From positions 248,001 to 312,000 of the IMG/VR virus record IMGVR_UViG_3300037882_001770: a stretch of DNA of 64,000 nt. The stretch is one strand, 5' to 3'. This document shows positions 1 to 64,000 of this stretch, one piece after another (the first letter of the stretch is position 1; every line of letters begins with the position of its first letter). A program made the translations under genes and the position numbers. The notes below the pieces were generated by a model. It was not told the origin of the DNA and searched no databases. It worked only from the letters and a program-made list of their open reading frames with translations.

Positions 1-773
1 ACGGATCGTATGATCTGCCAAATTACGCCAATCAAAATCGCATGAAATTGTTGCCTATAGATATTGTGTCTGGTAAGGTAAGTCAAAAAGAAAAAGCAAA
101 TTTGCCTAAGATAAAATTGCTATTGGAGCAAGTTTACAACAGTCGAGAACATCTTGAAATTTTAACCATCACCGGCGGGGAGCCATTTCTAAACAATCTG
201 CTACCAGAGATATTAGAAAAATTTAAAACAGTTCCTAGAATTGATTTGTTTACTGGTCTTGGAGTTAACACCGAACGATTTAAAAAAATATTATCTGTGG
301 TATCACAATACAAAAATATCAACTTGTGCATCAGTGCCGAATCTACAGAAAAAAATTACGAGTTTAACCGCTACGGCATGACTTGGCAAAATTTTCAAGA
401 ACGATTAAAAATTATTCAAGATCTTGGAATCAAATTTGAATTCCACTGCACTATCTCTAATCTTACAGTGTTAGGGTTCAAGGACTTTTATAAACTCTAC
501 AAAGATGTCAAACTACATATAGACTTTGTGCATCACCCCGATTTTATGTCAGCCAGCAACTTAGATCCTGCATCCAAACAACAAGTCATAGATGATTTAT
601 TGCCATATCAAGACGATGTAAAAATCCAACAGATATTACAAACCGTAATCAGCGATCATGTAAATAACGATCATAGGGTAACTATGGCCACGTGGCTAGA
701 GCAGTTTGCTAGTCGTCGACAACTTGATTTAAATTTATACCCAAAAACTTTTTTAGATTGGCTAAAACAATGA
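1..773 (+). CDS. Radical SAM-family protein, 5' truncated
   Basis: Frame is open upstream of ATG 42 to the window edge; ITGGEPFL motif typical of radical SAM barrels; the CxxxCxxC motif is not in the window. Confidence 0.65.
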   Translation, partial: GSYDLPNYANQNRMKLLPIDIVSGKVSQKEKANLPKIKLLLEQVYNSREHLEILTITGGEPFLNNLLPEILEKFKTVPRIDLFTGLGVNTERFKKILSVVSQYKNINLCISAESTEKNYEFNRYGMTWQNFQERLKIIQDLGIKFEFHCTISNLTVLGFKDFYKLYKDVKLHIDFVHHPDFMSASNLDPASKQQVIDDLLPYQDDVKIQQILQTVISDHVNNDHRVTMATWLEQFASRRQLDLNLYPKTFLDWLKQ

Positions 774-1069
774 GATATCTATTACTAACTTATTATACCA
801 AACCCAATGGTCAAATCGATGAGGTTATGACAGTTGCTAACAAATTAAAAACCAGAGACTGGCAGACCTGTAACATTATTCTGGACTTCAAGGATCAAAA
901 AGTATTGTTGTCCAGTGTCAAAGGTATGACCTCCACTAAAGACTGGGACACTGTTGTTGCTTATTATTACAAGCATTATACTCGCACAATCGAACGCATG
1001 TTTGAAGAAAACGGGCACCCTTTAAGTATTTTAGTGGACCAACGCAAAACAACAGAGGTTGACCAATAA
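770..1069 (+). CDS. Hypothetical phage protein
   Basis: ORF MRYLLLTYY with ATGA overlap on the previous stop. Confidence 0.6.
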   Translation: MRYLLLTYYTKPNGQIDEVMTVANKLKTRDWQTCNIILDFKDQKVLLSSVKGMTSTKDWDTVVAYYYKHYTRTIERMFEENGHPLSILVDQRKTTEVDQ

Positions 1070-1087
1070 TCCGATTTCATGTATAAT
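1059..1087 (+). promoter_or_regulatory. Sigma70-like promoter
   Basis: TTGACC-N17-TATAAT upstream of the HAD gene. Confidence 0.7.
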
Positions 1088-1093
1088 AATACT

Positions 1094-1705
1094 ATGAAAT
1101 CGAAATTTAAGAACTTAGATCGTTTAATCCTAACTGATTGTGACGGTGTATGCCTTGACTGGGAGTGGGCCTTTAATGTTTGGATGCAGGAGCATGGATT
1201 TACCGAAGTTGATGGTAGCAAGTTCAGCTACGACATGAGTATCAGGTATAACATACCTAGGGAACAAGTAACCAAGCTGATACGCATTTTTAATGAAAGT
1301 GCCGCAATTGGTTTTCTACCAGCTATGCGTGATTCGGTGTATTACATCAAACGATTGCATGAAGAACACGGATTCCGTTTCCATGCTATCACTAGTCTGA
1401 GTTTAGATCCTAATGCTCAAAAACTACGTGAAATGAATATTCACAAGTTATTCGGTCCGACTGCATTTGAAAGAATTGTATGTTTGGATACCGGTGCACA
1501 CAAAGACGAAGCACTTGAGGAATATGAAGGCACTGGATGCTTCTGGGTAGAAGACAAAATTGAAAATGCCGAAGTTGGATACCGAGCAGGATTAAAAAGT
1601 TTGTTGCTCGAACATGGGCACAACATGAACCATGAGTGCCCATACCCGATTGTGAAGAACTGGAAACAGATCTATCACATTGTTACTGACTACTCCGAAG
1701 CGTAA
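1094..1705 (+). CDS. HAD-superfamily phosphatase (5'(3')-nucleotidase-like)
   Basis: LILTDCDGV (DxD motif I) and WVEDK (motif IV); start chosen downstream of the promoter -10. Confidence 0.75.
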   Translation: MKSKFKNLDRLILTDCDGVCLDWEWAFNVWMQEHGFTEVDGSKFSYDMSIRYNIPREQVTKLIRIFNESAAIGFLPAMRDSVYYIKRLHEEHGFRFHAITSLSLDPNAQKLREMNIHKLFGPTAFERIVCLDTGAHKDEALEEYEGTGCFWVEDKIENAEVGYRAGLKSLLLEHGHNMNHECPYPIVKNWKQIYHIVTDYSEA

Positions 1706-2436
1706 AGTTTTAGCACAGAATCAATAATTCTGTGTCGCTGTATGTCCTTGTTGTCCAAATGACAAACTGCGATTCCTTTTACACCCCCTTCCTCTAATCG
1801 TGAACAAAGGTCCATTAAACCATTGTTGCCGCGATTACGATCGGCCTGTTCTACGTCGCCCGTGATTACAATTTTTGAGCCTTCGCCGATACGGGTCATC
1901 AGCATTTTTACCTGATTAGGTGTTGCATTTTGCATTTCATCTGCAATAATAAAACTATTTTTGAATGTGCGGCCACGCATAAAAGCCAATGGTGCAATTT
2001 CAATTTTCTGCTCTTCTATCATTTCTGCTATATCTTGTGGACGATAGTATTCACGCAAAATATCAGTTAACGGACGAACCCAAGGATCCATTTTTTGATT
2101 CAAATCGCCTGGCAAAAAGCCATGCTTCTCATCCTCTACACCCACTGCTGGGCGTGTTAGTACAATACGGTCTACTTCACCTGCTCTAAATGCTTTTACT
2201 GCTGCAAGCATGGCCAAATAGGTCTTTCCTGTTCCGGCCGGTCCTGCGGTGACCACAATATGTTGATCAACACTCTGCAACGCCAATACCAAACGTTCTT
2301 GATTGCGTGAACGAGGCACGATCTCAATAGACTTTTGTTTTTGCGGCTTTGTTTGATCAAATCTTATGGTGTTTTCATGTGGTGTCATAATGATGTTGTT
2401 ACGACGTTGTGATTTTGCTGCTCTATTTCTACTCAA
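1690..2436 (-). CDS. phoH: PhoH-family ATPase
   Basis: GPAGTGKT Walker A, RGRTF, IIADEMQN, GDVEQAD; TTG start with GGAG RBS. Confidence 0.95.
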   Translation of the reverse strand: MSRNRAAKSQRRNNIIMTPHENTIRFDQTKPQKQKSIEIVPRSRNQERLVLALQSVDQHIVVTAGPAGTGKTYLAMLAAVKAFRAGEVDRIVLTRPAVGVEDEKHGFLPGDLNQKMDPWVRPLTDILREYYRPQDIAEMIEEQKIEIAPLAFMRGRTFKNSFIIADEMQNATPNQVKMLMTRIGEGSKIVITGDVEQADRNRGNNGLMDLCSRLEEGGVKGIAVCHLDNKDIQRHRIIDSVLKLYASE

Positions 2437-2487
2437 AGTAAACTCCGTTGTAGTTAAGGTAAATTGACAGCAGGTTGCTGTCTAAAG

Positions 2488-2493
2488 TATTTA
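2488..2493 (-). promoter_or_regulatory. Late-promoter-like TAAATA for phoH
   Basis: CTAAATAC on the minus strand ~50 nt upstream of phoH; GACAGCA/TGCTGTC hairpin at 2466-2482 in the leader. Confidence 0.45.
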
Positions 2494-2606
2494 GATGTTA
2501 TTTTGAAAAGTTTTATAGGTACTAATATCCGAAATCTCCAAGCTAAGTATTAAGCTAGGCTGTAAAATACTGCAAATTCAAAATAGTAACACTATTCAAC
2601 TTACCA

Positions 2607-2612
2607 TAAATA
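2607..2612 (+). promoter_or_regulatory. Late-promoter-like TAAATA
   Basis: TAAATA 5 nt before ATG 2618; motif recurs before many genes in the window. Confidence 0.6.
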
Positions 2613-2617
2613 CTCAT

Positions 2618-3193
2618 ATGGGCAATAACAAAACAATCGATCATGAAATTTTTAAAAATGGCGAGGACTATTGGCAAGTAGCTGAAAATATCCGCGATAT
2701 CTATCTGAGCGAAGGTAGTTTGCTTAGTCTATTAGATTTTGAACGTGTGTTGGATGAGCTAGATTTGTATGCTTTTAAAAATTGGTCTATCGGTGAGCTG
2801 GTGCAAGGCCCAACAGTTGGAAAATATCGTGTTACATGTATATTCATGTGGCCTGAGAAACTAATGCCAGATCCACGTGGTGCTCGCAGACTACTGCCAT
2901 TTGATTGCGATGTTAAATTTAAAAAAACCATGATGAAAGTACCGATAAAAATCAGCGATCCCAGTGACTATCGCGACGGCACAAAAAAAGCCAGAATAGT
3001 TGAAAAGAAAGTTTGGTTGGTAGAAATCACCATGCCCAAGAGTTTAATGAGCGATATTCGAACAGGTTCAATTGAATTAGAAGACCAGGATATTGATCTG
3101 GCAGATTTAGATAGTGCATATGAGCAGGATCTAGATCAAGAAGAATACAAAAACAACAACGAGCAAAATGCACAACAGCAACCAATTATTTGA
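2618..3193 (+). CDS. Hypothetical phage protein
   Basis: 191 aa ORF after TAAATA; acidic C-terminus. Confidence 0.7.
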   Translation: MGNNKTIDHEIFKNGEDYWQVAENIRDIYLSEGSLLSLLDFERVLDELDLYAFKNWSIGELVQGPTVGKYRVTCIFMWPEKLMPDPRGARRLLPFDCDVKFKKTMMKVPIKISDPSDYRDGTKKARIVEKKVWLVEITMPKSLMSDIRTGSIELEDQDIDLADLDSAYEQDLDQEEYKNNNEQNAQQQPII

Positions 3194-3716
3194 GAGTTTG
3201 GGATATAAAGAATTAGAAGGCTTAATGAAGCCTTCTATTCACGTGGACGAATTTAGTTCAAAAATGGGCGATGATGATGACATTATTGTGGTCAGTTTCT
3301 TTGTACGTGATTCTCAGGCTGCTAAAGATTTAATGAATTGGTTTGAAAAGGGTTACGATTTTGTAATTGATGCCGACAAGTCACCAGGTGAAATCAAACC
3401 CAATCGCTATTTGGTCTACGTAGAGATTCGCCGTCGTAGTACAGCTGGCGCACAGGTCGAAACCATAATTGACGATCTAGGAACGTTAACAGAATTTGAC
3501 TCTAACGACTGGATCATGCACTACAAAGGTAAAGAAGTTCCATTTAGCCGTGACACATTTGATTCCACTGTGCCATTGAGTCCACGTGCTTATCGTGAAC
3601 GCTATGACAAAGATCTTAATGAAGTTCGTACATCGGCCGGACTTCCAGTAAAAACAATTTACAAAAAAAACGATCCTGAATTACAATCTATCCAAAGTGC
3701 TGCTGGTATAATTTAA
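3168..3716 (+). CDS. Hypothetical phage protein
   Basis: 182 aa ORF overlapping the previous gene. Confidence 0.7.
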   Translation: MHNSNQLFESLGYKELEGLMKPSIHVDEFSSKMGDDDDIIVVSFFVRDSQAAKDLMNWFEKGYDFVIDADKSPGEIKPNRYLVYVEIRRRSTAGAQVETIIDDLGTLTEFDSNDWIMHYKGKEVPFSRDTFDSTVPLSPRAYRERYDKDLNEVRTSAGLPVKTIYKKNDPELQSIQSAAGII

Positions 3717-3804
3717 CCAGTTTGATATCAAGAAGATAGCACCCAGCAGGTAAATCTGTTGGTTCAATCCCCCAATCATTAAATAACACAAATTAAGGAA
3801 CACA

Positions 3805-4644
3805 ATGCCACAACGTATATTAATCATGGGGTTACCAGGATCAGGAAAAACAACCTTAGCTGGTACACTTAAACAATACCTAGAGGAGCACGGAGAAATT
3901 AGTTACGGACGTGCTCTTGGTGAACACATTGGCGATTTGAATGCCAAGGTAACTTGGTTTAATGCAGACGATATTCGTCGCAAGTACAACGACTGGGACT
4001 TCAGCAACGACGGACGTATTCGTCAAAGTCTGCGCATGTTCCAGTTTAGTATGGAGGCTAGTGGTGAATATGTTATTTGCGACTTTGTTGCACCACTGGT
4101 AGAAATGCGTAACAACTTCAAAGCTGACTGGACCGTTTGGGTAGATACTATACGTGAAGGTCGTTATGCCGATACAAATGCGGCGTTTGTTGAACCAGAC
4201 CAATACGACTTCCGTATCACAGAACAAAACGCAGAAAAGTGGGCTGAGTTTATTGGTAGTCATATTATTGAAAATCGTCGACGACCCACTTTTGATTGGC
4301 AGAAGGAAACAGTACAAATGTTGGGCCGATGGCAACCATGGCATGCCGGACACAGAGCCCTGTTTGAACGTGCTATTGCCAAGACCGGCCAAGTTGTAAT
4401 ACAAATACGTGATTGCCAAGGCTGGCAAGGTAGCAATCCATTTGAAGTAGAGAAGGTCAAAGCATTTATCAGGCGTGACTTGGATCCTATCTATCAAGGA
4501 CAGTATGAAATACAGGTAGTACCTAACATTGTAAACATTACCTACGGACGTGATGTAGGCTATAAAATTGAACAAGAATCATTTGATGAAAGCATCACCA
4601 ACATTAGTGCTACAAAGATTCGTGAAGAACTAGGACTAAAGTGA
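3805..4644 (+). CDS. Fusion of an APS-kinase-like P-loop kinase and an HxGH nucleotidyltransferase domain
   Basis: N-terminal GLPGSGKTT, NADDIR and DFVAP (CysC-like); C-terminal GRWQPWHAGH. Confidence 0.75.
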   Translation: MPQRILIMGLPGSGKTTLAGTLKQYLEEHGEISYGRALGEHIGDLNAKVTWFNADDIRRKYNDWDFSNDGRIRQSLRMFQFSMEASGEYVICDFVAPLVEMRNNFKADWTVWVDTIREGRYADTNAAFVEPDQYDFRITEQNAEKWAEFIGSHIIENRRRPTFDWQKETVQMLGRWQPWHAGHRALFERAIAKTGQVVIQIRDCQGWQGSNPFEVEKVKAFIRRDLDPIYQGQYEIQVVPNIVNITYGRDVGYKIEQESFDESITNISATKIREELGLK

Positions 4645-4844
4645 GCGACACAACTCGAAGAAGTTTAGTAAAAACCATTAGTTGGCGTATTACAGGTAGT
4701 GGCGCTACATTTTTGATTTCTTACGCAATTCTTGGTAATGTAACAGTATCTGGCACTATTGCTGCTATACAGTTAATTTTTAATACTGTTTTGTATTTTA
4801 TTCACGAACGAATTTGGAACAAAATCTCCTGGGGACAACGATAA
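4641..4844 (+). CDS. DUF2061-like small membrane protein
   Basis: RSLVKTISWR...YFIHERIW pattern; GTG start. Confidence 0.75.
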   Translation: MSDTTRRSLVKTISWRITGSGATFLISYAILGNVTVSGTIAAIQLIFNTVLYFIHERIWNKISWGQR

Positions 4845-4871
4845 ATATTGGTATCAGAAGGAGCCAATATC

Positions 4872-5489
4872 GTGGAAATCACACAACAACAACTAGCCCA
4901 AATAATCCCAAAAAATCCCTATATCCAGCAATGGTGCGATGCTTTAAACAAATTGTTGCCAGACTATGGCATCGACACTCCACAACGTGTGGCTGCCTTT
5001 TTAGCACAGTGCGCCCACGAGTCTGGCGGATTTGTGTTCTTAAAAGAAAACTTAAATTATCGTGCAGAGAGCTTGATGCGTACCTGGCCAAAACATTTTC
5101 CTACCATGGATGTTGCCGCGCAGTATGCACGTCAACCCGAGCGCATTGCCAACCGTGCCTACGCTAACAGGATGGGTAACAGCACAGAGGAATCAGGCGA
5201 CGGTGCAAGATATCTTGGGCGTGGACTTATTCAACTCACTGGTCGCAACAACTACGAAGCCTTTGCTGAAAGCATTGAAACACCAGTAGAAGAAATTCCT
5301 GCATATTTAGAAACTTTTGAAGGTGCTGTGCAAAGTGCCTGCTGGTTTTGGGAAACCAATAATCTAAATCAGTTTGCCGATACTGGTGATATTAAAACCA
5401 TGACTCGTCGTATCAATGGTGGCTTAATTGGCATAGAAGATCGTGAAAAACATTATGCACATGCTCTTCATGTGTTTGGTGATCACTGA
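4872..5489 (+). CDS. Glycoside hydrolase family 19 endolysin
   Basis: FLAQCAHESGGF, ENLNY, YLGRGLIQLTGRNNY, TRRINGG; GTG start after AAGGAG. Confidence 0.9.
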   Translation: MEITQQQLAQIIPKNPYIQQWCDALNKLLPDYGIDTPQRVAAFLAQCAHESGGFVFLKENLNYRAESLMRTWPKHFPTMDVAAQYARQPERIANRAYANRMGNSTEESGDGARYLGRGLIQLTGRNNYEAFAESIETPVEEIPAYLETFEGAVQSACWFWETNNLNQFADTGDIKTMTRRINGGLIGIEDREKHYAHALHVFGDH

Positions 5490-6100
5490 TGTGGCAAATA
5501 CAATGGCTCCTGCAACTGATACCTGATGGCATATTTGTTTGGTTGACTTATCTGCTGTTTGCGGTAGGTGTAATACTATATGTGGCCAGCAAATTGGTCA
5601 GCTGGATCCCACTCATGGGCCAATATCGTTTTCCTGCAGAATTAGCAGGTGTCGTGGCGCTTGTCATTGCCGCTTATTTCTACGGTGGCGCCAGTTACAG
5701 AGAACAGATAGCTGAAATAAAACAACAAGTTAAAATCGCAGAAGAAAAATCACAGCAAGTCAACACTGTGATTGAAACCAAAATAATTGAAAAAGTAAAG
5801 GTGGTCAAAGAAAATGTATACATTACAAGAGAAATTGTTAAAGAAGTGGCGGGGCGGCAATTGGATGCTCAGTGCAGTCTGCCTCAGTCTACTATCAGCC
5901 TGCACGACAGTGCCAGTCGTAATGAAGTTCCCCAGCGTGCCGCCGCAACTGATGGAACCCCCAGCGGCGTTGAAGCCAGTCGGCTCCTCGACCGAGTCAT
6001 TGAAAACTACGGTGCCTGTCACGAAAACACAGAAAAACTAAAGGCCTGGCAAGAATGGTATAACAGCCAACGCGAGATCTACGAAGGTATTGGAAAATGA
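5489..6100 (+). CDS. Rz-like inner-membrane spanin
   Basis: N-terminal TM helices, coiled-coil periplasmic part, directly after the endolysin, carries an embedded lipoprotein ORF. Confidence 0.7.
   Translation: MWQIQWLLQLIPDGIFVWLTYLLFAVGVILYVASKLVSWIPLMGQYRFPAELAGVVALVIAAYFYGGASYREQIAEIKQQVKIAEEKSQQVNTVIETKIIEKVKVVKENVYITREIVKEVAGRQLDAQCSLPQSTISLHDSASRNEVPQRAAATDGTPSGVEASRLLDRVIENYGACHENTEKLKAWQEWYNSQREIYEGIGK
5814..6041 (+). CDS. Rz1-like outer-membrane spanin lipoprotein embedded in Rz
   Basis: Alternative frame inside Rz; lipobox LLSAC then a Pro-rich mature part (FPSVPPQLMEPP); start could be 5865. Confidence 0.7.
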   Translation: MYTLQEKLLKKWRGGNWMLSAVCLSLLSACTTVPVVMKFPSVPPQLMEPPAALKPVGSSTESLKTTVPVTKTQKN

Positions 6101-6498
6101 AACGAATACTTGTAGCCTTTTTTGCACTTTCTCTGACCAGTTGTGCTCTTTGGGACGCCTACATGATGGCTCCCTATGATGCCAATGAATACCTGCAGAT
6201 CACTGAGATCCGGGCCACAGCTGGACAGTACAGGCGACAATGTGATAACCCTATCTTGGCCGTTGCTAACGCACAGGCCATGGCCAACCGCACAGATCTG
6301 TTTGAAAAATATGAGGAACTGATTCCTAGAAATGACAATGGCTTCCGTGCATCACAGGCACTCAACGAAATAGCCCAGGGACTCAACACTGCCTACGCAA
6401 AAGGCCCTGTGAGTCCAATGTTTTGCAAATTAAAATACAACAACATCGAGCACAATGCCGAGCTTATACAAAGGGTAACAGCGGGCAGACCGCGTTAA
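6097..6498 (+). CDS. Lipoprotein of unknown function
   Basis: MKRILVAFFALSLTSC signal and lipobox. Confidence 0.7.
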   Translation: MKRILVAFFALSLTSCALWDAYMMAPYDANEYLQITEIRATAGQYRRQCDNPILAVANAQAMANRTDLFEKYEELIPRNDNGFRASQALNEIAQGLNTAYAKGPVSPMFCKLKYNNIEHNAELIQRVTAGRPR

Positions 6499-6514
6499 TA
6501 ACAAGGAGAAAATA

Positions 6515-6775
6515 ATGAGTTGGTCGCAATGGGAAACCGAAGTATTACACATCTTAGACAATTCTGATGACGAAAACACTAGAATGGTGGCCACCGCTAC
6601 CAACGCTTATGGCGAAGAACTGCGTGCCGGCAATATCAGTCAATCCGAATACGCAGAACTGTTGCGAGATCTACAACGTCAGATCACCATCACCGAAAAC
6701 ATGTCACAATTTGAAACCAAACAAAGGTTAAATACAGCTATAACTGCCCTGATCAATGTGGCCTCAGCAGTATAA
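6515..6775 (+). CDS. Hypothetical protein
   Basis: AAGGAG RBS, 86 aa ORF. Confidence 0.65.
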   Translation: MSWSQWETEVLHILDNSDDENTRMVATATNAYGEELRAGNISQSEYAELLRDLQRQITITENMSQFETKQRLNTAITALINVASAV

Positions 6776-6814
6776 TAGTAGCACATTATAATAATAAAAA
6801 TAAAAGGAGCCGAT

Positions 6815-7270
6815 ATGCCAGCCGAAGAAGTCAAAAGCGAAAGTGCAAAGAAAAACGAAGATTGGATGAATTCAAAATGGCGTCCAGCCATGGGTTGGAT
6901 GTACATGTTGGTGTGTATATCTGATTTTGTATTGTTTCCAGTATTATGGAGCTTGATCCAAGTGGTCGGTGACGGTAAAGTAGAAACACAGTGGAGTCCG
7001 ATTACACTCCAGGGTGCAGGACTATTCCATATGGCTATGGGTGCTATATTAGGTATTGCGGCGTATGGTCGTACACAAGAAAAACTAGGCGACAAAGCAG
7101 GTGCAACCATGTCAGCGCCAACGTTGAGTGCTCCAGCACCGGCATTTGGCAATGTTCCACTGGGCGGTAATGCCATGAGTACTGCTCCTGCATTTGGATC
7201 TAAACCAGCAACAAACACACCAACACCAACATTTGGTGCGCCAGTACAACCGGCACACCCAGAAATTTAA
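6815..7270 (+). CDS. Holin-like membrane protein (GTA 3TM-holin-like)
   Basis: WRPAMGWMY...DFVLFP...ILGIAAYGRTQEK pattern in lysis context; Pro/Ala-rich tail. Confidence 0.7.
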   Translation: MPAEEVKSESAKKNEDWMNSKWRPAMGWMYMLVCISDFVLFPVLWSLIQVVGDGKVETQWSPITLQGAGLFHMAMGAILGIAAYGRTQEKLGDKAGATMSAPTLSAPAPAFGNVPLGGNAMSTAPAFGSKPATNTPTPTFGAPVQPAHPEI

Positions 7271-7282
7271 AGGAGACTTATT

Positions 7283-7402
7283 ATGTTAGATACATTATTT
7301 TGGATAGCGATAGGAGCATTTGTAGGTTGGAATTTTCCACAACCGTTTTGGGCTAGAATGATTCAGGAAAAAATCAAAGCAATGGTTAGTAAGGAAAAAT
7401 AA
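7283..7402 (+). CDS. Small membrane protein (39 aa, missing from ORF track)
   Basis: AAGGAG RBS; MLDTLFWIAIGAFVGWNFPQPFWARMIQEKIKAMVSKEK. Confidence 0.65.
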   Translation: MLDTLFWIAIGAFVGWNFPQPFWARMIQEKIKAMVSKEK

Positions 7403-7403
7403 A

Positions 7404-7655
7404 ATGAAACTACTTAATATTACAGCCTGTACAATTATTGCGGCATTGGTAGCTTTTACAGCAACGCCAGTCTGGGCAGCCGACGCACCAAAATCTGAAA
7501 AAGTTTGCAAAACAGATCCTAACACTAAAAAAGAAACATGTACCAAAAAGGTTTGCAAAGTTGACCCTAAAACCAAAAAAGAAACATGCAAAACAATTAA
7601 GATACACGAAAAGTTAGAAGGCACCAAGGTTCCAGAAAAACCAACCAAAAAGTAA
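7404..7655 (+). CDS. Small secreted Lys/Cys-rich protein with an internal tandem repeat
   Basis: Signal peptide ending VWA-A; two copies of KVCKxDPxTKKETC (48 nt period). Confidence 0.7.
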   Translation: MKLLNITACTIIAALVAFTATPVWAADAPKSEKVCKTDPNTKKETCTKKVCKVDPKTKKETCKTIKIHEKLEGTKVPEKPTKK

Positions 7656-7684
7656 TTGCCAGCACCTCGAGCAGACAGTATAAT
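7656..7684 (+). promoter_or_regulatory. Sigma70-like promoter
   Basis: TTGCCA-N17-TATAAT upstream of dnaJ. Confidence 0.6.
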
Positions 7685-7711
7685 TAATATGCTGTCTGCT
7701 TTTTCTTTTAT

Positions 7712-8500
7712 ATGACCAATCATTATCAAACTCTAGGCGTTGACCGCAGCGCTTCCCCAGATGAAATTAAACGAGCTTATCGAAAGTTGGCCAGCCAGCA
7801 TCACCCCGACAAAGGTGGTGACACTAAAAAATTTCAAGAAATACAAACAGCATATGATGTACTAAGTGACCCGCAGAAAAAGTCTGCCTATGATAATCCT
7901 GCAGCCCAGACTTTTTCTGGGTTCGGTAATCAACCATTTGATTTTGATACTATTTTTGACATATTCGGTGCTAGATTTAATCATCCACATCAACAACCAC
8001 GTGGGCGCACACAGGCACGCATGAGTCTATGGATTACTCTATTAGACGCGGTGCAGGGCGGGAGACGTACTATCAGTATCGGCACTCAGCAAGGAACCCA
8101 GGCAGTAGAAATAGAAATTCCAATTGGGATCAATGACAGTGACTCTGTACAATATTCTGGTATTGCGCCAGGTGGTGGCGACTTGATAATAACGTATCGC
8201 ATACATAACAATCCTAAATGGCAACGCCAGGGATCTAATCTCATAACCGAACAAATGATCACTATCTGGGATTGCATACTAGGTGGTCAGACCATGTTGC
8301 GAGATATCGAAGGCAATCAATTAAACTTAACAGTTCCAGCAAGAACTCAGCCCGGCACAATGCTACGACTTCGTGGTCGCGGAATTCCACAGAGGCAAGG
8401 ACCAACTGGAGATCTTTTGGTTAAAATTGTTGCACACATACCTGACCAAATTGACCCTGAATTGCTGACTATGATTGAGCAAACTGGCAATAAAAACTAA
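7712..8500 (+). CDS. dnaJ: DnaJ-class chaperone without zinc finger (CbpA-like)
   Basis: J domain with HPD, G/F-rich linker, C-terminal GDL domains. Confidence 0.9.
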   Translation: MTNHYQTLGVDRSASPDEIKRAYRKLASQHHPDKGGDTKKFQEIQTAYDVLSDPQKKSAYDNPAAQTFSGFGNQPFDFDTIFDIFGARFNHPHQQPRGRTQARMSLWITLLDAVQGGRRTISIGTQQGTQAVEIEIPIGINDSDSVQYSGIAPGGGDLIITYRIHNNPKWQRQGSNLITEQMITIWDCILGGQTMLRDIEGNQLNLTVPARTQPGTMLRLRGRGIPQRQGPTGDLLVKIVAHIPDQIDPELLTMIEQTGNKN

Positions 8501-8509
8501 CTATATTAC

Positions 8510-8538
8510 TTGCACTTAAAAGTGATATAATATATAAT
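8510..8538 (+). promoter_or_regulatory. Sigma70-like promoter
   Basis: TTGCAC-N17-TATAAT upstream of clpA. Confidence 0.65.
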
Positions 8539-8568
8539 GTAACGTAGCAATCACCATTCAAGGAACTC

Positions 8569-10848
8569 ATGCAAAATAATCCCGAAATTGAACAAATTAT
8601 CGAATCTGCGGTCCGCATTGCAAAAGATAAACAGCACGAATACGTACTGACTGAACATGTGTTGCTGGCCATGTTGAAGTATGCGCCGTTTCGCAAAGTC
8701 TTGGCCAAGTATGGAACCACTGTGGATTTGTTTGAACAGGAATTAGAAAGTTATCTTGACAGCCTAGTTAATCTTGTCAAGGCAAATGCCAACTTACAAC
8801 CTAAAAAAACAAATGCACTCGAGCGTTGTTTCAACCGAGCTCTTACTCAGGTACTGTTCACTGGACGTAGAACAATTACCACAGCAGATTTATATCTGGC
8901 CATGATGAGTGAAACAAACAGTCATGCACACTATTTCTTGTTGAAGTATGGCGTAAAGAAAAACGAGTTTGTTGAGTTTTGGCAAAAACACTACAATCAC
9001 AATGATATTAAAATTACCGACCAACAGGCTGATGAAATTTTAACTGAGCACTGTACTGATTTAACCAAGATGGCGCATGAAAATCAACTTGAGCCAATGA
9101 TTGGTCGCAGTAGTGAACTAGATGAAATGATCACAGTGCTGGCTCGCAAGTTCAAAGCCAACGTGCTTATGGTTGGAGATCCCGGAGTAGGCAAGACAGC
9201 TATTGTAGAAGGCCTAGCCCAGGAAATCAATGCAGGACGTGTTCCTGAGTTTCTTAAAGGCTACGAAGTGTGGGGGCTCGAAATTGGCAGCTTGCTTGCT
9301 GGTTCAAAATATCGCGGCGAGTTTGAAGAAAAATTCAAACAAGTTATTAGTGCGTTAGAAGCCAAGAAAAATTGCATCTTGTTTATTGATGAGGCGCACA
9401 CTATGAAAGGTGCTGGCAGTTCTAGCAACAGCACACTTGATTTTGCAAACATGTTAAAACCGGCCATCACCAAGGGCAATTTAAAGGTGGTAGCCAGTAC
9501 TACCTGGGAAGAATTTTACGAATCGTTTGAAAAAGATCGTGCATTGATGCGCCGTTTCCATCGCGTAAGCATCGACGAACCCAACGACGAAACTACAGAA
9601 CAGATTCTAATTGGACTTAGTCCACGTTTGGAATCATATCATAATGTGTTGATTGACACAGATGCTATGACAGCCGCTGTGGAATTAAGTCGACGTTATA
9701 TTCATGATCGTCAAAATCCAGACAAGAGTATCGACTTGTTAGACGGTGCCTGTGCTAAGGAACGTGTTAAAGATATGGGCACAGTGACTATTACCAAGGA
9801 CATGATCATGGCTCAGCTCAGTAGGATCACAAATGTTCCGTTGGATCGTTTACAAAACGAACGTTCGACTAAAATTGTTGATTTAGAAAGCAACATCAAA
9901 CAGAAATTATACGGACAAGATGCCGCAGTCGACGCAGTATTGGATCGTGTGTACATCAACTTCTCTGGTATCGGTAACCAAACACGCCCAATTGCTAGTT
10001 TCTTGTTTTTAGGACCAACAGGTACAGGTAAAACAGAGCTTGCCAAATTGTTAGCCGAAAACTTAGACATGCAGTTGTTGAAATACGATATGAGTGAATA
10101 TCAAGAACGGCATACAGTATCAAGTTTGATTGGTGCACCCCCGGGCTATGTAGGATTTGATGATGGCAATCTAGGTGGCGGCAAACTAATCGCCGACATT
10201 AGTAAAAACCCATTTAGTATTGTGTTGTTTGATGAAATTGAAAAGGCGCATCCGGATGTGATCAATATCATGTTGCAGATGCTGGACGAAGCCAGACTTA
10301 CCAGTAGTAATGGCAAAACTGTGAATCTCAAGAACTGCATTATCATTATGACCAGTAATTTAGGCGCCAAAGACAACGAAAGTAACAATATTGGATTTGC
10401 TCAAAGTTTAGAAAAATCAGGCGAAGAAAATCGTGCAATGAAAGAATTCTTCAAACCTGAGCTACGTAATCGTATTGATCAAATTTGCAAGTTTGTTAAA
10501 TTGGACACATTGGCCATCAAGAAGATTGTGGTCAAGTTTACAGACCAGTTGCAATCCAGTCTTGCTGACAAGAACATCCGTCTCACTCTAAGCGAACCAG
10601 TGATTGATCTGTTGGCTGACAAAGGCTACGATAATAAAATGGGTGCAAGACCACTTAATCGCAAAATTGACGAATTGATACGAGTACCGTTGTCTAAGAA
10701 AATTTTGTTTGATCAATTGACCAACTGCAATATCCATGCAGTGATCAATGGTGATGCAATTGATTTTCAAATTACACCCATGGACGCTCAGCCCATAGTT
10801 GACAGTGAAGGATACATAGTTCTTGATCAATTCAAGCCCACAATCTAA
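8569..10848 (+). CDS. clpA: ClpA-like AAA+ unfoldase
   Basis: Two AAA modules (GDPGVGKT, GPTGTGKT), LIGAPPGYVG, IGF ClpP-docking loop, no ClpB middle domain. Confidence 0.9.
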   Translation: MQNNPEIEQIIESAVRIAKDKQHEYVLTEHVLLAMLKYAPFRKVLAKYGTTVDLFEQELESYLDSLVNLVKANANLQPKKTNALERCFNRALTQVLFTGRRTITTADLYLAMMSETNSHAHYFLLKYGVKKNEFVEFWQKHYNHNDIKITDQQADEILTEHCTDLTKMAHENQLEPMIGRSSELDEMITVLARKFKANVLMVGDPGVGKTAIVEGLAQEINAGRVPEFLKGYEVWGLEIGSLLAGSKYRGEFEEKFKQVISALEAKKNCILFIDEAHTMKGAGSSSNSTLDFANMLKPAITKGNLKVVASTTWEEFYESFEKDRALMRRFHRVSIDEPNDETTEQILIGLSPRLESYHNVLIDTDAMTAAVELSRRYIHDRQNPDKSIDLLDGACAKERVKDMGTVTITKDMIMAQLSRITNVPLDRLQNERSTKIVDLESNIKQKLYGQDAAVDAVLDRVYINFSGIGNQTRPIASFLFLGPTGTGKTELAKLLAENLDMQLLKYDMSEYQERHTVSSLIGAPPGYVGFDDGNLGGGKLIADISKNPFSIVLFDEIEKAHPDVINIMLQMLDEARLTSSNGKTVNLKNCIIIMTSNLGAKDNESNNIGFAQSLEKSGEENRAMKEFFKPELRNRIDQICKFVKLDTLAIKKIVVKFTDQLQSSLADKNIRLTLSEPVIDLLADKGYDNKMGARPLNRKIDELIRVPLSKKILFDQLTNCNIHAVINGDAIDFQITPMDAQPIVDSEGYIVLDQFKPTI

Positions 10849-11518
10849 AAAAGTTATCAAGGATCGATTATTTTATAATCGATTTGTGCATTGTATAAGT
10901 TTTAGCTTGCCCGAGATCAGTTGTCTCAAAGAGCTGGATCATCAACATATTGACCGCATGGTGGCCAAACGCAAAAGTTGGAGAGAAATAAGTCAGCAAC
11001 ACAACAGATTTCTCTCCAACTTGACGCGGACCTGGCGAGAAATAACTGATGACGATCTAGCAAATCTTCACAATTTGTGCGATGTGTTGTTGCAGGAGGC
11101 CATATCAGAATTTAAACTAGTGACCAGTATGAATCGAGGCTGGGTATATACCAACAATACAGATTTTTTAAACAAGATTGCTGAATTTCCTGCAATTCAA
11201 ATTTTAGGAATGTCGGAAGCAGTTATCACTAGACCCAAAAATACCATCAGTTTAAAAACGTCAAAGTATCAATATAGAAGTTATTTTAAACTGATTAAAG
11301 TCAGCCAACAACAAAAAAATCAACTGTTGAATTTTTTAGTCAATCAACAAGATCACATACGTATTAGCCCGGCGTTGCAACTATGGATCAATCAACCGTT
11401 TAATCGAATTCAGGATTACTTTTTTATTGATCACGATTCAGAATCCTGGTTAACCATGCTGAGTTTAGTACACCCAGGATTAATAAGAAAAACAATGGAA
11501 ATAATCCCGGCTAAATAA
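10823..11518 (+). CDS. Hypothetical phage protein
   Basis: 231 aa ORF; exact start uncertain. Confidence 0.6.
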   Translation: MINSSPQSKKVIKDRLFYNRFVHCISFSLPEISCLKELDHQHIDRMVAKRKSWREISQQHNRFLSNLTRTWREITDDDLANLHNLCDVLLQEAISEFKLVTSMNRGWVYTNNTDFLNKIAEFPAIQILGMSEAVITRPKNTISLKTSKYQYRSYFKLIKVSQQQKNQLLNFLVNQQDHIRISPALQLWINQPFNRIQDYFFIDHDSESWLTMLSLVHPGLIRKTMEIIPAK

Positions 11519-11524
11519 TACACT

Positions 11525-11692
11525 ATGGCAAAATTAATTGAACAAACCCTTATTATTACCGTCAGCAGGATGGTTCCAAATTCCAATGAGAATCCTGTAT
11601 TACCATTGAGTCCAGATAACCTGTCAGAAATTGCCAGCGTTGTAGAAGCATTGGCTGGTGACAACACCTTGGTAGAAATTACTCAGGCATGA
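11525..11692 (+). CDS. Small hypothetical protein (55 aa, missing from ORF track)
   Basis: MAKLIEQTLIITVSRM..., preceded by TAAATA, ATGA overlap with the next gene. Confidence 0.6.
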   Translation: MAKLIEQTLIITVSRMVPNSNENPVLPLSPDNLSEIASVVEALAGDNTLVEITQA

Positions 11693-12054
11693 GTTTGACC
11701 ACGCTTACTTTGCTGGATACCACAGTTTATGGAACTGCTTCAGGAAACTATGATGGCAGCAGTGAAGGCTTTTTTGGAAATTCTGTTGTTGCAGCCAATT
11801 ACTATGCCGGTCAAGGCAGTATACAAACCATGACTATTCGAGTCACTGGATTCAATGGTCTGATAACTGCTCAAGCCACTCTCAACGATGATCCGGCTTC
11901 GGCTGAATGGTTTGACGTTTATACGTACGGTGGCGACAGTGTACCACGTACAGATACTCATCCGGCCACCATCACTGGAAATTTTAGCTATATGCGAGTT
12001 GAAATTTCAGAATTCTCAGACGGCACTATCAATTCTATTACATTGGCTTACTAA
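11689..12054 (+). CDS. Hypothetical beta-rich, possibly virion protein
   Basis: Thr/Gly/Ser-rich 121 aa ORF in a late unit. Confidence 0.55.
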   Translation: MSLTTLTLLDTTVYGTASGNYDGSSEGFFGNSVVAANYYAGQGSIQTMTIRVTGFNGLITAQATLNDDPASAEWFDVYTYGGDSVPRTDTHPATITGNFSYMRVEISEFSDGTINSITLAY

Positions 12055-12068
12055 GTTTTAAAACACAA

Positions 12069-12512
12069 ATGAATAACAATTTGATTATTACCTGTAGCAT
12101 CGGCACCACCAATAAAACAGTGCCATTGGGCATTGAAGTTTGGTTGGATAATCGGCTTTTACTCAACATGGACCATGTGACCAATGTGAATGATTGTGCA
12201 TGGGAAATCGGCGACGCCGAATGTGATCACGAGCTTAAATTTGTGATGAAGAACAAAAGTCCCGAGCATACAAAAATTAATGAGCAAGGACAAATTGTTC
12301 AAGATGCCACGTTAACTATAGGCAATCTGACATTTCAAGAAATTGAGATGGAAAAGATATTCTTGGAAAAAGCAGTTTACACACATAATTTCAATGGCAC
12401 ACAAAATACCATCGACACCAAGTTCTACGGCGAAATGGGCTGCAATGGTACATTGATTTTTAAATTTGCTACCCCTGTATACAGTTGGTTGCTTGAGAAT
12501 ATGAATCCCTAA
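12069..12512 (+). CDS. Hypothetical protein
   Basis: 147 aa ORF. Confidence 0.6.
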   Translation: MNNNLIITCSIGTTNKTVPLGIEVWLDNRLLLNMDHVTNVNDCAWEIGDAECDHELKFVMKNKSPEHTKINEQGQIVQDATLTIGNLTFQEIEMEKIFLEKAVYTHNFNGTQNTIDTKFYGEMGCNGTLIFKFATPVYSWLLENMNP

Positions 12513-12524
12513 CTAAATATTACA

Positions 12525-13274
12525 ATGCGCACTATTGTAATATATCCAGGAAGATTTCACCCATTTCACCGAGGCCACAAGGCCAGCTACGATTATCTTG
12601 TTCAGCAATTTGGTGCGGGCAATGTGTTTATTGCAACTAGCGATGTGCAGGCTCCTGTTACCAGTCCGTTCAGCTACAGCGACAAGGTAACTATGATGTC
12701 TAAGTTAGGCGTACCCTCGGGCAGAATAGCGCGAGTCAAAAGCCCGTACCAGGCCACAGAAATTACCGGGCAAATTGATGACAAAGAGCACACTGCCTTA
12801 ATATTTGCTGTCAGTGAAAAGGACATGCAAGGCGACACAGCTAGATTTAAATTTGGCACAAAAAAGAATGGCGAGCCCAGTTACATGCAACCCATGCCAG
12901 TGGCTGGTAAATTGCAACCAATGTCAAAACATGCGTATGTGATGATCACACCCACAGTCAATTTCAAAGTCAAAGGTGCCGACGCCAACAGTGCCAGTCA
13001 AATAAGAAAATTATATCTAGACGGAAACGACGCGGACCGCGATCAAATCATTGCAGATTTGTACGGAGAAGTTGAGCCACACATTCGAGATATATTTGAT
13101 CAGCGGTTGGCAGTGACACAAAATACACAAAATTTAGTTGCAGAAGCAAGAATTAAAAATCCTGGTCGTGCTGTAGCATTGTTAGAAGCCATATCAAGGT
13201 TGGAAAAAACAGCCAATTATATCGAATTTGAAGACCTTAGTTTAGACTACATCAACGAAAAACTCAGCCGCTAA
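12525..13274 (+). CDS. HxGH nucleotidyltransferase (cytidylyl/NMN adenylyltransferase-like)
   Basis: YPGRFHPFHRGH and C-terminal SASQIR; TAAATA 5 nt upstream. Confidence 0.75.
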   Translation: MRTIVIYPGRFHPFHRGHKASYDYLVQQFGAGNVFIATSDVQAPVTSPFSYSDKVTMMSKLGVPSGRIARVKSPYQATEITGQIDDKEHTALIFAVSEKDMQGDTARFKFGTKKNGEPSYMQPMPVAGKLQPMSKHAYVMITPTVNFKVKGADANSASQIRKLYLDGNDADRDQIIADLYGEVEPHIRDIFDQRLAVTQNTQNLVAEARIKNPGRAVALLEAISRLEKTANYIEFEDLSLDYINEKLSR

Positions 13275-13276
13275 GG

Positions 13277-13333
13277 TTGCAAAAAATAACCATCACTGCT
13301 ATACTCTATTAAATATCAGACACTTTAATAGAG
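13277..13333 (+). promoter_or_regulatory. Overlapping sigma70 promoter, TAAATA and RBS-sequestering inverted repeat
   Basis: TTGCAA-N17-TATACT; TAAATA 13310-13315; perfect 10 bp CTCTATTAAA/TTTAATAGAG whose 3' arm overlaps GAGG. Confidence 0.6.
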
Positions 13334-13339
13334 GAACCA

Positions 13340-14200
13340 ATGTCAGACCAAACAACTCCACAAACAGCACCAGCTGGACAACAACAAATTCAAGTAAATA
13401 TTGACTTTTTGCGCACCACTCGCGTACATATTTGTATGCCATGTTATGGTGGCATGCTGACAGAATCAACATTTATGAGTTATATCAAGTGGTCAAACAC
13501 TGCCCGCCAATTGGGCATTGATTGGACCATGGAAACCATGACCAATGAGTCATTGATTAGCCGCGCTAGAAATACTCTTACATCCAAGTTCCTGCACAAT
13601 AAAGAATCAACACACTTGATGTTTATCGATGCTGACATTGGCTGGGAGCCATGGCACCTGTTGGTCATGTTGAATCGTGACGTGGACGTTATCGGCGGTT
13701 TATATCCAATGAAGAGCCTGCCAGTTAAGTGGTGTGTTAATGGATTTGACGGCGCCGAAGAAGGTCCAGACGGACTACAAGAAGTCAGCAAAACTGGCAC
13801 AGGATTTATGTTGATCAAGCGTCATGTGTTTGAAAAATTAGACCAACATCCGGCCACAAAGCCTTTCATTAACGACATTGGTTTGCCAGCAGAATTAAAC
13901 CCTTACATGAAAACCTACTTTGATACCGCAGTTCGCGAAAATCGTTACTACAGCGAAGACTGGACATTCTGTGAAAACTTCCGCGATTTGGGTGGTAAGA
14001 TTTGGGTGGACAAGCGTGTGTTGCTCAAGCATACAGGTACCTATGTGTTTGACTTTGCTACCCAAGACCAACTGTACAAGGACCTACATAGCCTGGCATT
14101 GACTAACAACGTAGCACTGCCCAGCACTGCTGAACCTGCACCTGCATCACCAGCCAAAGTGTTGGCACAGAGTAACAAGAAGAAAGCCAAAAGCAAGTAA
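13340..14200 (+). CDS. GT-A-fold glycosyltransferase-like protein
   Basis: ICMPCYGG, ESLISRARN, FIDADI (DxD), GTGFMLIKR, SEDWTFC. Confidence 0.7.
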   Translation: MSDQTTPQTAPAGQQQIQVNIDFLRTTRVHICMPCYGGMLTESTFMSYIKWSNTARQLGIDWTMETMTNESLISRARNTLTSKFLHNKESTHLMFIDADIGWEPWHLLVMLNRDVDVIGGLYPMKSLPVKWCVNGFDGAEEGPDGLQEVSKTGTGFMLIKRHVFEKLDQHPATKPFINDIGLPAELNPYMKTYFDTAVRENRYYSEDWTFCENFRDLGGKIWVDKRVLLKHTGTYVFDFATQDQLYKDLHSLALTNNVALPSTAEPAPASPAKVLAQSNKKKAKSK

Positions 14201-14217
14201 CGGTAAATACAGTTCAT

Positions 14218-17200
14218 ATGAATATTAATGAACTGGATTCTTTTCGTCTTTCTGATGCTGTAAAGTTTAATGATACATTAAACCCACGTCTGTGGGACAA
14301 GCAAGAAAAATTAAAGCCCGAAATCCGAAATCGTCTGTTGGAAATAGCCGACGATTTTCGTGAGTTTTTAGGCGTTACTAATTTACAACTCAAAGACATT
14401 ACAATATCAGGCTCTAATGCAGCCTATACCTACACCCCACACAGCGACATTGACCTGCACTTAGTGGTGGACCTGCCCGAAGCAGATCAAAACGAAGTGT
14501 ACCGTGAATTGTTTGACGCTAAAAAATATCAATACAATGATATGCACAATATCAAACTTGGTGGGCACGATGTAGAATTGTATGTTGAAAATGCCAACAA
14601 AAAACCAGTTAGTCAAGGCATATACAGTGTCTTGAACAACGAGTGGGTTGATATTCCGCAACGTAAAAAAGCCAATGTTGACGACATTAGCACTCGCAAC
14701 AAATACAATGATTTGAGTCAGCGCATTGATTCTGCTATTCGCAGTGGCGATCAAGAACAGATAGAAACACTCAGCAGCAAAATCAAAGAAATGCGTCAGA
14801 CTGGACTAGATCAGCACGGTGAATTTGGTCCAGAGAATTTGGCATTTAAAATGTTGCGTACTCAAGGCAAAATCAAAGAGCTATACGATGCTCGCAATGC
14901 GGCCAAAGACGAATTGTTGAGCTTGGATGAACGCAAAAAGAAACGCAAAAAGAAAGTTCGTTACGGATACGGCGGTTACTGGTATCCAGGCACAGCCTAT
15001 GCCGGTCAAGATCATTCAGCCGGAACCGAAGGTGGTGGTGGAGACGGTGGTGGTGGTGGTGAAAGCATCAGAGAATCTGCGGAAACCACCGACGAAGAAA
15101 TTCTTAAAGACTTTGTTGACTTTTGTGTCAAAGAATTAAAAATAGAAAATTTACCAATTATTAAATTACGACGTGATCCGCAATGGCCGGTGGTGCACAA
15201 AACCTTTGGGCGTTATAACGATGACAAAGAAATGCTGGAAGTGGCATTCGGTCAACGACACATTATGGATGTGCTTCGCACAGTGGCGCATGAGCTTACC
15301 CATCGGCATCAACACGAGCGTGAAGACGTTCCGGGTGATGCCGGTGAAACCGGCAGTCCTTACGAAAACGAAGCCAATGCCAGGGCCGGAGTACTCATGC
15401 GTGACTATGCCGGACTGCACCCAGAATATTTCAAAGTAGGACAAGCAGAAGAATCACACTGTGACGAAGTTGATGAAGGGCTCAAAGGTAAATTAGGTGC
15501 CATGGCTGCTGCGGCGTGTATCGCTGGCACCCCTGGATGTTCAACTACTGCTGGTGCTCTTAAAACTGCACAAGATGTTGGGCGCACTGCTCAGACTGTT
15601 AAGAACATGAGCCGTGCTGGTGTTCAAGATGAGCTTGGCCAAGAACTGCGTAATTTTCTTCGGGCCCAGGGCGGCGAACCTGGCAGTCAAAATCAAAGTA
15701 GATTGTACCAATTACAAAAGCGAGCCACACAAAAAGAATCAGCTAGTGGCTATATTCCCACAAAGAAACAAGCCAAAGATCCACGTTTCAGCATGGCACT
15801 TACACAGGATATCAAGCCTGGCCAACTGGGTAAAGAGGCAAACAAATTAAAATTAAAGACCGATCGTCAAGGCCATCCGCAAGTAGCTAGCCCCAATGGC
15901 TTGTTTGAAAAATTAAGTTTAGAATTAAACAAATTTAAAAAAGGTGAAACAGACGAAGACTATAGTCCAGACAATCCGCCCGGACCCGAGTTTAAGCCCA
16001 CTATGCCAGCAGGAACTCTGCGTGTAGATGTAAGCGATGTATATGATTGGTACAAATTAGGCCAACATATCAGCAACATGCAAGGCCTAGGCAAACATGA
16101 TTTTGGTCAAGGTCCTCCTGGTGCTATTGTTAGTTTTGGTGACGAAGATACCGAACATAAATTTATCCAAGATCTTGAAGCCACTGGGTTGGATATCACA
16201 GACATTGATCCTGCAGATCCAAAACAACCTGCTGGGATGCGCACCATCAAAACAGATCCTACATACAAGGTAGATGAAGTAATACAAGCTCCTGTAAACA
16301 AATATAAAGATGATAAACAGTATTATAATTTCATTATGGCCAAACATAAACTAGGCCGCCCATTAACACGTCAAGAACAAGAATATGTAAGAAGCTACAA
16401 AATGTTTAATCAACAAGTTGCAGAATCTGTTGACCAACTAGACGAAGTGGCCATGAGCCCCAGTGCCTTGGCCAAGTGGGCTCAAAGTCCAGAAGCCGAA
16501 GGCATACGTGCTGGTTTTGAAGCCGAACTGATCTTTCGCGATACTACCAATGACGACGATGATGATACCGAAATGGAGCCCGACTATGATTATGACGAAC
16601 GGCCTCGCAGTATATCGGATGTCATAGACTTTTTTAATGGTGGCGACTACGGTGGCCTGAGTGATAGACAAGAAGGTCGATTACAAGACGGTCTAGATCA
16701 ACAGTACATGGAGTGGCAAGACGAACGCATGTATGACGCCTGGCGTGACGAACGTGAAGACTTGATCCGTGAAGCCTGGTTGCGTGAAAAGCCCATGGTT
16801 GAACGTGTTCACGACTATCTAGTAGAAGGCATGGACATGGACGATCGAGAAGCTGATCGCATTCAAGCAGCCGGCGACGCGGCCCCACGCTTTACCAAAT
16901 TGAGTGACCAAGAGGCTTACAAACAAGCCAACCCAGATTACGCAACTTATTTGGAAGCCGATGAAGGCGCCGAAGAAATCCTACAAGAAGAAGTTGAGCA
17001 GACCATTGAGAAAGAAGATGGCTTCTACGACGAAGTCCTGGATGAATTCCGCGAGAATTTTTATACTGACGATGACTCTAGCTTCTTTCAGGATGTTGGG
17101 CTGGGTTACATGAGTGACATAGCGTCAGAATACAGCTTAGACTGGCCTTATCTGACTGGATCCGGCGGTGGCAACAACGGTGGACGTCGTGAGTGGGATG

Positions 17201-18855
17201 ATGTTGGCAACAGTTTACAAGATGCTATAGACATGCCGGTTCGAGTCAGCCAGGGCTATCACAGCATGCCACGCAAGGAAGGTCAATGGATTGTGGAACC
17301 TGACTCCAGTTTGAGTCCGGACGACAGAGAAGACTTTGGCTTGGAAATAGTAAGCCCACCCTTGCCCCTATTGACTGCACTGGAAAAACTGCAAGAAGTC
17401 ACCGACTGGGCCAACAATCCCTCAGAAGGCAATGCCTATACCAACAGCAGTACAGGCCTACACATGGGTGTCAGCGTGCCTTATAAAGGTGGCGATGTGG
17501 ACTACTTAAAACTGATCCTGTTCCTAGGTGACGAATATGTGTTGCAGAGTTTTGGACGTGAAGCTAATACATATACCAAATCAGCTATGAAAGCCTTCCG
17601 TGAAAACATTAGGTCAGGACGTGCTGATCCTGCAGGTGCCATGGCCCTGATGCGGAGCAACCTAATAGAGTTTGCCTATAGGGAAATACAAAAAGGTGTG
17701 GGTGGCGGCAAGTACACCAGTGCGCACATACAGGACGGCTATATTGAATTCCGTAGTGCTGGTGGTGACTGGTTGGCCGAGGAGTCAGCAGATCCCCAAA
17801 AGTTATCCAGTACCATGTTGCGCTATGCTAGAGCCATGCAGATAGCGGCCGACCCTAGTGCCGAACGTAGAGAGTTTGCCAAAAAGTTATACAAGATGGT
17901 GTCTCCCGAAGGTGATAGTCAACTAGCCCTGTTCAGTCAGTTTTCTGCAGGTGAGCTCACAGCAGAACAACTCAAGAAAAAGTGGGCTGAAAAGACCATT
18001 GGCACAGAAAAGAAAGCAAATCAACGCTGGAAGCTGTATCAAATGGCCGACGGCGGATGGCAACCGGTGTCAGGTGCTGAATGGAACGGCTACACTGAAG
18101 AGCAGGTCAAGAATGCTGTATGGAGCAAGTACGGGCGTGAAGCACTAGATTCCGGTGAATACAAGTTGGTCAACATGGGCGAGCAGGAGTGGGAAGTATA
18201 CCGTGTTGACACAGGTGAAACTCTCGAAGTGGTCAAAGGCAAGAGTCGAGGCGAAGTGGCTGATTCAGTGTATGACAAGTACGCAACCCAAAAGATTGGA
18301 TTCAATGTGCGTCCATATCAAGATCCTGCCACCATGACTCCAAGAGCCAAGTTGGCCAAGCGTATTGCAACCAAGAAACCAGAACCAAAACAAGTAGCCA
18401 ACCAAGCAACCAACGAGCGTGGCGTTCCTTATTGGGAAGTATATGACATTAGCAACGACCAGATTGTGATCCATACATTCCTAAGTGATACCGCAGCCGA
18501 CGCCAAAGTAGATGGAGCAAATTGGCTGAAAAGTTTTGGTGCTACACACCCCGAGTTGTTTGCAGTAAGACCCAAGATAAAAACCGCACAGGTCAAAGAT
18601 GTAGAACCTAATGTGGCACAGAACTTTGACAGTGCTCGAGACAGTGCCACCCTGCAGACCAACTTGCAAGGCAGGTCATCGCCGGATGCAACTGAAGTCC
18701 CTCGCAACTGGGAATTCGTAAATCGTATAAACGGTCAAGTTATTCATAATATGACAAATGCCAGCTATAACCAGGCCAATGTAGTGCAAGATAATCTTGA
18801 ACTTAGATATCCAGATGCAGACATATATTTGCGTAGTGTAGAGAGATCAAATTAA
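14218..18855 (+). CDS. Large polyvalent protein: Pol-beta nucleotidyltransferase + zincin metallopeptidase + amidoligase + repeated C-terminal modules
   Basis: ISGSNA...SDIDLHL (GS/DxD); VAHELTHRHQ...ENEANA; GFEAEL, EPDSSL, EIVSPP, STGLHMGVS, IEFRS. Confidence 0.75.
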   Translation: MNINELDSFRLSDAVKFNDTLNPRLWDKQEKLKPEIRNRLLEIADDFREFLGVTNLQLKDITISGSNAAYTYTPHSDIDLHLVVDLPEADQNEVYRELFDAKKYQYNDMHNIKLGGHDVELYVENANKKPVSQGIYSVLNNEWVDIPQRKKANVDDISTRNKYNDLSQRIDSAIRSGDQEQIETLSSKIKEMRQTGLDQHGEFGPENLAFKMLRTQGKIKELYDARNAAKDELLSLDERKKKRKKKVRYGYGGYWYPGTAYAGQDHSAGTEGGGGDGGGGGESIRESAETTDEEILKDFVDFCVKELKIENLPIIKLRRDPQWPVVHKTFGRYNDDKEMLEVAFGQRHIMDVLRTVAHELTHRHQHEREDVPGDAGETGSPYENEANARAGVLMRDYAGLHPEYFKVGQAEESHCDEVDEGLKGKLGAMAAAACIAGTPGCSTTAGALKTAQDVGRTAQTVKNMSRAGVQDELGQELRNFLRAQGGEPGSQNQSRLYQLQKRATQKESASGYIPTKKQAKDPRFSMALTQDIKPGQLGKEANKLKLKTDRQGHPQVASPNGLFEKLSLELNKFKKGETDEDYSPDNPPGPEFKPTMPAGTLRVDVSDVYDWYKLGQHISNMQGLGKHDFGQGPPGAIVSFGDEDTEHKFIQDLEATGLDITDIDPADPKQPAGMRTIKTDPTYKVDEVIQAPVNKYKDDKQYYNFIMAKHKLGRPLTRQEQEYVRSYKMFNQQVAESVDQLDEVAMSPSALAKWAQSPEAEGIRAGFEAELIFRDTTNDDDDDTEMEPDYDYDERPRSISDVIDFFNGGDYGGLSDRQEGRLQDGLDQQYMEWQDERMYDAWRDEREDLIREAWLREKPMVERVHDYLVEGMDMDDREADRIQAAGDAAPRFTKLSDQEAYKQANPDYATYLEADEGAEEILQEEVEQTIEKEDGFYDEVLDEFRENFYTDDDSSFFQDVGLGYMSDIASEYSLDWPYLTGSGGGNNGGRREWDDVGNSLQDAIDMPVRVSQGYHSMPRKEGQWIVEPDSSLSPDDREDFGLEIVSPPLPLLTALEKLQEVTDWANNPSEGNAYTNSSTGLHMGVSVPYKGGDVDYLKLILFLGDEYVLQSFGREANTYTKSAMKAFRENIRSGRADPAGAMALMRSNLIEFAYREIQKGVGGGKYTSAHIQDGYIEFRSAGGDWLAEESADPQKLSSTMLRYARAMQIAADPSAERREFAKKLYKMVSPEGDSQLALFSQFSAGELTAEQLKKKWAEKTIGTEKKANQRWKLYQMADGGWQPVSGAEWNGYTEEQVKNAVWSKYGREALDSGEYKLVNMGEQEWEVYRVDTGETLEVVKGKSRGEVADSVYDKYATQKIGFNVRPYQDPATMTPRAKLAKRIATKKPEPKQVANQATNERGVPYWEVYDISNDQIVIHTFLSDTAADAKVDGANWLKSFGATHPELFAVRPKIKTAQVKDVEPNVAQNFDSARDSATLQTNLQGRSSPDATEVPRNWEFVNRINGQVIHNMTNASYNQANVVQDNLELRYPDADIYLRSVERSN

Positions 18856-19436
18856 TGAGAGCACAAGAATTCCTTGCTGAAAACAAGCAAGCCACTGCAA
18901 AACAAGTGTTGGCCTATATCAACCAAACACACCACGAGCCCATGACCGCAAAGTTGACCACGGCTGTGCGGGCACACCCACAGTGGGAACTGCGTCAGGT
19001 TTCATTACAGAATCTCAACATACCTGATCAGGACTACGAAGATCCAGAACAAGAGCCCGAGAGTGACCCTTACGGTCGTGTTATGGCAGTTGATCCAGAT
19101 CATGCCAACGAATACAGCACTCGGGTAGTAGATCGACACCCTATAGTGATTGATGATCAAGGCTATATTATAGATGGTAATCACCGAGCTTGGGCCGCCG
19201 CAGAACTGTTAAATCGTGATTCTATATCAGCATGGGTGCCGGTTAAACAAGATATGACGGAAAACTTTGCTGATGGCAAGGTCAAAGGCAAAAGTCGTCC
19301 AGGGCGTGTAAAACGTAGTGGAGCTAGTTGCAACGGAAGCGTAACAGATCTACGAGCTCGTGCTAAACGTGCAAGTGGCGAAAAGGCCAAAATGTATCAT
19401 TGGTGTGCCAACATGAAATCAGGAAAGAAAAAATGA
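18855..19436 (+). CDS. ParB/Srx-like domain plus basic Cys module; CTS-like N-terminus
   Basis: MRAQEFLAE; PIVID...IIDGNHRAWAA; C-terminal ENFADGK...HWCANMKSGKK. Confidence 0.7.
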   Translation: MRAQEFLAENKQATAKQVLAYINQTHHEPMTAKLTTAVRAHPQWELRQVSLQNLNIPDQDYEDPEQEPESDPYGRVMAVDPDHANEYSTRVVDRHPIVIDDQGYIIDGNHRAWAAAELLNRDSISAWVPVKQDMTENFADGKVKGKSRPGRVKRSGASCNGSVTDLRARAKRASGEKAKMYHWCANMKSGKKK

Positions 19437-20863
19437 GATCAGATGAATTTATTTCAGAAAATTTAAAGAAGTGGTTCAAAGAAAAATGGGTGCGATTTGG
19501 CCCCGACGGCAAGATCCGTGGTGACTGTGCTAGAGGAAGCAGCGGCGAAGGAAAACCTAAATGTTTGCCACAATCAAAAGCACAGGCCTTGGGTAAAAAG
19601 GGTCGTGCTTCGGCCGCGGCCAAGAAGCGTAGGGAAGATCCTAACCCAGAGCGTCGTGGGCCAGCCAAGAATGTGGCCACCAAGGTTCGTGAGGATGCAG
19701 ACCAATGGGAATTACGCATTGTGGATCAGTGGGAAGACGACGATCCTGAAAGCTATGGCAAAATGGATGAGTATGAATTTGATGTGTTACACAATGGTCA
19801 AAGCGTAGGACGTGCTCGTGCTAACAATTATTTCGCCAATTTGTATGTGGACCTAGACAACGGCAAACACATTGAACTTACTCATCAAAAACATGAAAAT
19901 CATCCATTGATGAAGGAATACGAGCGTCTTGTCTGGGGCCTAGACGAAGGGCAAGACCTGGATGAAGCCTGCTGGAAAGGTTATCACAAAGAAGGTATGA
20001 AAACCATGTTTGGCAAACGCTACCCTAACTGTGTTAAAAACAAAAATGAAAGTTTAGAAGTGTACGTCAATCGTGGAGAATGCCCAGGTTGTGGCGGAAG
20101 CATGGTTGCCGAAGATCAAATTACAGAAAAACAAGATGCTTGTTATCACAAAGTAAAATCAAGATACAAAGTATGGCCCAGTGCTTATGCATCTGGTGCA
20201 CTGGTTCAATGTCGTAAAAAAGGTGCTAGTAACTGGGGCAACAGTAGCAAAAACGAAAGTGATGAACAAGAGCTAGATGAAAAATGGAGTCAAAAATACA
20301 AGAGTAGCATTAACTGTGCTGACCCCAAAGGTTTCAGCCAGAAAGCTCATTGTGCAGGTAAAAACGAAAGTGTGGAGAATATGATGGATGAACTAGATAG
20401 AATTTTAGAATTAAGTACAGGAATAAGTGCCGGCGAACGAGCCGAATTAAATGAAGAGTTTGATTTGATTGAATCAATTATTGACACCCTGGCCGATCGC
20501 AATGGTGTAGATGCAGAAGCAATTTGGGAAGACCTAGAAAGTCTTGATGATGATGAACTGTATGTATTTGCAGTTACCCAGGACCCTATCATGGAAGATT
20601 GGCAAAAAGCCAACAAGAAAGACAAGACAGCCGGAATGAGTCGTAAAGCGGTCAAGGCTTATCGTCGTGAAAATCCAGGTAGCAAACTACAAACCGCTGT
20701 TACCACTAAACCTAGCAAGTTAAAAAAGGGCAGTAAGGCCAGCAAGCGTCGCAAAAGCTACTGTTCTCGATCAAAAGGTCAAATGAACATGCACAATATC
20801 AGCTGTGCCAAGACTCCAGACAAAGCTATCTGCAAGGCGCGCCGTCGCTGGAACTGTGAATGA
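19433..20863 (+). CDS. Modular protein of short basic Cys-containing units; CTS-like N-terminus
   Basis: Likely start MRSDEFISE at 19433; Lys/Arg/Cys-rich units separated by acidic xxE linkers. Confidence 0.7.
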   Translation: MRSDEFISENLKKWFKEKWVRFGPDGKIRGDCARGSSGEGKPKCLPQSKAQALGKKGRASAAAKKRREDPNPERRGPAKNVATKVREDADQWELRIVDQWEDDDPESYGKMDEYEFDVLHNGQSVGRARANNYFANLYVDLDNGKHIELTHQKHENHPLMKEYERLVWGLDEGQDLDEACWKGYHKEGMKTMFGKRYPNCVKNKNESLEVYVNRGECPGCGGSMVAEDQITEKQDACYHKVKSRYKVWPSAYASGALVQCRKKGASNWGNSSKNESDEQELDEKWSQKYKSSINCADPKGFSQKAHCAGKNESVENMMDELDRILELSTGISAGERAELNEEFDLIESIIDTLADRNGVDAEAIWEDLESLDDDELYVFAVTQDPIMEDWQKANKKDKTAGMSRKAVKAYRRENPGSKLQTAVTTKPSKLKKGSKASKRRKSYCSRSKGQMNMHNISCAKTPDKAICKARRRWNCE

Positions 20864-21207
20864 GATTTAGCGAATTTGTTGCTGAACAATATCAGTCTCG
20901 TCCGGCTACATTTGCGGACGGAACACTGAGAATGAGCAAACACTTACAAGATCGTAGTGTGCAACGAGATATTCCTATGGCAAGTATAATGAAAGTTTTG
21001 CAGAAACTTGAAGCAGTACGTGGCAAAGATCTAGCAGCATTGCCGCCAACATCATTTATTGTTAAAACTCCTGAAAATTTTGAATTAGCTATTATCAAAA
21101 CTCAAAGCCTAACTACTAACAAAGTAGAATATATAGTAGCTACAGTTCGTCAACAACTAAGACCCGGAGCCGGACAACGAATTATATACCTGGAACAGCA
21201 ACAATGA
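20860..21207 (+). CDS. Hypothetical protein with CTS-like N-terminus
   Basis: MRFSEFVAE; SKHLQDRSVQRDI segment. Confidence 0.65.
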   Translation: MRFSEFVAEQYQSRPATFADGTLRMSKHLQDRSVQRDIPMASIMKVLQKLEAVRGKDLAALPPTSFIVKTPENFELAIIKTQSLTTNKVEYIVATVRQQLRPGAGQRIIYLEQQQ

Positions 21208-22148
21208 GAGCTCAAGAATTTTTATTAGAATATAGAGAGCCTAAAAGTAAACGTGCTCATCGTGGTGGAATAGATCTAGAAGCCTGGCAGGATGGCCTGC
21301 ACTTTCAAATCAATGCCACCAGCCACGGTCGTGAGCTGGGTCGTGTGGCGTTTGATGTTCAATTCCAAGGCAAAGATACAATTCTAGTAGCACAAGATTT
21401 AATGATACACCCAGAATATCGTGGACAAGGTATTGCCGCCGTCATGTATGATTATGCCAAAGAACTGGGCCATGTGGTTGAACGTAGTCCTGAGCAAACG
21501 GATGCCGGCAAACAATTCTGGGACAAGAATCGCGGCGAGGAAGGTCGTGTATGGGAGTCTGAGTTAGATGAAATAGCCCGCATACCGCAAGGTGACTTTG
21601 GCACACCTGGCACCATAGTTCCTCCTGGACCCGAAGTTGAGCGTAAGGAATTGCCCGGCGGGTCTGGACTAACCTACGGCGTAAACAAAGAAAACGATCT
21701 AATAGAAATTATGGTGTTTGATGGTGAGGATCTTGCAGGCGAACTTGACATAGTGTACACTCGCGGTCCAATGAAGACCTGGGCGGTGGATTCGGTTGCT
21801 GTGGAACCCAAGTATCGCGGTCGTGGTATTGCCAAGGCCCTGTACGGCATTGCACTCAGCATACTTAAACTACCGATCGAAGCTGGTCAAATACAAACTA
21901 GCTACGGTCAAAAAATGTGGCTCATGTTAAATAGTATACCCGGAGTTGAAATAGTAGGCGTAGCACAAGATCCAACCAAAGACTATCAACCCAGACCAGG
22001 AGATAACATTGTGCGGCAAAATGCAACATATACAACCTATACATTTCCAGTATCAGCCGGTCAATCCAGCATGCGCAGCCGTAGACCTGGTACAGGCATG
22101 TATACCAGACCCGATACCACAATGGTAGCAAGGTGGACAGGATCATGA
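21204..22148 (+). CDS. Tandem GNAT acetyltransferase with CTS-like N-terminus
   Basis: MRAQEFLLE; IHPEYRGQGIA and VEPKYRGRGIA acetyl-CoA motifs. Confidence 0.8.
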   Translation: MRAQEFLLEYREPKSKRAHRGGIDLEAWQDGLHFQINATSHGRELGRVAFDVQFQGKDTILVAQDLMIHPEYRGQGIAAVMYDYAKELGHVVERSPEQTDAGKQFWDKNRGEEGRVWESELDEIARIPQGDFGTPGTIVPPGPEVERKELPGGSGLTYGVNKENDLIEIMVFDGEDLAGELDIVYTRGPMKTWAVDSVAVEPKYRGRGIAKALYGIALSILKLPIEAGQIQTSYGQKMWLMLNSIPGVEIVGVAQDPTKDYQPRPGDNIVRQNATYTTYTFPVSAGQSSMRSRRPGTGMYTRPDTTMVARWTGS

Positions 22149-22354
22149 AAGCAAAAGAAATCTACGCAACATCAAAAAAACAAGCTACACAGTACAAACT
22201 TTGGGGAGCCAGTGTGTCTATCAAGCAGCCCAATTATGTTGGACGAATTGATGTTACAGTAACAGCCCCCAATGCTCAACAGGCTCGAGTACTAATGAAA
22301 GCTCAGTACGGTGTACAGGACTGGCAAGTAGGCAGTGTTCGAGAGATAAAATAA
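22145..22354 (+). CDS. Hypothetical protein
   Basis: MKAKEIYA..., ATGA overlap. Confidence 0.6.
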   Translation: MKAKEIYATSKKQATQYKLWGASVSIKQPNYVGRIDVTVTAPNAQQARVLMKAQYGVQDWQVGSVREIK

Positions 22355-22419
22355 GGGCTAGTGAGTTAACCGCAACTCCTACCTACATTCCCATGAAATA
22401 ATACACAGCTAAATACAGC

Positions 22420-22716
22420 ATGAATCGTAAATTTGTGCGTGTGTTAGCAGATGTATATTGTGACTGGGAAGGCCTGGCGCCCAACTATCGCGTTTACGTC
22501 AACGATGAATTATTTGCTGAACGCACATGGGTATGGACCAACGAATATTTAGAGGAAATGTTGCAGATTGAAGCACCAGTCGGTGAGTACAATATACGTT
22601 ACGAACTAGTTCCTCCACATTTGGCACATATCGAGGTAAAAAAGATATTTGTTGATTTTGGTCCTGGAACCATGATTGATAACCATACATTAAAGGTACA
22701 TGATGAGAGCCAGTGA
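22420..22716 (+). CDS. Hypothetical protein
   Basis: 98 aa ORF, TAAATA 4 nt upstream. Confidence 0.65.
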   Translation: MNRKFVRVLADVYCDWEGLAPNYRVYVNDELFAERTWVWTNEYLEEMLQIEAPVGEYNIRYELVPPHLAHIEVKKIFVDFGPGTMIDNHTLKVHDESQ

Positions 22717-22906
22717 GTTTATAGCAGAAAATGCCAGCGCAGGCGGCACTAGTAGTGGTAGTATAGCCACAGTGGCTGCACCACTAGGCGGCACCATTAG
22801 TAGAAATGGCGGGAGTTTCTTTACAGGCGCTAAATACTCTAACGACGCCTGTCCTAATACCCCGGACTGGATGAAGAAACAAAAAGGAAAACGACGTGTT
22901 AAGTGA
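22703..22906 (+). CDS. Small protein with CTS-like N-terminus
   Basis: MRASEFIAE-NASAGGTSSGSIATV. Confidence 0.65.
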   Translation: MRASEFIAENASAGGTSSGSIATVAAPLGGTISRNGGSFFTGAKYSNDACPNTPDWMKKQKGKRRVK

Positions 22907-23336
22907 TTTACTAAAAACTTATTTGGCAAGCACATTTGCCTATTACTTAAAAGCCCATATGTTTCACTGGAACGTTGAAGGCCCAGATTTTGGCGAATTA
23001 CACAAGTTTTTATCTAAAATTTATGAAGATGCATTTGATGCCATTGATCCCATTGCTGAATATATCCGTACCACAGAAGAATACGCACCTGGAAGTTTTG
23101 AACGTTTCCAAGAACTAAGCCAAATATCAGGACAAACTAAAGTTCCCCGGGCCCGACTAATGCTAGAAGAATTACTCGCAGATACACAAACCATGATTGA
23201 CATGAGTCGACAAGTGTTTGAGGCCAGCGCAGCAGAAGGTCGCGAGGACATTGCAAATTTTGCAGCAGAACGACAAAGTCAGCATGGCAAATACATGTGG
23301 CAGATGAAGAGTTATTTGAAAGATGCTAGGGCATAA
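22896..23336 (+). CDS. dps: Dps-family ferritin-like protein
   Basis: KAHMFHWNVEGPDFGELHKFL, DPIAEYIR, HGKYMWQM. Confidence 0.9.
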   Translation: MLSDLLKTYLASTFAYYLKAHMFHWNVEGPDFGELHKFLSKIYEDAFDAIDPIAEYIRTTEEYAPGSFERFQELSQISGQTKVPRARLMLEELLADTQTMIDMSRQVFEASAAEGREDIANFAAERQSQHGKYMWQMKSYLKDARA

Positions 23337-23339
23337 GGT

Positions 23340-24032
23340 ATGAGCAATCACAACGATATCTACAGCATAGTTGAACGTCTTAGAATTCTTGAAGAAGGCC
23401 TTGATGCTGATCAAAAAAGTGTAAATCAGTTGAGCGCAACATTCAAACCCAAAACAGTAGCAGTGCTTACAGCCAAGACTGATCCTAAAAATCCACTTGG
23501 TGGTAAATTGGTTGGGTCAGAAGGGGTAGAAGATCACGAAGAAGTGGTCGAAGCTGTTGCCACCGAAGACATTTTAGACAAGGTAAAAAACAGTTTTCAT
23601 GACTATTTAAAAAGTATCGAAAATGAAATCAAAAGCGATCCAGATCTCAAAGACAAGATAACCGCAGACTCAGATCTCAAAGACAAAGAAAAAAACAACC
23701 GAGATCTAGTTGCCAAGAAATCTAAAAAAGAAATTGACGAAGATCCCACCGAAGAAGAGCCAGTTACTGCTGAGCCACCAGTGGTTACCTCTCAAGAACC
23801 TGTAAAGAATCCAACCTATGCTGAATCAGCGTGTGTTAAGAGTATTACCATGGAAGATGGCCGTATTTGCGAAATTCACGGAAACGAAAGTACAGGATTT
23901 GAGATCCGTCACGGCAATCGTATTATGCCAAGTCGGTTTAAACATATCGATGATGCTACTATGGCTTTAGAAATGTTTAAAAACCGTCGTCGTACACAGG
24001 ACGAATCACAAGATTACATAGACGAAGCTTAA
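23340..24032 (+). CDS. Hypothetical acidic late protein
   Basis: 230 aa ORF with xxE-rich linkers. Confidence 0.65.
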   Translation: MSNHNDIYSIVERLRILEEGLDADQKSVNQLSATFKPKTVAVLTAKTDPKNPLGGKLVGSEGVEDHEEVVEAVATEDILDKVKNSFHDYLKSIENEIKSDPDLKDKITADSDLKDKEKNNRDLVAKKSKKEIDEDPTEEEPVTAEPPVVTSQEPVKNPTYAESACVKSITMEDGRICEIHGNESTGFEIRHGNRIMPSRFKHIDDATMALEMFKNRRRTQDESQDYIDEA

Positions 24033-24047
24033 AGAGAGAAAATAAAA

Positions 24048-26435
24048 ATGTTTGCCTTAGACTTATTTAACACGGACCACGAACGTCGCTTAACTGAAGG
24101 TGCAGTAGATACTTTAGAACAACGTAGAATCGACGACCTAGCTATGAAAATGGACGACCTTGTAGCTCGTGCAAAAGAACCAGCATACAAAAAAAATCCT
24201 GCTGCATTGGCCGCATTAATGAAAGAATTTCAAAAGTGCAAAGATGAGCGTGACAGCTATTACAAGATACGCGAAGCCGTTTGCAGTGAATGTGGTATGA
24301 GCGAAGGACAATGTGGGCACACCAACGAAGCCGGAATTCCGGGCAATATTCCAGTAGAAAAGATTCCAGGCAAGGAAGATCTACTCAAAGGCAAAGGCCG
24401 TAGTTATTACGAAGGCGCCGAAGACTATGCTGAGATCTACAGTCCAGAAGCTATTGCACTAGGAAAAAAATTCTGCGAACACTACAATATCACCGACGAT
24501 ACTGATGTGCAATTGGCAGTAGAAATAATTGACAGCTATATTGACGAATTTAAAGCAACCAACACACCAATTGATTTAAAGAAGATACGCAGCGGAGTAG
24601 CTGATGCATTTCGTCAGGTATATCGTGGTATGGGGCCAGGCCCATCATTTCGTAAAAAGTTCCAAGAAGCTCAAAAAAAAAGTCCCGAAACTAACCCGTT
24701 AGACCAGAAACTACAACGACTCAAGACACAAGCACGTAGACAGTTTCCACGTGCTCACAGTGACGAAGAAGCATTGCTACTCAAACTTCTGGACAAAGAG
24801 ACACAAAACGATCTAGCTAATCGTCGTACAGATGCACGTCAGGATACTGACCTCAAACAAAACTTTGCGTTTGATCAAGAACAAGAAGATGAAATTCAGG
24901 ATCTCCAGGCACAGACCGGTATCAAAGAACACGGTGGCGGCATTGGTCCACGACAGCACTGGCAAGACCTCATGCAAGAGCGTAAATTGTCACCAGGCGA
25001 TCCTGTTGTAGTTACCGGTCCCAACAAGTTTGAAGGCAAGACTGGTGAAATTAGTGAATTCAGTCCAAGTGGTAAGTTTGTAGTAGTTAACTTGTACAAT
25101 CACGGTGAACACAGCATGCACCTAAGCGATGTTACTTATAATGAATATGCTGACCAAGATGAAGATGATTGGTACGACGAAGATCAAGTTGAAGAAGATC
25201 AGGGTGCAGGACAAGTGGCTGTAAAGGCCGCAGATGATGCTGTAGTCAATACCATGGGCGAAGGCTGGAGTGATGCTATGCTTGCTCGAAGAACAGGCCA
25301 ACCGCGTACACCTTATTCAGTTTATATCAAGGGCAAGAAGTGGAAAGACTTTGCTAACGATGATCATGCTCGAGCAGTCATGGATAAACTAAAAGCCAAA
25401 TTCAAAGCTGAAGGACGTGATCCAAGTGTCATTACTATTGCTCCTACCGATATGTCAGAAGAAGAACAAAAACCAGAATTTGGCCAGTTCCCTCCAAAGC
25501 AGGAAATTACAATTGTTCCTCCAAAGAAATTAAAGTCTGGTGAAACATATCAGGATCGAAACAAATATTGGCAGTCACAGGGTCAAGCACCTATCTACAA
25601 AACAAACGAAGACACCGATCAAGCTAAACGAGTATTCAAAGACAAAGCCGGACGACCTGTAGGTGAGATTGGTATCGACCCAGAATCAAGCCCGGGCAAT
25701 GGCGAGTGGTATGTACATCACTATGCCACAGGTTATAGCGTTGTCGGATTTGACTCGGCCGCTGAAGCCAAACGCGAACTAATGTATGTTCACAAGCATC
25801 CAGACTCAGTCGAAGGACATCCATCGACAACAGAGCAAGGTGTGGCGGAAGCTGGCACAGATTATTCTAAGCGTCGGCAACGTGAACGTGATGTTGATTC
25901 AGGCAAGCCTGTAGCTCGTCAGCGCCAACCTCGAATGACTGACTATCAACGGCGTCGTGCTCAAGACAAGAAGGACATGGAGTTAGGCGAGGCATCTGGC
26001 GGAAACTATGAACAAATGAATTATAGAAACAGCCCGACAGATCCTTATGTTGTTTACGACCGAACCATGAAGGCTGTTATCTTAACAACTGATTCACTAG
26101 AGCAGGCTAAACAAGAAGCTATCGAGTGGGCCGAATATGACGACATTGATGTGTCGGTGATCAGCCGTGCTACTAAAAAATCTATTTTCCGTGTAAACGG
26201 GTATGCCGGTGCAGAAAAATATCTCAACGAAGAGCAAGACACTTCGGGTGTAGAACGTGCTATTTTAAATCGTATCATGGTAGCGCACACAGACTTGTTG
26301 ATGAAGTTTGGTCCTGAAAAAGTCATGCAGGCCGCTGAAGAAGTTGCTTACAACGTAGGCGATGTTGACGAAATTGGCACTAGCGATGTCAGTGCTTATG
26401 TCAATCAAGTCAAACAAATTCTAGGAGTAGTGTAA
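24048..26435 (+). CDS. Large modular late protein (KOW-like and Cys-pair units)
   Basis: 795 aa; LSPGDPVVVTGPNKFEGKTG (KOW-like), CSECG, acidic xxE spacers. Confidence 0.6.
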   Translation: MFALDLFNTDHERRLTEGAVDTLEQRRIDDLAMKMDDLVARAKEPAYKKNPAALAALMKEFQKCKDERDSYYKIREAVCSECGMSEGQCGHTNEAGIPGNIPVEKIPGKEDLLKGKGRSYYEGAEDYAEIYSPEAIALGKKFCEHYNITDDTDVQLAVEIIDSYIDEFKATNTPIDLKKIRSGVADAFRQVYRGMGPGPSFRKKFQEAQKKSPETNPLDQKLQRLKTQARRQFPRAHSDEEALLLKLLDKETQNDLANRRTDARQDTDLKQNFAFDQEQEDEIQDLQAQTGIKEHGGGIGPRQHWQDLMQERKLSPGDPVVVTGPNKFEGKTGEISEFSPSGKFVVVNLYNHGEHSMHLSDVTYNEYADQDEDDWYDEDQVEEDQGAGQVAVKAADDAVVNTMGEGWSDAMLARRTGQPRTPYSVYIKGKKWKDFANDDHARAVMDKLKAKFKAEGRDPSVITIAPTDMSEEEQKPEFGQFPPKQEITIVPPKKLKSGETYQDRNKYWQSQGQAPIYKTNEDTDQAKRVFKDKAGRPVGEIGIDPESSPGNGEWYVHHYATGYSVVGFDSAAEAKRELMYVHKHPDSVEGHPSTTEQGVAEAGTDYSKRRQRERDVDSGKPVARQRQPRMTDYQRRRAQDKKDMELGEASGGNYEQMNYRNSPTDPYVVYDRTMKAVILTTDSLEQAKQEAIEWAEYDDIDVSVISRATKKSIFRVNGYAGAEKYLNEEQDTSGVERAILNRIMVAHTDLLMKFGPEKVMQAAEEVAYNVGDVDEIGTSDVSAYVNQVKQILGVV

Positions 26436-26436
26436 C

Positions 26437-26541
26437 ATGCCATTATATCGATTCAAACATCCTTCTGATAAGACCTGGATTGAAATTGTAGCCGAAACTT
26501 TTGCCGAGGCATTAACAAAGTTAAAAGAATTGGCTAGATGA
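26437..26541 (+). CDS. Small hypothetical protein (34 aa, missing from ORF track)
   Basis: AGGAG RBS; MPLYRFKHPSDKTWIEIVAETFAEALTKLKELAR; ATGA overlap. Confidence 0.55.
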   Translation: MPLYRFKHPSDKTWIEIVAETFAEALTKLKELAR

Positions 26542-27173
26542 AGATTAGTGATTTTCAAATTACTGACCACAACAAGTTAGACACCATTCTGGTACGTCTT
26601 TGCGAAATGGTTGTAGAAGGACAATACAAAAAGAAACTAAATCTTGGTGTGGTAGCAGCTGCGGTTTTGGATCCCAACAACAACTGTGTGGTGGGCATCA
26701 ACTATCCCACACAGGACGGACGTCGTGTGCATGGCGAACGTGCGGCTATTGACAGTTATGTAGCTCGGTTTGGAGAGATACCGCCAGGCAGCATTATCAT
26801 CACAACCTGTAGCCCTTGCACCCAATCCATGGACGAACGGTTTGGCATCAATTGTAGTGATCTAGTAGATCAAGTGGGTGTGCATAAAGTGTATGCCGGC
26901 TACAAAGATCCCACACAGGATTTTGATAATAAACGATATCACATTGAAATTACCCGTAATAAAAAGATACAGGCCTTATGTAAGGCATTTGCCGACACCT
27001 TTTTGGAAGAATCATTAAATGAATTGAGTTTTTTAGGCAGTCCTTGCACTAAAGACTGCTCAGGACATCGTGCTGGTTATGCTTGGAGCCAAAGCAAAGG
27101 CGGTGTAGCAGGAAACAGTCCATTTAGTCCCAGCTTCAATAATGGTGCCAACCTGTTTGTAGCTGGTAAGTAG
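26538..27173 (+). CDS. Zn-dependent deaminase-fold protein with a C-terminal Cys module
   Basis: VHGERAAI (HxE) and TCSPC...C; second unit after LNE (CTKDCSGHRAGY). Confidence 0.75.
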   Translation: MKISDFQITDHNKLDTILVRLCEMVVEGQYKKKLNLGVVAAAVLDPNNNCVVGINYPTQDGRRVHGERAAIDSYVARFGEIPPGSIIITTCSPCTQSMDERFGINCSDLVDQVGVHKVYAGYKDPTQDFDNKRYHIEITRNKKIQALCKAFADTFLEESLNELSFLGSPCTKDCSGHRAGYAWSQSKGGVAGNSPFSPSFNNGANLFVAGK

Positions 27174-27177
27174 TTGC

Positions 27178-27822
27178 ATGAGTTTCCTGATAGCCAATAT
27201 ACCACCTGTAAAATGTTTTGTTCGCAGAGAGTTTCTATACAATCACGAACGTGGACACGGTGAGCTTGAGCCCTGCTACTGGGTCACAGCTAAGGCCATC
27301 AAGGGCCAGGCTTTTAGAATAGAGTGCATGCTGACCGAATACGGTGCCTTGTACGATAAATTGCCTATCAGTGCCTATGTATGGAAACCAGTCGAGCCCG
27401 ACGCTGTACTGGATCTAGACCACTTGCAGATTTGGGACTGTCTAGGTTATGACATTGCTGTGTTGGAAAAATCAAATCTACGCGGACTCAAGGTCAAATA
27501 CTTTGGCAAGGATAAACTGTTTCATTTTGGACAGTATCTGTTTACTATAGATTTTGCTGCACCCGACCATAACAGACTAGACGTTTCATTTAGTGAAGGC
27601 GTACAAGAACACAAGAGTTATAATTTTATTCGCCTGGATAATGGACAATTTGCCTGCCAGCCCAATAATCGTTGCTTGTGGTATGATGTGAGCCTAGTTC
27701 CGGCTGTGTTAAAGACACCCGACTTTAAGATACCCACAGACGTGTACTGCGTGGAGAATCAAGCCAAATGGTCTGCTGGTGGCGACGACTCTTGGTTTTA
27801 CCGTGGAACCGAAACATCATGA
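27178..27822 (+). CDS. Hypothetical protein
   Basis: 214 aa ORF, TAAGTA 5 nt upstream. Confidence 0.7.
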   Translation: MSFLIANIPPVKCFVRREFLYNHERGHGELEPCYWVTAKAIKGQAFRIECMLTEYGALYDKLPISAYVWKPVEPDAVLDLDHLQIWDCLGYDIAVLEKSNLRGLKVKYFGKDKLFHFGQYLFTIDFAAPDHNRLDVSFSEGVQEHKSYNFIRLDNGQFACQPNNRCLWYDVSLVPAVLKTPDFKIPTDVYCVENQAKWSAGGDDSWFYRGTETS

Positions 27823-27893
27823 ACCAATACCCTGTGTACCCGGAACAACAAGGTGAGGAGGATCGCCCAATCCTTCCATACTCACCTGTTTAA
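27819..27893 (+). CDS. 24 aa Pro/Tyr-rich micro-ORF
   Basis: MNQYPVYPEQQGEEDRPILPYSPV; ATGA overlap with the upstream stop. Confidence 0.45.
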   Translation: MNQYPVYPEQQGEEDRPILPYSPV

Positions 27894-27897
27894 AGAA

Positions 27898-27983
27898 TCA
27901 CCTTAGGACCGGTACTAGTTACCGTAGGTGTGCCGGCTGCTGGCATGGTCAAAACGATTCGCTACCGTTTAGCCAAAAGTGAG
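27898..27983 (+). ncRNA. Candidate multi-stem structured RNA
   Basis: CACCT/AGGTG enclosing CGGTA/TACCG; TGCC/GGCA; AAACG/CGTTT; possible TCAC/GTGA closure. Confidence 0.35.
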
Positions 27984-27992
27984 CAATTTTGT

Positions 27993-28020
27993 TTGACTTT
28001 CTTATTTTATACTGTATAAT
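27993..28020 (+). promoter_or_regulatory. Sigma70-like promoter
   Basis: TTGACT-N16-TATAAT. Confidence 0.6.
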
Positions 28021-28045
28021 AGTAACACTTACTCAGGAGAAATAG

Positions 28046-28309
28046 ATGTCTAACAATCGCGTATTTTCAGCAGATCAAACAACCAAACTTACTCAAATCA
28101 TCAATGAAGGCATGCAGGTCATGCATGAAATCGAAACTCTCACTGGCGGACTTAACGACACTATCAAAGCCATTGCAGAAGAAATGGAAATCAAACCCAA
28201 TATTCTTAAAAAAGCAATCAAACTTGCACACAAAGCAGAATTTGGACGTGAGCAACAAGACCACGAATTGCTGGAACAAATTTTAGTCACGGTAGGCAAA
28301 ACATTATAA
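28046..28309 (+). CDS. Small dsDNA-binding protein (T4 DsbA/GapR-like)
   Basis: Helical 87 aa protein, IKAIAEEMEIKPNILKKAIKLAHK, upstream of the polymerase. Confidence 0.5.
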   Translation: MSNNRVFSADQTTKLTQIINEGMQVMHEIETLTGGLNDTIKAIAEEMEIKPNILKKAIKLAHKAEFGREQQDHELLEQILVTVGKTL

Positions 28310-28333
28310 GTACTGTTTTACAACAGTCGAGTC

Positions 28334-28383
28334 GTTCCCGTAAGGAACATGAATCAAGGTTAGTGGACCATAAGCCACAGGAG
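28334..28383 (+). promoter_or_regulatory. Two hairpins in the DNA polymerase leader (possible translational operator)
   Basis: GTTCC/GGAAC and GTGG/CCAC directly before the AGGAG RBS. Confidence 0.4.
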
Positions 28384-28387
28384 AACG

Positions 28388-31045
28388 ATGAGTTATATTG
28401 ACGCACTTTTTGATCGTGAACACGATCGCATACATGTAGTTGAACGGCGAGATGGCAAGAGATGCTATCAGGAATATCCGGCCAACTACATTTTTTATTA
28501 CGAAGATCCCCGTGGCAAATTTCAAAGCATTTTTGGAACATCAGTCAGCAGATTCAGCACACGCAACAACAAAGAGTTTCGTAAAGAAATTCGCATACAG
28601 TCGGGCAAGAAATTATTTGAATCCGACATTAATCCTGTATTCCGCTGTCTTGAGGACAACTACAAAGGACAAGACGGTCCCAAGTTAAATGTAGCGTTCT
28701 TTGACATTGAGGTCGACTTTGACCCCGAACGTGGCTTTAGTCCAACAACAGATCCATTCAATGCTATCACTGCTATTTCAGTTTATCTGCAGTGGCTAGA
28801 GCAGATGGTCACTCTTGTTGTACCTCCAAAGCATATGAGTCGAGCTACTGCGGATGAAATTGCTCGAGAGTTTGAAAACTGCATTGTGTTTGAGCGAGAA
28901 GAAGAAATGTTAAAAACTTTCTTGGATCTTATCGAAGACGCCGATGCACTTTCAGGCTGGAATAGTGAAGGGTATGATATACCCTACACAATTAATCGTG
29001 TTACCCGTGTTCTGAGCAAAGATGACACCCGTAGATTTTGTTTATGGAACCAATATCCTAAAAAACGCATGTTTGAACGCTTTGGCGCAGAGAATGAAAC
29101 CTATGACTTAATTGGCCGCGTGCATATGGACTATATGCAACTGTATCGCAAATACACCTACGAAGAGCGTCATAGTTATAGTTTGGATGCTATTGCTGAA
29201 TACGAACTCCAAGAAACCAAGACTGTGTTTGAAGGCACCCTGGATCAACTGTACAACCAAAACTTCAAAAAGTTTATTGAATACAACAGGCAAGATACAA
29301 TGATTCTGGCCAAGCTAGATAAGAAATTAAAATTCTTAGACCTAGCGAACACACTGGCGCATGAAAACACTGTATTGCTACAAACTACCATGGGTGCTGT
29401 GGCTGTAACTGAGCAGGCCATTATCAATGAGGCACACGAACGTGGTATGGTTGTGCCCAATCGCAAGGAACGCTACAGTGATGAGGACACCCAGGCCGCC
29501 GGAGCTTATGTTGCCTTTCCAAAGAAAGGCATCCACGAATATGTAGGCTCGATAGACATCAATTCATTGTATCCCAGTGCCATTCGTGCGCTTAACATGG
29601 GACCCGAGACTATTGTGGGACAACTAAGACCCATAATGACCGAACGTTACATCAGCGACAAGATGCGTGGTGGGGCCAGCTTTGCAGCGGCGTGGGAAGG
29701 CTTGTTTGGCAGTTTAGAATATGAAGCGGTCATGGCCGCCGAGCCCGGTACAGAGATCACCATAGACTGGCAAGATGGTGAGGAGTCGGTCCATAGTGCG
29801 GCCGAAGTATGGAAGATAATTTTTGATAGTAACCACCCCTGGATGATCACTGCCAATGGCACTATCTTTACCTATGAAAAAGAAGCAGTTATTCCTGGCT
29901 TGCTAAAACGTTGGTATGCCGAACGTAAAGAGATGCAGGCCAAACTTAAAGAGTGTAAAAATGCGGAAGATGAAGAATATTGGGACAAGCGTCAACTTGT
30001 TAAAAAGATTAACCTCAACAGTCTCTATGGTGCTATTCTTAATCCTGGTTGCCGTTTCTTTGATAAGCGTATTGGTCAGTCCACAACTCTTACTGGTCGT
30101 GCCATTGCCCGGCACATGGATGCTTATGTAAACGAGTGTATCACAGGCAAATATGATCATGTAGGTGAGTCAATCATCTATGGTGACACTGATTCCTGCT
30201 ATTTTACAGCCTATCCGATTTTACAAAAAGAGATAGAAGCCGGTAACATGACATGGAATCGAGAAATTGCCGTACAACTGTATAATAGCATTTCTGATCA
30301 AGTTAACGATAGCTTTCCGGGCTTTATGGAGCAGGCATTCCATGTTCCACGCGAGATGGGCAATGTGATCAAAGGCGGTCGAGAGATTGTGGCCAGCAAA
30401 GGCTTGTTCATTACCAAAAAACGTTACGCTGTCATGTATTATGACAAAGAAAACAAGCGTGTGGACACACACGGTAGCCCGGGCAAGGTCAAAGCCATGG
30501 GTCTTGATCTCAAACGCAGTGATACTCCTAAGGTCATTCAAGAATTTCTAAGCGAAATCTTAAACGAGGTACTAGTGGGTGCCACACGTGAAAGTATTAT
30601 TGAAAAGATTCGCGAGTTCAAATACAAGTTCAAAGAGCGTCCAGGTTGGGAAAAAGGCAGCCCCAAGCGTGTAAATAATTTAACCAAGTATGGCAAGGAA
30701 GAAGAACGTCTAGGCAAAGCCAACATGCCGGGCCATGTCCGTGCAGCACTCAACTGGAACAATCTACGTAGAATGAATAGCGACAAGTACAGCATGCAGA
30801 TTGTCGACGGCATGAAAACTATTGTGTGTAAGTTAAAAGCTAATCCACTAGGTTGGACCAGCATAGGTTACCCCACTGATGAACAACATTTACCTCAATG
30901 GTTCAAAGAACTGCCGTTTGATGACAGTGAAATGGAAGCCACAGTAGTGGATCAAAAGATCAATAATCTGTTGGGAGTGCTGGAGTGGGATCTAGCAAGT
31001 GCCACCAACACAGAAAACACATTCCAAACCTTGTTTGAGTGGTAA
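28388..31045 (+). CDS. polB: Family B DNA polymerase (T4 gp43-like)
   Basis: Exo FDIE, GWNSEGYD, YNRQD; polymerase DINSLYPS, KINLNSLYG, YGDTDS. Confidence 0.97.
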   Translation: MSYIDALFDREHDRIHVVERRDGKRCYQEYPANYIFYYEDPRGKFQSIFGTSVSRFSTRNNKEFRKEIRIQSGKKLFESDINPVFRCLEDNYKGQDGPKLNVAFFDIEVDFDPERGFSPTTDPFNAITAISVYLQWLEQMVTLVVPPKHMSRATADEIAREFENCIVFEREEEMLKTFLDLIEDADALSGWNSEGYDIPYTINRVTRVLSKDDTRRFCLWNQYPKKRMFERFGAENETYDLIGRVHMDYMQLYRKYTYEERHSYSLDAIAEYELQETKTVFEGTLDQLYNQNFKKFIEYNRQDTMILAKLDKKLKFLDLANTLAHENTVLLQTTMGAVAVTEQAIINEAHERGMVVPNRKERYSDEDTQAAGAYVAFPKKGIHEYVGSIDINSLYPSAIRALNMGPETIVGQLRPIMTERYISDKMRGGASFAAAWEGLFGSLEYEAVMAAEPGTEITIDWQDGEESVHSAAEVWKIIFDSNHPWMITANGTIFTYEKEAVIPGLLKRWYAERKEMQAKLKECKNAEDEEYWDKRQLVKKINLNSLYGAILNPGCRFFDKRIGQSTTLTGRAIARHMDAYVNECITGKYDHVGESIIYGDTDSCYFTAYPILQKEIEAGNMTWNREIAVQLYNSISDQVNDSFPGFMEQAFHVPREMGNVIKGGREIVASKGLFITKKRYAVMYYDKENKRVDTHGSPGKVKAMGLDLKRSDTPKVIQEFLSEILNEVLVGATRESIIEKIREFKYKFKERPGWEKGSPKRVNNLTKYGKEEERLGKANMPGHVRAALNWNNLRRMNSDKYSMQIVDGMKTIVCKLKANPLGWTSIGYPTDEQHLPQWFKELPFDDSEMEATVVDQKINNLLGVLEWDLASATNTENTFQTLFEW

Positions 31046-31046
31046 C

Positions 31047-32111
31047 ATGAAGCTTAGTGAACTTGTTGCTCTTAAAACTTCGTTAGACCAAATGTCGAGT
31101 CTTGCCTCTAAAACCGAGGCCGGCCTGGAACTTGGAAAAATTTTACACCTGGTGGAAAATCAAACATTTAGAGTCAGCACATCACTGGAGGATCTGCAAC
31201 GCAAACAAAGTCAGGTCATGCAGTCATTTGATCAGTTTGAACAATCGCTAAATCTACTAACAGTACAGGTTAAACAGCTGATTGAAATTGAGGAGAAAGA
31301 ATGGTTTCAAGAAAGTTATCGCTTGTATGAGGAGGAAATGCGCAACGAGCACCATGATTATATTCTTAACCGTCGGCCACAAATTAAACCTGAGACCACA
31401 CTTAGAACTAGATTAACAAACTATGCCGATTGGCGCTACCCAGCAATGGTAATCCGACCAGGTCTTGAGGACTTTATCACTGGAATGGTCGGATACGATC
31501 CATTGTACATTGTTGATTTAAATAGGCACTTGCTAGGCAAAGTTCCTTTTCGATTTCCGCCCGAGTTTCAAAATAGATTACGGCCATATGTAATTGACGA
31601 AAGTCTCGACCACGAGATTCTCAAACAGGTTCCCGACAATCAGTTTGGCATGTGCCTTGCTTATAACTTTTTTAACTTTAGACCATTGGAATACATTAAA
31701 AAGTATCTAACAGAGATATATGTTAAGCTACGACCCGGTGGCGTGTTGATCATGACCTATAACGATTGCGATCGTGTGCCAGGAGTTATCTTGGCCGAAC
31801 AACGATATGCTTGCTATACTCCTGGGACATTGGTTGCTCAATTGGCTGAAAACATTGGATACGATCGTGCGTTTACCTGGAACGACAGCGGACCAATGAC
31901 TTTTTTAGAGATACGCAAACCCGGTGAACTGTCATCAATGCGCGGAGGTCAAACTTTGGCCAAACCGTTGACACGACCGCCTATGACACCAGCCGAAGAG
32001 TTGGCTAATCTACGAAAACGAGCAATCGAGTTACAACTGGACACTCCAGACAAGATTAGGTATGGATATTCGTTGGAAAAATTAAGAGCATTAATCAAAC
32101 ATAAAAAATAA
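31047..32111 (+). CDS. Coiled coil plus class I SAM-methyltransferase-like domain
   Basis: Start MKLSELV; FGMCLAYNFFNF...EIYVKLRPGGVLIM matches MTase motifs IV-VI; no clear motif I. Confidence 0.5.
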   Translation: MKLSELVALKTSLDQMSSLASKTEAGLELGKILHLVENQTFRVSTSLEDLQRKQSQVMQSFDQFEQSLNLLTVQVKQLIEIEEKEWFQESYRLYEEEMRNEHHDYILNRRPQIKPETTLRTRLTNYADWRYPAMVIRPGLEDFITGMVGYDPLYIVDLNRHLLGKVPFRFPPEFQNRLRPYVIDESLDHEILKQVPDNQFGMCLAYNFFNFRPLEYIKKYLTEIYVKLRPGGVLIMTYNDCDRVPGVILAEQRYACYTPGTLVAQLAENIGYDRAFTWNDSGPMTFLEIRKPGELSSMRGGQTLAKPLTRPPMTPAEELANLRKRAIELQLDTPDKIRYGYSLEKLRALIKHKK

Positions 32112-32120
32112 CCAAAACAG

Positions 32121-32154
32121 TTGCAAAATCTAAATAAACCCAGTATAATCAAAC
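32121..32154 (+). promoter_or_regulatory. Sigma70-like promoter with nested TAAATA
   Basis: TTGCAA-N17-TATAAT; ATCTAAATA in the spacer. Confidence 0.6.
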
Positions 32155-32168
32155 ACAAGGAGAATTAC

Positions 32169-32891
32169 ATGAGAGATCATCTTTTAGACTTAGTAGAACA
32201 CACGTTAAAATTAGGCTGTATTGACCTGGTTAAAATTACAGGCGACGACAAGTCAACTGTTATTAGCGGACTTGCTGAAGACCGCAGCGTAGTAGTAGAA
32301 GGTCAATACGCTGGACCGGTAGCAGAGTTTATTGGCACGTTTGGTATGCCAAACTTGACCAAACTTAATATTTTATTAAACTTGCAAGAGTACAAGGATA
32401 ATGCCAAACTCACAGTTACACGCAAAGACACTGGTGCTCCGGACGGTATCAATTTTGAAAACGCATCCGGCGACTTCAAAAACAACTATCGTTTTATGGC
32501 GGCCGAAATTGTCAACGAAAAACTTAAAACAGTCAAGTTTAAAGGTGTAAACTGGAATATCGAATTTGAACCTAGTGTTGCAAGTATTCAGCGTTTAAAA
32601 ATGCAAGCACAAGCAAACATCGAAGAACTCAACTTTCAAGCCAAAACAGAAAATGGTGACTTGAAGTTTGTGTTTGGTGACCACAGTACCCACTCGGGTA
32701 ATTTTGTATTCCAGACCGGTGTACAAGGACAACTCAAACGTGCATGGTCATGGCCTATCAAGACTGTAATCAGTATTCTTGATTTAACTGGCGACAAAAC
32801 ATTTAAAATCAGTGATGACGGTGCCGCAATGATTACTGTTAACTCAGGTCTAGCAACTTATAACTATATTCTCCCAGCACAGTCTAAATAA
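32169..32891 (+). CDS. Probable DNA polymerase sliding clamp (gp45-like)
   Basis: 240 aa alternating alpha/beta protein beside the polymerase; weak recognition only. Confidence 0.5.
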   Translation: MRDHLLDLVEHTLKLGCIDLVKITGDDKSTVISGLAEDRSVVVEGQYAGPVAEFIGTFGMPNLTKLNILLNLQEYKDNAKLTVTRKDTGAPDGINFENASGDFKNNYRFMAAEIVNEKLKTVKFKGVNWNIEFEPSVASIQRLKMQAQANIEELNFQAKTENGDLKFVFGDHSTHSGNFVFQTGVQGQLKRAWSWPIKTVISILDLTGDKTFKISDDGAAMITVNSGLATYNYILPAQSK

Positions 32892-32895
32892 GTTA

Positions 32896-34521
32896 ATGAC
32901 ACAAGACAATTTAACAGCCAAACAACTTGATTACGCTGTATTCTTGCCGGCCATCAGTGGTTTTTATGCTACCTTTGTAGGCAAACAACGTGATCCTGTA
33001 AACGGCCCATACGTGGATCCGGCTCGCTTACCAGCCGGCATTCCAGACATGGAAATGATGAACTGGCTCAATGATCAAAAGGGTATGTTTCCATACAAGT
33101 GGAGTCTGTATTCGGGTGGGCATGCCAACTTAGATCTCAACAAGCAAGACTGGTCCGAGGACATGGTCCGTAACAGAGATCCAAACACCTTGTTGCTAGG
33201 CGATTCGGGTGGATTCCAGATTGCCAAAGGCCTATGGGAAGGCGACTGGAAAGCCAACTCGGGTTGTCCCAAAGCACAGAAGAAGCGTGAAGCTGTGCTC
33301 AAATGGTTAGACAACATCAGCGACTACTGCATGACCTTAGATATACCGACCTGGGTCATTCACGATAAAAAAGCGTCTGCGGCCTGCCAAATTACTAATT
33401 TACAACAGGCAGTAGACGCCACCAAGTACAACAATGAATACTTTATGAAACACCGACGGGGCAAGGCCAATGGCGGTACTAAGATACTAAATGTACTGCA
33501 AGGCGCCGGACACGATGATGCTGATCGTTGGTATGATTTAATGAAAGACTACTGTGATCCTATCAAATATCCCGACACACACTTTGATGGGTGGGCCATG
33601 GGTGGTCAAAACATGTGTGATGTACATCTAGTACTAAAACGTTTGGTAGCGCTGCGTCATGACAATCTGTTACAAGAAGGCATACACGATTGGATGCACT
33701 TCTTGGGCACAAGCAAATTAGAGTGGGCGGTGTTGTTAACTGACATTCAACGTGCCATTCGCAAGTATGTTAATCCAAGTTTCACCATTAGCTTTGACTG
33801 TGCCAGCCCGTTTTTGGCTACAGCCAATGGGCAGGTGTATCATCACATTGACCTTCCACACAACGATAAATGGTGCTACAGGATGAGTCCCATTGCTGAT
33901 GATAAAAAATATAGTACCGACACTCGTCCATACGGCCAGGCAGTTGTAGCAGATGGATTGGTCGATCACTTTGATGAAAGCCCAATCAGTCAACAGTTAC
34001 AAATGAAGGACATTTGTATCTATAAGCCCGGGGTTAGAAAAACTGAGGCCGAACTCAACGGCGAAACATTTGATCCCAACAACATGAGTCACTTTCATAT
34101 TGCACCGGACTTGAACAAGATTGGCAAGAATGGTAAAACAAGTTGGGACAGTTTCAGTTATGCCCTACTTATGGGTCATAATGTTTGGACACATATCGAG
34201 GCTGTGCAACGTGCCAATCGTGCGTATGATTCGGGTACATGGCCAGCTATGATGTGGAATCAAAACGGCGATCATGCCCGATTCAAGGATATTGTGGATG
34301 CCATATTTGCCACACCCGATCGGGCAGAGGCCGAAGCCATAATCGAACACTATGACCGTTATTGGATGGACATTGTGGGCACACGTGGATTCAAAGGCAA
34401 GAAAGCCAAAAATGCCCGTGCTCAATTCAATGTGTTGTTTGAAGTAGAAGAAACCAACGATGGTGTTGACGGAGACGAAATCGAGTTTGATGAATCTAAA
34501 TTGGAGAATTTAAGTGTATGA
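32896..34521 (+). CDS. dpdA: TGT-fold guanine transglycosylase (DpdA-like)
   Basis: DSGGFQ, TLDIP, NVLQG, WAMGG, HFLG, FDCASP, HN motifs; que-pathway context. Confidence 0.8.
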   Translation: MTQDNLTAKQLDYAVFLPAISGFYATFVGKQRDPVNGPYVDPARLPAGIPDMEMMNWLNDQKGMFPYKWSLYSGGHANLDLNKQDWSEDMVRNRDPNTLLLGDSGGFQIAKGLWEGDWKANSGCPKAQKKREAVLKWLDNISDYCMTLDIPTWVIHDKKASAACQITNLQQAVDATKYNNEYFMKHRRGKANGGTKILNVLQGAGHDDADRWYDLMKDYCDPIKYPDTHFDGWAMGGQNMCDVHLVLKRLVALRHDNLLQEGIHDWMHFLGTSKLEWAVLLTDIQRAIRKYVNPSFTISFDCASPFLATANGQVYHHIDLPHNDKWCYRMSPIADDKKYSTDTRPYGQAVVADGLVDHFDESPISQQLQMKDICIYKPGVRKTEAELNGETFDPNNMSHFHIAPDLNKIGKNGKTSWDSFSYALLMGHNVWTHIEAVQRANRAYDSGTWPAMMWNQNGDHARFKDIVDAIFATPDRAEAEAIIEHYDRYWMDIVGTRGFKGKKAKNARAQFNVLFEVEETNDGVDGDEIEFDESKLENLSV

Positions 34522-34876
34522 TCTAATTTTTATCATGTTAGGTCTGTTGTTTATCAAGCACTGGTATGTTGATTTTGTTAATCAAAGCCAAGAGGAAATC
34601 AATAGCAAGAGCAAGTATGGTAGTCTTGATGGCATATCACACAGTGCCAAACACGGACTAGGAACCATATTTGTATTCTTGTTAGTAGGATTAGATCCTG
34701 CCTTGTCGGTGGCACTCGGTACTATCGATATGATTGTTCATTACCATATTGACTGGATAAAAATGAAATTTGGCACCAATGACATCACTACTAAAGAATT
34801 TTGGAGTCAATTGGGATTCGATCAACTTGTACACGCATTTACTTACATTGGACTGGTTTGGATATTATATGTTTGA
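34514..34876 (+). CDS. DUF3307-like membrane protein
   Basis: KHWYVDFVNQ...HSAKH...HYHIDW...DQLVH pattern. Confidence 0.7.
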   Translation: MYDLIFIMLGLLFIKHWYVDFVNQSQEEINSKSKYGSLDGISHSAKHGLGTIFVFLLVGLDPALSVALGTIDMIVHYHIDWIKMKFGTNDITTKEFWSQLGFDQLVHAFTYIGLVWILYV

Positions 34877-35045
34877 AAATCGTTTGACACATTTAGAAGA
34901 ATTACACCAGCAACTTAACAAACGGATTGACGGTATGGAAAGCACTGGAGTGTTCGAGGATGCAACCTTAGAGGTTTTGAAGAAACAAAGGTTGCATTTA
35001 AAGGACGAAATTGCTAAAATCAAACATCAACATAATTTAAAATAA
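34869..35045 (+). CDS. DUF465-like small coiled-coil protein
   Basis: HQQLNKRI...LKKQRLHLKDEI. Confidence 0.65.
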   Translation: MFENRLTHLEELHQQLNKRIDGMESTGVFEDATLEVLKKQRLHLKDEIAKIKHQHNLK

Positions 35046-35053
35046 GGCAGCAC

Positions 35054-35593
35054 ATGGACCGAATTGGACATGAGGAAGTAAATTTCTTTGTAGGAACTGA
35101 AGTAGAGCACACTCCGGCATTTGAACAACTCACACTGTTTGTGGTAGGACTGCAATCTATGACGGATGTCAATCGTCAACTAGAGAATTTAACTTCTTAC
35201 GCTGATCAGAGTCGCAATATCACTCATGTGTATTTTGGTGCCAATCAAAGTTTTCCTAATCCAGCATTTGACGATGCCGCAACATGGAATGCTTGGGAAG
35301 CCATGATTAACAATGTGTTGGCTCAGGGATTCTTTGCCACACTAGATTTAGATGTTACAGCAGTAGAAGGATTACTCGAAAGCAGTTTGGTCGAGCAAAT
35401 GAAATTTATACCAATGATTAGTGTTAAATTACCTTATATCAAACAACTAGGATACAATGCTACTCTTAAAATTGACGACAAAGATTTTAACGCAACAAAC
35501 CCAGGGGTCTGGTGCCACTCGTTACACGACTTACAAAAGCGTGAGGTGTTTACTGACTGGTCTAAATACACAAAGGACGAAGTTATCAAATGA
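35054..35593 (+). CDS. Hypothetical protein in the deazaguanine cluster
   Basis: 179 aa ORF with GTEVEH, HVYFGAN, WCH. Confidence 0.7.
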   Translation: MDRIGHEEVNFFVGTEVEHTPAFEQLTLFVVGLQSMTDVNRQLENLTSYADQSRNITHVYFGANQSFPNPAFDDAATWNAWEAMINNVLAQGFFATLDLDVTAVEGLLESSLVEQMKFIPMISVKLPYIKQLGYNATLKIDDKDFNATNPGVWCHSLHDLQKREVFTDWSKYTKDEVIK

Positions 35594-35916
35594 AAAATTG
35601 GCTAAGACAACGATTAATTAACATATTAGTTGATACTGATGATGGCGTTAAACAACCAAGACCTAGCAGAATCAGTCGTGGAAATATTAGTGTTACATTA
35701 GATGACGGATTGTGTGATGATAGCCCTAGCGGCATTGATCTTCCGGACCCTATTACCTTTAAAGTGCAAGCAGTATCAGGTGGAACAGTAGTTGAATCTC
35801 GTTGGTATGACTATAAGAAAGATGAGCATCGTGTCAAACTGCACATTATCACCCAGGATGAAAACTTATCTGAATCTATTGGCAAAATTGTAACCATGGA
35901 ACTACTACAAAAATGA
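35590..35916 (+). CDS. Hypothetical protein
   Basis: 108 aa ORF, ATGA overlaps. Confidence 0.6.
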   Translation: MKNWLRQRLINILVDTDDGVKQPRPSRISRGNISVTLDDGLCDDSPSGIDLPDPITFKVQAVSGGTVVESRWYDYKKDEHRVKLHIITQDENLSESIGKIVTMELLQK

Positions 35917-36377
35917 TACAACAAGAACGCGAACAAATTGAACGAATTAAATCAAAGGCAGAACGTAAAATCTGGGTTACATTCCGTCGAGAAGGAATCC
36001 ACTGTTATCCAGCAGCAGCCACTGATCCGCAATTAAATACCAACGATGAATACAATGTTGCGTTTCTCGCTAGCCCTCATCGTCATATGTTTCACTTCCG
36101 GGTGTGGATCGATGTCTTCCACAATGACCGAGATATCGAATTCATCCAGTTCAAACGCTGGCTCGAAAATCTTTACAGTGGAACCGGTCCCTATAATGAA
36201 GGTCGAGTTTTAGAATTGAACCATAAATCTTGTGAGATGATCGCAGATGACCTATATATACAGATAGCAGGTCGATATCCAGACCGTGCTGTGTGGATTG
36301 AAGTAGCCGAAGATGGTGAGAACGGTTGCCTCATTAAGTATGAACTTACTCACCCTAACCTCAGTATTAAAATTTAA
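35913..36377 (+). CDS. QueD-like T-fold protein, DpdL-type (putative CDG decarboxylase)
   Basis: LASPHRHMF (LxxxHRHxF in place of QueD CxxxHGH), SCEMIA, EVAEDGENG. Confidence 0.65.
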   Translation: MIQQEREQIERIKSKAERKIWVTFRREGIHCYPAAATDPQLNTNDEYNVAFLASPHRHMFHFRVWIDVFHNDRDIEFIQFKRWLENLYSGTGPYNEGRVLELNHKSCEMIADDLYIQIAGRYPDRAVWIEVAEDGENGCLIKYELTHPNLSIKI

Positions 36378-36388
36378 AAGGAAACATC

Positions 36389-36619
36389 ATGGGCAAGCCT
36401 GTACATCGCCTTAATCCCCGAGCAGTTGCTATTATGGACGATTTGGATAGCTTTTTAGCATTCTGTGTCGACTATGGCTACAGATATAACGAAAGTGATC
36501 TGTACAACTTTAAGAGCTATGCTTGGCAACAATACAACAAATTTAATCAAGGTAAAAATGCCAAGAACATGTGGGATGAAGATACTCGCAGATTCTCAGG
36601 ATATCGTCGCCATGCGTAA
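36389..36619 (+). CDS. Hypothetical protein
   Basis: 76 aa ORF with AGGA RBS. Confidence 0.6.
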   Translation: MGKPVHRLNPRAVAIMDDLDSFLAFCVDYGYRYNESDLYNFKSYAWQQYNKFNQGKNAKNMWDEDTRRFSGYRRHA

Positions 36620-37814
36620 ACTATTCTACATGGGCTTAGAGTCGTACGAGGCTCGGTATACACTACAACTGACTGAATGGAATCGCCGTGTGTTTGAACG
36701 GCGCGGCCTGGATGTGGTTTATGTTCCTGGCACTACTATCGATGACTCCCAAGCTATCTGCGTGGGTCAAGTGCTGGATGCACATGGTCGCAGTTACTTT
36801 GGCATGAGTCAGATGATGAACCTGGTTCAACTAATGCGAAATGGAGAAGTCACTAGTGAAGATGTTATCTACTTTGAAGACATGTTTCAACCCGGTATCG
36901 AGAGCTTGCCTTATATTATGGATCAAGTGCCTGTTACTCACCGTCCTCGTGTTTATGTACGTTGCCTTGCTCAGGCCATTGATCCAGATGACTTTGTTCA
37001 TGTATGGGGTATGGCTAAATGGATGGACCTGTACGAAAAAATGGTTAACGAATTTGTCACAGGTGTATTAGCAACTAATGAAGAGATGGTGGCTCACATG
37101 CGTATTGCAGGGTGGACTGCTCCTATCTACAATATTTCAGGATTGGCGTTTGGCAAAGCAGAAGTTCTAGAGCGTATAGGTGGCTCGCAAAATATCAAAC
37201 CCTTTGCAGAACGTAAACGTCGTGTCGGTTTTGCGGCACGTTGGGATCAAGAGAAGCAACCGGGTTTCTTCATGGACTTGATTGACATGTACGGTGAGTT
37301 AACTACGGAGCCGTGCGAGTTTGCTATATTCCAAGGCGGACCATTACGCAGTAACAATCCTGAATATGTAGAACGTGCCCGACGCATGGAGCGTGAAGGT
37401 AAACTTAAAATTTACGATAACTTAACTAAGAACGAATACTATGCTCTTGTCAACGACACTCGCGTATTGTTTAATTGTGCTTTACAGGACTGGGTGTCAA
37501 ACACAGTCTCAGAAGCAGATACACTTGGAGCAAATGTTTTATATCCTGCTTATCGTAGCTTCCCTGAAACTTTTGCAGATGACCCAAACCGGCTTTATGT
37601 TCCTTGGTCAATAGATGATGCCTATCACAAAATGCAAAACTTGTTACGTGAACCACATCATAACATGGGCTTGATCAGTGATTGGACTGATGGAACTGTT
37701 GATCGCATTGTAGACATTTTAGAAGGCAAGGGCGAGCAATGGAATCGTGCAGGCAATCGCTATCGAGATCATGTAAGCCAGGCCAAATACCATGTAAGGA
37801 AGATCGAATCATGA
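36612..37814 (+). CDS. GT-B glycosyltransferase
   Basis: Start MRKLFYMGLE; GFAARWDQEKQPG, LFNCALQDWVSNTVSEA, LYPAYRSFPE (GT4-like donor-binding region). Confidence 0.7.
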   Translation: MRKLFYMGLESYEARYTLQLTEWNRRVFERRGLDVVYVPGTTIDDSQAICVGQVLDAHGRSYFGMSQMMNLVQLMRNGEVTSEDVIYFEDMFQPGIESLPYIMDQVPVTHRPRVYVRCLAQAIDPDDFVHVWGMAKWMDLYEKMVNEFVTGVLATNEEMVAHMRIAGWTAPIYNISGLAFGKAEVLERIGGSQNIKPFAERKRRVGFAARWDQEKQPGFFMDLIDMYGELTTEPCEFAIFQGGPLRSNNPEYVERARRMEREGKLKIYDNLTKNEYYALVNDTRVLFNCALQDWVSNTVSEADTLGANVLYPAYRSFPETFADDPNRLYVPWSIDDAYHKMQNLLREPHHNMGLISDWTDGTVDRIVDILEGKGEQWNRAGNRYRDHVSQAKYHVRKIES

Positions 37815-38761
37815 AAGTTGTAGTTACTGGTGCGGCCGGGTACATTGGCGGAGAAACACTAATCAAGTTAGTCGATGCCGGACATGATGTACTGGCTATA
37901 GATCGTGTGATGCCACCAGGTAGTTTAATTTCGGTTCCTTGCCAATGGCACACTGGTGATTTTGCCAGTGAACTAGGAATAGACGCTATCAAGTTGTTTT
38001 GCCCTGATGCTATTATTCATTGTGCCGGTACTAGTTTGGTCGGACCAAGCCTAGAGCATCCAGAAGAATACTACAATAATAACTTTATTAAAACTAAAAT
38101 TCTATTAGACTATTTGGTCAAGAATCATGACAAACAAGTTAGATTTATTTTTAGTTCAAGTGCCGCAACCTACGGTAATCCCATCATGACTCCGGTTCAA
38201 GAAATTGATCCAACTGAGCCAATTAGTCCATACGGCCAAAGTAAGTTAATGATTGACTGGATGTTACAAAGTTATCAGCAAGCCTACGGATTAGACTTTG
38301 TGTCATTTCGTTACTTTAATGCTTGCGGTGCTGATAGTCAAGCCCGACACGGTCAGCCACCAGGAGCTACTCATATCATTGCTCGTGTGTTAGAATCAGT
38401 TAAAAATAACACTGACTTTACTTTGTATGGCACCGATTATCCCACTGATGATGGTACTTGTATTCGCGACTATATCCACGTGGAAGATCTAGCAGAAGCA
38501 CACATTATTGCTATAGACCAAACCATCCCCAGCGGTGTTTATAATCTCGGTACTAATGCCGGTAACAGTAATCTTGCAGTTGTACAATTAGCTTCGCAGA
38601 TAGTCAGCCGAGATATTCCGGTACTACACGGACCTCAACGAAAAGGTGATCCTGCTATCCTTACTGCTGATGCTAGCAAGTTTATGAGCGTGAGCTCTTG
38701 GGCTCCAAGATTTACGTTACATGATATTATTACCCACGCATGGGCCTGGTATAATAAATGA
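37811..38761 (+). CDS. galE: UDP-glucose 4-epimerase
   Basis: TGAAGYIG, FSSSAATYG, YGQSK, FRYFNACGA, DGTCIRDYIHV. Confidence 0.9.
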   Translation: MKVVVTGAAGYIGGETLIKLVDAGHDVLAIDRVMPPGSLISVPCQWHTGDFASELGIDAIKLFCPDAIIHCAGTSLVGPSLEHPEEYYNNNFIKTKILLDYLVKNHDKQVRFIFSSSAATYGNPIMTPVQEIDPTEPISPYGQSKLMIDWMLQSYQQAYGLDFVSFRYFNACGADSQARHGQPPGATHIIARVLESVKNNTDFTLYGTDYPTDDGTCIRDYIHVEDLAEAHIIAIDQTIPSGVYNLGTNAGNSNLAVVQLASQIVSRDIPVLHGPQRKGDPAILTADASKFMSVSSWAPRFTLHDIITHAWAWYNK

Positions 38762-39348
38762 GTTTCCAAGCATTATTTGATTTTGAATCTGCGCTAGCTG
38801 AATATACCGGCGCACCTTACGTAGTACTAACTGACGGTTGTACTCATGCTCTAGAACTTTGTTTTCGTTACGACAAAATCAAAGAAACTGCATTTACACC
38901 ATATACCTACTTGAGTGTCCCTATGCTTATGCATCACTTGGGGATCAAGTATGAATATCATAACCAAGAGCATAGACAAAAGTGGACAGGTGAATACAAG
39001 TTCGAATGTACACGTATCTGGGACTCGGCTCGTAGACTAGAACGCAACATGTACCACCCAGGACAAATGCAGTGCCTGAGTTTTGGATGGACCAAACCTC
39101 TACAACTGGGCAAGGTAGGCGCCATCCTTCTTGACGACGCAGAAGCACATCGCGTCATGAGTCGGCAACGGTCAGATGGTAGAGATCTACATGTGCCATG
39201 GGAAACCGAAACCGAATTGATCTTGGGTTATCACTATTGCCCCACTTTGGAACTATGCGTAAAGGGATTAGAATTATTACCCGTTATAGAACCCCGGTCA
39301 CAACCTGGCATTTATCCAGACTGTAGAAATATTTTGTTTACTACTTGA
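38758..39348 (+). CDS. Short DegT/DnrJ-like PLP aminotransferase
   Basis: GCTHALEL, WDSAR, SFGWTKPL (PLP lysine), GAIL; only 196 aa. Confidence 0.7.
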   Translation: MSFQALFDFESALAEYTGAPYVVLTDGCTHALELCFRYDKIKETAFTPYTYLSVPMLMHHLGIKYEYHNQEHRQKWTGEYKFECTRIWDSARRLERNMYHPGQMQCLSFGWTKPLQLGKVGAILLDDAEAHRVMSRQRSDGRDLHVPWETETELILGYHYCPTLELCVKGLELLPVIEPRSQPGIYPDCRNILFTT

Positions 39349-39373
39349 TAAAGATCTAAATAACTGTTATAAT
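39345..39373 (+). promoter_or_regulatory. Sigma70-like promoter with nested TAAATA
   Basis: TTGATA-N17-TATAAT; ATCTAAATA in the spacer. Confidence 0.6.
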
Positions 39374-39425
39374 AGCAACAAGACTGGTCATCCTCGACCA
39401 CAACAAATAACTCGGAGAAAATGCA

Positions 39426-40256
39426 ATGCCTAAATATGTTTCACCTGAAGAACAAAAGATAGAAGATTTAAAATCACGAAAATATGCAGACGAAGCGCCG
39501 TATCATCCTGGCTACGAAGATGCGGCCTTGGGACCAATCGCATTCGACGAAGACAAAGACTACAAGGAAGCTAATCTAGCCGATGCCATTAGATTTAACA
39601 TGCGGCGCGATAAGAAACGTTTTTGGGCCGGTGATAACATTAGTGATTATCTGCACGAAGGCGATAAAGAACGCCTTATCAATGAAGCTACGGTGGCTTT
39701 TGAAAAAGTGTTAGATACCTTGTTGATTGATCGTGAAACAGACCCTAACAGCCGAGGCACAGCACGTAGACTGGCCAAGATGTATTTTAACGAAATTATG
39801 GAGGGTAGATATGCGCCAGCCCCAGATGCAACAGCTTTTCCGAATGATTCAGAAGACCGCTATGAAGGTATGTTGGTTGTTCGTAGTGAGTTACGAAGTA
39901 TATGCAGTCATCACCATCAGCCTGTCAGTGGTGTTGCTTATATTGGCATCATCGCCGCCAACAAACTTATCGGTCTTTCTAAGTATACTCGGATCGCTCA
40001 GTGGTGCGCTCGCCGTGGTACTCTACAAGAAGAATTATGTAACGACATTGCAAGAGAAATAATGCGAGCCACAGACTCAGAAAACGTGGGTGTGTATGTA
40101 CAGGCCACGCATGGGTGTTGTGAAAATCGTGGTATTATGGCACATTCCAGTCTAACACAGACTACCGTGCTTCGAGGTTCGTTCCAAACAGATCCCGGCA
40201 CTAAAAAAGAGTTCATGGACAATATCAAACTACAACAGGACTTTGCGCCAAGATGA
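39426..40256 (+). CDS. folE: GTP cyclohydrolase I
   Basis: SICSHHHQP, GLSKYTR, QEEL, HGCCENRG. Confidence 0.95.
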   Translation: MPKYVSPEEQKIEDLKSRKYADEAPYHPGYEDAALGPIAFDEDKDYKEANLADAIRFNMRRDKKRFWAGDNISDYLHEGDKERLINEATVAFEKVLDTLLIDRETDPNSRGTARRLAKMYFNEIMEGRYAPAPDATAFPNDSEDRYEGMLVVRSELRSICSHHHQPVSGVAYIGIIAANKLIGLSKYTRIAQWCARRGTLQEELCNDIAREIMRATDSENVGVYVQATHGCCENRGIMAHSSLTQTTVLRGSFQTDPGTKKEFMDNIKLQQDFAPR

Positions 40257-40477
40257 ATACAGCAAAACAACTAGCAGACCAACTTATCACACGTGCCAAA
40301 AACATGCAGGAGTTTACGGTACTACGTGACTTTGACGACATTGTGTTTGATGGTGGGGTGATTCCATTTACCATCAATCACTGCATGGGTGAACAGGCTC
40401 GTATTATTGTGCCGGCGGTTACCCAAAAAGAAGCCGAGCAACAGGTCGATCGTTGGTTACGAGAACAACGTGCATGA
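40253..40477 (+). CDS. Hypothetical protein
   Basis: 74 aa ORF, ATGA overlaps. Confidence 0.55.
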   Translation: MNTAKQLADQLITRAKNMQEFTVLRDFDDIVFDGGVIPFTINHCMGEQARIIVPAVTQKEAEQQVDRWLREQRA

Positions 40478-40830
40478 CTATCAACGCTTCATCACCGTTT
40501 TTGTTTGTAGGCCCTAGTAATAATTCATATGTTGGCACTAATGGTCCTGGGGCCGGAATGGTTAGATACAATACCAACACACAGTCGTTAGAAGCGTTTG
40601 ACGGCAGTGTATGGATTCGAATTGCCAATGATCAAAGCGTTGGGTTGGTTAGTGATGCGGTAGATGCTATTCATTGGGCCAGAGACAAAATCATCAAAGA
40701 ACAACAGCTAAAAGAATTGGCTAAACAACATCCTGGCGTTTCCGACGCCATGCAACAGCTTCAACGAGCAAGTGAACAGCTAGAAATAATGGTTCATCTG
40801 GTCAACCAAGACAAAAACTCTGTTGTATAA
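40474..40830 (+). CDS. Hypothetical protein
   Basis: GMVRYNTNTQSLEAFDGSVW and a C-terminal helix. Confidence 0.6.
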   Translation: MTINASSPFLFVGPSNNSYVGTNGPGAGMVRYNTNTQSLEAFDGSVWIRIANDQSVGLVSDAVDAIHWARDKIIKEQQLKELAKQHPGVSDAMQQLQRASEQLEIMVHLVNQDKNSVV

Positions 40831-40847
40831 AGGCAACATCTAGCAGT

Positions 40848-40876
40848 TTGACTTAAAATTCCGTTTCTCTTATAAT
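40848..40876 (+). promoter_or_regulatory. Sigma70-like promoter
   Basis: TTGACT-N17-TATAAT. Confidence 0.7.
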
Positions 40877-40907
40877 ACTAGTATCGTAATAAATTCTAGG
40901 GTATAGG

Positions 40908-43418
40908 ATGAAGCGGAAATTGCTTTATACACTAATGTTCGGCTCAGTTATTGTGCTCACTGCCTGTGGGGGTGGAGGAGGGGGTGGAAGAGAGAGTGGA
41001 GGAGGAGGTGCTCCTGGTTCTCCACCGATCTATAATACTCCTAATCCATATCTCAGAGCCGAAGTCCCGTATTCTACCCCAGTGTTACAAGCAGTAGTAG
41101 ATCCATTGGTCAACGTGGCAGGTAATGGCTATAAATGGGCAGTAGCCGACACATTCTCGGCAGACATTGTCGGCACCGGTGGTCAAGATTTAATTGTTGC
41201 TGGTCGTATGACCCAACCGACTCCTATCGCAGAATGGGGCGACAATCGCATCAGCATGCTGAGCTGGCAAAACAATCAGCTGGTAGATAAAACAACGCAA
41301 TGGTTTCCAAATGATACCAATATTATATTAGGTACTGAGCCTAGTGTTAAATTTGCTGACTTTTTTAAAACAGGTCGCAATGACATGTTTGTATCAACCG
41401 GTACTGATATGCAACACTACGGTCCAACATATTTTTATCGCAATACCGGCACACAGTTCGAACGTCAACTATTAACCACAGCAAATATTTGGTCGCATGA
41501 TTCTGCAATCGGCGACCTTGACGGGGACGGGTACAAAGATATTGCTATTATTGACTACGGCACTAATACTACACTGGCCTTTAACAACCGAGTAAATGGA
41601 TTTAATGTATATACTCAAGCTCAAAACATAGTTAACGGTTACACCAACGTAGCCATCCATACCGGCAGTAGTATTGCTATTGGTAATTTTTTAGGCAACA
41701 GCCAAGGACAACTGATAGTAACTGATACTCCCGGTGCCAACAACAGTAGTCCTACAAAAATGTATTCTTGGGCGATCAATGCTCAAAATCAACTTAACTT
41801 TACAGAATTATCTACACTACCAACTCCTAGATTTGAACTGCCTAAATGGGCCGGGTATGGGTTTGCACCCGGAAGCCATAACGTTAGAGCAGTAACGTAC
41901 GATTTCAATGATGACGCCAAGCCCGATGTATTGATTTTCAGTCGACCTGGGCTTGGTACTGTAGATAACAAATGGAGCGAAATACAGTTCTTAAAAAATA
42001 GCGGAACTGGTGCATTTACTGATGTAACCGATGATACTCTAGTAGGTTATAATCATAGAACCTACACTACATATAATCCTAAATTTCTTGACTTAAACGG
42101 TGACGGGCGCGAAGACATCTTAGTATCCGGTGCAGATTTTACAGGGACTAACAATAGCACACAATTTTTATTAAAAAGTTCAGACGGCAAGTATGTGGCA
42201 GCATATCAAAACATTCTAACTGACTTTGCGACTCAGGCCAATTCAGTGCAAGGTGCCGACAACATGGGCAATACTGTAAATGTACTCAAAGCGCCCAATG
42301 GCAAACTATTTTTAGTTTCGGCAGTTAGTTTTATGAACAACGGCGATCGCCAACTTGCGGTGTACATGAGCGAACTTGGTAGTCAAAGTACTACAACTGC
42401 TCAAACAGCAATTAACTTAATTTTACAAAAATGGCCGTACATGACTGTGCCGGAGGCCAACGAAGTGTTGGCGCGAACTAGTGCTACATATTTTGGCGGA
42501 CGTGTAATTGATATAGATACTATGATGAATCCTGTTGGGTCATTAAGTATTCCTAACGCTAGAGGTTTGGCACCGATCAACGGATTTATTGCAGGAGTTA
42601 ATTTAGATTCTGGACAAGCGGTTGTACTTGATGAGCTTAAACGATCATACAGTATGAATATTCAGCCCATGAACATCATGCGTTTAAATGCGTTTCAAAT
42701 GAATATGGGACATAACGATCAACATAATCTTACTAGTCATGCTGAGTATCTGGTAAACGGACCTGTAATGACTTATGGTAACATTAGAGTCGGTAGCGAA
42801 AATCGAAACAACTTCACACACGGCGGTGCAAGCGACGGTCCAATGCTGGTTAATCAACAACTTACAAATTACACTCTTGGCCTTCCAAACATCTGGAGCA
42901 AAGGTAATTTTTCAGTTGGTACACAATATACTGTTCTTAATCAAAATCCGTGGCTTGCAATAGGCGGTGCTTGGGGCCAAATTACCAATTCAAACGTGCT
43001 TGATAATGTAGTAACCTATCGTAATAAAGGATTTAGTACGCAGGCTAGTTTGATGCACGTGACCACAAATATCACTCCCGGACTAGTAACCAATGTGAGC
43101 AACATGACTGGGGGATGGGCCGAAACCGGATATAGATATACTGACTGGAAAGGGCTTGGCGACATTGGCGTATATGCTGGTGTCAAACCGGTTGTGTTTT
43201 CGGGCAATGTTACAGCAAGAATTCCAACCAGTATTGACAACGCAGGCAACATAGTGTACACTAATAAAAACATGGCCATACAAAATCAAACCACTACATA
43301 TATCCGTGCTATGTACAGCAACATGCTAGACAAAAATACACAGTATCGAGTTAGTGGCATGGTGTTGTCAAGTGGTCAATATCGACTCATGTATGAACTT
43401 AGATGGTGGTTAGACTAA
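40908..43418 (+). CDS. Lipoprotein with FG-GAP/VCBS repeats and a beta-rich C-terminal domain
   Basis: Lipobox VLTAC plus poly-Gly; GDLDGDGYKD, DFNDDAKPD, DLNGDGRED repeats; aromatic C-terminus YELRWWLD. Confidence 0.75.
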   Translation: MKRKLLYTLMFGSVIVLTACGGGGGGGRESGGGGAPGSPPIYNTPNPYLRAEVPYSTPVLQAVVDPLVNVAGNGYKWAVADTFSADIVGTGGQDLIVAGRMTQPTPIAEWGDNRISMLSWQNNQLVDKTTQWFPNDTNIILGTEPSVKFADFFKTGRNDMFVSTGTDMQHYGPTYFYRNTGTQFERQLLTTANIWSHDSAIGDLDGDGYKDIAIIDYGTNTTLAFNNRVNGFNVYTQAQNIVNGYTNVAIHTGSSIAIGNFLGNSQGQLIVTDTPGANNSSPTKMYSWAINAQNQLNFTELSTLPTPRFELPKWAGYGFAPGSHNVRAVTYDFNDDAKPDVLIFSRPGLGTVDNKWSEIQFLKNSGTGAFTDVTDDTLVGYNHRTYTTYNPKFLDLNGDGREDILVSGADFTGTNNSTQFLLKSSDGKYVAAYQNILTDFATQANSVQGADNMGNTVNVLKAPNGKLFLVSAVSFMNNGDRQLAVYMSELGSQSTTTAQTAINLILQKWPYMTVPEANEVLARTSATYFGGRVIDIDTMMNPVGSLSIPNARGLAPINGFIAGVNLDSGQAVVLDELKRSYSMNIQPMNIMRLNAFQMNMGHNDQHNLTSHAEYLVNGPVMTYGNIRVGSENRNNFTHGGASDGPMLVNQQLTNYTLGLPNIWSKGNFSVGTQYTVLNQNPWLAIGGAWGQITNSNVLDNVVTYRNKGFSTQASLMHVTTNITPGLVTNVSNMTGGWAETGYRYTDWKGLGDIGVYAGVKPVVFSGNVTARIPTSIDNAGNIVYTNKNMAIQNQTTTYIRAMYSNMLDKNTQYRVSGMVLSSGQYRLMYELRWWLD

Positions 43419-43789
43419 TGGACTTAGAAGAAGCTCAACGATACGGAATAGCACCTTGGGACAACATACTCAAAGAAGACTTTCACGTGGTAGTGTATCT
43501 AGATCGATATCCTTGTACTGAAGGACATAGACTATATGTTCCTAGATACGACTCGGATATGTTGATGAATCAGTGCCTCACTGACGCTCTAAGAGATGGC
43601 CAGGCTATGGTTGCCGCAGGTGAGTGTGACGGATTCAACATTGGTATGAATTGGGGTACAGCCGCGGGGCAAACTGTGATGTGGCCACACATTCATCTTA
43701 TACCAAGAAGAAATGGTGATGTTGAAGATCCAGTGGGCGGAGTTAGAAATACCATACCCGGTAAAGGTAATTATAAAAAATGGAAGTAG
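43418..43789 (+). CDS. HIT-family nucleotide hydrolase
   Basis: GFNIGMN...AGQTVMWPHIHLIPR. Confidence 0.9.
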   Translation: MDLEEAQRYGIAPWDNILKEDFHVVVYLDRYPCTEGHRLYVPRYDSDMLMNQCLTDALRDGQAMVAAGECDGFNIGMNWGTAAGQTVMWPHIHLIPRRNGDVEDPVGGVRNTIPGKGNYKKWK

Positions 43790-43983
43790 CACTTACCGCG
43801 TTAATGGTAGGATTGTTGGGATACCAAGTAACCATGCCGTCAAATGAAAATGCCAAATACATGTTTAGTGTGCATCAGGATACCATTATAAAAATGAACA
43901 CCCAAGACGGCAGTATGGTAAAATGCAAATCAGATTTGACTTGTGAAGAATTTAAAACTGTATCCACTGAAACAAATAAATAG
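43780..43983 (+). CDS. Small membrane/secreted hypothetical protein
   Basis: Hydrophobic N-terminus, 67 aa. Confidence 0.5.
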   Translation: MEVALTALMVGLLGYQVTMPSNENAKYMFSVHQDTIIKMNTQDGSMVKCKSDLTCEEFKTVSTETNK

Positions 43984-44013
43984 ATTTACAGCGGCCTTTT
44001 GGTGTCACCCCGC

Positions 44014-44052
44014 TTTACAAATTCTGCCACCTATGCTATAATCTAACATAGG
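44014..44052 (+). promoter_or_regulatory. Sigma70-like promoter within an RBS-sequestering inverted repeat
   Basis: TTTACA-N17-TATAAT; CCTATG/CATAGG flanks the -10 and overlaps AGGAG. Confidence 0.55.
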
Positions 44053-44061
44053 AGAAATACA

Positions 44062-44586
44062 ATGGCAAAATATCTTTCAACAAAAACTTATGGTAACGAT
44101 CGCGGCTTGTCCTGCTGTTTCAGACAATGGCGCAGTACACACAGCCATTGCAGTTTGCTACATGGTTACTCAATTGGTATTAAACTGATCTTTGAAAGTG
44201 AAACTCTAGATGATCGTAACTGGGTCATGGACTTTGGCGGACTCAAAGCGTTCAAAGAATGGGCTGATTGGCAATTTGATCATACCATGTGTGTGGGGTC
44301 TGATGATCCCCATTTAGAAAAATTCAAAGCCCTAGCCGCACTAGGCAAACAGGCCGAAGGCGGCATAGTAGATCTGCGTATTGTAGAAGCGGTGGGCTGT
44401 GAAAAATTTGCAGAACTTGCTTATCGCACAATGCAACAAATATTAGCGGCATATCAAGAAGGTAGCAAGTGGCATCATCCTGACGGACGTGTATTTGAAG
44501 CACGTTACCCAGTTGAGATCGGTGTTAGACTGCGCTCAGCAGAAGTATTCGAACATGCCGGTAATAGTGCTATCTATGAAGGCTAA
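44062..44586 (+). CDS. queD: 6-carboxytetrahydropterin synthase
   Basis: HCSLLHGY, WVMDFGGLK, FDH, GCEKFAE. Confidence 0.9.
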   Translation: MAKYLSTKTYGNDRGLSCCFRQWRSTHSHCSLLHGYSIGIKLIFESETLDDRNWVMDFGGLKAFKEWADWQFDHTMCVGSDDPHLEKFKALAALGKQAEGGIVDLRIVEAVGCEKFAELAYRTMQQILAAYQEGSKWHHPDGRVFEARYPVEIGVRLRSAEVFEHAGNSAIYEG

Positions 44587-44615
44587 AAATTAAGATTTAT
44601 TTGCTTAAGGACTAA

Positions 44616-45509
44616 ATGACAAGACCGTTTAAAATTGCAGTATTGTTACCCACTCGTGGAAGGACTGATGCCTTGGCTCGTAGTATCATTAGCCTGTTTA
44701 ATCGAGCTGTGGACAAAAGCAGCATTCAGTTGATGATGATTTTTGATCACGACGACGATATAGGGTATGGATACTTTGAAAGAAAAATTCGGCCTTGGCT
44801 GGACGATCACGAAATCGACTATACTGCACTCGGAGTCGACAGCATGGGGTATGAGGGTCTTAATCGTTATTACAACACTATGGCAGAATCATGTGATGCT
44901 GATTGGTTTTTTATCTGGAACGATGATGCTATCATGGAAACTACTGGCTGGGATCAAATAATTACCAAAAACACAGGCGAATTTAAGCTGTTGGCTGTAC
45001 GCACACACAACGATCATCCTTACAGTATTTTTCCTATTATTCCTCGTGAGTGGTACGATCTATTTGGCTTGTTGAGCCGTCATCAGATGATCGACGCAGA
45101 GTTTAGTCAGCTTGCATACATGCTCAATATATTTGAACGAGTAGATATTTTTGTTACCCACGACCGTGCAGACCTCACCGGCAACAATGCCGACGAAACT
45201 GACAAAAAACGTGTGAGATTCGAGGGCAATCCAGAAAATCCGCATGACTTTCATCACACTCTCTACTCTAAGCAACGTCTTGTTGACGCAGAAACCATAG
45301 CACAATATATGAAGTCAATTGGCATGGACGTAGAATTTTGGACCAATGTCAAGGCTGGCAAACAGTATCCATGGGAACAACTGATCAAAAATGACACTAA
45401 CAAACAGATGAGACAATTTGGCGTAACAGTAGATCCTGTCACAAACAAAGTGGTTGCTATCAAACCAGACGATCATGCAAACATAGTAAGGCAACAAAAT
45501 GAATCTTGA
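44616..45509 (+). CDS. GT-A glycosyltransferase (GT2-like)
   Basis: LLPTRGR, FDHDD, FFIWNDD. Confidence 0.8.
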   Translation: MTRPFKIAVLLPTRGRTDALARSIISLFNRAVDKSSIQLMMIFDHDDDIGYGYFERKIRPWLDDHEIDYTALGVDSMGYEGLNRYYNTMAESCDADWFFIWNDDAIMETTGWDQIITKNTGEFKLLAVRTHNDHPYSIFPIIPREWYDLFGLLSRHQMIDAEFSQLAYMLNIFERVDIFVTHDRADLTGNNADETDKKRVRFEGNPENPHDFHHTLYSKQRLVDAETIAQYMKSIGMDVEFWTNVKAGKQYPWEQLIKNDTNKQMRQFGVTVDPVTNKVVAIKPDDHANIVRQQNES

Positions 45510-46734
45510 TATCATTACCAGTAAAAAAATTGATCAGTGCTTGATTACCAGTTTGCCAGTTACTAAAGTTTTAGATTTTGGTCAGCATTCTTATGCTGAT
45601 ACTTTTATTAGCCAAGATCAATATCATCTCAGCGAGCCAGTGTTTCCTTTACAGGTCATGCTGTGTCCAGATTCAGGCATGATACAGTTAGGATATGTCA
45701 GCAACGCCGAAGCAAGATATAATTTATACAGCTACAGTTACACTTCCAGTAATAGCAAAACTGCAAGAGATCATTGGGATCGTTATGCCGCCACTATTAA
45801 AAATACCTACGGGGTCAACGGACTAGTTGTTGAGATTGGCAGCAATGACGGATATCTAATTGGACAGTTTAATGGCGAAGCTACCACAGCACTTGGAGTT
45901 GACAGTAGCAAAGAAATGTGTCGTCTTGCCAAGAACAAAGGAGTCGAAACAGTACACGGATTATTTGATTTCGGTACTGCCCAGTCTCTAAAAAACACAC
46001 ATGGCACAGCAAAAATTATTATGGCCAATAATGTGTTTAATCATGCCAACGACCCGCTGGCATTTGCCAAAGCAGTTGGCGAATTGTTAGACCCAGAGTC
46101 AGGTGTATTTGTATTCGAAGTGCCATACTGGCTCAGTATGGTCCAAAGTGGCCGCTTTACAGATATGGTCTATCACGAACATCCTAGCTATTTTACAGTA
46201 AAGAGTCTTTGGAATTTGCTTAAAATTGCAGGGCTAGAAATTACAGATTATCAAATAGTAGACTACCATGGCGGAAGTCTGAGAGTACATGCTCGTTGTG
46301 ATACTGGTGCAGACATGCCAGACTTGATTACCCATGCAATACTTCAAGAACACGTAGCTGGAATATTCCTGCCAGAGTTTTATCAAAATCTTCAAAGAAA
46401 ATTTGAATTGCAACGAGCTGAATGGTTGTATAATTTTAATCAGATTTACATGACCGATCCCGATGCTGTGTTTATTGGCATTGGTGCAGCCGCAAAAGCA
46501 AACACCTGGCTAACCTGGCACGGCCTCAATGCTACCCACTTGCATTGTATTACCGACGCTAGCGAATACAAGCAAGGCAAATACACCCCGCTGAGTAGAA
46601 TTCCTATTTTAGGCGACAACGAGTTTGCCAATCATCCGGCTCCGTATGCGTTGATTTTAAGTTGGAATATTAGCGAAGGCCTCAAGAAATCCATACTAAA
46701 TATCAACCCCAACACAAGGTTTATTTCACAATGA
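45499..46734 (+). CDS. NDP-sugar C-methyltransferase-like protein
   Basis: VEIGSNDG, ANNVFNH, YHEHPSYF, HGGSLR, GAAAKANT, LILSWN. Confidence 0.85.
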   Translation: MNLDIITSKKIDQCLITSLPVTKVLDFGQHSYADTFISQDQYHLSEPVFPLQVMLCPDSGMIQLGYVSNAEARYNLYSYSYTSSNSKTARDHWDRYAATIKNTYGVNGLVVEIGSNDGYLIGQFNGEATTALGVDSSKEMCRLAKNKGVETVHGLFDFGTAQSLKNTHGTAKIIMANNVFNHANDPLAFAKAVGELLDPESGVFVFEVPYWLSMVQSGRFTDMVYHEHPSYFTVKSLWNLLKIAGLEITDYQIVDYHGGSLRVHARCDTGADMPDLITHAILQEHVAGIFLPEFYQNLQRKFELQRAEWLYNFNQIYMTDPDAVFIGIGAAAKANTWLTWHGLNATHLHCITDASEYKQGKYTPLSRIPILGDNEFANHPAPYALILSWNISEGLKKSILNINPNTRFISQ

Positions 46735-47138
46735 AACACTACAATATTCACAGCAACCAAGAGCCTGGTCTAGGTGTACATCAAGACGATCGCGGTACCA
46801 TTGCAGATATTTTTTATAAATTAAATGTAAATCACGGTTGTTTAATCAGCAATGCTCCCGGAGCAGTGCGTGGCAATCATTATCACAAATTAACAACACA
46901 GTACACCTTTATTGTAGCCGGCAGTTTGGAATACTATAGCAAATCTGTCGACAGTGACAAGCCAGCTCAAGTGCTATCAGCAAAGGGCGGGGATTTTATT
47001 ATTAGCGAACCAAACGAGATCCATGCACTCCGCGCTGGCGCACAAGGGTGTGTGTTTATAGCATTTGCTGAAGGCCCTCGTGGTGGTGAAGACTACGAAA
47101 ATGACACATTTCGAGTAGACTCAATTATTCCACAATGA
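46731..47138 (+). CDS. Cupin (sugar epimerase/isomerase-like)
   Basis: DDRG, RGNHYH, PNEIH. Confidence 0.8.
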   Translation: MKHYNIHSNQEPGLGVHQDDRGTIADIFYKLNVNHGCLISNAPGAVRGNHYHKLTTQYTFIVAGSLEYYSKSVDSDKPAQVLSAKGGDFIISEPNEIHALRAGAQGCVFIAFAEGPRGGEDYENDTFRVDSIIPQ

Positions 47139-47728
47139 AAAAAACTGTAGCGATTTTTGGAGCAAGTGGCGGCATTGGACGAGCTGTTAGGCAAGCCTTC
47201 CTGGATGCCGAATACACAGTTATTCCGGTCAGTCGTACCTTGATTGATTTTGCCGGTACTGATGCTGAACGTCAAATACAAGAATTTTTAAGTTTATCCA
47301 CACCGGATGTAGTGGTCAACTGCGTTGGAAAGTTTAGCAACAATGACGAGCCAGCCGGCCCACTCATGAACATAAACTTCAACAGCAATTGGGCAATAGT
47401 TCAACACTATTTAAAAAATCCACAGCCGGTTAGGGTTATTATTGTTGGGTCAAGTGCATACAAATCTGGCAGAAAAGATTACATGGTGTACAGCGCCAGC
47501 AAGGCTGCCCTATACAACCTATGGCAAGGTGCAAGAGATACGTTTGCTGAAACCGAAGTACGAGTCGACTTAGTTAATCCTGTAAGAACTCGTACCAAAA
47601 TGGTTGAACCATTTAACACAGAACTAGATTATCTGGAGCCACAAGAAGTTGCAAAATGTATTTTACAATTGGATCAATGGAACGATCCCAGCAGATGCGT
47701 AGACATAACTTTTAAGGATGCAAAATGA
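47135..47728 (+). CDS. Short-chain dehydrogenase/reductase
   Basis: GASGGIG, VVVNCVG, YSASK. Confidence 0.9.
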   Translation: MKKTVAIFGASGGIGRAVRQAFLDAEYTVIPVSRTLIDFAGTDAERQIQEFLSLSTPDVVVNCVGKFSNNDEPAGPLMNINFNSNWAIVQHYLKNPQPVRVIIVGSSAYKSGRKDYMVYSASKAALYNLWQGARDTFAETEVRVDLVNPVRTRTKMVEPFNTELDYLEPQEVAKCILQLDQWNDPSRCVDITFKDAK

Positions 47729-48498
47729 AAATAGGATTATTAGGACGCGGTACTGTAGGCAAAGCTGTCTATGAAGGGCTGGAATATCTAGGCCACGAAA
47801 TGAGTTTCTTTGACCCAGCCTACGAAGGCTCACACATTGAGGACGTGCTGTCAACTGACTGTGTGTTTATTTGTGTACCGACTGATCAGGCAGCCAACGG
47901 CGACTGTGATACCAGTATTGTAGACCGTGTGGTCAAAGATCTTGCTGAACGCAATTATACTGGATTGGTATCTATTAAAAGCACAGTAGTTCCTGGGACC
48001 ACCGAGCGTCTACAAAAAACCTACCCTGAGTTAAGATTAAGCATGGTTCCAGAATTTTTACGTGCTAAAAGTGCATTGGCTGATTTTGTATACAATCATG
48101 ACCTATTAGTTGTGGGCTGTAACAACAAAGAGGATGCGGAACTTCTAGTAGAAATCCACGGAAGTTTTCCTGAAAACATTGCTCGTGTAAGTCCTACTGA
48201 AGCCGAAGTGATCAAATATTTTAACAACGTACATCATGCTATGAGTGTGACCTTTGCCAACATCACATATGATGTATGCGACAAGCTAGGCGCCAACTAT
48301 ATGAATGTGTACAAGGCCATTACCAAACGTGAATGCATCAATCCTCATTACCTAATGGCCAATCCGAACATGCGAGGATACGGCGGGCATTGTTTGCCAA
48401 AAGATACCAGCGCATGGAACAACTTGATTCAAAATTTAGGATTAGACTTTGGATTAATTCAAGCAGTAATCAACGACAACGAGAAATTTAACAAATGA
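47725..48498 (+). CDS. UDP-glucose/GDP-mannose 6-dehydrogenase family, lacking the C-terminal domain
   Basis: GRGTVG, FICVPT, IKSTVVPGT, PEFL, AEVIKY, GYGGHCLPKD. Confidence 0.85.
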   Translation: MKIGLLGRGTVGKAVYEGLEYLGHEMSFFDPAYEGSHIEDVLSTDCVFICVPTDQAANGDCDTSIVDRVVKDLAERNYTGLVSIKSTVVPGTTERLQKTYPELRLSMVPEFLRAKSALADFVYNHDLLVVGCNNKEDAELLVEIHGSFPENIARVSPTEAEVIKYFNNVHHAMSVTFANITYDVCDKLGANYMNVYKAITKRECINPHYLMANPNMRGYGGHCLPKDTSAWNNLIQNLGLDFGLIQAVINDNEKFNK

Positions 48499-49406
48499 AA
48501 ATACTAGTAACCGGTGCCAGCGGCTTGTTGGGCACAGAAATCTGCCGCCAACTCAAACAAAACAAAAAAAATGTAGTATGGGCCATGGACAATCATTCCA
48601 GAAGCGAAAGCATTCCGCCCTGTGATAAGTTTATCGAAGTAGACCTAACCGCTGGCGATGTCGCGTATGCAGAGTTACCTATAGACTTTGATTATATCTA
48701 TCACTATGGTGCAATCAACGGTACTAAAAACTTTTACGAACGCCCAAATCAAGTATTATGGAACAACATGATTGGCGACTTCAATGTTTTTGAGTTTGCA
48801 GGCATGAATAAAAAACTAAAGAAACTAGTGTATGCTTCTAGTAGTGAAGTAGTCAGCGATGATCCAAAAAGCCCTGTACCAGAAAATACAAATATCACAA
48901 TCAACAATATTCACAACGCTAGATGGAGTTATAGACTGCCAAAGATATGTGCCGAGAATTACCTGGCCAACAGCAATTTGCCATATGTCATGATTCGATA
49001 TTTTAATGTGTACGGTGACAACAGCAAAGCAGGGCATTTTTTAGCAGACCAAATTGAGAAAATTCAAAACGGTGTATTCGAAATTATCGGGCCCAAAGAA
49101 ACTCGTAGTTTTTGTCACGTGGAAGACGCAGTAAGGGCTACAATTTTCTGCGCAGAGAACGCAAATCGCGAACTGTTTAACATTGGCAATGATCGAGAAA
49201 TCACTATCAAAGATGCTGCCCAAATTATTGCAGCTGAACTTGGACATGCTTCGCCTAAATGGAAAACCACTCCAGGTAAAGCCGGTAGTACACCAAACCG
49301 CAGACCAAACATCAACAAGCTCAAAAAGCTCATGAAGGATTACAAGCCCATGACATTTGAACAAGGCATCAAACAAATCATTGCCAATCGCGTTGACAAA
49401 AAGTAA
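48495..49406 (+). CDS. NAD-dependent epimerase/dehydratase (UDP-glucuronate decarboxylase-like)
   Basis: TGASGLLG, ASSSEV, RWSYRLPK, RYFNVYG, TRSFCHV. Confidence 0.85.
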   Translation: MKILVTGASGLLGTEICRQLKQNKKNVVWAMDNHSRSESIPPCDKFIEVDLTAGDVAYAELPIDFDYIYHYGAINGTKNFYERPNQVLWNNMIGDFNVFEFAGMNKKLKKLVYASSSEVVSDDPKSPVPENTNITINNIHNARWSYRLPKICAENYLANSNLPYVMIRYFNVYGDNSKAGHFLADQIEKIQNGVFEIIGPKETRSFCHVEDAVRATIFCAENANRELFNIGNDREITIKDAAQIIAAELGHASPKWKTTPGKAGSTPNRRPNINKLKKLMKDYKPMTFEQGIKQIIANRVDKK

Positions 49407-49422
49407 GTGCGTAGTGTATAAT
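49393..49422 (+). promoter_or_regulatory. Sigma70-like promoter
   Basis: TTGACA-N18-TATAAT. Confidence 0.6.
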
Positions 49423-49427
49423 AGTAT

Positions 49428-49961
49428 ATGAAAAAAATATATTATACCTGGCAAGATGTTGAGAAACAAACCCAAGAAATTCTACGCCAACTTCAGCGCG
49501 ATGCATGGATGCCCGACTATGTAGTAGGACTCACTCGTGGTGGACTAGTACCAGCTAATTTGATTAGTCAATACCTCGAGGTTCCAATGGAAACACTTAA
49601 GGTTAGTTTGCGTGATGATAACTCGCAACCAGAAAGTAATTTATGGATGGCCGAAGATGCTTACGGGTATACCATCCATGATCCTATGTGTAACGGTGAT
49701 GGCCGTAAGAATATTCTTATTGTAGACGATATCAATGATTCGGGTGCTACACTTAACTGGATCAAACAAGACTGGATGAGCAGTTGCATGCCAGTTGACA
49801 GCCGTTGGGATCATGTATGGAGCAATAATGTTCGTGTAGCTGTGCTAGTGGATAACGAAGCAAGCACCAGTGAATTAAATGTTAGTTATTCAGCTGTCGA
49901 CCTAAATAAGGCTGAAGAAGATTCGTGGATTGTTTTTCCTTGGGAAGATTGGTGGAAATAA
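49428..49961 (+). CDS. Type I phosphoribosyltransferase (Gpt-like)
   Basis: VGLTRGGL, ILIVDDINDSGATL, WIVFPWE. Confidence 0.9.
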   Translation: MKKIYYTWQDVEKQTQEILRQLQRDAWMPDYVVGLTRGGLVPANLISQYLEVPMETLKVSLRDDNSQPESNLWMAEDAYGYTIHDPMCNGDGRKNILIVDDINDSGATLNWIKQDWMSSCMPVDSRWDHVWSNNVRVAVLVDNEASTSELNVSYSAVDLNKAEEDSWIVFPWEDWWK

Positions 49962-49965
49962 ATTT

Positions 49966-50550
49966 ATGTTTTGCATGACCAAAGGTCCGCTGGCCTGGAT
50001 CAAGATAGCTAAAAATGCTTGTAGCAGTTGGCAGTATGCCTTGACTCAAGACGGGTGGTCACTTGAAAATCTATCTGACTATCAAGGGCGATGGCATGAA
50101 AAAACATGGTTCGCATTTTTACGGGAGCCATATGCTAGACATACCATGGGACTGGCAGAATTTTTAGACAGGAACAATTTGTTTTCTATTCTAGATCATC
50201 CAGCGTATTCCAAGGTGGTCTGTTCTGTACTGTGTGACGAGCATACCTACAGTGTGCACCATATGGTTCCACATGAACTAATACAACAAACCAACTGGTT
50301 TGTAATTGATCATGCGCATTTTGATTACGAAGAGTTAACTCGTCGTTTTTGTAAGTCTTATAATATTCAGATTCCGCCAATCCCCACCCTTAATCAATCC
50401 AGAGACGAGATTAAACAAATACGTAGTAGAATTGATCTTATTAAACAACAAAACCCTTCTGTGTTTGGATCGGTTGCAAAAAATTATCTTGAAAGAGATG
50501 TTTTTCTGTATGCAAAAGCCGACGGCAGTCAGTCAAAATTTGACGTGTAG
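49966..50550 (+). CDS. Sulfotransferase-like protein
   Basis: IKIAKNACSS and FLREPYAR resemble the 5'- and 3'-PAPS-binding motifs. Confidence 0.45.
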   Translation: MFCMTKGPLAWIKIAKNACSSWQYALTQDGWSLENLSDYQGRWHEKTWFAFLREPYARHTMGLAEFLDRNNLFSILDHPAYSKVVCSVLCDEHTYSVHHMVPHELIQQTNWFVIDHAHFDYEELTRRFCKSYNIQIPPIPTLNQSRDEIKQIRSRIDLIKQQNPSVFGSVAKNYLERDVFLYAKADGSQSKFDV

Positions 50551-50597
50551 TACACAGTTATGTTATACTGTTATATCAACTTATACCTATTAATATT

Positions 50598-51455
50598 ATG
50601 AAAATTAAAGTCAGCGAAATATTTTACAGTCTACAAGGCGAAGGTCGTTTTGTAGGAGTGCCCAGCGTATTCTTACGCACTTATGGTTGTAACTTTACCT
50701 GTTCAGGGTTTGGTTGCAAACCAGGAGAAAAGAGTGCAGGTGCAGACGAAGTTGCTAAAACAGTAGAGCTGTACAAAACATTTAACGACTTGCCTTTGGT
50801 AGAAACAGGGTGTGACAGCTATGCATCATGGCATCCTGCCTACAAGCACCTAAGTCCTACACAGACCACAGAAGAATTGGTAGAACGCATGCTGGCCCTA
50901 ACCCCTAACAATGCATGGCAACAAAACAACGGCAATGACGTACACTTGGTCATCACCGGCGGCGAACCCTTGTTAGGGTGGCAACGTGCTTACAAAGAGT
51001 TGTTAGAGCATCCACGCATGGCAGACTTAAAAAACATCACGTTTGAAACCAACGGAACTCAGGAACTACATGAAGATTTTAAATTGTACTTGGATTACTG
51101 GGCCTGCGACGGTGGAAGAGAAGTTACGTTCAGTGTAAGTGCCAAGCTGAGTGCCAGTGGCGAGAAGTGGGAGGAAGCTATTCGTCCAGAAATTGTCAAC
51201 AGTTATGAAGCTTACGGACATACATATCTTAAGTTTGTAGTAGAAACCGATGATCATATTCGTGATGCTATTCGTGCCACTGATGAATTTCGTGCCGGTG
51301 GATTTCAAGGAGTAATTTACTTGATGCCGCAGGGCGGCGTGGTCGAACCATACGATCGGAACAAGTTGCGCATTGCCAATATCTGCTGTGAACAAGGGTG
51401 GAACTACAGCCCTAGATTACACGTGGATCTCTGGGGCAACGGCTGGGGAAAGTAA
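50598..51455 (+). CDS. queE: 7-carboxy-7-deazaguanine synthase (radical SAM)
   Basis: EIFYSLQGEG, FLRTYGCNFTC...GCDS, ITGGEP, FETNG, PRLH. Confidence 0.93.
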   Translation: MKIKVSEIFYSLQGEGRFVGVPSVFLRTYGCNFTCSGFGCKPGEKSAGADEVAKTVELYKTFNDLPLVETGCDSYASWHPAYKHLSPTQTTEELVERMLALTPNNAWQQNNGNDVHLVITGGEPLLGWQRAYKELLEHPRMADLKNITFETNGTQELHEDFKLYLDYWACDGGREVTFSVSAKLSASGEKWEEAIRPEIVNSYEAYGHTYLKFVVETDDHIRDAIRATDEFRAGGFQGVIYLMPQGGVVEPYDRNKLRIANICCEQGWNYSPRLHVDLWGNGWGK

Positions 51456-51712
51456 TGTGGCCAGGATGGATAATGCCAATACCAGATCTTAGTATGCCAG
51501 ATCATTATAGCGACGAAAGATTTCTTGGTCGGGCAAACGTCGGACTTGAATGGTCATTGTGGCCACGACGATGTCATGTTAGCGGTAAGTGGTTGTGGCT
51601 TACACAAGCATATTGTGCCACGTATGTTGTTACTGGCCCCGGGGATCCTTGTTTTTGGTTCCGCTGGTACAGCCGTAAAGAAATGTTAGTATTAAAATTA
51701 AAAGGATATTGA
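51455..51712 (+). CDS. Hypothetical protein
   Basis: Trp-rich 85 aa ORF. Confidence 0.55.
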   Translation: MWPGWIMPIPDLSMPDHYSDERFLGRANVGLEWSLWPRRCHVSGKWLWLTQAYCATYVVTGPGDPCFWFRWYSRKEMLVLKLKGY

Positions 51713-51713
51713 A

Positions 51714-52094
51714 ATGAAATTTTTAGACAAACTTTTTAAAAAAAAATCAGAACCAAAATCAGAACCAAAATCAAAAAAGAAGTCTGAGAAAGAGCTTGCT
51801 ACAGAACGTGGTGAAGCATATTTTGAAGTTGTTAACATGGAGATCGATCCAAAGAACATCAATGCTGGTGCATTTGAATTTGATTGGAACGACAAGATGA
51901 TTGCCGATCTTGTCAGACACGGCTATCAGATGAATCCCAAAGACACCGATGCCGATATTGTGGATCGCTGGTTTACCGCAGTGTGTAGGAATGTGGTGCT
52001 AGAAACCTACGAGCAAGAGCAAGCTATGAATCCCGAACGTGATCGCGTGGTTAAAACACGCAACATCGGCGACGGGCGTAGCGAAGTTTCATGA
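51714..52094 (+). CDS. Hypothetical phage protein
   Basis: 126 aa ORF; FEFDWND motif. Confidence 0.65.
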   Translation: MKFLDKLFKKKSEPKSEPKSKKKSEKELATERGEAYFEVVNMEIDPKNINAGAFEFDWNDKMIADLVRHGYQMNPKDTDADIVDRWFTAVCRNVVLETYEQEQAMNPERDRVVKTRNIGDGRSEVS

Positions 52095-52726
52095 TTTTTT
52101 CAGAAGACAGCATGATATTTGTGGGGTGTAGTTATACCAGCGGAGTGGGGCTGGAGAATCGTCGAGACTGCTATAGCACTGTCATGTGCGATCGATTAAA
52201 CAAAAAAGAATTTAATTTTGCATATGGTGGTGCCAACAACTACAGTAGTTTTGACAAAATTTCAAAATTAAACTTGGCGGAAAACACCTCATTGGTTTTA
52301 CAAATAACACAGTTGGGTAGAATAAAATATTATGATTACGATCATCAAGCTATAAAAGATAGAGTTTTTTCTAGCCAGCCAGATCGCACATTGATGAGTG
52401 TATACCCTGACGAGTTTTTGATTTATGAATTAAATCGTTACCTTGAACTGGTCACACGATACACAAGAGCTGCCAAAATAAAGTTAATTATTTGGAGCAT
52501 AGCTGATTCATTTGACAACCGGATACATCATATGGTTTCTGACTGTGTGTCTCAATTTCAAGAATACGTCTATTTAGAAAGCAAGTTAGATTCACCTGGT
52601 TGTTATCGGGTTGACAACGGTACTGACGGCGTTGGAAAATCAATTGGATCAGGGCATCCTGGTCCCAAATCACATCAGTTAATCGCAGACAAGTTGATCT
52701 CTCATTATAAGGATTTATATTCATGA
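52091..52726 (+). CDS. SGNH-hydrolase-like protein
   Basis: VGCSYT, GGANN, GHPGPKSH. Confidence 0.55.
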   Translation: MIFSEDSMIFVGCSYTSGVGLENRRDCYSTVMCDRLNKKEFNFAYGGANNYSSFDKISKLNLAENTSLVLQITQLGRIKYYDYDHQAIKDRVFSSQPDRTLMSVYPDEFLIYELNRYLELVTRYTRAAKIKLIIWSIADSFDNRIHHMVSDCVSQFQEYVYLESKLDSPGCYRVDNGTDGVGKSIGSGHPGPKSHQLIADKLISHYKDLYS

Positions 52727-53199
52727 TATTCAATCACATTAAAAAACTCAAACATGACGGTAAAAAAATTGGTATTACTTTCAGCACCTTTGACATGTTG
52801 CATGCCGGTCATATTGCCATGCTGAGCGAAGCAAAGAATCATTGCGATTACTTGATTTGTGGATTACAAACAGATCCAACACTAGATCGGCCTGATACCA
52901 AAAATCAGCCCGTGCAAAGCATTGTAGAACGACAGATACAACTGGCCGCATGTAGGTATGTGGACGAAGTAGTTGTTTATCAAACAGAACGAGATCTGCG
53001 TGACCTACTGCTGATCCTGCCCGTGGATGTGCGTATCTTAGGTGTGGAGTATGAAGACAAGGATTATAGCGGAAGACAAGAATGCTACTCACGCGATATA
53101 GAAATTATATTCAATAGTAGAGATCATTCATTCAGCTCCAGCAGTTTGCGGAAACGTGTTGCCGAATTAGAAACGATCAAGGCGCTTAAACAGCAATGA
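52723..53199 (+). CDS. Cytidylyltransferase (TagD/RfaE-like)
   Basis: STFDMLHAGH, ERQIQL, SSSSLRKR. Confidence 0.9.
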   Translation: MIFNHIKKLKHDGKKIGITFSTFDMLHAGHIAMLSEAKNHCDYLICGLQTDPTLDRPDTKNQPVQSIVERQIQLAACRYVDEVVVYQTERDLRDLLLILPVDVRILGVEYEDKDYSGRQECYSRDIEIIFNSRDHSFSSSSLRKRVAELETIKALKQQ

Positions 53200-53825
53200 A
53201 CCTGTATGTAAACGGCGATAGCCACAGCTATGGAATCAATCTTGAACACACAGACAAGTTTGCCACTCTAGTGGCCAAGCAGTTTGATTTATCCGTTGAA
53301 AATCATGCACACATAGGCGCCAGCAACACTAGAATAATAAGAACAACCAGAGAATATCTGGCACAAGGCAATACTCCGTCTCTAATCATAATTGGCTGGA
53401 CCACGTGGGAACGCGAGGAGTGGTTGCATAACGGCACCTACTATAATGTAAACAGTTCTGGGCATGACGCTTTACCCGATGCCCTAGCTGACCAATACAA
53501 AGAATGGGTAGTCGAACAAACACAAACTGTGCTGGAAACAAAAAGTCAGCATTGGCACAACGAAATTTATCAATTGCACAGCGAGCTGGTGCAACAACAT
53601 ATTCCGCATGTGTTTTTTAATTGTATGTACAACTTTTTTAACTGTGACTCACGCAAAGAGTGGAACAATAACTATGTTGGACCCTATGACAACGAGTTGA
53701 GTTTTTATTGGTATTTGCATCGCCAAGGGTTCAAGACCGATGCTTGGTATCACTATTCTGCAGATGGCAATCGCGCCTGGGCCGAGTTCTTGATTAATTT
53801 TATTAGAAAAAATCAACTATTATGA
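53196..53825 (+). CDS. SGNH-hydrolase-like protein
   Basis: NGDSHS, GASN, IGWTTWEREE, WYHY. Confidence 0.6.
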   Translation: MNLYVNGDSHSYGINLEHTDKFATLVAKQFDLSVENHAHIGASNTRIIRTTREYLAQGNTPSLIIIGWTTWEREEWLHNGTYYNVNSSGHDALPDALADQYKEWVVEQTQTVLETKSQHWHNEIYQLHSELVQQHIPHVFFNCMYNFFNCDSRKEWNNNYVGPYDNELSFYWYLHRQGFKTDAWYHYSADGNRAWAEFLINFIRKNQLL

Positions 53826-54523
53826 TATTATATGTTAACGGCGATAGTCACACAGCTGCGGCAGAAGCAGTTAACCAACATGCATTTGCCGAAGATGACG
53901 GACAGTTGTTTTATCTAGGCCGTGCTCCTCATCCTGCTAATATCGAAGTCAGTTGGGGCAAGTTATTGTCGTTAACTCTCAAAGCCAGTTTTCATTGTGC
54001 TGCCGAAAGTGCTAGTAGTAATGCTAGAATACTAAGAACCACTAGAGATTTTGTCAACAGTTCAAACGGGTATGATGACCTACTGATAATTATTCAGTGG
54101 AGCACTTGGGAACGTGAAGAGTGGCTGCACAATGGTACCTACTACCAAGTAGGATCCAGTGGTATAGATGATATTCCACAAGAACTACAAGAAAAATATC
54201 GAAACTTTGTAATTGGCACTGATTGGGAATTTAAAACCAAACAAGCACACAAGGATATTTGGGAGTTCCATAACGAGCTGGAGAGAAAAGGTATCCGTCA
54301 TATTTTCTTTAATGGCAATAACCATTTTGGTGCTATTGCTGATCGTAAGGATTGGGGGAACAGCTACATTGGCCCGTATGACGCTGATAAAACCTATAAT
54401 GCTATAATCCGAGCAAAAGGTATCGACACAGTAGCACCCAATTCATGGCATTTTGGTAAGGATGGCCATAGCTTTTTTCACCGTTTTATGTTACAATACA
54501 TTAACAACAACAAGTTTATCTAA
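53822..54523 (+). CDS. SGNH-hydrolase-like protein, paralog of the upstream gene
   Basis: NGDSHT, SASSN, WSTWEREEWLHNGTYY shared with 53196-53825, SWHF. Confidence 0.6.
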   Translation: MILYVNGDSHTAAAEAVNQHAFAEDDGQLFYLGRAPHPANIEVSWGKLLSLTLKASFHCAAESASSNARILRTTRDFVNSSNGYDDLLIIIQWSTWEREEWLHNGTYYQVGSSGIDDIPQELQEKYRNFVIGTDWEFKTKQAHKDIWEFHNELERKGIRHIFFNGNNHFGAIADRKDWGNSYIGPYDADKTYNAIIRAKGIDTVAPNSWHFGKDGHSFFHRFMLQYINNNKFI

Positions 54524-54532
54524 GGCGGTTCT

Positions 54533-55558
54533 ATGAAGTATGTTTTGATTGACACAGCAAATCTGTTCTTCCGTGCTAGACACGGAGCATTCCGTGCTAG
54601 CGATTCTTGGGAAAAGGTAGGATTTGCCCTGCATGTTACCTTAATGGCTGCCAACAAAATGGCCCGTAGATTTGAAGCAGATCATGTGGTATTTGCCTTA
54701 GAAGGACGTAGCTGGCGCAAAGATCATTACAAGCCCTACAAAGCCAATCGTGCTGTGGCCCGAGCTGCTCTGACAGAAGCCGAACAAGAAGAAGATAAAA
54801 TGTTCTGGGAATCATATGATAGTTTGACTAAATACTTGAGTGAGAGGACCAACTGTAGTGTTATACGTTGTCCAACCGCTGAAGGCGACGATATCATAGC
54901 TCGCTGGATTGCTTTACACCCCCAAGACGAACATGTAGTAATTTCAAGCGACACAGACTTTGTACAACTGCTTGCTGAAAATGTCAAACAATACAACGGC
55001 ATTACCGACGAATTGCACACCATAGAAGGAATCTTTGATGCTAAAGGAAAAGCAGTCATTGATAAGAAAACAAAAGAACCCAAACGTATTCCAGATCCAA
55101 AGTGGTTACTTTTTGAAAAGTGCATGCGCGGCGATAGTAGTGATAATGTATTTTCTGCGTTTCCTGGTGTCAGAACCAAGGGCACTAAGAATAAAGTTGG
55201 ACTCCAAGAAGCGTTTGAGGACAGAGAAAAACAAGGCTACAACTGGAACAATATGATGTTGCAACGCTGGACTGATCCAGACGGTGCTGAGCATCGTGTA
55301 CTAGATGATTACGAACGCAATCGCACTCTAATCGATTTAACAGCACAGCCAGAAGAAATTAAACAGATAGTTGATTCTTGTATTCGTGAGCAAGTCAGTC
55401 ACAAAGACATTGGACAGGTGGGTGTGAGATTTATGCAGTTCTGTGGCAAATATGAATTGAATAAATGTAGTGAAAGCGCAGATAGTTTTGGACGCTGGCT
55501 GAATGAAACATACAAGGGAGTATTAAATGACACTAGTAGCACTACCAGTAGTAGATAA
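54533..55558 (+). CDS. rnh: RNase H / 5'-3' flap exonuclease (T4 Rnh-like)
   Basis: LIDTAN, YKANR, EGDDII, SSDTDFVQL, GDSSDN. Confidence 0.9.
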   Translation: MKYVLIDTANLFFRARHGAFRASDSWEKVGFALHVTLMAANKMARRFEADHVVFALEGRSWRKDHYKPYKANRAVARAALTEAEQEEDKMFWESYDSLTKYLSERTNCSVIRCPTAEGDDIIARWIALHPQDEHVVISSDTDFVQLLAENVKQYNGITDELHTIEGIFDAKGKAVIDKKTKEPKRIPDPKWLLFEKCMRGDSSDNVFSAFPGVRTKGTKNKVGLQEAFEDREKQGYNWNNMMLQRWTDPDGAEHRVLDDYERNRTLIDLTAQPEEIKQIVDSCIREQVSHKDIGQVGVRFMQFCGKYELNKCSESADSFGRWLNETYKGVLNDTSSTTSSR

Positions 55559-55976
55559 GCAGTATTGGATTTTAAAAGAAAACGATCGCAAGGTCGGAAA
55601 CGTGGAGGCCTGCGATGGCGGGTATCAAGTCAGGATCAACAATCAAGTAGCGCAATTCAAAACTATACGCATGGCAGCTCAGCGTGTAAACATTGAATTT
55701 GCTCCTGTGGTTAAAACAACCAAGACTCGACAAACCACAAACCTGGTGCATGGCTATCCTGCAGCAGGACGTGTGTACAATCCCATTTGGGACGTGCAAC
55801 AAAAATTACCATTGTTTACCAAGACCAACAAATCCAAATCTTGGTATGCAGCCGGTTGGTATCAGGTCAAGAAAGGTCGCAACTGGGCCACAGTTCAAGA
55901 TCCCAAATTGATTGTACTACAACGATATCCATACCACGGCCCATTTCACTCACAAGAAGAATTCACCAACACATGA
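55527..55976 (+). CDS. Hypothetical phage protein
   Basis: 149 aa ORF. Confidence 0.65.
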   Translation: MTLVALPVVDKQYWILKENDRKVGNVEACDGGYQVRINNQVAQFKTIRMAAQRVNIEFAPVVKTTKTRQTTNLVHGYPAAGRVYNPIWDVQQKLPLFTKTNKSKSWYAAGWYQVKKGRNWATVQDPKLIVLQRYPYHGPFHSQEEFTNT

Positions 55977-56341
55977 GCAATCCATTTTTAGATCAAGCTC
56001 GATTTATGCAGGCCTGCGACCAGTCAGTAGGTACTCAGGATTTGTCACAGTACCAACTGTATTGCAACCTAATCAAAGAAGAATTTGACGAACTGTGTGC
56101 CAGCGATAACATTGTTGATGATCTTGACGCATTGATTGACATTCTGGTTGTCACCATTGGTGCCATACACAGTCTTGGTGCCAATGCCGAAGGTGCTTGG
56201 AACGAAGTCATGCGCACTAACTTTGCCAAAATTGACCCGGTGACCGGGCGTGTACGCAAGCGTGAAGATGGCAAGGTACTCAAACCCGACGGATGGACTC
56301 CACCGGATCTGGCCCCATTTACTAAAATGCCCAATGTATAA
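55973..56341 (+). CDS. MazG-like all-alpha NTP pyrophosphohydrolase
   Basis: LIKEEFDEL...DALIDILVV...EVMRTNFAK...DGKVLKP. Confidence 0.85.
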   Translation: MSNPFLDQARFMQACDQSVGTQDLSQYQLYCNLIKEEFDELCASDNIVDDLDALIDILVVTIGAIHSLGANAEGAWNEVMRTNFAKIDPVTGRVRKREDGKVLKPDGWTPPDLAPFTKMPNV

Positions 56342-56468
56342 AGTATATTACTACCTGAGTGCCGGAACACACTCTGTCAAAACATTTGGAACATTCAGCG
56401 AAGCCAGTCGTTTTACCTGTTTGCTGCCTACAGGCAGCGTAAGCGATTTCTTCTTGGTCATGTCATGA
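56334..56468 (+). CDS. Small hypothetical protein
   Basis: MYKVYYYLS..., overlaps both neighbours. Confidence 0.45.
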   Translation: MYKVYYYLSAGTHSVKTFGTFSEASRFTCLLPTGSVSDFFLVMS

Positions 56469-56680
56469 GCATACACCTACAACGATTTGTTGATCGAGTA
56501 CGAGGATTTGAAGCCAGAGGCGCCAAAGACTTTACCATGAGCCTCAACGACGCCAAGGATCTGCATGCCGATATCACCAGACTGTTGATTGATTTACAAG
56601 CACTTAGAGAAAAAACCGCAGAAAAAGCCGCAGAACCGCAGGTGGTCGAGGTGCGTATGAATGGTGGCACATTCAAATAA
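56465..56680 (+). CDS. Hypothetical protein
   Basis: 71 aa ORF. Confidence 0.6.
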   Translation: MSIHLQRFVDRVRGFEARGAKDFTMSLNDAKDLHADITRLLIDLQALREKTAEKAAEPQVVEVRMNGGTFK

Positions 56681-56709
56681 TATAGGTATATTTTGGCATA
56701 AATAATTGC

Positions 56710-56997
56710 ATGTCGAGACCCAAGCCAAACGTATTGGTTGAACTTACAAACAAGAGCACTTACAAAACTGAGCAGGTACTAGCGTCAGAAGGTGTATGGG
56801 CAGTGTTTTATGAGTCAAAACCAATCAACCTCAAAACATCCAATTTCCTGGTACAGTATCCTGGCCCGAAGTACAAAAAGGTCAGTTTCAGTAATCCTGG
56901 GCATGCTATCAATCTGGCTCGGAAACTCAACACACAGTTCAAGACTGACCGGTTCACTGTGGTGTTGTTAAAGTCCGGCGACCAGATATACCCTTGA
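56710..56997 (+). CDS. Hypothetical phage protein
   Basis: 95 aa ORF, TAAATA 5 nt upstream. Confidence 0.7.
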   Translation: MSRPKPNVLVELTNKSTYKTEQVLASEGVWAVFYESKPINLKTSNFLVQYPGPKYKKVSFSNPGHAINLARKLNTQFKTDRFTVVLLKSGDQIYP

Positions 56998-56998
56998 T

Positions 56999-57367
56999 GT
57001 GCGAGACAAAAAGAAATTAACTGCTGCTCTAGTTGAACAACTGGATCCGGAGTTGGGTCTTAACTGTGAGCATGCTTACAACACTTGGTGGCACAATCTT
57101 CGTAACAACGGCGGCATGCGCTTGACCGCTGCAGGATATCGGGCATTTCAAGATCTGTTAAAAATTGAATACTATGTGTTTAATTTAAAACCATTTGATA
57201 TCAATTCAAAATTGATAGTGTCTATGGATCGTAAATTACAACAACCCTACTACATTGTCACTAAAAAAATGATACCCGTACAGTTGATGTTTTTTGGCAG
57301 TCGCGAAGCAATGATGGTAAATTTATATGGCGATTTAAAAAAGTTCATTGACAATTACACTCCATAG
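56999..57367 (+). CDS. Hypothetical protein
   Basis: GTG start, 122 aa. Confidence 0.6.
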   Translation: MRDKKKLTAALVEQLDPELGLNCEHAYNTWWHNLRNNGGMRLTAAGYRAFQDLLKIEYYVFNLKPFDINSKLIVSMDRKLQQPYYIVTKKMIPVQLMFFGSREAMMVNLYGDLKKFIDNYTP

Positions 57368-57376
57368 TGTTACACT
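57348..57376 (+). promoter_or_regulatory. Sigma70-like promoter
   Basis: TTGACA-N17-TACACT. Confidence 0.55.
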
Positions 57377-57424
57377 ATCAACTGCGGTATTGTTATCATG
57401 CGCCGCCACCATTTTAGGAAAAAT

Positions 57425-58609
57425 ATGTACACCGTCGAACAAAATGACAAGCTGGGTTTTTATCAATTTGGAGATAAGAAATTCCACAACAAAGTAACTG
57501 CGTTAATTGAAGGAACCAAAGCCAACCAATTTCCAGAATGGAATTTCAACAAACAAGTATTTGATCAAACCAATTGGACTGTAGAACCCCCAGCAGGACT
57601 GCAAGAGTTGTATAGACTGCGGGCACTACAGTTGCGCGAACAGTACGACTATATTAGACTAGAGTGCAGTGGTGGCGGGGATTCGGCCACTGTGGCCTAC
57701 AGTTTTATCAACAACGGAATACACCTGGACGAAGTGATCTTTAGATATCCCAAAACTGGTGAAAAGAATGCCACTGATGATCCGTTCAATACCAAACCCG
57801 AAAATACCCTCAGTGAATTTCGCTTTGCAGCCAAGCCCCTGTTGCAGTGGATTGCAGACCATAGTCCTGCTACCAAAATTGTCATACACGACTACAGTGA
57901 GGACATGCTCAAAAGCCAACACGATGAATCCTGGGTGTTTAAAACTAGAGATTATTTTCAGCCCGGGCACCCATTCAAACACACAGTAGATGCCTTGGAT
58001 GATCACAAGCGTACCTTGGATCAAGGGCGCAGGGTCTGCATGCTGTGGGGTGTTGACAAGCCCAAGATCTGCATCAAAGACAAAAAATGGTATGTGTATT
58101 TTATGGACGTGCAGGCCAATGCAGCCAATCCCGACACGGCGGGCTACAGCAACATCACCAATGAATATTTCTTCTGGACTCCGGATCTGCCCGAGCTGTT
58201 GGTCAAACAAGCACACATGATCAAGAACTGGTTTGACCTCGAAAGCAACAAGCATCTACAACACTTGGTACGCTGGCCCAACTACAGCTTTACACAACGC
58301 ACAGCCTTTGAACACATTATCAAACCGTTGATTTATCCTGACTATGATCAGACCACATTTCAAACTGCCAAACCCACCAACAGCTTTTACAACGAAATGG
58401 ATCATTGGTTTTATACCAATTTTCAAGAAACACATGCGTACCGCACATGGAAAGCTGGACTCAATTTCTTGACCAGCAATATAGATCCCAAGTATTTCAA
58501 CAATGAAATGGGACGTCCTGTGGGCTTTGTGGGCTTTATCAGTCCGTTTTATTATCTGGGTGATGCACATTTTGAAGATCCCGGTACCAATTTACACTTT
58601 AAATTTTAA
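57425..58609 (+). CDS. PP-loop adenine nucleotide alpha-hydrolase-fold protein
   Basis: IRLECSGGGDSATV (SGGxDS), WGVDKP; start after AGGA RBS. Confidence 0.7.
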   Translation: MYTVEQNDKLGFYQFGDKKFHNKVTALIEGTKANQFPEWNFNKQVFDQTNWTVEPPAGLQELYRLRALQLREQYDYIRLECSGGGDSATVAYSFINNGIHLDEVIFRYPKTGEKNATDDPFNTKPENTLSEFRFAAKPLLQWIADHSPATKIVIHDYSEDMLKSQHDESWVFKTRDYFQPGHPFKHTVDALDDHKRTLDQGRRVCMLWGVDKPKICIKDKKWYVYFMDVQANAANPDTAGYSNITNEYFFWTPDLPELLVKQAHMIKNWFDLESNKHLQHLVRWPNYSFTQRTAFEHIIKPLIYPDYDQTTFQTAKPTNSFYNEMDHWFYTNFQETHAYRTWKAGLNFLTSNIDPKYFNNEMGRPVGFVGFISPFYYLGDAHFEDPGTNLHFKF

Positions 58610-58611
58610 CA

Positions 58612-59910
58612 ATGGAGTTGTTGATCTTATTAACAGCTGGGTTAGTGACCGGCATACTGATTGGTTTGTTCCCGGTATTTCCTGTGTACGCTGGTGCATT
58701 TATTCTTTACTTGACCAGCGGCCTGTGGACTCCAGAACAGATGCTGTTGTTTTGGATTGTGGCCAGCATCGGCAGCCAATTTTTTGCCAGTGTTAGTGCT
58801 ATTACACTGGGCATACCAGGCGATGCCAGCAGTTTGGTCTATATAAAAGATGTTAAAAAATTATCACTGTTGGAACGCAATCAACTGCTGTGGTTGACCA
58901 GTCGTGGTAGTTTAATCAGCGGCATAATAAGTTTGGTCTTGGTCTGGGTGTTGTACTATGTGTACACCGCAACCGGTCAAACATTTTTGTTTTCCATTGA
59001 AGCCAAATTGCTATTACTGTATTCAGTTATATTTTTCTTTATTGTCACTAGCCAGCAAAAAATACTCACACTACTGTTAAGTATATTTGGTGTGTTGATT
59101 TCTCCGCAAAACAATTACAGTTTGCCCAGCGAATGGTTTCATTTTTCAACCTTGTTTCAAAATACCACATTCTTTATGCTGATATTGGCATTAATGATGA
59201 TTCCCGACATGCTGAATTATCGCACACTACAAATAGATAATAAAAATCAATATTCTACAATTCCGTCGCAGATGCCCTGGTGGTTGATATTAAAAAATTC
59301 CATACTGGGCTGTTTGGTAGGCTTGATCCCAGGCCCGGCTGCAGAGGTGGCTGCATCAGCTGCTTATTCGTCTACTAGAACAAAAAATACCAGTTTAAAA
59401 ATTGTAGCTGCCGAAACTGCCAATAATCCCGGGGTGGTCATGATGATCTTGCCGTTGTTGTTGTTGGGTCTGCCTTTTACTTCCAGCAGTTTGATAGTGA
59501 GCAATATCATGGACAGCAAAATGGTCGCGTTGCCCGAGCTGGCCAGATCAGCCAGCACAATTGTCACAGGATTTACTGTGTTTGATGTCATGATCATTAT
59601 GGCTGTCATGACCACAGTCATTTATTATGCACTGAGTATACAGTTTATTAATGTTTATACCCGACTGGTCAGTTCTGCATATGACAAATTTAAATGGGCA
59701 ATGATTGTGCTGGTGTTGGGTATGGTCGGCGCCGACATATACATACAAGAAATATCCTGGCTGGCCTATGCAACTCTGCTAATTTTTTATATTGCTGTAG
59801 GTCAGGTACTAAGGCACTTTCGCGTCAGCCCAGTGCCCATGATATTTGTGTATTTGTTAGGAGATCAGTTGATCTGGGCCACCGGCCAATTTTTAGCCAT
59901 ACACTTTTGA
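58612..59910 (+). CDS. TctA-like tripartite tricarboxylate transporter membrane subunit
   Basis: Multiple TM helices; ITLGIPGD, GLIPGPAA, AAETANN motifs. Confidence 0.75.
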   Translation: MELLILLTAGLVTGILIGLFPVFPVYAGAFILYLTSGLWTPEQMLLFWIVASIGSQFFASVSAITLGIPGDASSLVYIKDVKKLSLLERNQLLWLTSRGSLISGIISLVLVWVLYYVYTATGQTFLFSIEAKLLLLYSVIFFFIVTSQQKILTLLLSIFGVLISPQNNYSLPSEWFHFSTLFQNTTFFMLILALMMIPDMLNYRTLQIDNKNQYSTIPSQMPWWLILKNSILGCLVGLIPGPAAEVAASAAYSSTRTKNTSLKIVAAETANNPGVVMMILPLLLLGLPFTSSSLIVSNIMDSKMVALPELARSASTIVTGFTVFDVMIIMAVMTTVIYYALSIQFINVYTRLVSSAYDKFKWAMIVLVLGMVGADIYIQEISWLAYATLLIFYIAVGQVLRHFRVSPVPMIFVYLLGDQLIWATGQFLAIHF

Positions 59911-59913
59911 CCG

Positions 59914-59921
59914 TATAAATA
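59914..59921 (+). promoter_or_regulatory. T4-type late promoter TATAAATA
   Basis: Perfect TATAAATA 5 nt upstream of the structured element. Confidence 0.65.
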
Positions 59922-59926
59922 TTCCT

Positions 59927-60038
59927 GCAACGCCGGGTTCTTCCGACGTGGGATTTCAACAAGACGCTTGACATACGGATGTCTTTACTGTATTATTAAT
60001 ACAGAACGCCTGCCCTGAGTAGAGCTCTTCTACTAGCA
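59927..60038 (+). ncRNA. Structured leader element, copy 1 (riboswitch/cis-RNA candidate)
   Basis: Shares GCAACGCCGGG, CCGACGT, GACGCTT, TTTACT, AGAACGCC with copy 2; three stems covary. Confidence 0.7.
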
Positions 60039-60067
60039 TTAAAATTCATTAACTTAAAGGAAATTAA

Positions 60068-60898
60068 ATGAAACTTCGATTCATCGTGGCCTCTATATTG
60101 GCCGTAGCTGTATCCACCGCATCCGCTGATGTGATTGTCAACAACAGCAACAAAGCCAGTCCTGGCACAGTGGTAGCAAAAACATTTGAAACAGCAGTGG
60201 GCACCAACAAGATTGACTTCTTTCAAGCCAATACGTGTGAAGAGGCACAAGCAAAATTTCAGTCTAGTAAAAATGCAGTAATGATTTACAATGCCGACGT
60301 TGGAATTGCAGCCCTGGGCAAAGGATTAAAATGCCCACTGACAGCCAAACCAGAACAAACTGTGTTCATTGGAAAAAGCTATTTAAAAGTGTGTACCAGT
60401 GCCAAAGCGCCCAAAACACTAGAACAGGCCAAAACCATTGGCGCTGCCAGCGTTATTCTGAGCAAAGGACTTGTTGAGGACTACAACAGCAATGGATTAA
60501 ATCTCAAAGGTGTTCCCTACGGTGGCAGCGTAGGTGTATTGGGCGGACTGATCGCCGGTGACATCGATGTGGGCTTTGTGGCCAGCAGCATTGCCGATCC
60601 TGCAATCGAATCCGGACAAATCACTTGTGCATTGAGTACCGATCCGCGTCGTGCAGATTATGTGGCCAACAAGTACAAGTTAAAAGTACCGTCCATGCCC
60701 ATTGTCAAGGTATTCTACACCAACACCGACAATCCTGCATTTATTTCTGAGTTGCAAGCTGCCGTAAAGAAAGAAGAGTTTCAGGCATTTTTAGCAAAAG
60801 CCAAATACGATGATGTCAAAACTGGTAAAATTACACAAAAAGACCTTGATGCAGTGCAAAACTACATTACAGATTCGTATAACTACTACTGGAAATGA
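60068..60898 (+). CDS. Periplasmic substrate-binding protein (TctC/Bug-like)
   Basis: Signal peptide ending ASA-D; GVPYGGS...LIAGDIDVGF; follows the TctA-like gene. Confidence 0.6.
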   Translation: MKLRFIVASILAVAVSTASADVIVNNSNKASPGTVVAKTFETAVGTNKIDFFQANTCEEAQAKFQSSKNAVMIYNADVGIAALGKGLKCPLTAKPEQTVFIGKSYLKVCTSAKAPKTLEQAKTIGAASVILSKGLVEDYNSNGLNLKGVPYGGSVGVLGGLIAGDIDVGFVASSIADPAIESGQITCALSTDPRRADYVANKYKLKVPSMPIVKVFYTNTDNPAFISELQAAVKKEEFQAFLAKAKYDDVKTGKITQKDLDAVQNYITDSYNYYWK

Positions 60899-60919
60899 TC
60901 TAGGAGATAAATAAAACTA

Positions 60920-61025
60920 GCAACGCCGGGTCCCGACGTCGGAATTAACTGACGCTTACAGTAGATACTGTTTTACTAGTGTGATACACTAGAACGCCAG
61001 CCGTAGCAGAATTGTTCTGCAAGCA
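60920..61025 (+). ncRNA. Structured leader element, copy 2
   Basis: Same conserved motifs and stem positions as 59927-60038; TAAATA at 60908-60913. Confidence 0.7.
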
Positions 61026-61054
61026 ACAAATTAAATTAAACAGGAGTTCATTAA

Positions 61055-62011
61055 ATGAGCAAAACTACTAAAATCCGTTGGGTAATCGCACACGAGCCAT
61101 TGAGCCTTTTTGTACGTGCGGCGCATGATTTTGAAAAAGAAATCAACGCTCAACAAACAGCAGAAAAAATTGAAATTGAAGTAATGACACTGAGCGAATA
61201 CAGTGCCAAATATAACAACGGTGTTATGGTCACCAAACACGATTTGTTAGATTTGATGGAACAGGGCAAAATTGAAATGAGCCAAATGTACACCACTTGG
61301 TTGGCTGAACATTATGAAAATGATTTCTTGGCTTTTGAAATGCCTTACATTTTCAGCGATCACGAGCATGCTAGCCGTGTGTTGGAAGGCGAAGTTGGTG
61401 AAACACTATTGGCCAAACTCACAGACAACAGCAATGTACGTGGACTTGCTTACACATACTCAGGCGGTTTCCGTTGTTTGGGTGTAAACAAGCCAGTGAG
61501 CACCCTAGCTGATTTAACTGGTGAAAAACTACGTTCAAACCGTAACCCGGTGGGCCGTGCAGTGATCCGCACTATGAGTGGTGTTGAGCCATTTATTTGC
61601 GAAACTGAAGAAGCACGGGAACACGTTGCTCGTGGTGATTGCAACGGCAATGACACAGTTTACAGCCGTATCTATCCATTGAGCCAAAATGACGTAATTC
61701 AGTCAGTGGTAGACAGCAAGCACAGCTTGTTCCTGACCACAATGATCATTGGTGATCGCTTCTGGGACAGCCTCAGCTCAGAAGTACGTGCTGTGATCAA
61801 GACGGCTGCTATCCAAGCTGGTCGCAACGAAAGAACCACTACCATTGAAGATGGTCAGCAAGCTCGCGCTCGTTTATTAAGCGAAGGCAAGACAGTGTAT
61901 GAGCCTACCGCAGAAGAAACAGCGGCAATGAAAGCTCGCATGCAGGTAGTATATGATGAATTTGAAAATTCATTTAGCGACAATCTAATCAATCGTATTA
62001 AAACAGCCTAA
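61055..62011 (+). CDS. TRAP DctP-like substrate-binding protein without a signal peptide
   Basis: GKIEMS, FEMPYIF, GGFR, DLTGEKLRS, LFLTTMII; charged, non-hydrophobic N-terminus. Confidence 0.8.
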   Translation: MSKTTKIRWVIAHEPLSLFVRAAHDFEKEINAQQTAEKIEIEVMTLSEYSAKYNNGVMVTKHDLLDLMEQGKIEMSQMYTTWLAEHYENDFLAFEMPYIFSDHEHASRVLEGEVGETLLAKLTDNSNVRGLAYTYSGGFRCLGVNKPVSTLADLTGEKLRSNRNPVGRAVIRTMSGVEPFICETEEAREHVARGDCNGNDTVYSRIYPLSQNDVIQSVVDSKHSLFLTTMIIGDRFWDSLSSEVRAVIKTAAIQAGRNERTTTIEDGQQARARLLSEGKTVYEPTAEETAAMKARMQVVYDEFENSFSDNLINRIKTA

Positions 62012-62029
62012 TTGGCATGAAGTATCAAT

Positions 62030-62063
62030 AAAACAAGCACTGCTGGTCAGTGCTTGTTTTTTG
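62030..62063 (+). terminator. Rho-independent terminator
   Basis: AAAACAAGCACT/AGTGCTTGTTTT inverted repeat with T-run. Confidence 0.8.
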
Positions 62064-62128
62064 TCATAAATTATGGCACTGCTGGTTGCGCCATTAAATA
62101 GTAATATCATCTTTATTCTTTTTCCATT

Positions 62129-63412
62129 ATGAATTCATCTAAATCTTCTACTACACGTACAGTAGCGGCCAGCACCGTCGGCACCATTTTTGAATGGTAC
62201 GACTTTGTTATTTTTGGCTTGGCCACTGTGTTGGTTTTTAATAAACTATTTTTTCCCAATATAGATCCAGCATTGGCCTTGGTAGTTTCAATGTTGGCCT
62301 ATGCTGTGGGCATTGTGGCCAGACCCTTGGGTGGCCTAATTTACGGTGCCATCGGCGATCGCTACGGGCGCCGACGCATGTTGGTGGCCACCATGCTGAT
62401 CATGGGTGCCAGTACCTTTGCTATAGGTCTGTTGCCTACCTATAGCACCATTGGCGTATGGGCTCCTATCATGCTAATTGTGCTGCGTATTGTACAGGGC
62501 ATTGGCATCGGCGGTGAATGGGGCGGAGCCAGTGTGATGATTCAAGAATCTGCACCAGATCATCAGCGTGGCTTTTATGCCAGTTTTATACAGACCGGAC
62601 TACCTGCGGGCATGCTGATGGCATCGGGTGTGTTTGCTGCGTTGACCACTGTGTTGACCGAAGCTGAATTCCTAAGCTGGGGATGGCGTATTCCATTCTT
62701 ATTGAGTGCAGTGTTGGTGCTGATAGGCACAGCAATTCGTTATCAAATTCCAGAAACTCCGGTCTTTTTAGCCATGAAAAATGTTTCTAAGTCGCCCATA
62801 CGCGATCTTTTTGTCAAGCATCCCAAGACCTTGTTAAAAGGCATCGGTCTTAAAATAACAGAAAGTGTGTGGTTCTTTATAGTCACAGGATTTATAGTAG
62901 GCTATGCTGTTACCAATTTTGCTATACCTCGTGGAGATCTTTTAAAGATAATCATGGTCAGCAATGCCATCAGTATAGTGTGGGCCCTGGCCATGGGCTA
63001 TCTGTCAGACCAGATAGGTCGCAGAGCCATTTTCTTTTTTGGTGCGGCATTTACTGTCGTAATGCCATTTCCTATCTTTTACTTGGTCAGCACCGGAGAT
63101 TTTTATCTAATTGCAGTGGCCATGATTGCGGGGCAATGCATTGGCAGTACCACTATGTTTGCTGTGTTGAGCTCGTATCTACCTGAAATATTCCCAGCTG
63201 AAGTTCGTAGCACAGGAGCCAGCTTGAGTTTTCAAATAGGAGCAGCCATAACCGGAGGCCTGGTACCGGTATTAGCGGCCTGGGCGGTGGGTGTTTGGGG
63301 CACCAATTATGCAGTGTCCTTATTGATGATGCTGTTTGGCTTGATCACATTTGTCACTGTGCTCAATACCAAAGAAACTTATCAAACATCAATGACGCAA
63401 TTAAATGATTAA
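62129..63412 (+). CDS. MFS transporter, metabolite:H+ symporter family
   Basis: GTIFEWYDF, RPLGG...GDRYGRR, GGEWGGA, SDQIGRR, PEIFP..VRSTG. Confidence 0.92.
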   Translation: MNSSKSSTTRTVAASTVGTIFEWYDFVIFGLATVLVFNKLFFPNIDPALALVVSMLAYAVGIVARPLGGLIYGAIGDRYGRRRMLVATMLIMGASTFAIGLLPTYSTIGVWAPIMLIVLRIVQGIGIGGEWGGASVMIQESAPDHQRGFYASFIQTGLPAGMLMASGVFAALTTVLTEAEFLSWGWRIPFLLSAVLVLIGTAIRYQIPETPVFLAMKNVSKSPIRDLFVKHPKTLLKGIGLKITESVWFFIVTGFIVGYAVTNFAIPRGDLLKIIMVSNAISIVWALAMGYLSDQIGRRAIFFFGAAFTVVMPFPIFYLVSTGDFYLIAVAMIAGQCIGSTTMFAVLSSYLPEIFPAEVRSTGASLSFQIGAAITGGLVPVLAAWAVGVWGTNYAVSLLMMLFGLITFVTVLNTKETYQTSMTQLND

Positions 63413-64000
63413 TACCTTTGCAGATAAACCTGAATTCATTGGTACAGATCCTAGACAGCGTAGACCTGCCCATTGGCAATACACTGTGACCGCTGAATTA
63501 ATGACTCAGCGTCATGATGTGTTTTTTAAAAAGGCCCAGTTGGCAGGCGCCAGAGTATTGGACCTGGGATCGTGTTGTGCAGCCACTGGCGCATGGGTGT
63601 TAGATCGTGGTGCAGATCACTATACCGGAGTTGAATTACAAGAAAAATTCGTTGCCAGTGCTAGAAACAATTTACAACAGTATTATCCAGCCGATCGCTG
63701 GAGCATAGTACAAAGTGATCTAGAACAGTACATAGACCGTTGTGAACAGGAGTTTGACGTAGTGTTACTGGCCGGTGTGTTACACTGTTTGTTTGATTAT
63801 CATAAAATACTGCGCAAATTGACCAGTATTTCACAACAGATCATCATTGAATGTTTCCACCCGTATAATGGTCTTCGAGATCTTTATCCAGAACTTGACA
63901 ATGATCAGCGTTATGCATTGTGTCAGCAGTTGAGTCTGGCCCAGATAGCGGCTGAAACCGGCACCGCAGGTGAAAATGGTGGCAGTTGGGTATTTGACGG
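63405..64000 (+). CDS. Class I SAM-dependent methyltransferase, 3' truncated (missing from ORF track)
   Basis: My translation from ATG 63405: VLDLGSCCAATG, TGVE, FDVVLLAGVLH; open to the window end. Confidence 0.8.
   Translation, partial: MINTFADKPEFIGTDPRQRRPAHWQYTVTAELMTQRHDVFFKKAQLAGARVLDLGSCCAATGAWVLDRGADHYTGVELQEKFVASARNNLQQYYPADRWSIVQSDLEQYIDRCEQEFDVVLLAGVLHCLFDYHKILRKLTSISQQIIIECFHPYNGLRDLYPELDNDQRYALCQQLSLAQIAAETGTAGENGGSWVFD

What the first reader, a model, noticed from the sequence alone, without database searches (positions are those of the whole stretch)
14218..18855. 1545 aa polyvalent protein joining nucleotidyltransferase, zincin peptidase and amidoligase domains
Three catalytic signatures appear in order: Pol-beta NTase (GS...DID, ~14400-14460), HELTH zincin (~15290) and a COOH-NH2 ligase/amidoligase (~16500-17800). 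Four or so WE(V/F)-type repeat units follow. Domains are separated by short acidic motifs (IRES, VDEG, QKES, VDEV, LDEVA) resembling prohead-protease Glu sites. Inference: a polyprotein packaged into the head and cut into separate enzymes that nucleotidylate, cleave or ligate host targets. It fits the known polyvalent-protein concept, but its substrates are unknown.
Basis: partly seen in the sequence, partly recalled or inferred. Interest (0 to 1): 0.68.

Follow-up and report, generated by a model that had tools for sequence, protein, structure and literature searches.

The report
Cleavable multi-enzyme polyprotein of a jumbo phage
This 1545-residue gene of an uncultured T4-related giant phage strings a nucleotidyltransferase, a small zinc protease, an amidoligase and several small modules together, separated by motifs that look like T4 head-protease cut sites, so it is probably chopped into separate effector proteins, most likely inside the phage head.

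Summary
The ORF at 14218-18855 (+) is real, and all three catalytic signatures are invariant in 120 homologs of 53-79% identity. The family has more than 1700 metagenomic members and no full-length relative among 50,697 deposited phages.

**Architecture:** NTase, disordered linker, minimal zincin, optional signal-peptide-like module, invariant 65-residue "GYIP" module, variable modules, Amidoligase_2 with a helical insert, then four small beta-beta-alpha-beta units.

**Evidence for cleavage (all comparative):**
- Every junction keeps a (L/I/V/M)-x-Glu motif, the T4 gp21 type.
- Stand-alone versions of the modules begin with short leaders that end at the same Glu, for example MRAHEFITE|ASGYIP and, in Atu_ph07 gp196, KLTE|LKM. 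Compare the T4 capsid-targeting sequence MKTYQEFIAE.
- The five genes directly downstream carry the leader MR..EF..E. Two of them are internal modules of the polyprotein in relatives.
- In 53 of 59 relatives with the optional insert, a signal-peptide-like stretch lies just after such a site; 21 carry a canonical lipobox.
- The stand-alone amidoligase of Atu_ph07 was found in virions by mass spectrometry.

**Verdict:** this is a polyvalent polyprotein, probably cut at its junctions, most likely by the prohead protease. Cleavage, packaging and substrates remain inferred. It is a new variant of a known kind.

The parts
14218..18855 (+). Whole polyprotein ORF, 1545 aa
   Evidence: 120 listed homologs of 53-79% identity share the block order.
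14218..14232 (+). N-terminal pentapeptide MNINE, a possible minimal propeptide ending in I-x-E
   Evidence: I3 and E5 kept in 94% of homologs. Compare Atu_ph07 virion proteins gp199 (MKLTE...) and gp206 (...NIINE|S). Inference only.
14233..14931 (+). Pol-beta-type nucleotidyltransferase domain with helical C-terminal half (res 6-238), ending in LSLDE
   Evidence: PHROG 36119, E 2e-39. Invariant GS, DxD, D/E. Foldseek: CdnE 2.5e-4, AAD(9) 4.4e-4. VIA-align: Z 6-7.3 to MNT, CdnD, AadA. Pfam NTP_transf_2 scores only 16.8 bits against a cut-off of 21.
14932..15075 (+). Basic then Gly-rich disordered linker (res 239-286), bounded by LDE|R and IRE|S
   Evidence: pLDDT below 40 for res 238-288. Length varies from 13 to 53 aa among homologs, but [LIVM]xE is kept at both ends.
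15076..15432 (+). Minimal zincin metallopeptidase domain (res 287-405), HELTH plus YENEAN
   Evidence: Invariant H358, E359, H362, E383, E385. pLDDT about 85. VIA-align: Z 8.5 Wss1, 8.2 selecase, 7.9 IrrE/PprI. Stand-alone 132-aa homolog in Synechococcus phage S-SRM01.
15433..15738 (+). Optional module var1 (res 406-507): VDE|G followed by a signal-peptide-like stretch, GLKGKLGAMAAAACIAGTPGC (nt 15478-15540)
   Evidence: Absent in about half of homologs. In 53 of 59 inserts a hydrophobic 12-mer follows [LIVM]xE within 14 residues; 21 have a canonical lipobox (LSGC/LTGC), 24 have xGC, 7 have AxA. This copy's box (TPGC) is degenerate.
15739..15933 (+). GYIP module (res 508-572), the most conserved non-catalytic block; contains the invariant LFE
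   Evidence: Length of 65 aa is invariant. 617 cluster representatives carry it, in proteins of 51-2006 aa and at any position. Partner domains are ART-PolyVal, GP88, sigma70 r1.1, dCMP deaminase and SLT. No Pfam hit. Absent from deposited phages.
15934..16446 (+). Variable modules var2 (res 573-743), ending in the double delimiter VAE|S..LDE|V
   Evidence: 13 to 907 aa among homologs. Holds GNAT, DUF5661 or DUF6886 in relatives. The delimiter Qx[VIL][AN]E occurs 63 times against 18 +/- 4 in shuffles, 61 of them in var2.
16447..17997 (+). Amidoligase_2 (COOH-NH2 ligase) domain (res 744-1260) with an acidic helical insert (res ~800-975, nt 16615-17142)
   Evidence: Pfam PF12224 above its cut-off. 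Invariant motifs. Insert pLDDT about 90, core 50-75. Stand-alone homologs are Atu_ph07 gp196 and RsoM2USA_26. No PDB fold match.
18019..18846 (+). Four beta-beta-alpha-beta 'WE' units (res 1268-1543). No [LIV]xE site separates them from the amidoligase.
   Evidence: The last [LIV]xE lies at res 1186.
18855..19436 (+). Downstream gene 1: leader MRAQEFLAE, a ParB-like DGNHR motif and a basic Cys-containing tail
   Evidence: Homologous to the C-terminal module of P0074 (44% identity over res 5-193). Its last 60 aa are also the C-terminal tail of about 50 polyprotein homologs, at up to 97% identity.
19433..20863 (+). Downstream gene 2: leader MRSDEFISE, Cys-rich, with C-terminal DUF6321
20860..21207 (+). 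Downstream gene 3: leader MRFSEFVAE
   Evidence: Homologous to an internal module of P0067 (res 1531-1621, E 3e-8).
21204..22148 (+). Downstream gene 4: leader MRAQEFLLE, tandem GNAT acetyltransferase
   Evidence: A GNAT module sits inside the polyprotein in P0088.
22703..22906 (+). Downstream gene 5: leader MRASEFIAE, 67 aa
   Evidence: The same gene in L006 starts MRANEFIAE.

Best explanation
The gene encodes a polyvalent polyprotein of a T4-related (Rak2/121Q/Atu_ph07-type) jumbo phage. It is a string of self-contained modules:
- a Pol-beta nucleotidyltransferase;
- a minimal zincin peptidase;
- an optional peptide with a signal-peptide-like start;
- the GYIP module;
- variable small modules;
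- an ATP-dependent amidoligase joined to four small beta-beta-alpha-beta units.

Each module is preceded by a (L/I/V/M)-x-Glu motif.

Proposed mechanism. The precursor, together with the five leader-bearing proteins encoded directly downstream, is taken into the prohead. There the phage's gp21-type prohead protease cuts after the junction glutamates and frees the modules. The modules then travel into the next host cell with the DNA and act as separate effectors. Some of them then expose a Sec or lipoprotein signal.

Shown: the ORF; the three catalytic signatures and their conservation; the modular architecture; the conserved junction motifs; the leader-bearing neighbours and their exchange with polyprotein modules; and the virion presence of one stand-alone homolog in a cultured relative.

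Inferred: that cleavage occurs, which protease does it, that the protein is packaged and injected, and every substrate.
For: (1) Lineage. The window's DNA polymerase is closest to Phosso/Atu_ph07 (46-50%) and to 121Q-type phages. These 'group 2' jumbo phages carry a T4 gp21 ortholog (PMC7824862; Atu_ph07 gp204).

(2) Known precedent. T4 gp21 cuts after L/I-x-E (PMC9026906). The T4 capsid-targeting sequence is MKTYQEFIAE (PMC8442874).

(3) Junction motifs kept in minimal linkers:
- NTase end: LSL(D/K)E|
- zincin to GYIP: xL(G/E/D/A)E|(G/S)ASGYIP
- GYIP to amidoligase: (V/I/L)AE|S..LDE|V
Conservation is 82-100%. The linker bounded by two of these sites is predicted to be disordered.

(4) Stand-alone modules start with a short leader that ends at the same Glu:
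- P0162: MRAHEFITE|ASGYIP
- P0268: MKIYEIINE|ASGYIP
- Atu_ph07 gp196..KLTE|LKM, and RsoM2USA_26..KLSE|LKM, against QLDE|VAM here
- S-B68 NTase: MKRLLSE|LK.

(5) The five genes immediately downstream, translationally coupled, start MR..EF..E. The leader is conserved at the amino-acid level, not the codon level. Gene 18855 is the C-terminal module of P0074, and gene 20860 is an internal module of P0067.

(6) Signal-peptide or lipobox segments sit inside the protein just after a site in 53 of 59 var1 inserts. Such signals need a free N-terminus.

(7) Atu_ph07 gp196, the stand-alone amidoligase encoded next to the portal gene, was found in virions with 14 peptides and 30% coverage (PMC6102473 Table S5).

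(8) GYIP co-occurs with ART-PolyVal and SLT domains, which are typical of injected polyvalent proteins.
Against: - There is no direct evidence of cleavage or packaging for any member of this family. No cultured phage carries the fusion.
- The protein's own N-terminus (MNINE) lacks the full leader seen on its neighbours.
- The gene lies among lysis, chaperone and replication genes, not head genes. No gp21, portal or capsid gene is in the window.
- One junction in this copy (QKE|S) lacks the hydrophobic P3 residue. V or M at P3 is not the classical T4 preference.
- The fixed order and constant presence of NTase, zincin, GYIP and amidoligase in all 120 homologs is unlike the free shuffling usual for independent effectors.
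- An embedded zincin could be the cutter instead.
- The homologs are related to one another, so motif conservation counts fewer independent events than sequences.
Confidence: 0.5

Rival explanations
1. The polyprotein and the leader-bearing neighbours are processed in the infected cell's cytoplasm by the embedded zincin, acting in cis or in trans, and are never packaged. The freed modules act during the same infection. The signal-bearing ones are exported, for example as superinfection-exclusion lipoproteins.
For: - A zincin with intact HExxH+E is present in all 120 homologs.
- Iyer et al. 2017 propose zincin-driven self-processing as a theme of polyvalent proteins.
- Exported lipoprotein modules make most sense in the producing cell.
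- The gene is not in a head-gene cluster.
Against: - Cutting after Glu with a hydrophobic P3 residue is the signature of gp21-type serine prohead proteases, not of zincins.
- Atu_ph07 and RsoM2USA gave no tblastn match to the zincin, yet their amidoligases keep the L-x-E leader, and gp196 is in virions.
- The leader closely matches the T4 capsid-targeting sequence.
Confidence: 0.2
2. The protein stays in one piece and works as a multi-step enzyme. NTase, peptidase and amidoligase cooperate on one substrate, for example making or attaching a nucleotide-peptide or amino-acid conjugate. The NTase might also regulate the glutamine-synthetase-like ligase by adenylylation, as GlnE does for GlnA (this precedent is recalled from memory).
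For: - The order and length of the four core blocks are strictly conserved in 120 homologs.
- A cytidylyltransferase-like gene lies close to the modules here and in other phages.
- Peptidase-ligase linkage is recalled as a theme of the amidoligase literature (Iyer et al. 2009). That paper could not be read.
Against: - Each module occurs alone in other phages.
- Optional modules, including signal peptides that need a free N-terminus, are inserted between the cores.
- The junctions are disordered and keep protease-type motifs.
- An internal signal peptide would split an ATP-dependent ligase from the cytoplasm.
Confidence: 0.15
3. It is mainly a structural or scaffolding component of the large head. 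On this view the enzyme-like domains are inactive relics and the Glu sites serve only for scaffold removal.
For: - T4 core and scaffold proteins are cut at many L/I-x-E sites.
- The protein has an acidic helical insert and a basic tail.
Against: All catalytic residues of the three enzymes are invariant across homologs. This argues for active enzymes.
Confidence: 0.05

Closest known systems
Polyvalent proteins of phages and conjugative elements (Iyer, Burroughs, Anand, de Souza, Aravind 2017, PMC5512222)
   Same: - Several unrelated enzymatic domains in one phage polypeptide.
- A zincin-like metallopeptidase as a hub domain.
- Pol-beta NTase, GNAT and ParB-type modules in the repertoire.
- Predicted processing and delivery with the DNA.
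- The GYIP module here co-occurs with ART-PolyVal, PF18760.
   Different: - An amidoligase is not among the domains described there: the word does not occur in the paper.
- The NTase there is a minimal firmicute type fused to ArdC-N; here it is an ANT/CD-NTase-like two-lobed domain.
- Processing there is ascribed to the zincin; here the junctions carry gp21-type Glu motifs.
- Internal signal peptides are not described there.
- The core here has a fixed order rather than free shuffling.
T4 internal proteins IPI-III and Alt, with a capsid-targeting sequence and gp21 processing
   Same: - A roughly 10-residue N-terminal leader (T4: MKTYQEFIAE) ending in L/I-x-E and removed by the prohead protease. 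The neighbouring genes here start MRAQEFLAE and similar.
- Diverse, fast-evolving cargo used against host defences.
   Different: - The T4 proteins are single-module proteins, each with its own leader.
- Here many modules are concatenated, with the site repeated at each junction, and the polyprotein's own N-terminus has only MNINE.
- No experiment exists for this family.
Ejection and inner-body proteins of phiKZ, 201phi2-1 and SPN3US, cut by gp175/gp245
   Same: Large jumbo-phage head cargo cut at several x-x-Glu sites, with redundant sites in the propeptide regions.
   Different: - Their motif is S/A-x-E and they belong to a different phage lineage.
- The cargo there is mostly non-enzymatic or virion RNA polymerase.
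Atu_ph07 gp196 (AUZ94978.1) and RsoM2USA_26, stand-alone amidoligases
   Same: - 33-34% identity over the ligase core.
- The same acidic insert.
- Pfam Amidoligase_2 above its cut-off.
- An L-x-E followed by (L/V)(K/A)M just before the GFE.E strand.
- gp196 is virion-associated.
   Different: They are single-module proteins of about 500 aa, without NTase, zincin, GYIP or the C-terminal repeats.
Minimal zincins: Wss1/SprT, minigluzincins (selecase, jannalysin), IrrE/ImmA (M78)
   Same: A domain of about 115 residues with HExxH plus a downstream Glu. Fold similarity Z 7.3-8.5.
   Different: - No family-level sequence match: Pfam M78 only at E 0.009-0.09 in relatives, below its cut-off.
- The subfamily cannot be assigned.

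Membership tests
Polyvalent proteins (Iyer et al. 2017) | Two or more unrelated catalytic domains in one polypeptide of a phage or mobile element | tested here: met
   NTase, zincin and amidoligase lie in one ORF of a phage window.
Polyvalent proteins (Iyer et al. 2017) | Shares domains or modules with recognised polyvalent proteins | tested here: met
   The GYIP module also occurs in proteins with ART-PolyVal PF18760 (E 2e-59), SLT and GP88. Relatives carry GNAT and sigma70_r4 inserts.
Polyvalent proteins (Iyer et al. 2017) | Packaged in the virion and delivered with the DNA | not testable with these tools
   Indirect only: Atu_ph07 gp196 is in virions, and the neighbours carry CTS-like leaders.
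Pol-beta nucleotidyltransferase superfamily | hG[GS] motif, [DE]x[DE] on the next strand, and a third carboxylate | tested here: met
   G65, S66, D77, D79, D118 and E120 are invariant.
Pol-beta nucleotidyltransferase superfamily | Family-level profile match (Pfam NTP_transf_2 at or above 21 bits) | tested here: not met
   16.8 bits here; 18-20 bits in relatives. The profile found nothing among PDB sequences.
Pol-beta nucleotidyltransferase superfamily | Pol-beta palm fold | tested here: inconclusive
   Foldseek: CdnE 2.5e-4, AAD(9) 4.4e-4. VIA-align: Z 6-7.3 to MNT, CdnD, AadA. Model pLDDT about 75. Z below 8 is not decisive on its own.
Zincin metallopeptidases | HExxH helix plus a downstream Glu ligand, in an alpha/beta zincin fold | tested here: met
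   H358, E359, H362, E383 and E385 are invariant. Z 8.5 to Wss1 (99 aligned residues, rmsd 3.0) and 8.2 to selecase.
Peptidase M78 (ImmA/IrrE) | Pfam PF06114 at or above 22 bits | tested here: not met
   No hit for this protein. 16.2 bits in P0064 and 13 bits in the S-SRM01 homolog.
Amidoligase_2 (PF12224, COOH-NH2 ligase) | Pfam score at or above the gathering cut-off of 22 bits | tested here: met
   25.5 bits for the whole protein and 27.6 for the domain. Atu gp196 scores 30.2 over profile positions 46-228; Rso_26 scores 34.3. The precomputed PF12224 hit is present in most homologs.
Amidoligase_2 (PF12224, COOH-NH2 ligase) | Glutamine-synthetase-like fold | tested here: inconclusive
   Core pLDDT 50-75. 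No PDB match by Foldseek or VIA-align wide; best Z 6.4, to an unrelated fold. BFVD hits are only to family members auto-named 'Amidoligase enzyme'.
T4-type head-internal proteins (capsid-targeting sequence + gp21 site) | N-terminal leader of about 10 residues resembling MKTYQEFIAE and ending in L/I-x-E | tested here: inconclusive
   Met for the five downstream genes (MRAQEFLAE and similar) and for stand-alone GYIP proteins. The polyprotein itself has only MNINE.
T4-type head-internal proteins (capsid-targeting sequence + gp21 site) | Cleavage by the prohead protease and presence in the mature head | not testable with these tools
   No cultured carrier exists. There is no gp21 gene in the window.

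The most novel reading that the evidence does not exclude
This family may represent an undescribed delivery logic. A T4-type prohead protease cuts a head-loaded polyprotein and so creates new N-termini, some of which are Sec, Tat or lipoprotein signal peptides. Injected phage proteins would then be re-exported by the new host's own secretion machinery to the envelope. The ubiquitous GYIP module (617 clusters, absent from every deposited phage) would be the internal head-loading or adaptor element that replaces an N-terminal capsid-targeting sequence. The conserved NTase-amidoligase pair would form a new effector activity.
Probability: 0.2. Interest if true: 0.85.

Novelty: new variant of a known kind. 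Interest (0 to 1): 0.7.

Why it matters
- **Concept.** It would extend the T4 internal-protein paradigm (leader plus gp21 cut) from single small proteins to long concatenated multi-enzyme precursors. These occur in a large, uncultured clade of giant phages: more than 1700 family members, on contigs of 320-370 kb.
- **Annotation.** It gives a sequence rule, a leader or junction ending in hydrophobic-x-Glu, by which head cargo could be predicted in metagenomic phages.
- **Domain repertoire.** It adds an amidoligase, the GYIP module and masked signal peptides to the known repertoire of polyvalent proteins.
- **Candidate enzymes.** It names enzymes that are candidates for anti-defence or host-takeover functions. 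These can be tested one domain at a time.

Tried and rejected
- Near-identity DNA search of the gene and of 24 kb of the window against deposited phages: no match.
- Profiles of the three catalytic domains against PDB sequences: nothing. A whole-protein phmmer search gave only Gly-linker noise.
- NCBIfam: nothing.
- Foldseek and VIA-align wide search of the amidoligase/C-terminal model against PDB: no credible match. The glutamine-synthetase-like fold and the fold of the small repeats therefore remain unconfirmed.
- Atu_ph07 gp195, annotated as a nucleotidyltransferase and adjacent to gp196, is not a detectable homolog of this NTase.
- T4 late-promoter motif TATAAATA: one copy in 64 kb, fewer than chance.
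- Atu_ph07 gp21-like protease, capsid, portal and core proteins have no homolog in the window.
- GYIP alone against deposited phages: no match.
- The Iyer et al. 2009 amidoligase paper could not be read, so phage-specific statements from it are not used.
- Rejected as explanations:
  - An assembly or fusion artefact, because 120 homologs share the architecture.
  - An internal hydrophobic stretch acting as an obligatory membrane anchor, because half of the homologs lack it.

Full report
**Observation.**

The ORF at 14218-18855 (+) is intact and encodes 1545 residues.

- NTase: G65-S66 and D77-I-D79 (nt 14410-14454), with D118/E120.
- Zincin: H358-E-L-T-H362 (nt 15289-15303), with E383/E385.
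- Amidoligase: an Amidoligase_2 match above Pfam's cut-off (25.5 bits for the whole protein, 27.6 for the domain, against 22), with the GFEAE, WIVEPDSS, GLEIVSP, GLH and YIEFR motifs.

All of these residues are invariant in alignments of 28-40 homologs.

The C-terminus is predicted to form four beta-beta-alpha-beta units. Three of them are related by profile-profile comparison at 90-96% probability; the first is related only weakly.

**What kind of genome.**

No deposited phage is similar at the DNA level. The family B DNA polymerase at 28388-31045 is closest to Sinorhizobium phage Phosso and Agrobacterium phage Atu_ph07 (46-50%), then to 121Q-type phages of about 350 kb.

The window therefore comes from an uncultured member of the T4-related 'group 2' jumbo phages. 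These carry orthologs of the T4 portal and of the gp21 prohead protease (PMC7824862; Atu_ph07 gp204).

**Family and architecture.**

A search of 5.8 billion proteins gave more than 1700 relatives. The best 120 are 53-79% identical, nearly all are named 'hypothetical', and many lie on contigs of 320-370 kb. Gene order around the gene is conserved on a 338-kb contig.

A MAFFT alignment shows a fixed core with variable slots between the core blocks.

| Block | Residues in this copy | Length among homologs |
|---|---|---|
| NTase | 1-238 | about 237 aa |
| Linker | 239-286 | 13-53 aa |
| Zincin | 287-405 | 118-158 aa |
| var1 | 406-507 | 6-216 aa; absent in about half |
| GYIP block | 508-572 | always 65 aa |
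| var2 | 573-743 | 13-907 aa |
| Amidoligase | 744-1260 | 517-528 aa (551 in one) |
| First repeat pair | 1261-1375 | 115 aa |
| Variable C-terminus | from 1376 | varies |

In relatives the slots hold a GNAT domain, sigma-70 region 4, DUF5661 or DUF6886.

In cultured phages each core module occurs only on its own.
- The NTase is a protein of about 240 aa in T4-like cyanophages, Maribacter phages and Lak phages.
- The zincin is a 132-aa protein in Synechococcus phage S-SRM01.
- The amidoligase is a protein of about 500 aa in Atu_ph07 and RsoM2USA.

**Domain identities.**

*Model of residues 1-410* (mean pLDDT 70).
- The NTase has a two-lobed fold. It resembles CD-NTases and aminoglycoside adenylyltransferases (Foldseek E 2.5e-4 to 1e-3; VIA-align Z 6-7.3).
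- The linker, residues 238-288, is disordered.
- The zincin is compact. Its best matches are Wss1 (Z 8.5), selecase (8.2) and IrrE/PprI (7.9).
- These Z values support the fold class, not a subfamily. Pfam NTP_transf_2 and Peptidase_M78 stay below their cut-offs.

*Model of residues 741-1545* (mean pLDDT 68).
- The acidic insert (res ~800-975) forms a confident helical bundle.
- The ligase core is only moderately confident.
- No PDB match was found.
- The amidoligase call therefore rests on Pfam and on the invariant motifs. BFVD returned only family members that UniProt auto-names 'Amidoligase enzyme'.

**Are the junction motifs meaningful?**

A protein of this size and composition has about 22 [LIV]xE by chance. 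The number alone says nothing. Position and conservation do.

1. The motif is kept at every junction even when the linker shrinks to a few residues (percentages).
   - NTase end: LSL(D/K)E|.
   - Zincin to GYIP: ..L(G/E/D/A)E|(G/S)ASGYIP.
   - GYIP to amidoligase: (V/I/L)AE|S..LDE|V.
2. In relatives with long var2 inserts the delimiter Qx[VIL][AN]E recurs between modules. It occurs 63 times against 18 +/- 4 in shuffled sequences, and 61 of those lie in var2.
3. The two sites at residues 238 and 286 bracket exactly the disordered linker.
4. Stand-alone versions of the modules begin with a short leader that ends at the homologous Glu.
   - The 78-aa protein P0162: MRAHEFITE|ASGYIP.
   - P0268: MKIYEIINE|ASGYIP.
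   - The Atu_ph07 and RsoM2USA amidoligases..KLTE|LKM and ..KLSE|LKM, where this protein has QLDE|VAM.
   - The cyanophage S-B68 NTase: MKRLLSE|LK.
   - These leaders resemble the T4 capsid-targeting sequence MKTYQEFIAE, which gp21 removes after L/I-x-E.

**The neighbours.**

The five genes directly downstream start at 18855, 19433, 20860, 21204 and 22703. The first four are joined by 1- to 4-base overlaps. They begin MRAQEFLAE, MRSDEFISE, MRFSEFVAE, MRAQEFLLE and MRASEFIAE.

Nothing else in the 64 kb has this start, and the conservation is at the amino-acid level, not the codon level. The same leaders follow the homolog on contig L006 and flank stand-alone GYIP genes elsewhere.

These genes and the polyprotein share modules.
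- Gene 18855 is the C-terminal module of the 2476-aa relative P0074, where it is preceded by VDE|NFADG.
- The basic 60-residue tail of gene 18855 closes about 50 other homologs.
- Gene 20860 matches an internal module of P0067.
- A GNAT, like gene 21204, sits inside P0088.

The polyprotein thus looks like a concatenation of the same kind of cargo that is otherwise encoded gene by gene.

**Masked signal peptides.**

The optional var1 module starts, right after a [LIVM]xE site and one or two basic residues, with a hydrophobic stretch.
- In 21 relatives this stretch ends in a canonical lipobox (LSGC or LTGC).
- In 24 it ends in x-G-C.
- In 7 it ends in A-x-A.
- Together with one stretch that has none of these endings, that is 53 of 59 inserts.

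This window's copy reads EVDE|GLKGKLGAMAAAACIAGTPGC, a degenerate version. On L006 a neighbour reads MRAQEFITE|ITRRDFLRGAGALAGSAAVGQTQA, that is, a leader followed by a twin-arginine signal.

A signal peptide 420 residues into a protein is hard to explain unless a cut just upstream frees it. I regard this as the strongest internal argument for processing.

**Virion association.**

Only indirect evidence exists. Atu_ph07 gp196 is the stand-alone amidoligase, identified as AUZ94978.1 by gene order and size, and it is encoded two genes from the portal gene. It was detected in purified virions with 14 unique peptides and 30% coverage (PMC6102473, supplementary Table S5). Several Atu_ph07 head-region proteins also begin with short L/I-x-E leaders.

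**The GYIP module.**

A profile of the 65-residue block found 617 cluster representatives among 1.84 billion. They range from 51 to 2006 aa, and the block lies at any position. Partner domains include ART-PolyVal (PF18760), GP88, sigma-70 region 1.1, dCMP deaminase and an SLT transglycosylase.

This ties the protein to the polyvalent-protein class of Iyer et al. 2017. That paper mentions neither an amidoligase nor signal peptides. The block has no Pfam family and no match in 50,697 deposited phage records. Its function is unknown. A role in head loading or as an adaptor is my speculation.

**Mechanism and rivals.**

| Model | Confidence |
|---|---|
| Head-loaded polyprotein, cut by the gp21-type protease at the junction glutamates into NTase, zincin, small peptides or modules, and amidoligase-plus-repeats, then delivered with the DNA | 0.5 |
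| Same processing, but by the embedded zincin in the cytoplasm, without packaging | 0.2 |
| An uncut multi-step enzyme | 0.15 |
| Mainly structural or scaffolding | 0.05 |

Points against the main model:
- the polyprotein's own N-terminus is only MNINE;
- the core order is fixed;
- the genomic setting is not a head-gene cluster;
- one junction in this copy is non-canonical;
- no experiment exists.

No [LIV]xE separates the amidoligase from the C-terminal repeats. They would therefore stay together as a product of about 800 residues. Substrates of all three enzymes remain unknown.

**Novelty.**

Polyvalent proteins and the T4 leader/gp21 logic are both known. New here:
- their combination in a very large uncultured family;
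- the amidoligase and GYIP modules;
- the protease-type delimiters at every junction;
- the masked export signals.

I rate it a new variant of a known kind, of good interest to phage biologists, with all mechanistic steps still to be tested.

Noticed in passing
window 18855-22906: Five consecutive genes start with the near-identical leader MR(A/S/F)(Q/D/S)EF(L/I/V)(A/S/L)E, which resembles the T4 capsid-targeting sequence MKTYQEFIAE. Nothing else in the 64 kb has it. They are predicted head-cargo genes.
   Followed up: yes
window 18855-19436: A 193-aa protein with a ParB/sulfiredoxin-like motif (IIDGNHRAWAA) and a very basic tail with two Cys residues. The tail is preceded by MTE|NFADG and is reused as the C-terminus of about 50 polyprotein homologs. 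No Pfam hit was found, so the ParB call rests on the motif only.
   Followed up: partly
L006 15115-16392 (contig Ga0620600_0000059): The gene after the polyprotein homolog reads MRAQEFITE, followed by a twin-arginine signal (RRDFLRGAGALAGSAAVGQTQA). This is a capsid-targeting-like leader placed in front of an export signal.
   Followed up: partly
window 8569-10848; L006 3342-6462: The phage encodes a full ClpB/ClpA-type double AAA+ chaperone with a Clp_N domain. On the related contig it sits next to a DnaJ homolog. Both lie a few genes upstream of the polyprotein.
   Followed up: no
window 12525-13274; L003 3605-4927; L002 9115-10152: A cytidylyltransferase-like (HxGH) gene lies close to the modules in three unrelated settings: upstream of the polyprotein here, next to the stand-alone zincin in S-SRM01, and about 2 kb from the stand-alone amidoligase in RsoM2USA. 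A functional link is possible.
   Followed up: no
window 22896-23336: A ferritin/Dps-like gene (Pfam Ferritin, E 2e-20) lies within the cargo-gene cluster. It is conserved on the related contig L006 (17708-18148).
   Followed up: no
L009 3-2249: An HNH_3 endonuclease gene sits between an ORF that ends in a truncated GYIP module (..KIDE|ASGYIPSAKEKNDPRFKTALTV, then a stop) and a GYIP-GNAT gene with the leader MKIYEIINE. It looks like a homing-endonuclease insertion or duplication at a GYIP module.
   Followed up: no
window 19433-20863: The real start is probably the ATG at 19433, which overlaps the previous stop, not the TTG at 19400. The product is Cys-rich, matches PHROG 727 and ends in DUF6321.
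   Followed up: partly
window 20860-21207: Weak Pfam match to the T4 RegB endoribonuclease (E 6e-4, below the cut-off) in a leader-bearing 115-aa protein.
   Followed up: no
L002 258-5074 (RsoM2USA_28-30): From their N-terminal sequences, the genes upstream of the RsoM2USA amidoligase look like a PrkA/YeaH/SpoVR-type trio. This is my recollection and was not tested.
   Followed up: no

Follow-up and report, generated by a model that had tools for sequence, protein, structure and literature searches.

The capsid targeting sequence of bacteriophage T4 is carried by the internal proteins IPII and IPIII (Mullaney and Black 1996, as recounted in the reviews PMC9026906 and PMC3012670). Both start MKTYQEFIAE (10.1101/2021.01.19.427310), as we also read from the T4 record; residues 4 and 7 are needed for targeting and residues 8 and 10 for processing, and the T4 capsid protein gp23 has a propeptide of 65 residues (PMC9026906). 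T4 also loads an enzyme into its head, the ADP-ribosyltransferase Alt, which is trimmed by gp21 and, once injected, modifies targets in the host (PMC5512222, PMC9026906). The T4 tag is already in use for packaging foreign proteins (PMC3012670). Giant phages of the phiKZ/SPN3US type have a gp21-related protease that cleaves many of the proteins inside their heads after Glu, and the paralogues among these are identical over stretches of the N-terminus (PMC5694885). Phage P1 carries DdrB, a ParB/Srx-type protein of the Dar system, in its capsid as anti-restriction cargo (PMC5512222, PMC9024508). Furthermore, the polyvalent proteins of phages and conjugative elements (Iyer et al. 2017, PMC5512222) are predicted to be delivered with the DNA, and their processing by an embedded metallopeptidase has been proposed.

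Here, we compare these systems with a locus of a 317-kb uncultured freshwater (lake water) jumbo phage of the T4 superfamily, sampled in a stretch of 64,000 nucleotides that we call the window. Five window ORFs begin with the nine-residue peptide M-R-x-x-E-F-[ILV]-x-E. Judged by its sequence, this peptide is probably a T4-type capsid-targeting propeptide, removed after Glu9, that loads a variable set of enzymes. The principle of a capsid address tag is known from T4; the enzyme-rich form found here is new.

All five ORF starts reported in an earlier note on this DNA are present with the peptides given there (Table 1), and once their first 10 residues are removed the five proteins show no pairwise match at E<1e-3, in agreement with its view that unrelated domains follow the tag. 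The ORFs lie inside the range that it gave for the array, 14218-27173, but the tagged array itself spans only 18855-22906. The window holds 5 matches to the DNA pattern ATGAGR-N6-GARTTY-NTN-NNN-GAR, versus 0.00 expected from dinucleotide-preserving shuffles. A six-frame scan of the whole 317 kb, as the note had proposed, returned 6 matches to the peptide pattern, all of them plus-strand ORF starts, and the number of members in the genome rises to 8 once a GTG start and a 10-residue variant are permitted. Generic hydrophobic-x-Glu near N-termini is unenriched in this genome (21 genes versus 11 to 23 in control windows). The ATG at 19433 sits within a longer ORF that has an alternative start, TTG, at 19400. 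For the tagged ORF at 22703 there is a second ATG at 22700.

Table 1. Coordinates of the features (window positions, except for the protease gene).
Feature	Position	Strand	Remarks
TAAATA late-promoter-like hexamer	14204..14209	+	8 nt 5' of the ATG of the first gene (14218) of a tightly coupled operon
Untagged 1545-aa multidomain, polyvalent-like protein	14218..18855	+	Pfam, phrog, modules
Tag-coding stretch MRAQEFLAE	18855..18881	+	ATG overlaps upstream stop (TAATG)
Tagged cargo 1, 193 aa, ParB/Srx-like with basic, Cys-containing NFADG tail module	18855..19436	+	
Tagged cargo 2, 476 aa, MRSDEFISE, multi-module basic, C-terminal DUF6321	19433..20863	+	ATG overlaps upstream stop (ATGA)
Tagged cargo 3, 115 aa, MRFSEFVAE, small alpha/beta domain	20860..21207	+	
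Tagged cargo 4, 314 aa, MRAQEFLLE, two GNAT acetyltransferase domains	21204..22148	+	
Second TAAATA hexamer	22410..22415	+	4 nt 5' of the ATG of the 98-aa ORF (22420)
98-aa ORF, no family match (Pfam, PHROG)	22420..22716	+	Overlaps start of last tagged gene
Tagged cargo 5, 67 aa, MRASEFIAE, then copy of predicted mature capsid N-terminus, then basic tail	22703..22906	+	
gp21-family protease gene	genome 77581-78231		

The likeness to the T4 targeting sequence that had been noticed from the letters is borne out: the aromatic, aliphatic and Glu positions of this short N-terminal propeptide are kept (F6, [ILV]7 and E9; EF[ILV]xE versus EFIAE in T4), and in all 8 members the spacing of aromatic, aliphatic, x and Glu is that of T4 residues 7, 8 and 10. 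Unlike the T4 tag, the common local form has nine residues rather than ten, Arg2 for Lys2 and, in most cases, a nonaromatic residue at the equivalent of T4 Tyr4 (mostly Ala3; Phe3 in one of the five). The ten-residue form, M-K-x-F-x-[DE]-Y-L-x-E (MKNFKDYLAE), occurs on one conserved virion-module protein and keeps all four T4 key positions (F4, Y7, L8 and E10). A homologue of this protein, gp282 of phage PA5oct, is annotated as a virion protein by ESI-MS/MS and has the N-terminus MKSFRDYYDA, without the Glu. The cultured phages most closely related to this one (PA5oct, Vibrio phage 2.275.O, Phosso, CBB and GAP32) lack the nine-residue tag. A gene of a T4-like cyanophage starts MKSYNEFISE. The propeptides of the phiKZ/SPN3US-type phages, which belong to a different lineage, are by contrast mostly longer than 100 residues and have the motif A/S/G-x-E (PMC5694885).

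The hydrophobic-x-Glu shape of the tag recurs at the site where the phage's own capsid protein is predicted to be matured, which reads YLKE41/NASAG (slash, cut), compared with FLVE/NASAG in PA5oct and FLTE65/A in T4 gp23. The local cut is placed there because of homology and because the 67-aa tagged protein holds an in-register copy: after its Glu9, this protein continues as NASAGGTSSGSIAT, a copy of capsid protein residues 42 to 56 in the same register. That segment is its best match in the phage's own proteome (12 of 15 residues identical, E 4e-5); the protein also matches phrog_17311 (E 0.0022).

The processing machinery is encoded by the same phage, as in T4. A gp21-type prohead protease, which the earlier note had suggested seeking elsewhere in the genome, was found (Peptidase_S77, PF03420, E 2e-25, above the cut-off), and its His, Ser and Asp columns are invariant in comparison with T4 gp21 and PA5oct. 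The genome further encodes a gp23-family capsid protein (E 9e-99; only 37% identity to T4 gp23) and a gp55-like late sigma factor. TAAATA is the hexamer most enriched upstream of genes (69 of 405 genes, 10.5-fold) and precedes the majority of structural genes. The array, described earlier as late, lies downstream of this late-promoter-like motif and may be expressed late; the label amounts to six bases that also precede some nonstructural genes. Three further tagged genes lie outside the window, in the structural module, between the tail tube and terminase genes.

The cargo behind the tags is diverse. The ParB/Srx assignment of cargo 1, proposed earlier from the sequence, is supported by an invariant D107-G-N-H-R111 motif, weak HMM matches to ParB/Srx (PHROG, E about 2e-3) and an AF2 model (pLDDT 81.5) whose best 19 Foldseek matches in the PDB are all ParB, PadC, sulfiredoxin or SerK (best E 6.8e-3, probability 0.98). 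In this model the tag (residues 1 to 8) and the inter-module junction (134 to 143) are disordered, with pLDDT <50, and the tag is predicted to be accessible. The resemblance to the P1 protein is drawn at the level of the ParB/Srx superfamily, and P1 differs in using another loading pathway with no T4-type tag. Cargo 2 matches Pfam DUF6321 and phrog_727. Cargo 3 is possibly a RelE/RegB-like endoribonuclease: it has weak matches to RegB_T4 (20.3 bits versus a cut-off of 27), DUF4258 (E 0.095) and a PHROG endoribonuclease family, and its AF2 model (pLDDT 67.8, alpha-alpha-beta4 topology) has HigB2 and YoeB as its best PDB matches, which are nonsignificant (E 0.2 to 0.6). Cargo 4 does contain the two GNAT domains claimed for it, in two stretches (Acetyltransf_1, 44.7 bits versus 20.7; Acetyltransf_7, 44.6 versus 27), with Acetyltransf_CG likewise above the Pfam cut-off and two acetyl-CoA loops of the form R-G-x-G-I-A (YRGQGIAA and YRGRGIAK). 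Unlike the small basic internal proteins of T4, the predicted local cargo is often enzymatic and multi-module, and eight genes of one genome are tagged. Alt is the T4 model for such enzymatic cargo; its propeptide is unlike the IP-type tag, and no ART domain was confirmed in the local cargo.

The untagged 1545-aa protein upstream of the tagged genes has an NTase-like region (residues 1 to 238), a K/G-rich module (239 to 286), an HExxH region (about 290 to 407) and an amidoligase region (about 1019 to 1087). Pfam Amidoligase_2 scores above the cut-off and NTP_transf_2 slightly below it, and phrog_36119 matches residues 15 to 233. The HExxH motif, VAHELTHRHQHE, lies in a conserved 120-aa module for which a Pfam search gave no match at E<0.1. 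In the relatives G001 and G002, the NTase, HExxH and other modules are each encoded on their own, and the K/G-rich module stands directly behind a tag in G002 and P0086. Several unrelated effector domains, shuffled between relatives, are the mark of a polyvalent protein, and the 1545-aa protein shows this composition; most of the local cargos, in contrast, have one or two domains and are encoded side by side in an operon, not as parts of a single giant polypeptide. The repertoire as a whole (ParB/Srx, kinase-PolyVal, metallopeptidase motif, NTase and lysozyme), its shuffling between single- and multi-domain forms and its predicted delivery with DNA are also like those of polyvalent proteins. 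The untagged neighbours had been suggested as further cargo. For the 1545-aa NTase/peptidase-motif/amidoligase protein, the K/G-rich module provides an indirect link; nothing was found in favour of the Dps-like ferritin, the dCMP-deaminase-like protein or the 230-aa and 795-aa proteins.

In relatives, the tag is modular and retained. Four of them (G001 to G004) have 1 to 5 strict tags each, versus 0 for a reversed-pattern control. A scan of IMG/VR turned up at least 158 sites; 157 of them stand at the start of ORFs of at least 50 aa, and other homologues of this phage are present at 112 of 120 tagged loci. Tagged cargo in relatives falls into at least 33 clusters, and conservation among the tagged proteins ends at E9. 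The tag is kept in 100 of 120 ParB-family homologues and in all 4 homologues of the 115-aa protein, two of which add an NFADG tail. Fusions include ParB-GNAT, ParB-ParB and RNase-like plus tail; in P0017, the first GNAT module of cargo 4 follows a ParB domain, and elsewhere (L260) a 68-aa protein consists of the tag and the NFADG tail only. One relative has a LysM-lysozyme on a tagged protein, and another tagged protein gives a weak Kinase-PolyVal match. As in T4, the tag sits on unrelated, fast-changing proteins. The idea of a reusable address tag gains from the protease, the likeness to T4 and to the capsid site, the number of cargo clusters, the retention in homologues and the late-promoter-like motif upstream of the array.

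If the tag acts as in T4, tagged proteins would be produced late in infection from tightly coupled operons, and the tag would bind the scaffolding core, so that they are built into the prohead. The gp21-family protease would then cleave after the last Glu, at a hydrophobic-x-Glu site as in capsid maturation, and the mature cargo would remain in the head, exit with the DNA at the next infection and act ahead of any phage gene expression. The window set would comprise five proteins: one NTPase/nuclease-like and of the ParB/Srx type, one basic and multi-module, one that may be a RelE/RegB-like RNase, one double GNAT acetyltransferase and a small one that copies the capsid N-terminal arm. These steps (packaging, scaffold binding, cleavage, head retention and ejection or injection), like the anti-defence or host-takeover roles of the cargo, are ones that we infer. 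By analogy, the ParB/Srx protein, the LysM-lysozyme of a relative and the weak Kinase-PolyVal match would fit known packaged effectors.

An alternative that we regard as unlikely accepts loading into the head but holds that the cargo is mainly structural, consisting of DNA-condensing internal proteins or scaffold accessories rather than injected anti-defence effectors. After removal of the tag, 5 of the 8 products are basic (pI 8.6 to 10.4), basic tails recur (the NFADG module and DUF6321), the two most conserved tagged proteins are small, nonenzymatic and adjoin the terminase gene, and T4 IPII and IPIII are themselves abundant basic proteins with no known target (PMC9026906). The enzymes with intact motifs (both GNAT loops, the ParB DGNHR and the lysozyme of a relative) argue otherwise, as does the hypervariability of the tagged island between close relatives, an arms-race pattern also seen in T-even internal proteins (PMC3012670).

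It is quite improbable that the tag works at the protein level as an address or control for a noncapsid purpose, such as a cytoplasmic protease or chaperone site (timed activation, degron) or another assembly handle. The motif equals a T4 tag for which capsid targeting was shown experimentally (PMC9026906) and equals the site predicted for maturation of the phage's own capsid protein, with one cargo continuing in register as the mature capsid N-terminus; moreover, three members stand among head and tail genes, and a tagged LysM-lysozyme fits a virion-borne enzyme. Such a purpose would nonetheless suit the five window genes, which adjoin replication genes outside the structural module and whose packaging we infer, and the Tat-like signal directly after the tag in one homologue, which hints at other N-terminal uses. 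The motif alone is no proof of internal-protein status, because T4 gene 61.1, a hypothetical gene beside the primase gene in an early-gene neighbourhood, carries a tag-like start and is not a recognised internal protein; its product is built like the 67-aa tagged protein.

The shared start could also be a nucleotide-level expression element, in which ATGAGAGC... gives the upstream gene its TGA stop and allows efficient reinitiation, with new genes slotted into coupled operons; we give this very little credence. Coupling by stop overlap is seen in 4 of the 5 window genes, several of which lack a clear Shine-Dalgarno sequence, and in the IMG/VR sample the tag ATG overlaps the upstream stop as ATGA in 49% and as TAATG in 15%. 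However, coupling accounts for the first four bases only and is compatible with a protein tag, and one member has a GTG start without overlap. Conservation acts at the protein level, because codons differ between copies (GAA/GAG, TTC/TTT, CTT/ATT/GTT/TTA/ATA): residues 5 to 9 (E-F-[ILV]-x-E) are kept despite synonymous changes, position 7 is confined to I, L or V under a scan pattern that permitted F, L, I, M or V, and the tag persists in orthologues found by homology at 40 to 62% identity. That the five genes are diverged paralogues keeping an ancestral N-terminal helix, with no transferable tag, is scarcely credible: two of the three members outside the window are indeed tandem paralogues, both ending ...FKGYPR, but the window proteins share no similarity past residue 10, the folds and families behind the tags differ, the tag recurs on all those cargo clusters, and the untagged gp127 of cyanophage ACG-2014f, which starts MGNLHKWF, aligns with the 476-aa protein from residue 10.

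Returning to capsid targeting, we tentatively raise an extension of it, to which we give less than even chances: each mobile module may be preceded by a prohead-protease site (hydrophobic-x-Glu), such that a single tagged precursor would enter the prohead and release several separate effectors by cleavage inside the capsid, like beads on a string. The modules concerned would be ParB/Srx, GNAT, RelE-like, the K/G-rich peptide, the basic NFADG tail, NTase, HExxH and amidoligase, for which the evidence is suggestive. The NFADG tail begins right after the tag Glu in the 68-aa protein and after hydrophobic-x-E in 7 of 8 other contexts. The GNAT module is preceded by the tag's ...LLE/ in the window gene and by ...MTE/ in the fusion (joint ...MTE/YRE). 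The K/G-rich module is flanked by FITE/...SMSE/ in G002, FIIE/...VKE/ in P0086 and SLDE/...IRE/ in the 1545-aa protein, in which 3 of the 5 best-supported module boundaries lie no more than 3 residues from a hydrophobic-x-Glu (about 0.13 expected per boundary). The disordered junction in the AF2 model of cargo 1 is a further hint. The reading stays at suggestive because one recurrent junction dominated the formal junction test. It differs from the processing proposed for polyvalent proteins in that prohead-protease-type sites and an N-terminal address tag precede the modules. If true, it would merge T4 capsid targeting with the polyvalent-protein idea, and the set of proteins that an uncultured clade of phages injects could be deduced from sequence.

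Should the tag work as it does in T4, its nine residues would suffice to list the head-carried proteins of an abundant clade of uncultured freshwater jumbo phages, and the proteins so listed would be the first phage proteins that the host cell meets. The catalogue of at least 33 cargo families includes possible counter-defence or host-takeover factors (acetyltransferases, ParB/Srx, lysozyme, kinase-like proteins and possible RNases), and the majority of these families have no known function. A second, shorter natural tag family could serve, like that of T4, for packaging foreign proteins. The T4 capsid-targeting principle, known from T-even coliphages, would then be old and widespread in the T4 superfamily.

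Five ORFs in the window begin with a nine-residue tag of the form M-R-x-x-E-F-[ILV]-x-E, at the positions and with the N-terminal peptides that an earlier note on this DNA had reported. The DNA pattern of the tag occurs 5 times in the window and 0.00 times in shuffles. Across the genome, read in all six frames, M[RK]xx[ED]FxxE has 6 matches, each of which opens an ORF on the coding strand, and the tagged members rise by two, to 8, once GTG starts and a one-residue-longer form (M-K-x-F-x-[DE]-Y-L-x-E) are admitted. Among N-terminal motifs the specific tag alone counts, and the generic form does not: hydrophobic-hydrophobic-x-Glu shows no N-terminal enrichment (21 genes versus 11 to 23 in control windows).

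Genes from 14218 to 22148 are linked by ATGA or TAATG overlaps, and 64% of tag starts in the listed IMG/VR sample overlap an upstream stop codon in this way. Pure translational coupling is nevertheless ruled out as a full explanation, because residues 5 to 9 are kept despite synonymous changes; codon usage varies from copy to copy, so the tag is conserved at the protein level. Paralogy likewise fails as a full explanation, since past residue 10 the five window proteins share no detectable similarity and the cargo behind the tag falls into at least 33 clusters (single linkage, among the matches listed).

Tagged genes and neighboring features (window positions unless marked as genome)
Feature	Position	Strand	Start or motif	Product or context
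First gene of island operon	14218..18855	+		1545 aa, untagged, multidomain
Tagged gene	18855		MRAQEFLAE	193 aa; ParB/Srx-like domain, then basic tail; AF2 pLDDT 81.5
Tagged gene	19433		MRSDEFISE	476 aa; multi-module basic protein, DUF6321 at end
Tagged gene	20860		MRFSEFVAE	115 aa; small alpha/beta domain; weak RegB, DUF4258, and RelE-like signals, below significance
Tagged gene	21204		MRAQEFLLE	314 aa; two GNAT domains
Tagged gene	22703		MRASEFIAE	67 aa; copy of the capsid protein's N-terminal arm
Tagged gene	genome 110110		MKNFKDYLAE	202 aa
Tagged gene	genome 113772		MRAQEFLTE	124 aa; GTG start
Tagged gene	genome 114143		MRAREFMVE	128 aa
Cytidylyltransferase/NMNAT-like gene	12525-13274			untagged
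Ferritin/Dps-like gene	22896-23336			untagged
TAAATA	11512, 12514, 14204, 22410		TAAATA	8 nt before 14218; 4 nt before 22420
Near-consensus sigma-70 promoter	27993-28020	+	TTGACT, 16 nt, TATAAT	upstream of an 87-aa gene and the polymerase gene
Family-B DNA polymerase gene	28388-31045

The tag extends to relatives. Four large relative genomes (G001 to G004) carry 1 to 5 strict tags each, a reversed-pattern control in the same genomes found none, and relaxed rules give 25 tagged ORFs over these four and this phage. An exact-pattern scan of IMG/VR returned at least 120 loci with at least 158 sites; 157 of the 158 sites listed head ORFs of at least 50 aa, and 112 of the 120 loci listed bear further homologues of this phage's genes, the remainder being very short. 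Conservation of sequence ends at Glu9. When homologues were found without reference to the tag, it was kept in orthologues of three structural-module members at 40 to 62% identity and in 100 of 120 ParB-family homologues, most of the others being fragments; all four homologues of the 115-aa protein are tagged. Cyanophage ACG-2014f gp127 has its own start (MGNLHKWF), its alignment with the 476-aa protein beginning at residue 10, and a 68-aa protein at one IMG/VR locus (L260) consists of the tag and a basic NFADG tail module with nothing between, so the tag is a separable unit that ends at the Glu. The pattern had no match, or one chance-like match, in the nearest relatives in culture: PA5oct, Vibrio phage 2.275.O, Sinorhizobium phage Phosso, CBB, and GAP32. 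A separate T4-like cyanophage gene (L275:3628-3966, Prochlorococcus phage Syn33 gene 106; also L276:2495-4144), which lies between gp16 and gp17, reads MKSYNEFISE after four annotated residues; the annotated start is therefore probably wrong, and T4-type tags seem to occur in cyanomyoviruses too.

The virus record is a single sequence of 317,493 bp, the window being bases 248001 to 312000. Megablast of the region against GenBank phages gave no match, so we took the identity of the phage from protein searches. The gp21-type prohead protease that the earlier note proposed seeking elsewhere in the genome is encoded there (Peptidase_S77, E 2e-25; genome 77581-78231), with His, Ser, and Asp columns invariant in alignment with T4 gp21. 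The genome also encodes a major capsid protein of the Gp23 family (E 9e-99) and a gp55-like late sigma factor, and its head module follows a T4-like order: portal, small gp67-like protein, acidic protein, protease, scaffold, capsid protein. A gp22-like protein (genome 78218-79327) and a gp68-like protein (genome 76754-77572) are candidates for the scaffold. At the capsid protein, identity is 37% to T4 gp23 and 62 to 67% to the proteins of PA5oct-like and RaK2-like jumbo phages; a related gene is found on more than 600 IMG/VR contigs, the best 80 of which are 79 to 94% identical. Given this machinery, these capsid relatives, and the occurrence of the window sequence in freshwater and lake metagenomes, the phage belongs to the T4 superfamily and is an uncultured jumbo phage of freshwater. 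One ORF outside the window (genome 37747-52530, minus strand) spans 4927 aa and starts MAKIRTVDFLPE.

In the T4 record, ipII and ipIII both start with MKTYQEFIAE, a capsid targeting sequence defined by experiment (10.1101/2021.01.19.427310; PMC9026906). IPI begins MKTFKEFTSTTTPVSTITE. Residues 4 and 7 of the T4 tag mainly govern targeting, and residues 8 and 10 processing (PMC9026906). The local nine-residue tags have an F, an aliphatic residue, and a Glu spaced as in T4, and the ten-residue form on the 202-aa protein matches all four positions. Comparable sites occur in capsid proteins: T4 gp23, with a propeptide of 65 residues (PMC9026906), has FLTE at residues 62 to 65; the local capsid protein has YLKE41, then NASAGSTTSGNIATL; and that of PA5oct has FLVE, then NASAGATQAGNIATI. 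In the 67-aa tagged protein, NASAGGTSSGSIATV directly follows Glu9, and the best match of this protein in the whole phage proteome is capsid protein residues 42 to 56 (E 4e-5). The predicted cut points of tag and capsid protein are thus in register, which we take as the strongest internal evidence that one protease may handle both. The 54-aa hypothetical protein of T4 gene 61.1, beside the primase gene (NC_000866 18966-19130; L277:167-331, minus strand), starts MKTFKEFIKE and later reads ...NISIGTTSGAVVNKGP, resembling the mature gp23 N-arm NIAAGQTSGAVTQIGP, with a Lys-rich tail at the end. It shares a design with the 22703 protein (tag, copy of the N-arm of its own capsid protein, basic tail), their direct similarity being weak (phrog_17311 E 0.0022; pairwise E 0.012). 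Such proteins may form an unrecognized conserved class of small tagged head protein.

The ParB/Srx cargo and the two GNAT domains described earlier were both borne out, the former by an invariant DGNHR and by its best 19 PDB matches, all in the ParB/Srx superfamily. T4-like cyanophages commonly have modules of the 476-aa protein in the stretch from gp16 to gp17. A low-confidence model of the 115-aa cargo had no significant PDB match; its domain recurs in viral multidomain proteins (Atlas search). Relatives add tagged LysM-lysozyme, ParB_N/DUF6886, DUF6267, and kinase-like proteins. A tagged 138-aa protein of G002 with a YHAT motif was considered as an ADP-ribosyltransferase, an assignment dropped for want of a Pfam match. 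A mobile, basic C-terminal module of about 57 aa, usually with two Cys (NFADGKVKGKSRPGRVK...MYHWCANMKSGKKK), recurs in the clade (window 19263-19436; loci L260, L206, and L160; proteins P0124 and P0125), attached to cargos of the ParB-like, GNAT, and RNase-like kinds or standing alone behind the tag; its role may be that of a handle for DNA binding or ejection. One homologue of the 18855 protein (P0013) has a twin-arginine-like signal, TRRDFLRGAGALAGG, directly after the tag (Pfam TAT_signal). Tag removal would make this signal N-terminal, which raises the question of cargo export in the newly infected cell.

The neighbors first listed with the cargo are all real, but none is tagged: an amidoligase (above the Pfam cut-off), a nucleotidyltransferase (just below it), an HExxH motif, a ferritin/Dps-like protein (E 2.4e-20), and a dCMP-deaminase-like protein (E 8e-9). 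Pfam searches with segments of the 1545-aa protein and with the 230-aa and 795-aa neighbors gave only the amidoligase and a weak nucleotidyltransferase match. By sequence, the 1545-aa protein is the only untagged neighbor that appears linked to the tag system: its residues 239 to 286 form a K/G-rich module, preceded by SLDE238 and ending SIRE286, that comes straight after the tag in G002 and in the homologous protein P0086. Two relatives have the Dps-like gene in this island too, conserved at 50% identity.

The context of the island is promoter-like. Of all hexamers, TAAATA, which forms the core of the late promoter in T4 (TATAAATA), shows the strongest enrichment upstream of genes: 10.5-fold, at 69 of 405. 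Genes preceded by it include those for the portal, the tail, and the 202-aa tagged protein, among many others. In about 27 genes, including those for the portal and gp67-like proteins and window genes 14218, 22420, and 12525, it lies 0 to 9 nt before the ATG, and in other genes, those with a Shine-Dalgarno sequence, 17 to 30 nt before. If TAAATA is a promoter -10 element, the short-spacing class would yield leaderless or nearly leaderless late mRNAs. The sigma-70 promoter starts the polymerase operon and marks the border with the replication genes, so the cargo island is a transcription unit apart from them. Between a conserved glycosyltransferase and the DNA polymerase, the island is syntenic yet shuffled in G001 and G002, where nothing is retained but the Dps-like gene and parts of the 1545-aa protein. 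The three tagged genes outside the window sit between tail tube and terminase genes; PA5oct gp282, homologous to one of their products, is annotated as present in virions by ESI-MS/MS and has an N-terminus without the Glu. Two of the three are tandem paralogues (genome 113772-114529; L003:9772-10529), with the gene for the terminase large subunit about 3.7 kb downstream; their products, of pI 9.8 and pI 4.3, both end ...FKGYPR and are the clade's most conserved tagged proteins among the matches listed (at least 81 members).

We conclude that the window bears what appears to be a hypervariable island of tagged cargo genes, and that the tag is probably a T4-type capsid-targeting propeptide cut off after the Glu by the prohead protease. 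The tag would bind the scaffold, the protease would cleave it after the Glu, and the cargo would be retained in the head and then ejected, to play a role in the host. A less likely further reading is that the multi-module proteins would be polyproteins processed in the prohead at hydrophobic-x-Glu sites between their modules, with candidate cuts after MTE135 of the ParB-like cargo and after LDE238 and IRE286 of the 1545-aa protein. Protease-type sites occur at 71 of 190 junctions against 15.5 expected, a nominally strong excess; because one recurrent junction in redundant homologues dominates this count, it is no more than suggestive.

A conserved tag on diverse, fast-evolving internal proteins is established for T-even phages (PMC3012670, PMC9026906), and the domain repertoire here is shared in part with the "polyvalent proteins" that are predicted to be packaged (PMC5512222). 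None of 21 papers that mention the capsid targeting sequence points to this clade in its title or abstract. New here are the shorter form of the tag; the enzymatic, modular character of the cargos and how many of them carry it; the lineage of the phage, with the tag in none of the five cultured relatives examined; and the explicit link of a T4-type tag with polyvalent-type cargo.

What the first reader, a model, noticed from the sequence alone, without database searches (positions are those of the whole stretch)
32896..51455. 7-deazaguanine DNA modification pathway without QueC but with a DpdL-type T-fold protein
The window encodes FolE, QueD and QueE (GTP to CDG, established pathway) and a TGT-fold DpdA-like enzyme next to the polymerase and clamp. 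A second T-fold protein (35913-36377) carries LxxxHRHxF rather than the QueD CxxxHGH motif; from memory this is the signature of the DpdL CDG-decarboxylase type. No queC, queF or arcS lies in this 64 kb. The TGT keeps the catalytic Asp motifs but lacks the usual CxCxxC zinc cluster. Inference: genomic G is replaced by 7-deazaguanine or 7-carboxy-7-deazaguanine rather than preQ0, preQ1 or G+.
Basis: partly seen in the sequence, partly recalled or inferred. Interest (0 to 1): 0.78.

Follow-up and report, generated by a model that had tools for sequence, protein, structure and literature searches.

The report
Sugar-linked 7-deazaguanine DNA modification cluster
A lake-water jumbo phage carries the known QueC-less (DpdL-type) gene set for swapping guanine in its DNA for 7-deazaguanine. 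The set also holds a conserved glycosyltransferase and sugar-supply genes that nobody appears to have linked to this pathway, so the final base may carry a sugar.

Summary
The window encodes FolE, QueD and QueE, a DpdL-type T-fold protein with the exact LxxxHRHxF signature, and a 541-aa protein. That protein has no Pfam or PHROG hit but folds as a tRNA-guanine transglycosylase. It keeps both catalytic Asp residues and lacks the zinc cluster. No QueC or QueF is found in the 64 kb window, and no QueC in 192 related IMG/VR loci.

The pathway type is already known (Cellulophaga phage phiST, Acidovorax phage ACP17). The transglycosylase is not the phiST-type DpdA3. It belongs to a separate 'long' family shared with ACP17, PA5oct and others.

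It sits beside DpdL in 12 of 13 DpdL lineages that carry the long transglycosylase, and in none of 8 that carry the short DpdA3. It is followed by GalE here, and by mannose-activation genes in a sister clade.

My best reading is that G is replaced by a 7-deazaguanine that is further glycosylated. This is inferred, not shown. Plain dDG remains a strong rival. LC-MS of DNA from cultured PA5oct or ACP17 would decide it.

The parts
28388..31045 (+). Family B DNA polymerase (context; marks the upstream edge of the conserved block)
   Evidence: Pfam DNA_pol_B 3.5e-38 and exonuclease domain. Same position in 71 of 80 related loci.
32121..32891 (+). Clamp-like protein (context)
   Evidence: 33% identical (E 3e-38) to a Phosso protein annotated as a sliding clamp. 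No Pfam or PDB sequence hit. The name rests on annotation only.
32896..34521 (+). Long TGT-fold transglycosylase (DpdA-like); proposed to exchange G in DNA for the deazaguanine base
   Evidence: AF2 model pLDDT 88.4. Foldseek top 50 are all TGT, E 4e-8. D103 and D301 invariant, no Zn-site Cys. hhalign: E. coli TGT 90.8%, ACP17-type DpdA 97.9%. Present in 71 of 71 related loci with enough upstream sequence.
35054..35593 (+). Conserved 179-aa protein of unknown function
   Evidence: Present in 70 of 71 clade loci. Homologue in ACP17, ASD50402, E 1e-13. Only a weak GH18-like lead from the Atlas, score 0.89.
35913..36377 (+). DpdL (QueD paralogue; proposed CDG decarboxylase)
   Evidence: LASPHRHMF motif. 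phrog_17812 2.1e-34. 52% identical to ACP17 DpdL and 35% to phiST DpdL. All invariant DpdL columns kept.
36576..37814 (+). GT4/GT-B glycosyltransferase. The ORF opens at GTG 36465; the likely start is M38 at 36576.
   Evidence: 10 of 11 family members hit Pfam Glycos_transf_1, best 8e-12. AF2 pLDDT 82. Foldseek hits are MshA, BshA, glycogen synthase and PimA, E about 1e-10. 66% identical to the protein next to DpdL in Synechococcus phage BUCT-ZZ01. Present in 56 of 56 clade loci.
37811..38761 (+). UDP-glucose 4-epimerase GalE. The ORF opens at 37739; the likely start is 37811.
   Evidence: NCBIfam TIGR01179 scores 293 bits, above the cut-off of 262. Rossmann motif starts at M25. Present in 40 of 47 clade loci.
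38758..39348 (+). 196-aa protein with only the N-terminal part of a DegT-type aminotransferase; function unknown
   Evidence: Pfam DegT 2.5e-9 over residues 8-63 only. Present in 40 of 47 clade loci.
39426..40256 (+). GTP cyclohydrolase I (FolE)
   Evidence: Pfam 1.1e-38. Present in 46 of 47 clade loci.
43403..43789 (+). HIT-family nucleotide hydrolase or transferase (accessory; role unknown)
   Evidence: Pfam HIT 3.4e-8. Present in 18 of 36 clade loci with at least 9 kb downstream.
44062..44586 (+). QueD (CPH4 synthase)
   Evidence: Pfam PTPS 1.6e-12. PHROG QueD-like 6.5e-32.
44616..45509 (+). Second glycosyltransferase (weakly supported)
   Evidence: PHROG glycosyltransferase 3.5e-7. Present in 20 of 36 clade loci.
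45499..49406 (+). Variable sugar-tailoring cassette: C-methyltransferase, cupin, SDR, short NDP-sugar dehydrogenase, epimerase/dehydratase
   Evidence: Pfam Methyltransf_13/14/23, cupin, adh_short, UDPG_MGDP_dh, Epimerase. NCBIfam. Most of these genes (C-methyltransferase, cupin, SDR, short dehydrogenase) recur in only 5-7 of 36 clade loci, so the link to the DNA pathway is unproven.
49428..49961 (+). Xanthine/guanine-type phosphoribosyltransferase
   Evidence: Pfam Pribosyltran 3.5e-17. NCBIfam xanthine PRT 8.7e-14, below cut-off. Homologues lie in the PA5oct and BUCT-ZZ01 modules, beside the TGT-like gene in L010, and in 45 of 71 loci of the sister clade.
50598..51455 (+). QueE (CDG synthase, radical SAM)
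   Evidence: PHROG QueE-like 1.8e-53.
52723..53199 (+). RfaE-II-like sugar-phosphate nucleotidyltransferase (possible donor activation)
   Evidence: Pfam CTP_transf_like 6e-13. NCBIfam rfaE_dom_II 1.9e-21, below cut-off. 62% identical to a gene in the L007 module.

Best explanation
This is a 'class II' DpdL-type guanine-replacement module of a freshwater jumbo phage.

Established chemistry of the enzyme families: FolE, QueD and QueE turn GTP into 7-carboxy-7-deazaguanine (CDG).

Inferred steps:
1. DpdL removes the carboxyl group to give 7-deazaguanine. This is the proposal of Cui et al. 2023 and has never been shown in vitro.
2. The long TGT-fold enzyme swaps this base for G in phage DNA by the two-Asp transglycosylase mechanism.
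3. The GT4 glycosyltransferase next to DpdL, fed with UDP-galactose or UDP-glucose by the adjacent GalE, adds a hexose. It could act on the free base before insertion or on the base in DNA. A second glycosyltransferase and a variable tailoring cassette may elaborate the sugar.
4. The xanthine/guanine-type phosphoribosyltransferase returns the excised guanine to GMP and then GTP, which feeds FolE again.

The result would be DNA with no ordinary G, which resists G-dependent restriction.

My confidence in a 7-deazaguanine-type DNA modification without preQ0 is about 0.85. My confidence that the final base carries a sugar is about 0.45.
For: - Gene identities.
- DpdL signature and homology.
- TGT fold and catalytic Asp residues.
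- GT4 fold and family.
- GT4 lies next to DpdL in PA5oct, ACP17, BUCT-ZZ01, X1/BUDD, Phosso, BCSR5 and L007.
- 18 of 28 DpdL-bearing phage records hold this GT4, and 18 of 23 GT4-hit records hold DpdL.
- In the window's clade, GT4 is in 56 of 56 loci, GalE in 40 of 47 and the TGT-like gene in 71 of 71.
- In loci found with GT4 as the query, 44 of 47 have DpdL and 45 of 47 have the long TGT-like gene. A mannose-phosphate isomerase/nucleotidyltransferase fusion lies directly upstream of GT4 in 40 of 71, and a phosphomannomutase is present in 12.
- Of 21 DpdL clusters, 12 have GT4 plus the long gene, 8 have the short DpdA3 without GT4, 1 has the long gene without GT4, and none has the short gene with GT4.
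- QueC is absent from all 192 related IMG/VR loci.
- PA5oct DNA resists five G-containing restriction enzymes (PMC12191111).
- DpdL plus DpdA of ACP17 alone gave no dDG in E. coli, and the authors suggested that further enzymes are needed (PMC10516641).
Against: - 7-deazaguanine has no hydroxyl group, so the acceptor atom for a GT4 enzyme is unclear. Known GT4 acceptors are O, S or Se.
- No mass-spectrometry data exist for any GT4-bearing phage.
- dDG without a sugar was measured in phiST, and in vibriophage VP1 (whose gene architecture I did not check), with closely related DpdL proteins.
- On the DpdL tree, only 3 well-supported independent contrasts exist. The sign test gives p = 0.5, so co-evolution of GT4 with the pathway is not statistically demonstrated.
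- One lineage (L181) has DpdL and the long enzyme but no GT4. Three GT4 loci lack a detectable DpdL.
- The window's module is also interrupted by unrelated genes (the FG-GAP protein and DUF3307), so adjacency alone is weak evidence for the downstream sugar cassette.
- QueC could lie in the 253 kb of the contig that I could not read.
Confidence: 0.5

Rival explanations
1. Plain dDG (or dCDG). The module stops at base exchange. The GT4, GalE and sugar cassette serve another target, such as virion proteins or the host envelope, and merely travel with the module.
For: - dDG with full G replacement was measured in phiST, and also in VP1 (architecture not checked); phiST carries a homologous DpdL.
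- The sugar-tailoring genes between QueD and QueE are variable, most of them present in 5-7 of 36 relatives.
- Unrelated genes such as the FG-GAP protein also sit inside the module.
- 7-deazaguanine offers no obvious acceptor for a GT4 enzyme.
- Phage glycosyltransferases with non-DNA targets are known (own knowledge).
Against: - It does not explain why this particular GT4 subfamily sits beside DpdL in T4-like cyanophage, T4-like Busanvirus, PA5oct-like jumbo phages, the 469-kb Phosso, and Xanthomonas and Burkholderia phages.
- It does not explain why 44 of 47 GT4-seeded loci carry DpdL.
- It does not explain why different sugar-donor genes (GalE here, mannose activation in the sister clade) flank it in different clades.
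Confidence: 0.33
2. Pre-replicative nucleotide route. The phosphoribosyltransferase converts CDG or DG plus PRPP to a 7-deaza-GMP analogue, as ToyH and TubC do in toyocamycin and tubercidin synthesis. The analogue is then reduced, phosphorylated and built in by the phage PolB. MazG- or HIT-type hydrolases deplete dGTP. The TGT-like enzyme would be auxiliary or act on another substrate.
For: - The PRTase is a recurrent module member: window, PA5oct, BUCT-ZZ01, L010, 45 of 71 loci of the sister clade, and some class I loci.
- A MazG-like gene lies at 55787-56341 and a HIT gene at 43403-43789.
- phiST also has a MazG-like gene next to DpdL.
- Full replacement of G is easier to explain before replication (own reasoning).
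Against: - The TGT-fold enzyme keeps both catalytic Asp residues across 89 diverse members and is nearly universal in the module.
- The PRTase is missing from several complete modules (ACP17, X1, BCSR5).
- The PRTase looks like a xanthine/guanine salvage enzyme, which fits recycling of excised guanine equally well.
Confidence: 0.1
3. Not a DNA system. The TGT-like enzyme modifies tRNA, or the genes make a soluble glycosylated pterin or deazapurine. Precedents are biopterin glucoside made by a GT4-type enzyme, and mannosyl-queuosine.
For: - The GT4 profile gives a non-significant hit to tetrahydrobiopterin glucosyltransferase, E 1.6.
- The Atlas lists a queuosine mannosyltransferase cluster at rank 50.
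- FolE, a PTPS-fold enzyme, an SDR and a GT are the ingredients of pterin glycoside synthesis (own knowledge).
Against: - QueE and the DpdL/DpdA context point to deazapurines.
- The module always sits among replication genes, from PolB to RNase H.
- The window encodes no tRNA.
- PA5oct DNA itself shows G-specific restriction resistance.
- The closest structural matches for the GT4 are generic.
Confidence: 0.05

Closest known systems
Cellulophaga phage phiST dDG system: FolE, QueD, QueE, DpdL, DpdA3 (Cui et al. 2023, PMC10516641)
   Same: QueC-less pathway from GTP to CDG. It has a homologous DpdL with the LxxxHRHxF signature and a TGT-superfamily enzyme, and it sits near replication genes.
   Different: - phiST uses a short (259 aa) DpdA3 with an LDNSAFE-type first motif. 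The window has a 541-aa enzyme with the canonical GDSGGFQ motif, only marginally alignable to DpdA3.
- phiST has no GT4, no GalE and no PRTase.
Modules of Acidovorax phage ACP17, Pseudomonas jumbo phage PA5oct, Synechococcus phage BUCT-ZZ01, Xanthomonas phage X1, Sinorhizobium phage Phosso and Burkholderia phage BCSR5
   Same: Same architecture: long TGT-like enzyme, GT4, DpdL, FolE, QueD, QueE, and a PRTase in PA5oct and BUCT-ZZ01. PA5oct DNA resists G-site restriction enzymes.
   Different: - None of these has a published nucleoside analysis.
- They lack the GalE gene and the sugar-tailoring cassette seen here.
- The window's PolB is uninterrupted, whereas PA5oct's is split by a homing endonuclease.
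T-even phage glucosyl-hydroxymethylcytosine (GT-B DNA glucosyltransferases)
   Same: A GT-B fold glycosyltransferase encoded beside base-modification and replication genes. The logic is the same: sugar decoration as anti-restriction armour (own knowledge; fold).
   Different: There the acceptor is the hydroxymethyl group of a pyrimidine, and the enzymes are not GT4 relatives. Here the base is a purine analogue with no known acceptor hydroxyl. No sequence relationship was tested.
Mannosyl- and galactosyl-queuosine in eukaryotic tRNA
   Same: A 7-deazaguanine base inserted by a TGT enzyme and then glycosylated from a nucleotide sugar. A queuosine mannosyltransferase cluster appears among the GT4's Atlas look-alikes.
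   Different: The sugar there goes on the cyclopentenediol of queuosine, which this pathway cannot make because it lacks QueC, QueA and QueG. The nucleic acid there is tRNA, and the similarity is a low-rank lead only.
Toyocamycin and tubercidin biosynthesis (GCH-I, CPH4 synthase, CDG synthase, PRPP transferase, decarboxylase)
   Same: GTP to CDG, followed by a phosphoribosyltransferase and a decarboxylation (own knowledge).
   Different: Those pathways make free nucleoside antibiotics, use a UbiD-type decarboxylase rather than a T-fold protein, and have no TGT enzyme.

Membership tests
DpdL (proposed CDG decarboxylase, Cui et al. 2023) | QueD/PTPS-fold paralogue homologous to phiST CGPG_00067 and to the ACP17 DpdL | tested here: met
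   tblastn: 52% identity to ACP17 (5e-36) and 35% to phiST (8e-9). Aligns with QueD over the shared His and Glu columns.
DpdL (proposed CDG decarboxylase, Cui et al. 2023) | Signature LxxxHRHxF in place of the QueD CxxxHGH motif | tested here: met
   LASPHRHMF at residues 52-60. L52, H56, H58 and F60 are invariant in 14 DpdL sequences. The signature is as published.
DpdL (proposed CDG decarboxylase, Cui et al. 2023) | Co-encoded with FolE, QueD, QueE and a DpdA, with no QueC | tested here: met
   Met within the 64-kb window and in all 192 related IMG/VR loci. The rest of the 317-kb contig could not be read.
DpdL (proposed CDG decarboxylase, Cui et al. 2023) | Decarboxylates CDG to 7-deazaguanine | not testable with these tools
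   Never shown biochemically, even for the founding members. Heterologous expression failed.
TGT superfamily / DpdA DNA transglycosylases | TGT TIM-barrel fold | tested here: met
   AF2 pLDDT 88.4. Foldseek top 50 PDB hits are all TGT, E 4e-8, TM by target 0.55. Atlas neighbours carry TGT and DpdA Pfam families.
TGT superfamily / DpdA DNA transglycosylases | Two catalytic aspartates (DSGGFQ and xFDC motifs) | tested here: met
   D103 and D301 are invariant in 89 sequences. They align to the E. coli TGT motifs LTDSGGFQ and MFDCV.
TGT superfamily / DpdA DNA transglycosylases | CxCxxC...H zinc site | tested here: not met
   No conserved Cys column in the family alignment. No CxCxxC in the sequence. 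A helical C-terminal domain is predicted instead.
TGT superfamily / DpdA DNA transglycosylases | Matches the curated Pfam models TGT (PF01702) or DpdA (PF23859) | tested here: not met
   No Pfam family at E<=0.01. A family profile finds no TGT in PDB sequences. Homology shows only by profile-profile and fold comparison.
TGT superfamily / DpdA DNA transglycosylases | Acts on DNA rather than tRNA | not testable with these tools
   Indirect only: its position among replication genes, and the G-site restriction resistance of PA5oct DNA.
DpdA3 subfamily (phiST CGPG_00065 type) | Sequence membership in the phiST/Campylobacter-phage DpdA3 group | tested here: not met
   - hhalign 87.5% over 82 columns against phiST alone.
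- hhalign 68.6% against a 6-member DpdA3 profile.
- Iterative HMM searches from either side do not connect the two groups.
- The DpdA3 profile against the ACP17-type long family gives only 16%.
GT4 / GT-B retaining glycosyltransferases | GT-B two-Rossmann fold | tested here: met
   AF2 pLDDT 82, pTM 0.83. Foldseek hits MshA, BshA, glycogen synthase, PimA and PglA at E 1e-10 to 1e-8, TM about 0.6.
GT4 / GT-B retaining glycosyltransferases | Match to Pfam Glycos_transf_1 and an acidic EX7E-type motif | tested here: met
   10 of 11 family members match PF00534, best 8e-12. The window's own copy reaches only 0.038 against Glyco_trans_1_2. The invariant E313 lies in a QDWVSNTVSE / QETLGISxxE block.
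GT4 / GT-B retaining glycosyltransferases | Transfers a sugar from a nucleotide sugar; identity of the acceptor | not testable with these tools
   Only context: GalE adjacent here, and mannose-activation genes adjacent in the sister clade.
GalE (UDP-glucose 4-epimerase) | Score above the curated NCBIfam equivalog cut-off | tested here: met
   TIGR01179: 293 bits against a cut-off of 262.3.

The most novel reading that the evidence does not exclude
Phages of this architecture (this lake jumbo phage, PA5oct, ACP17, BUCT-ZZ01, X1, Phosso, BCSR5) replace G with a glycosylated 7-deazaguanine derivative. That would be the first sugar-bearing purine in any DNA. The hexose type would be set by clade-specific donor genes (galactose or glucose here, mannose in the sister clade), and a variable tailoring cassette would diversify the glycan in an arms race with modification-dependent nucleases. 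The long TGT-like enzyme may have evolved to insert the bulky pre-glycosylated base. This would also explain why DpdL plus DpdA of ACP17 were inactive on their own in E. coli.
Probability: 0.4. Interest if true: 0.9.

Novelty: new variant of a known kind. Interest (0 to 1): 0.62.

Why it matters
7-deazaguanine replacement is one of the few known ways in which a virus rewrites a purine in its DNA. Eight derivatives are known and none carries a sugar. The chemistry of the DpdL branch is also unresolved, because no enzyme activity has been reconstituted.

This analysis splits DpdL systems into two architectures. It shows that one of them always brings a dedicated glycosyltransferase and often its own sugar-donor genes. 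That gives a concrete missing component and a simple mass-spectrometry prediction, testable in phages already in culture, including the therapy candidate PA5oct.

If the sugar is real, it matters for four things:
- restriction and CRISPR evasion;
- modification-dependent defences (END nucleases, Dag glycosylases);
- sequencing of such phages;
- enzymatic tools for labelling DNA.

The transglycosylase family is also very large: 930 clusters at 50% identity, none with a Pfam hit among those listed. It therefore marks G-modified phages that current annotation misses.

Tried and rejected
- A HMMER profile of the 541-aa family against PDB sequences found no TGT. Only profile-profile and fold comparison did.
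- Isoelectric points were tried as a crude DNA-binder test for the GT4. All module proteins are acidic, including the DpdA3 proteins, so this is uninformative.
- Tree-based test of co-evolution. The GT4 state needs 3-7 changes on the DpdL tree, but only 3 independent contrasts are supported (p = 0.5), so no statistical claim is made.
- IMG/VR scans seeded with the phiST or Ahp1 DpdL returned nothing. The diverse GT4 alignment was too divergent to seed a scan.
- Sequencing runs: only weak holders, all lake-water metagenome contigs with a share of 0.05-0.06 and no raw or nanopore reads. Read laying was therefore not used, and no read-level evidence for modified G could be sought.
- QueC elsewhere in the genome. 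The contig outside the window could not be read. A QueC tblastn against the phage collection listed no class II phage among 60 of 180 records, which is suggestive only.
- The supplementary tables of Cui et al. 2023 are not held. I therefore could not see which DpdA subfamily the authors gave ACP17.
- Pterin-glycoside and tRNA readings were considered and ranked low (see the rival explanations).
- The 179-aa protein gave only a sub-threshold GH18-like lead.

Full report
**What the window is.** All but one of the likely genes lie on the + strand, and G+C is about 0.42. The DNA has no near match among 50,697 phage records. The window's own protein sits on a 317,493-bp contig. The only sequencing runs that hold related words are lake-water metagenomes. 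Relatives in IMG/VR come from contigs of up to 353 kb. This is therefore a freshwater jumbo phage. Its replication block is syntenic with Pseudomonas phage PA5oct: PolB 50% identical, RNase H 51%.

**The observation.**
- FolE (39426-40256), QueD (44062-44586) and QueE (50598-51455) are confirmed by Pfam and PHROG.
- The 154-aa protein at 35913-36377 has no Pfam hit but matches phrog_17812 (2.1e-34) and carries LASPHRHMF.
- Cui et al. 2023 define DpdL by exactly this change, CxxxHGH to LxxxHRHxF.
- The protein is 52% identical to the ACP17 DpdL and 35% to the phiST founder. It keeps all 14 invariant columns of a 14-member DpdL alignment.
- No ORF of 100 aa or more in the window hits QueC, QueF or ArcS-type Pfam models.

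**The TGT-like enzyme.**
- The 541-aa protein (32896-34521) has no Pfam or PHROG hit.
- It belongs to a very large, unannotated viral family: more than 7,000 proteins among the candidates scored in the 90%-identity collection, and 930 representatives at 50% identity.
- In 89 diverse members, only S73, D103, S104, G106, H268 and D301 are invariant.
- D103 (GDSGGFQ) and D301 (SFDC) align to the two catalytic motifs of E. coli TGT (hhalign 90.8%).
- The AlphaFold model (pLDDT 88.4) finds only TGT structures in the PDB top 50. Atlas neighbours carry the TGT and DpdA Pfam families.
- There is no conserved Cys cluster, so the zinc site is absent family-wide.
- The family is not the phiST-type DpdA3. 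It aligns at 97.9% (E 4e-13) to the 416-446-aa enzymes of ACP17, X1, BUCT-ZZ01 and BCSR5. It aligns at only 68.6% to a profile of short DpdA3 proteins. Those two groups barely align with each other (16%).
- Other members of the 541-aa family sit next to QueC (L005), next to a PRTase (L010), next to a methyltransferase (L011), or alone in a small phage (L008). That range of contexts is what one expects of a base-exchange enzyme serving different deazaguanine supplies.

- The ORF after DpdL (36465-37814; likely start 36576) is homologous to the gene that lies next to DpdL in PA5oct and ACP17.
- It is 66% identical to the DpdL neighbour in Synechococcus phage BUCT-ZZ01.
- It has counterparts next to DpdL in X1/BUDD, Phosso (annotated as a glycosyltransferase) and BCSR5.
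- Ten of eleven family members match Pfam Glycos_transf_1. The model is a GT-B fold closest to MshA, BshA, glycogen synthase and PimA.
- The next gene is GalE, scoring above the curated cut-off.
- In the window's own clade, the order PolB, p370, clamp-like, TGT-like, p179, DpdL, GT4, GalE, DegT-like, FolE is fixed. The TGT-like gene is in 71 of 71 loci, GT4 in 56 of 56 and GalE in 40 of 47.
- In a sister clade reached from L007, the GT4 is instead preceded by a nucleotidyltransferase/mannose-phosphate-isomerase fusion (40 of 71 loci) and accompanied by a phosphomannomutase (12 loci).
- In that sister clade, 44 of 47 loci with enough flank also carry DpdL and 45 of 47 carry the long TGT-like gene.
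- QueC was found in none of the 192 related IMG/VR loci.

**Two architectures.** I clustered DpdL from 82 DpdL-seeded loci at 65% identity, which gave 21 clusters:
- 12 have GT4 plus the long TGT-like enzyme.
- 8 have a short phiST-type DpdA3 and no GT4.
- 1 has the long enzyme without GT4.
- None has the short enzyme with GT4.

dDG was demonstrated for the short-DpdA3 architecture in phiST. It was also reported for vibriophage VP1, whose architecture I did not check. No GT4-bearing phage has been analysed chemically. For PA5oct there is only resistance to five G-containing restriction enzymes.

The pattern is suggestive but not proven. On the DpdL tree the GT4 state needs 3-7 changes, and only three supported independent contrasts exist (p = 0.5).

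**Mechanism.**
- Established family chemistry gives GTP to CDG.
- DpdL as a decarboxylase and the TGT-like enzyme as a DNA transglycosylase are inferences taken from the literature and from conserved catalytic residues.
- The glycosylation step is my inference from conserved adjacency and from donor-supply genes of two different kinds. Its weak point is the acceptor, because 7-deazaguanine has no hydroxyl group.
- The GT4's structural relatives mostly act on small molecules. It may therefore decorate the free base (or CDG) before a roomy long-type enzyme inserts it. It could equally act on DNA.
- The PRTase resembles xanthine/guanine salvage enzymes. It recurs in both architectures. Recycling of excised guanine into GTP is the most economical reading. 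A ToyH-like nucleotide route is the rival.
- The cassette at 44616-49406 holds a second GT, a C-methyltransferase, a cupin, an SDR, a short sugar dehydrogenase and an epimerase. It is variable among close relatives: the second GT is in 20 of 36, and most of the others in 5-7 of 36. It may tailor the glycan or serve something else.

**Novelty and verdict.** What appears unreported in the searchable literature is twofold. One is the dedicated GT4 and its sugar-supply genes as a conserved part of one DpdL architecture. The other is the distinction between the long TGT-like family and DpdA3. I rate the finding a new variant of a known kind. It has moderate-to-high interest because the prediction can be tested directly on cultured phages.

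Noticed in passing
window 14218-18855: A 1545-aa protein with an Amidoligase_2 domain (residues 1019-1087, 1.4e-5) and a faint nucleotidyltransferase hit. It is otherwise unannotated.
   Followed up: no
window 7712-10848: The phage encodes a full DnaJ (J domain plus C-terminal domain) followed by a 759-aa ClpB/Hsp104-type double-AAA+ chaperone.
   Followed up: no
window 58612-63412: Transporter genes in a phage genome: a TctA-family tricarboxylate transporter subunit, a DctP-type solute-binding protein and an MFS sugar transporter.
   Followed up: no
window 22896-23336 and 21204-22148: A ferritin-like protein (2.4e-20) and a protein with two GNAT acetyltransferase domains.
   Followed up: no
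window 34514-34876: A DUF3307 membrane-like protein is inserted between the TGT-like gene and p179. No homologue was found in any of 80 related loci, so it is a recent insertion.
   Followed up: partly
window 47725-48498 and 38758-39348: Two sugar-pathway genes look truncated. The nucleotide-sugar dehydrogenase covers only profile positions 71-295 of 413. The 'DegT' protein keeps only about 60 N-terminal residues of the aminotransferase profile. The latter is nevertheless conserved in 40 of 47 relatives.
   Followed up: partly
window 28388-31045; L001, L005, L011: PolB is one uninterrupted gene here. In PA5oct it is split by a homing endonuclease, and in the metagenomic relatives L005 and L011 by intein-like inserts.
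   Followed up: no
window 40908-43418: An 836-aa FG-GAP/VCBS-repeat protein sits between FolE and QueD. It is present in only 9 of 36 relatives and is probably unrelated to the pathway.
   Followed up: partly
L013 (Xanthomonas phage X1) 8344-8877: In X1, a 'PAPS reductase family' (PP-loop) protein lies between FolE and the GT4. It might be a divergent QueC-like enzyme in a DpdL-bearing module.
   Followed up: no
L134, L142, L147: Three IMG/VR loci have GT4, FolE, PRTase and QueE (two of them also the long TGT-like gene and QueD) but no detectable DpdL within about 6 kb upstream or 10 kb downstream.
   Followed up: partly
window 1690-2436 (- strand): PhoH (4.3e-74) is the only clear gene on the minus strand of the window.
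   Followed up: no
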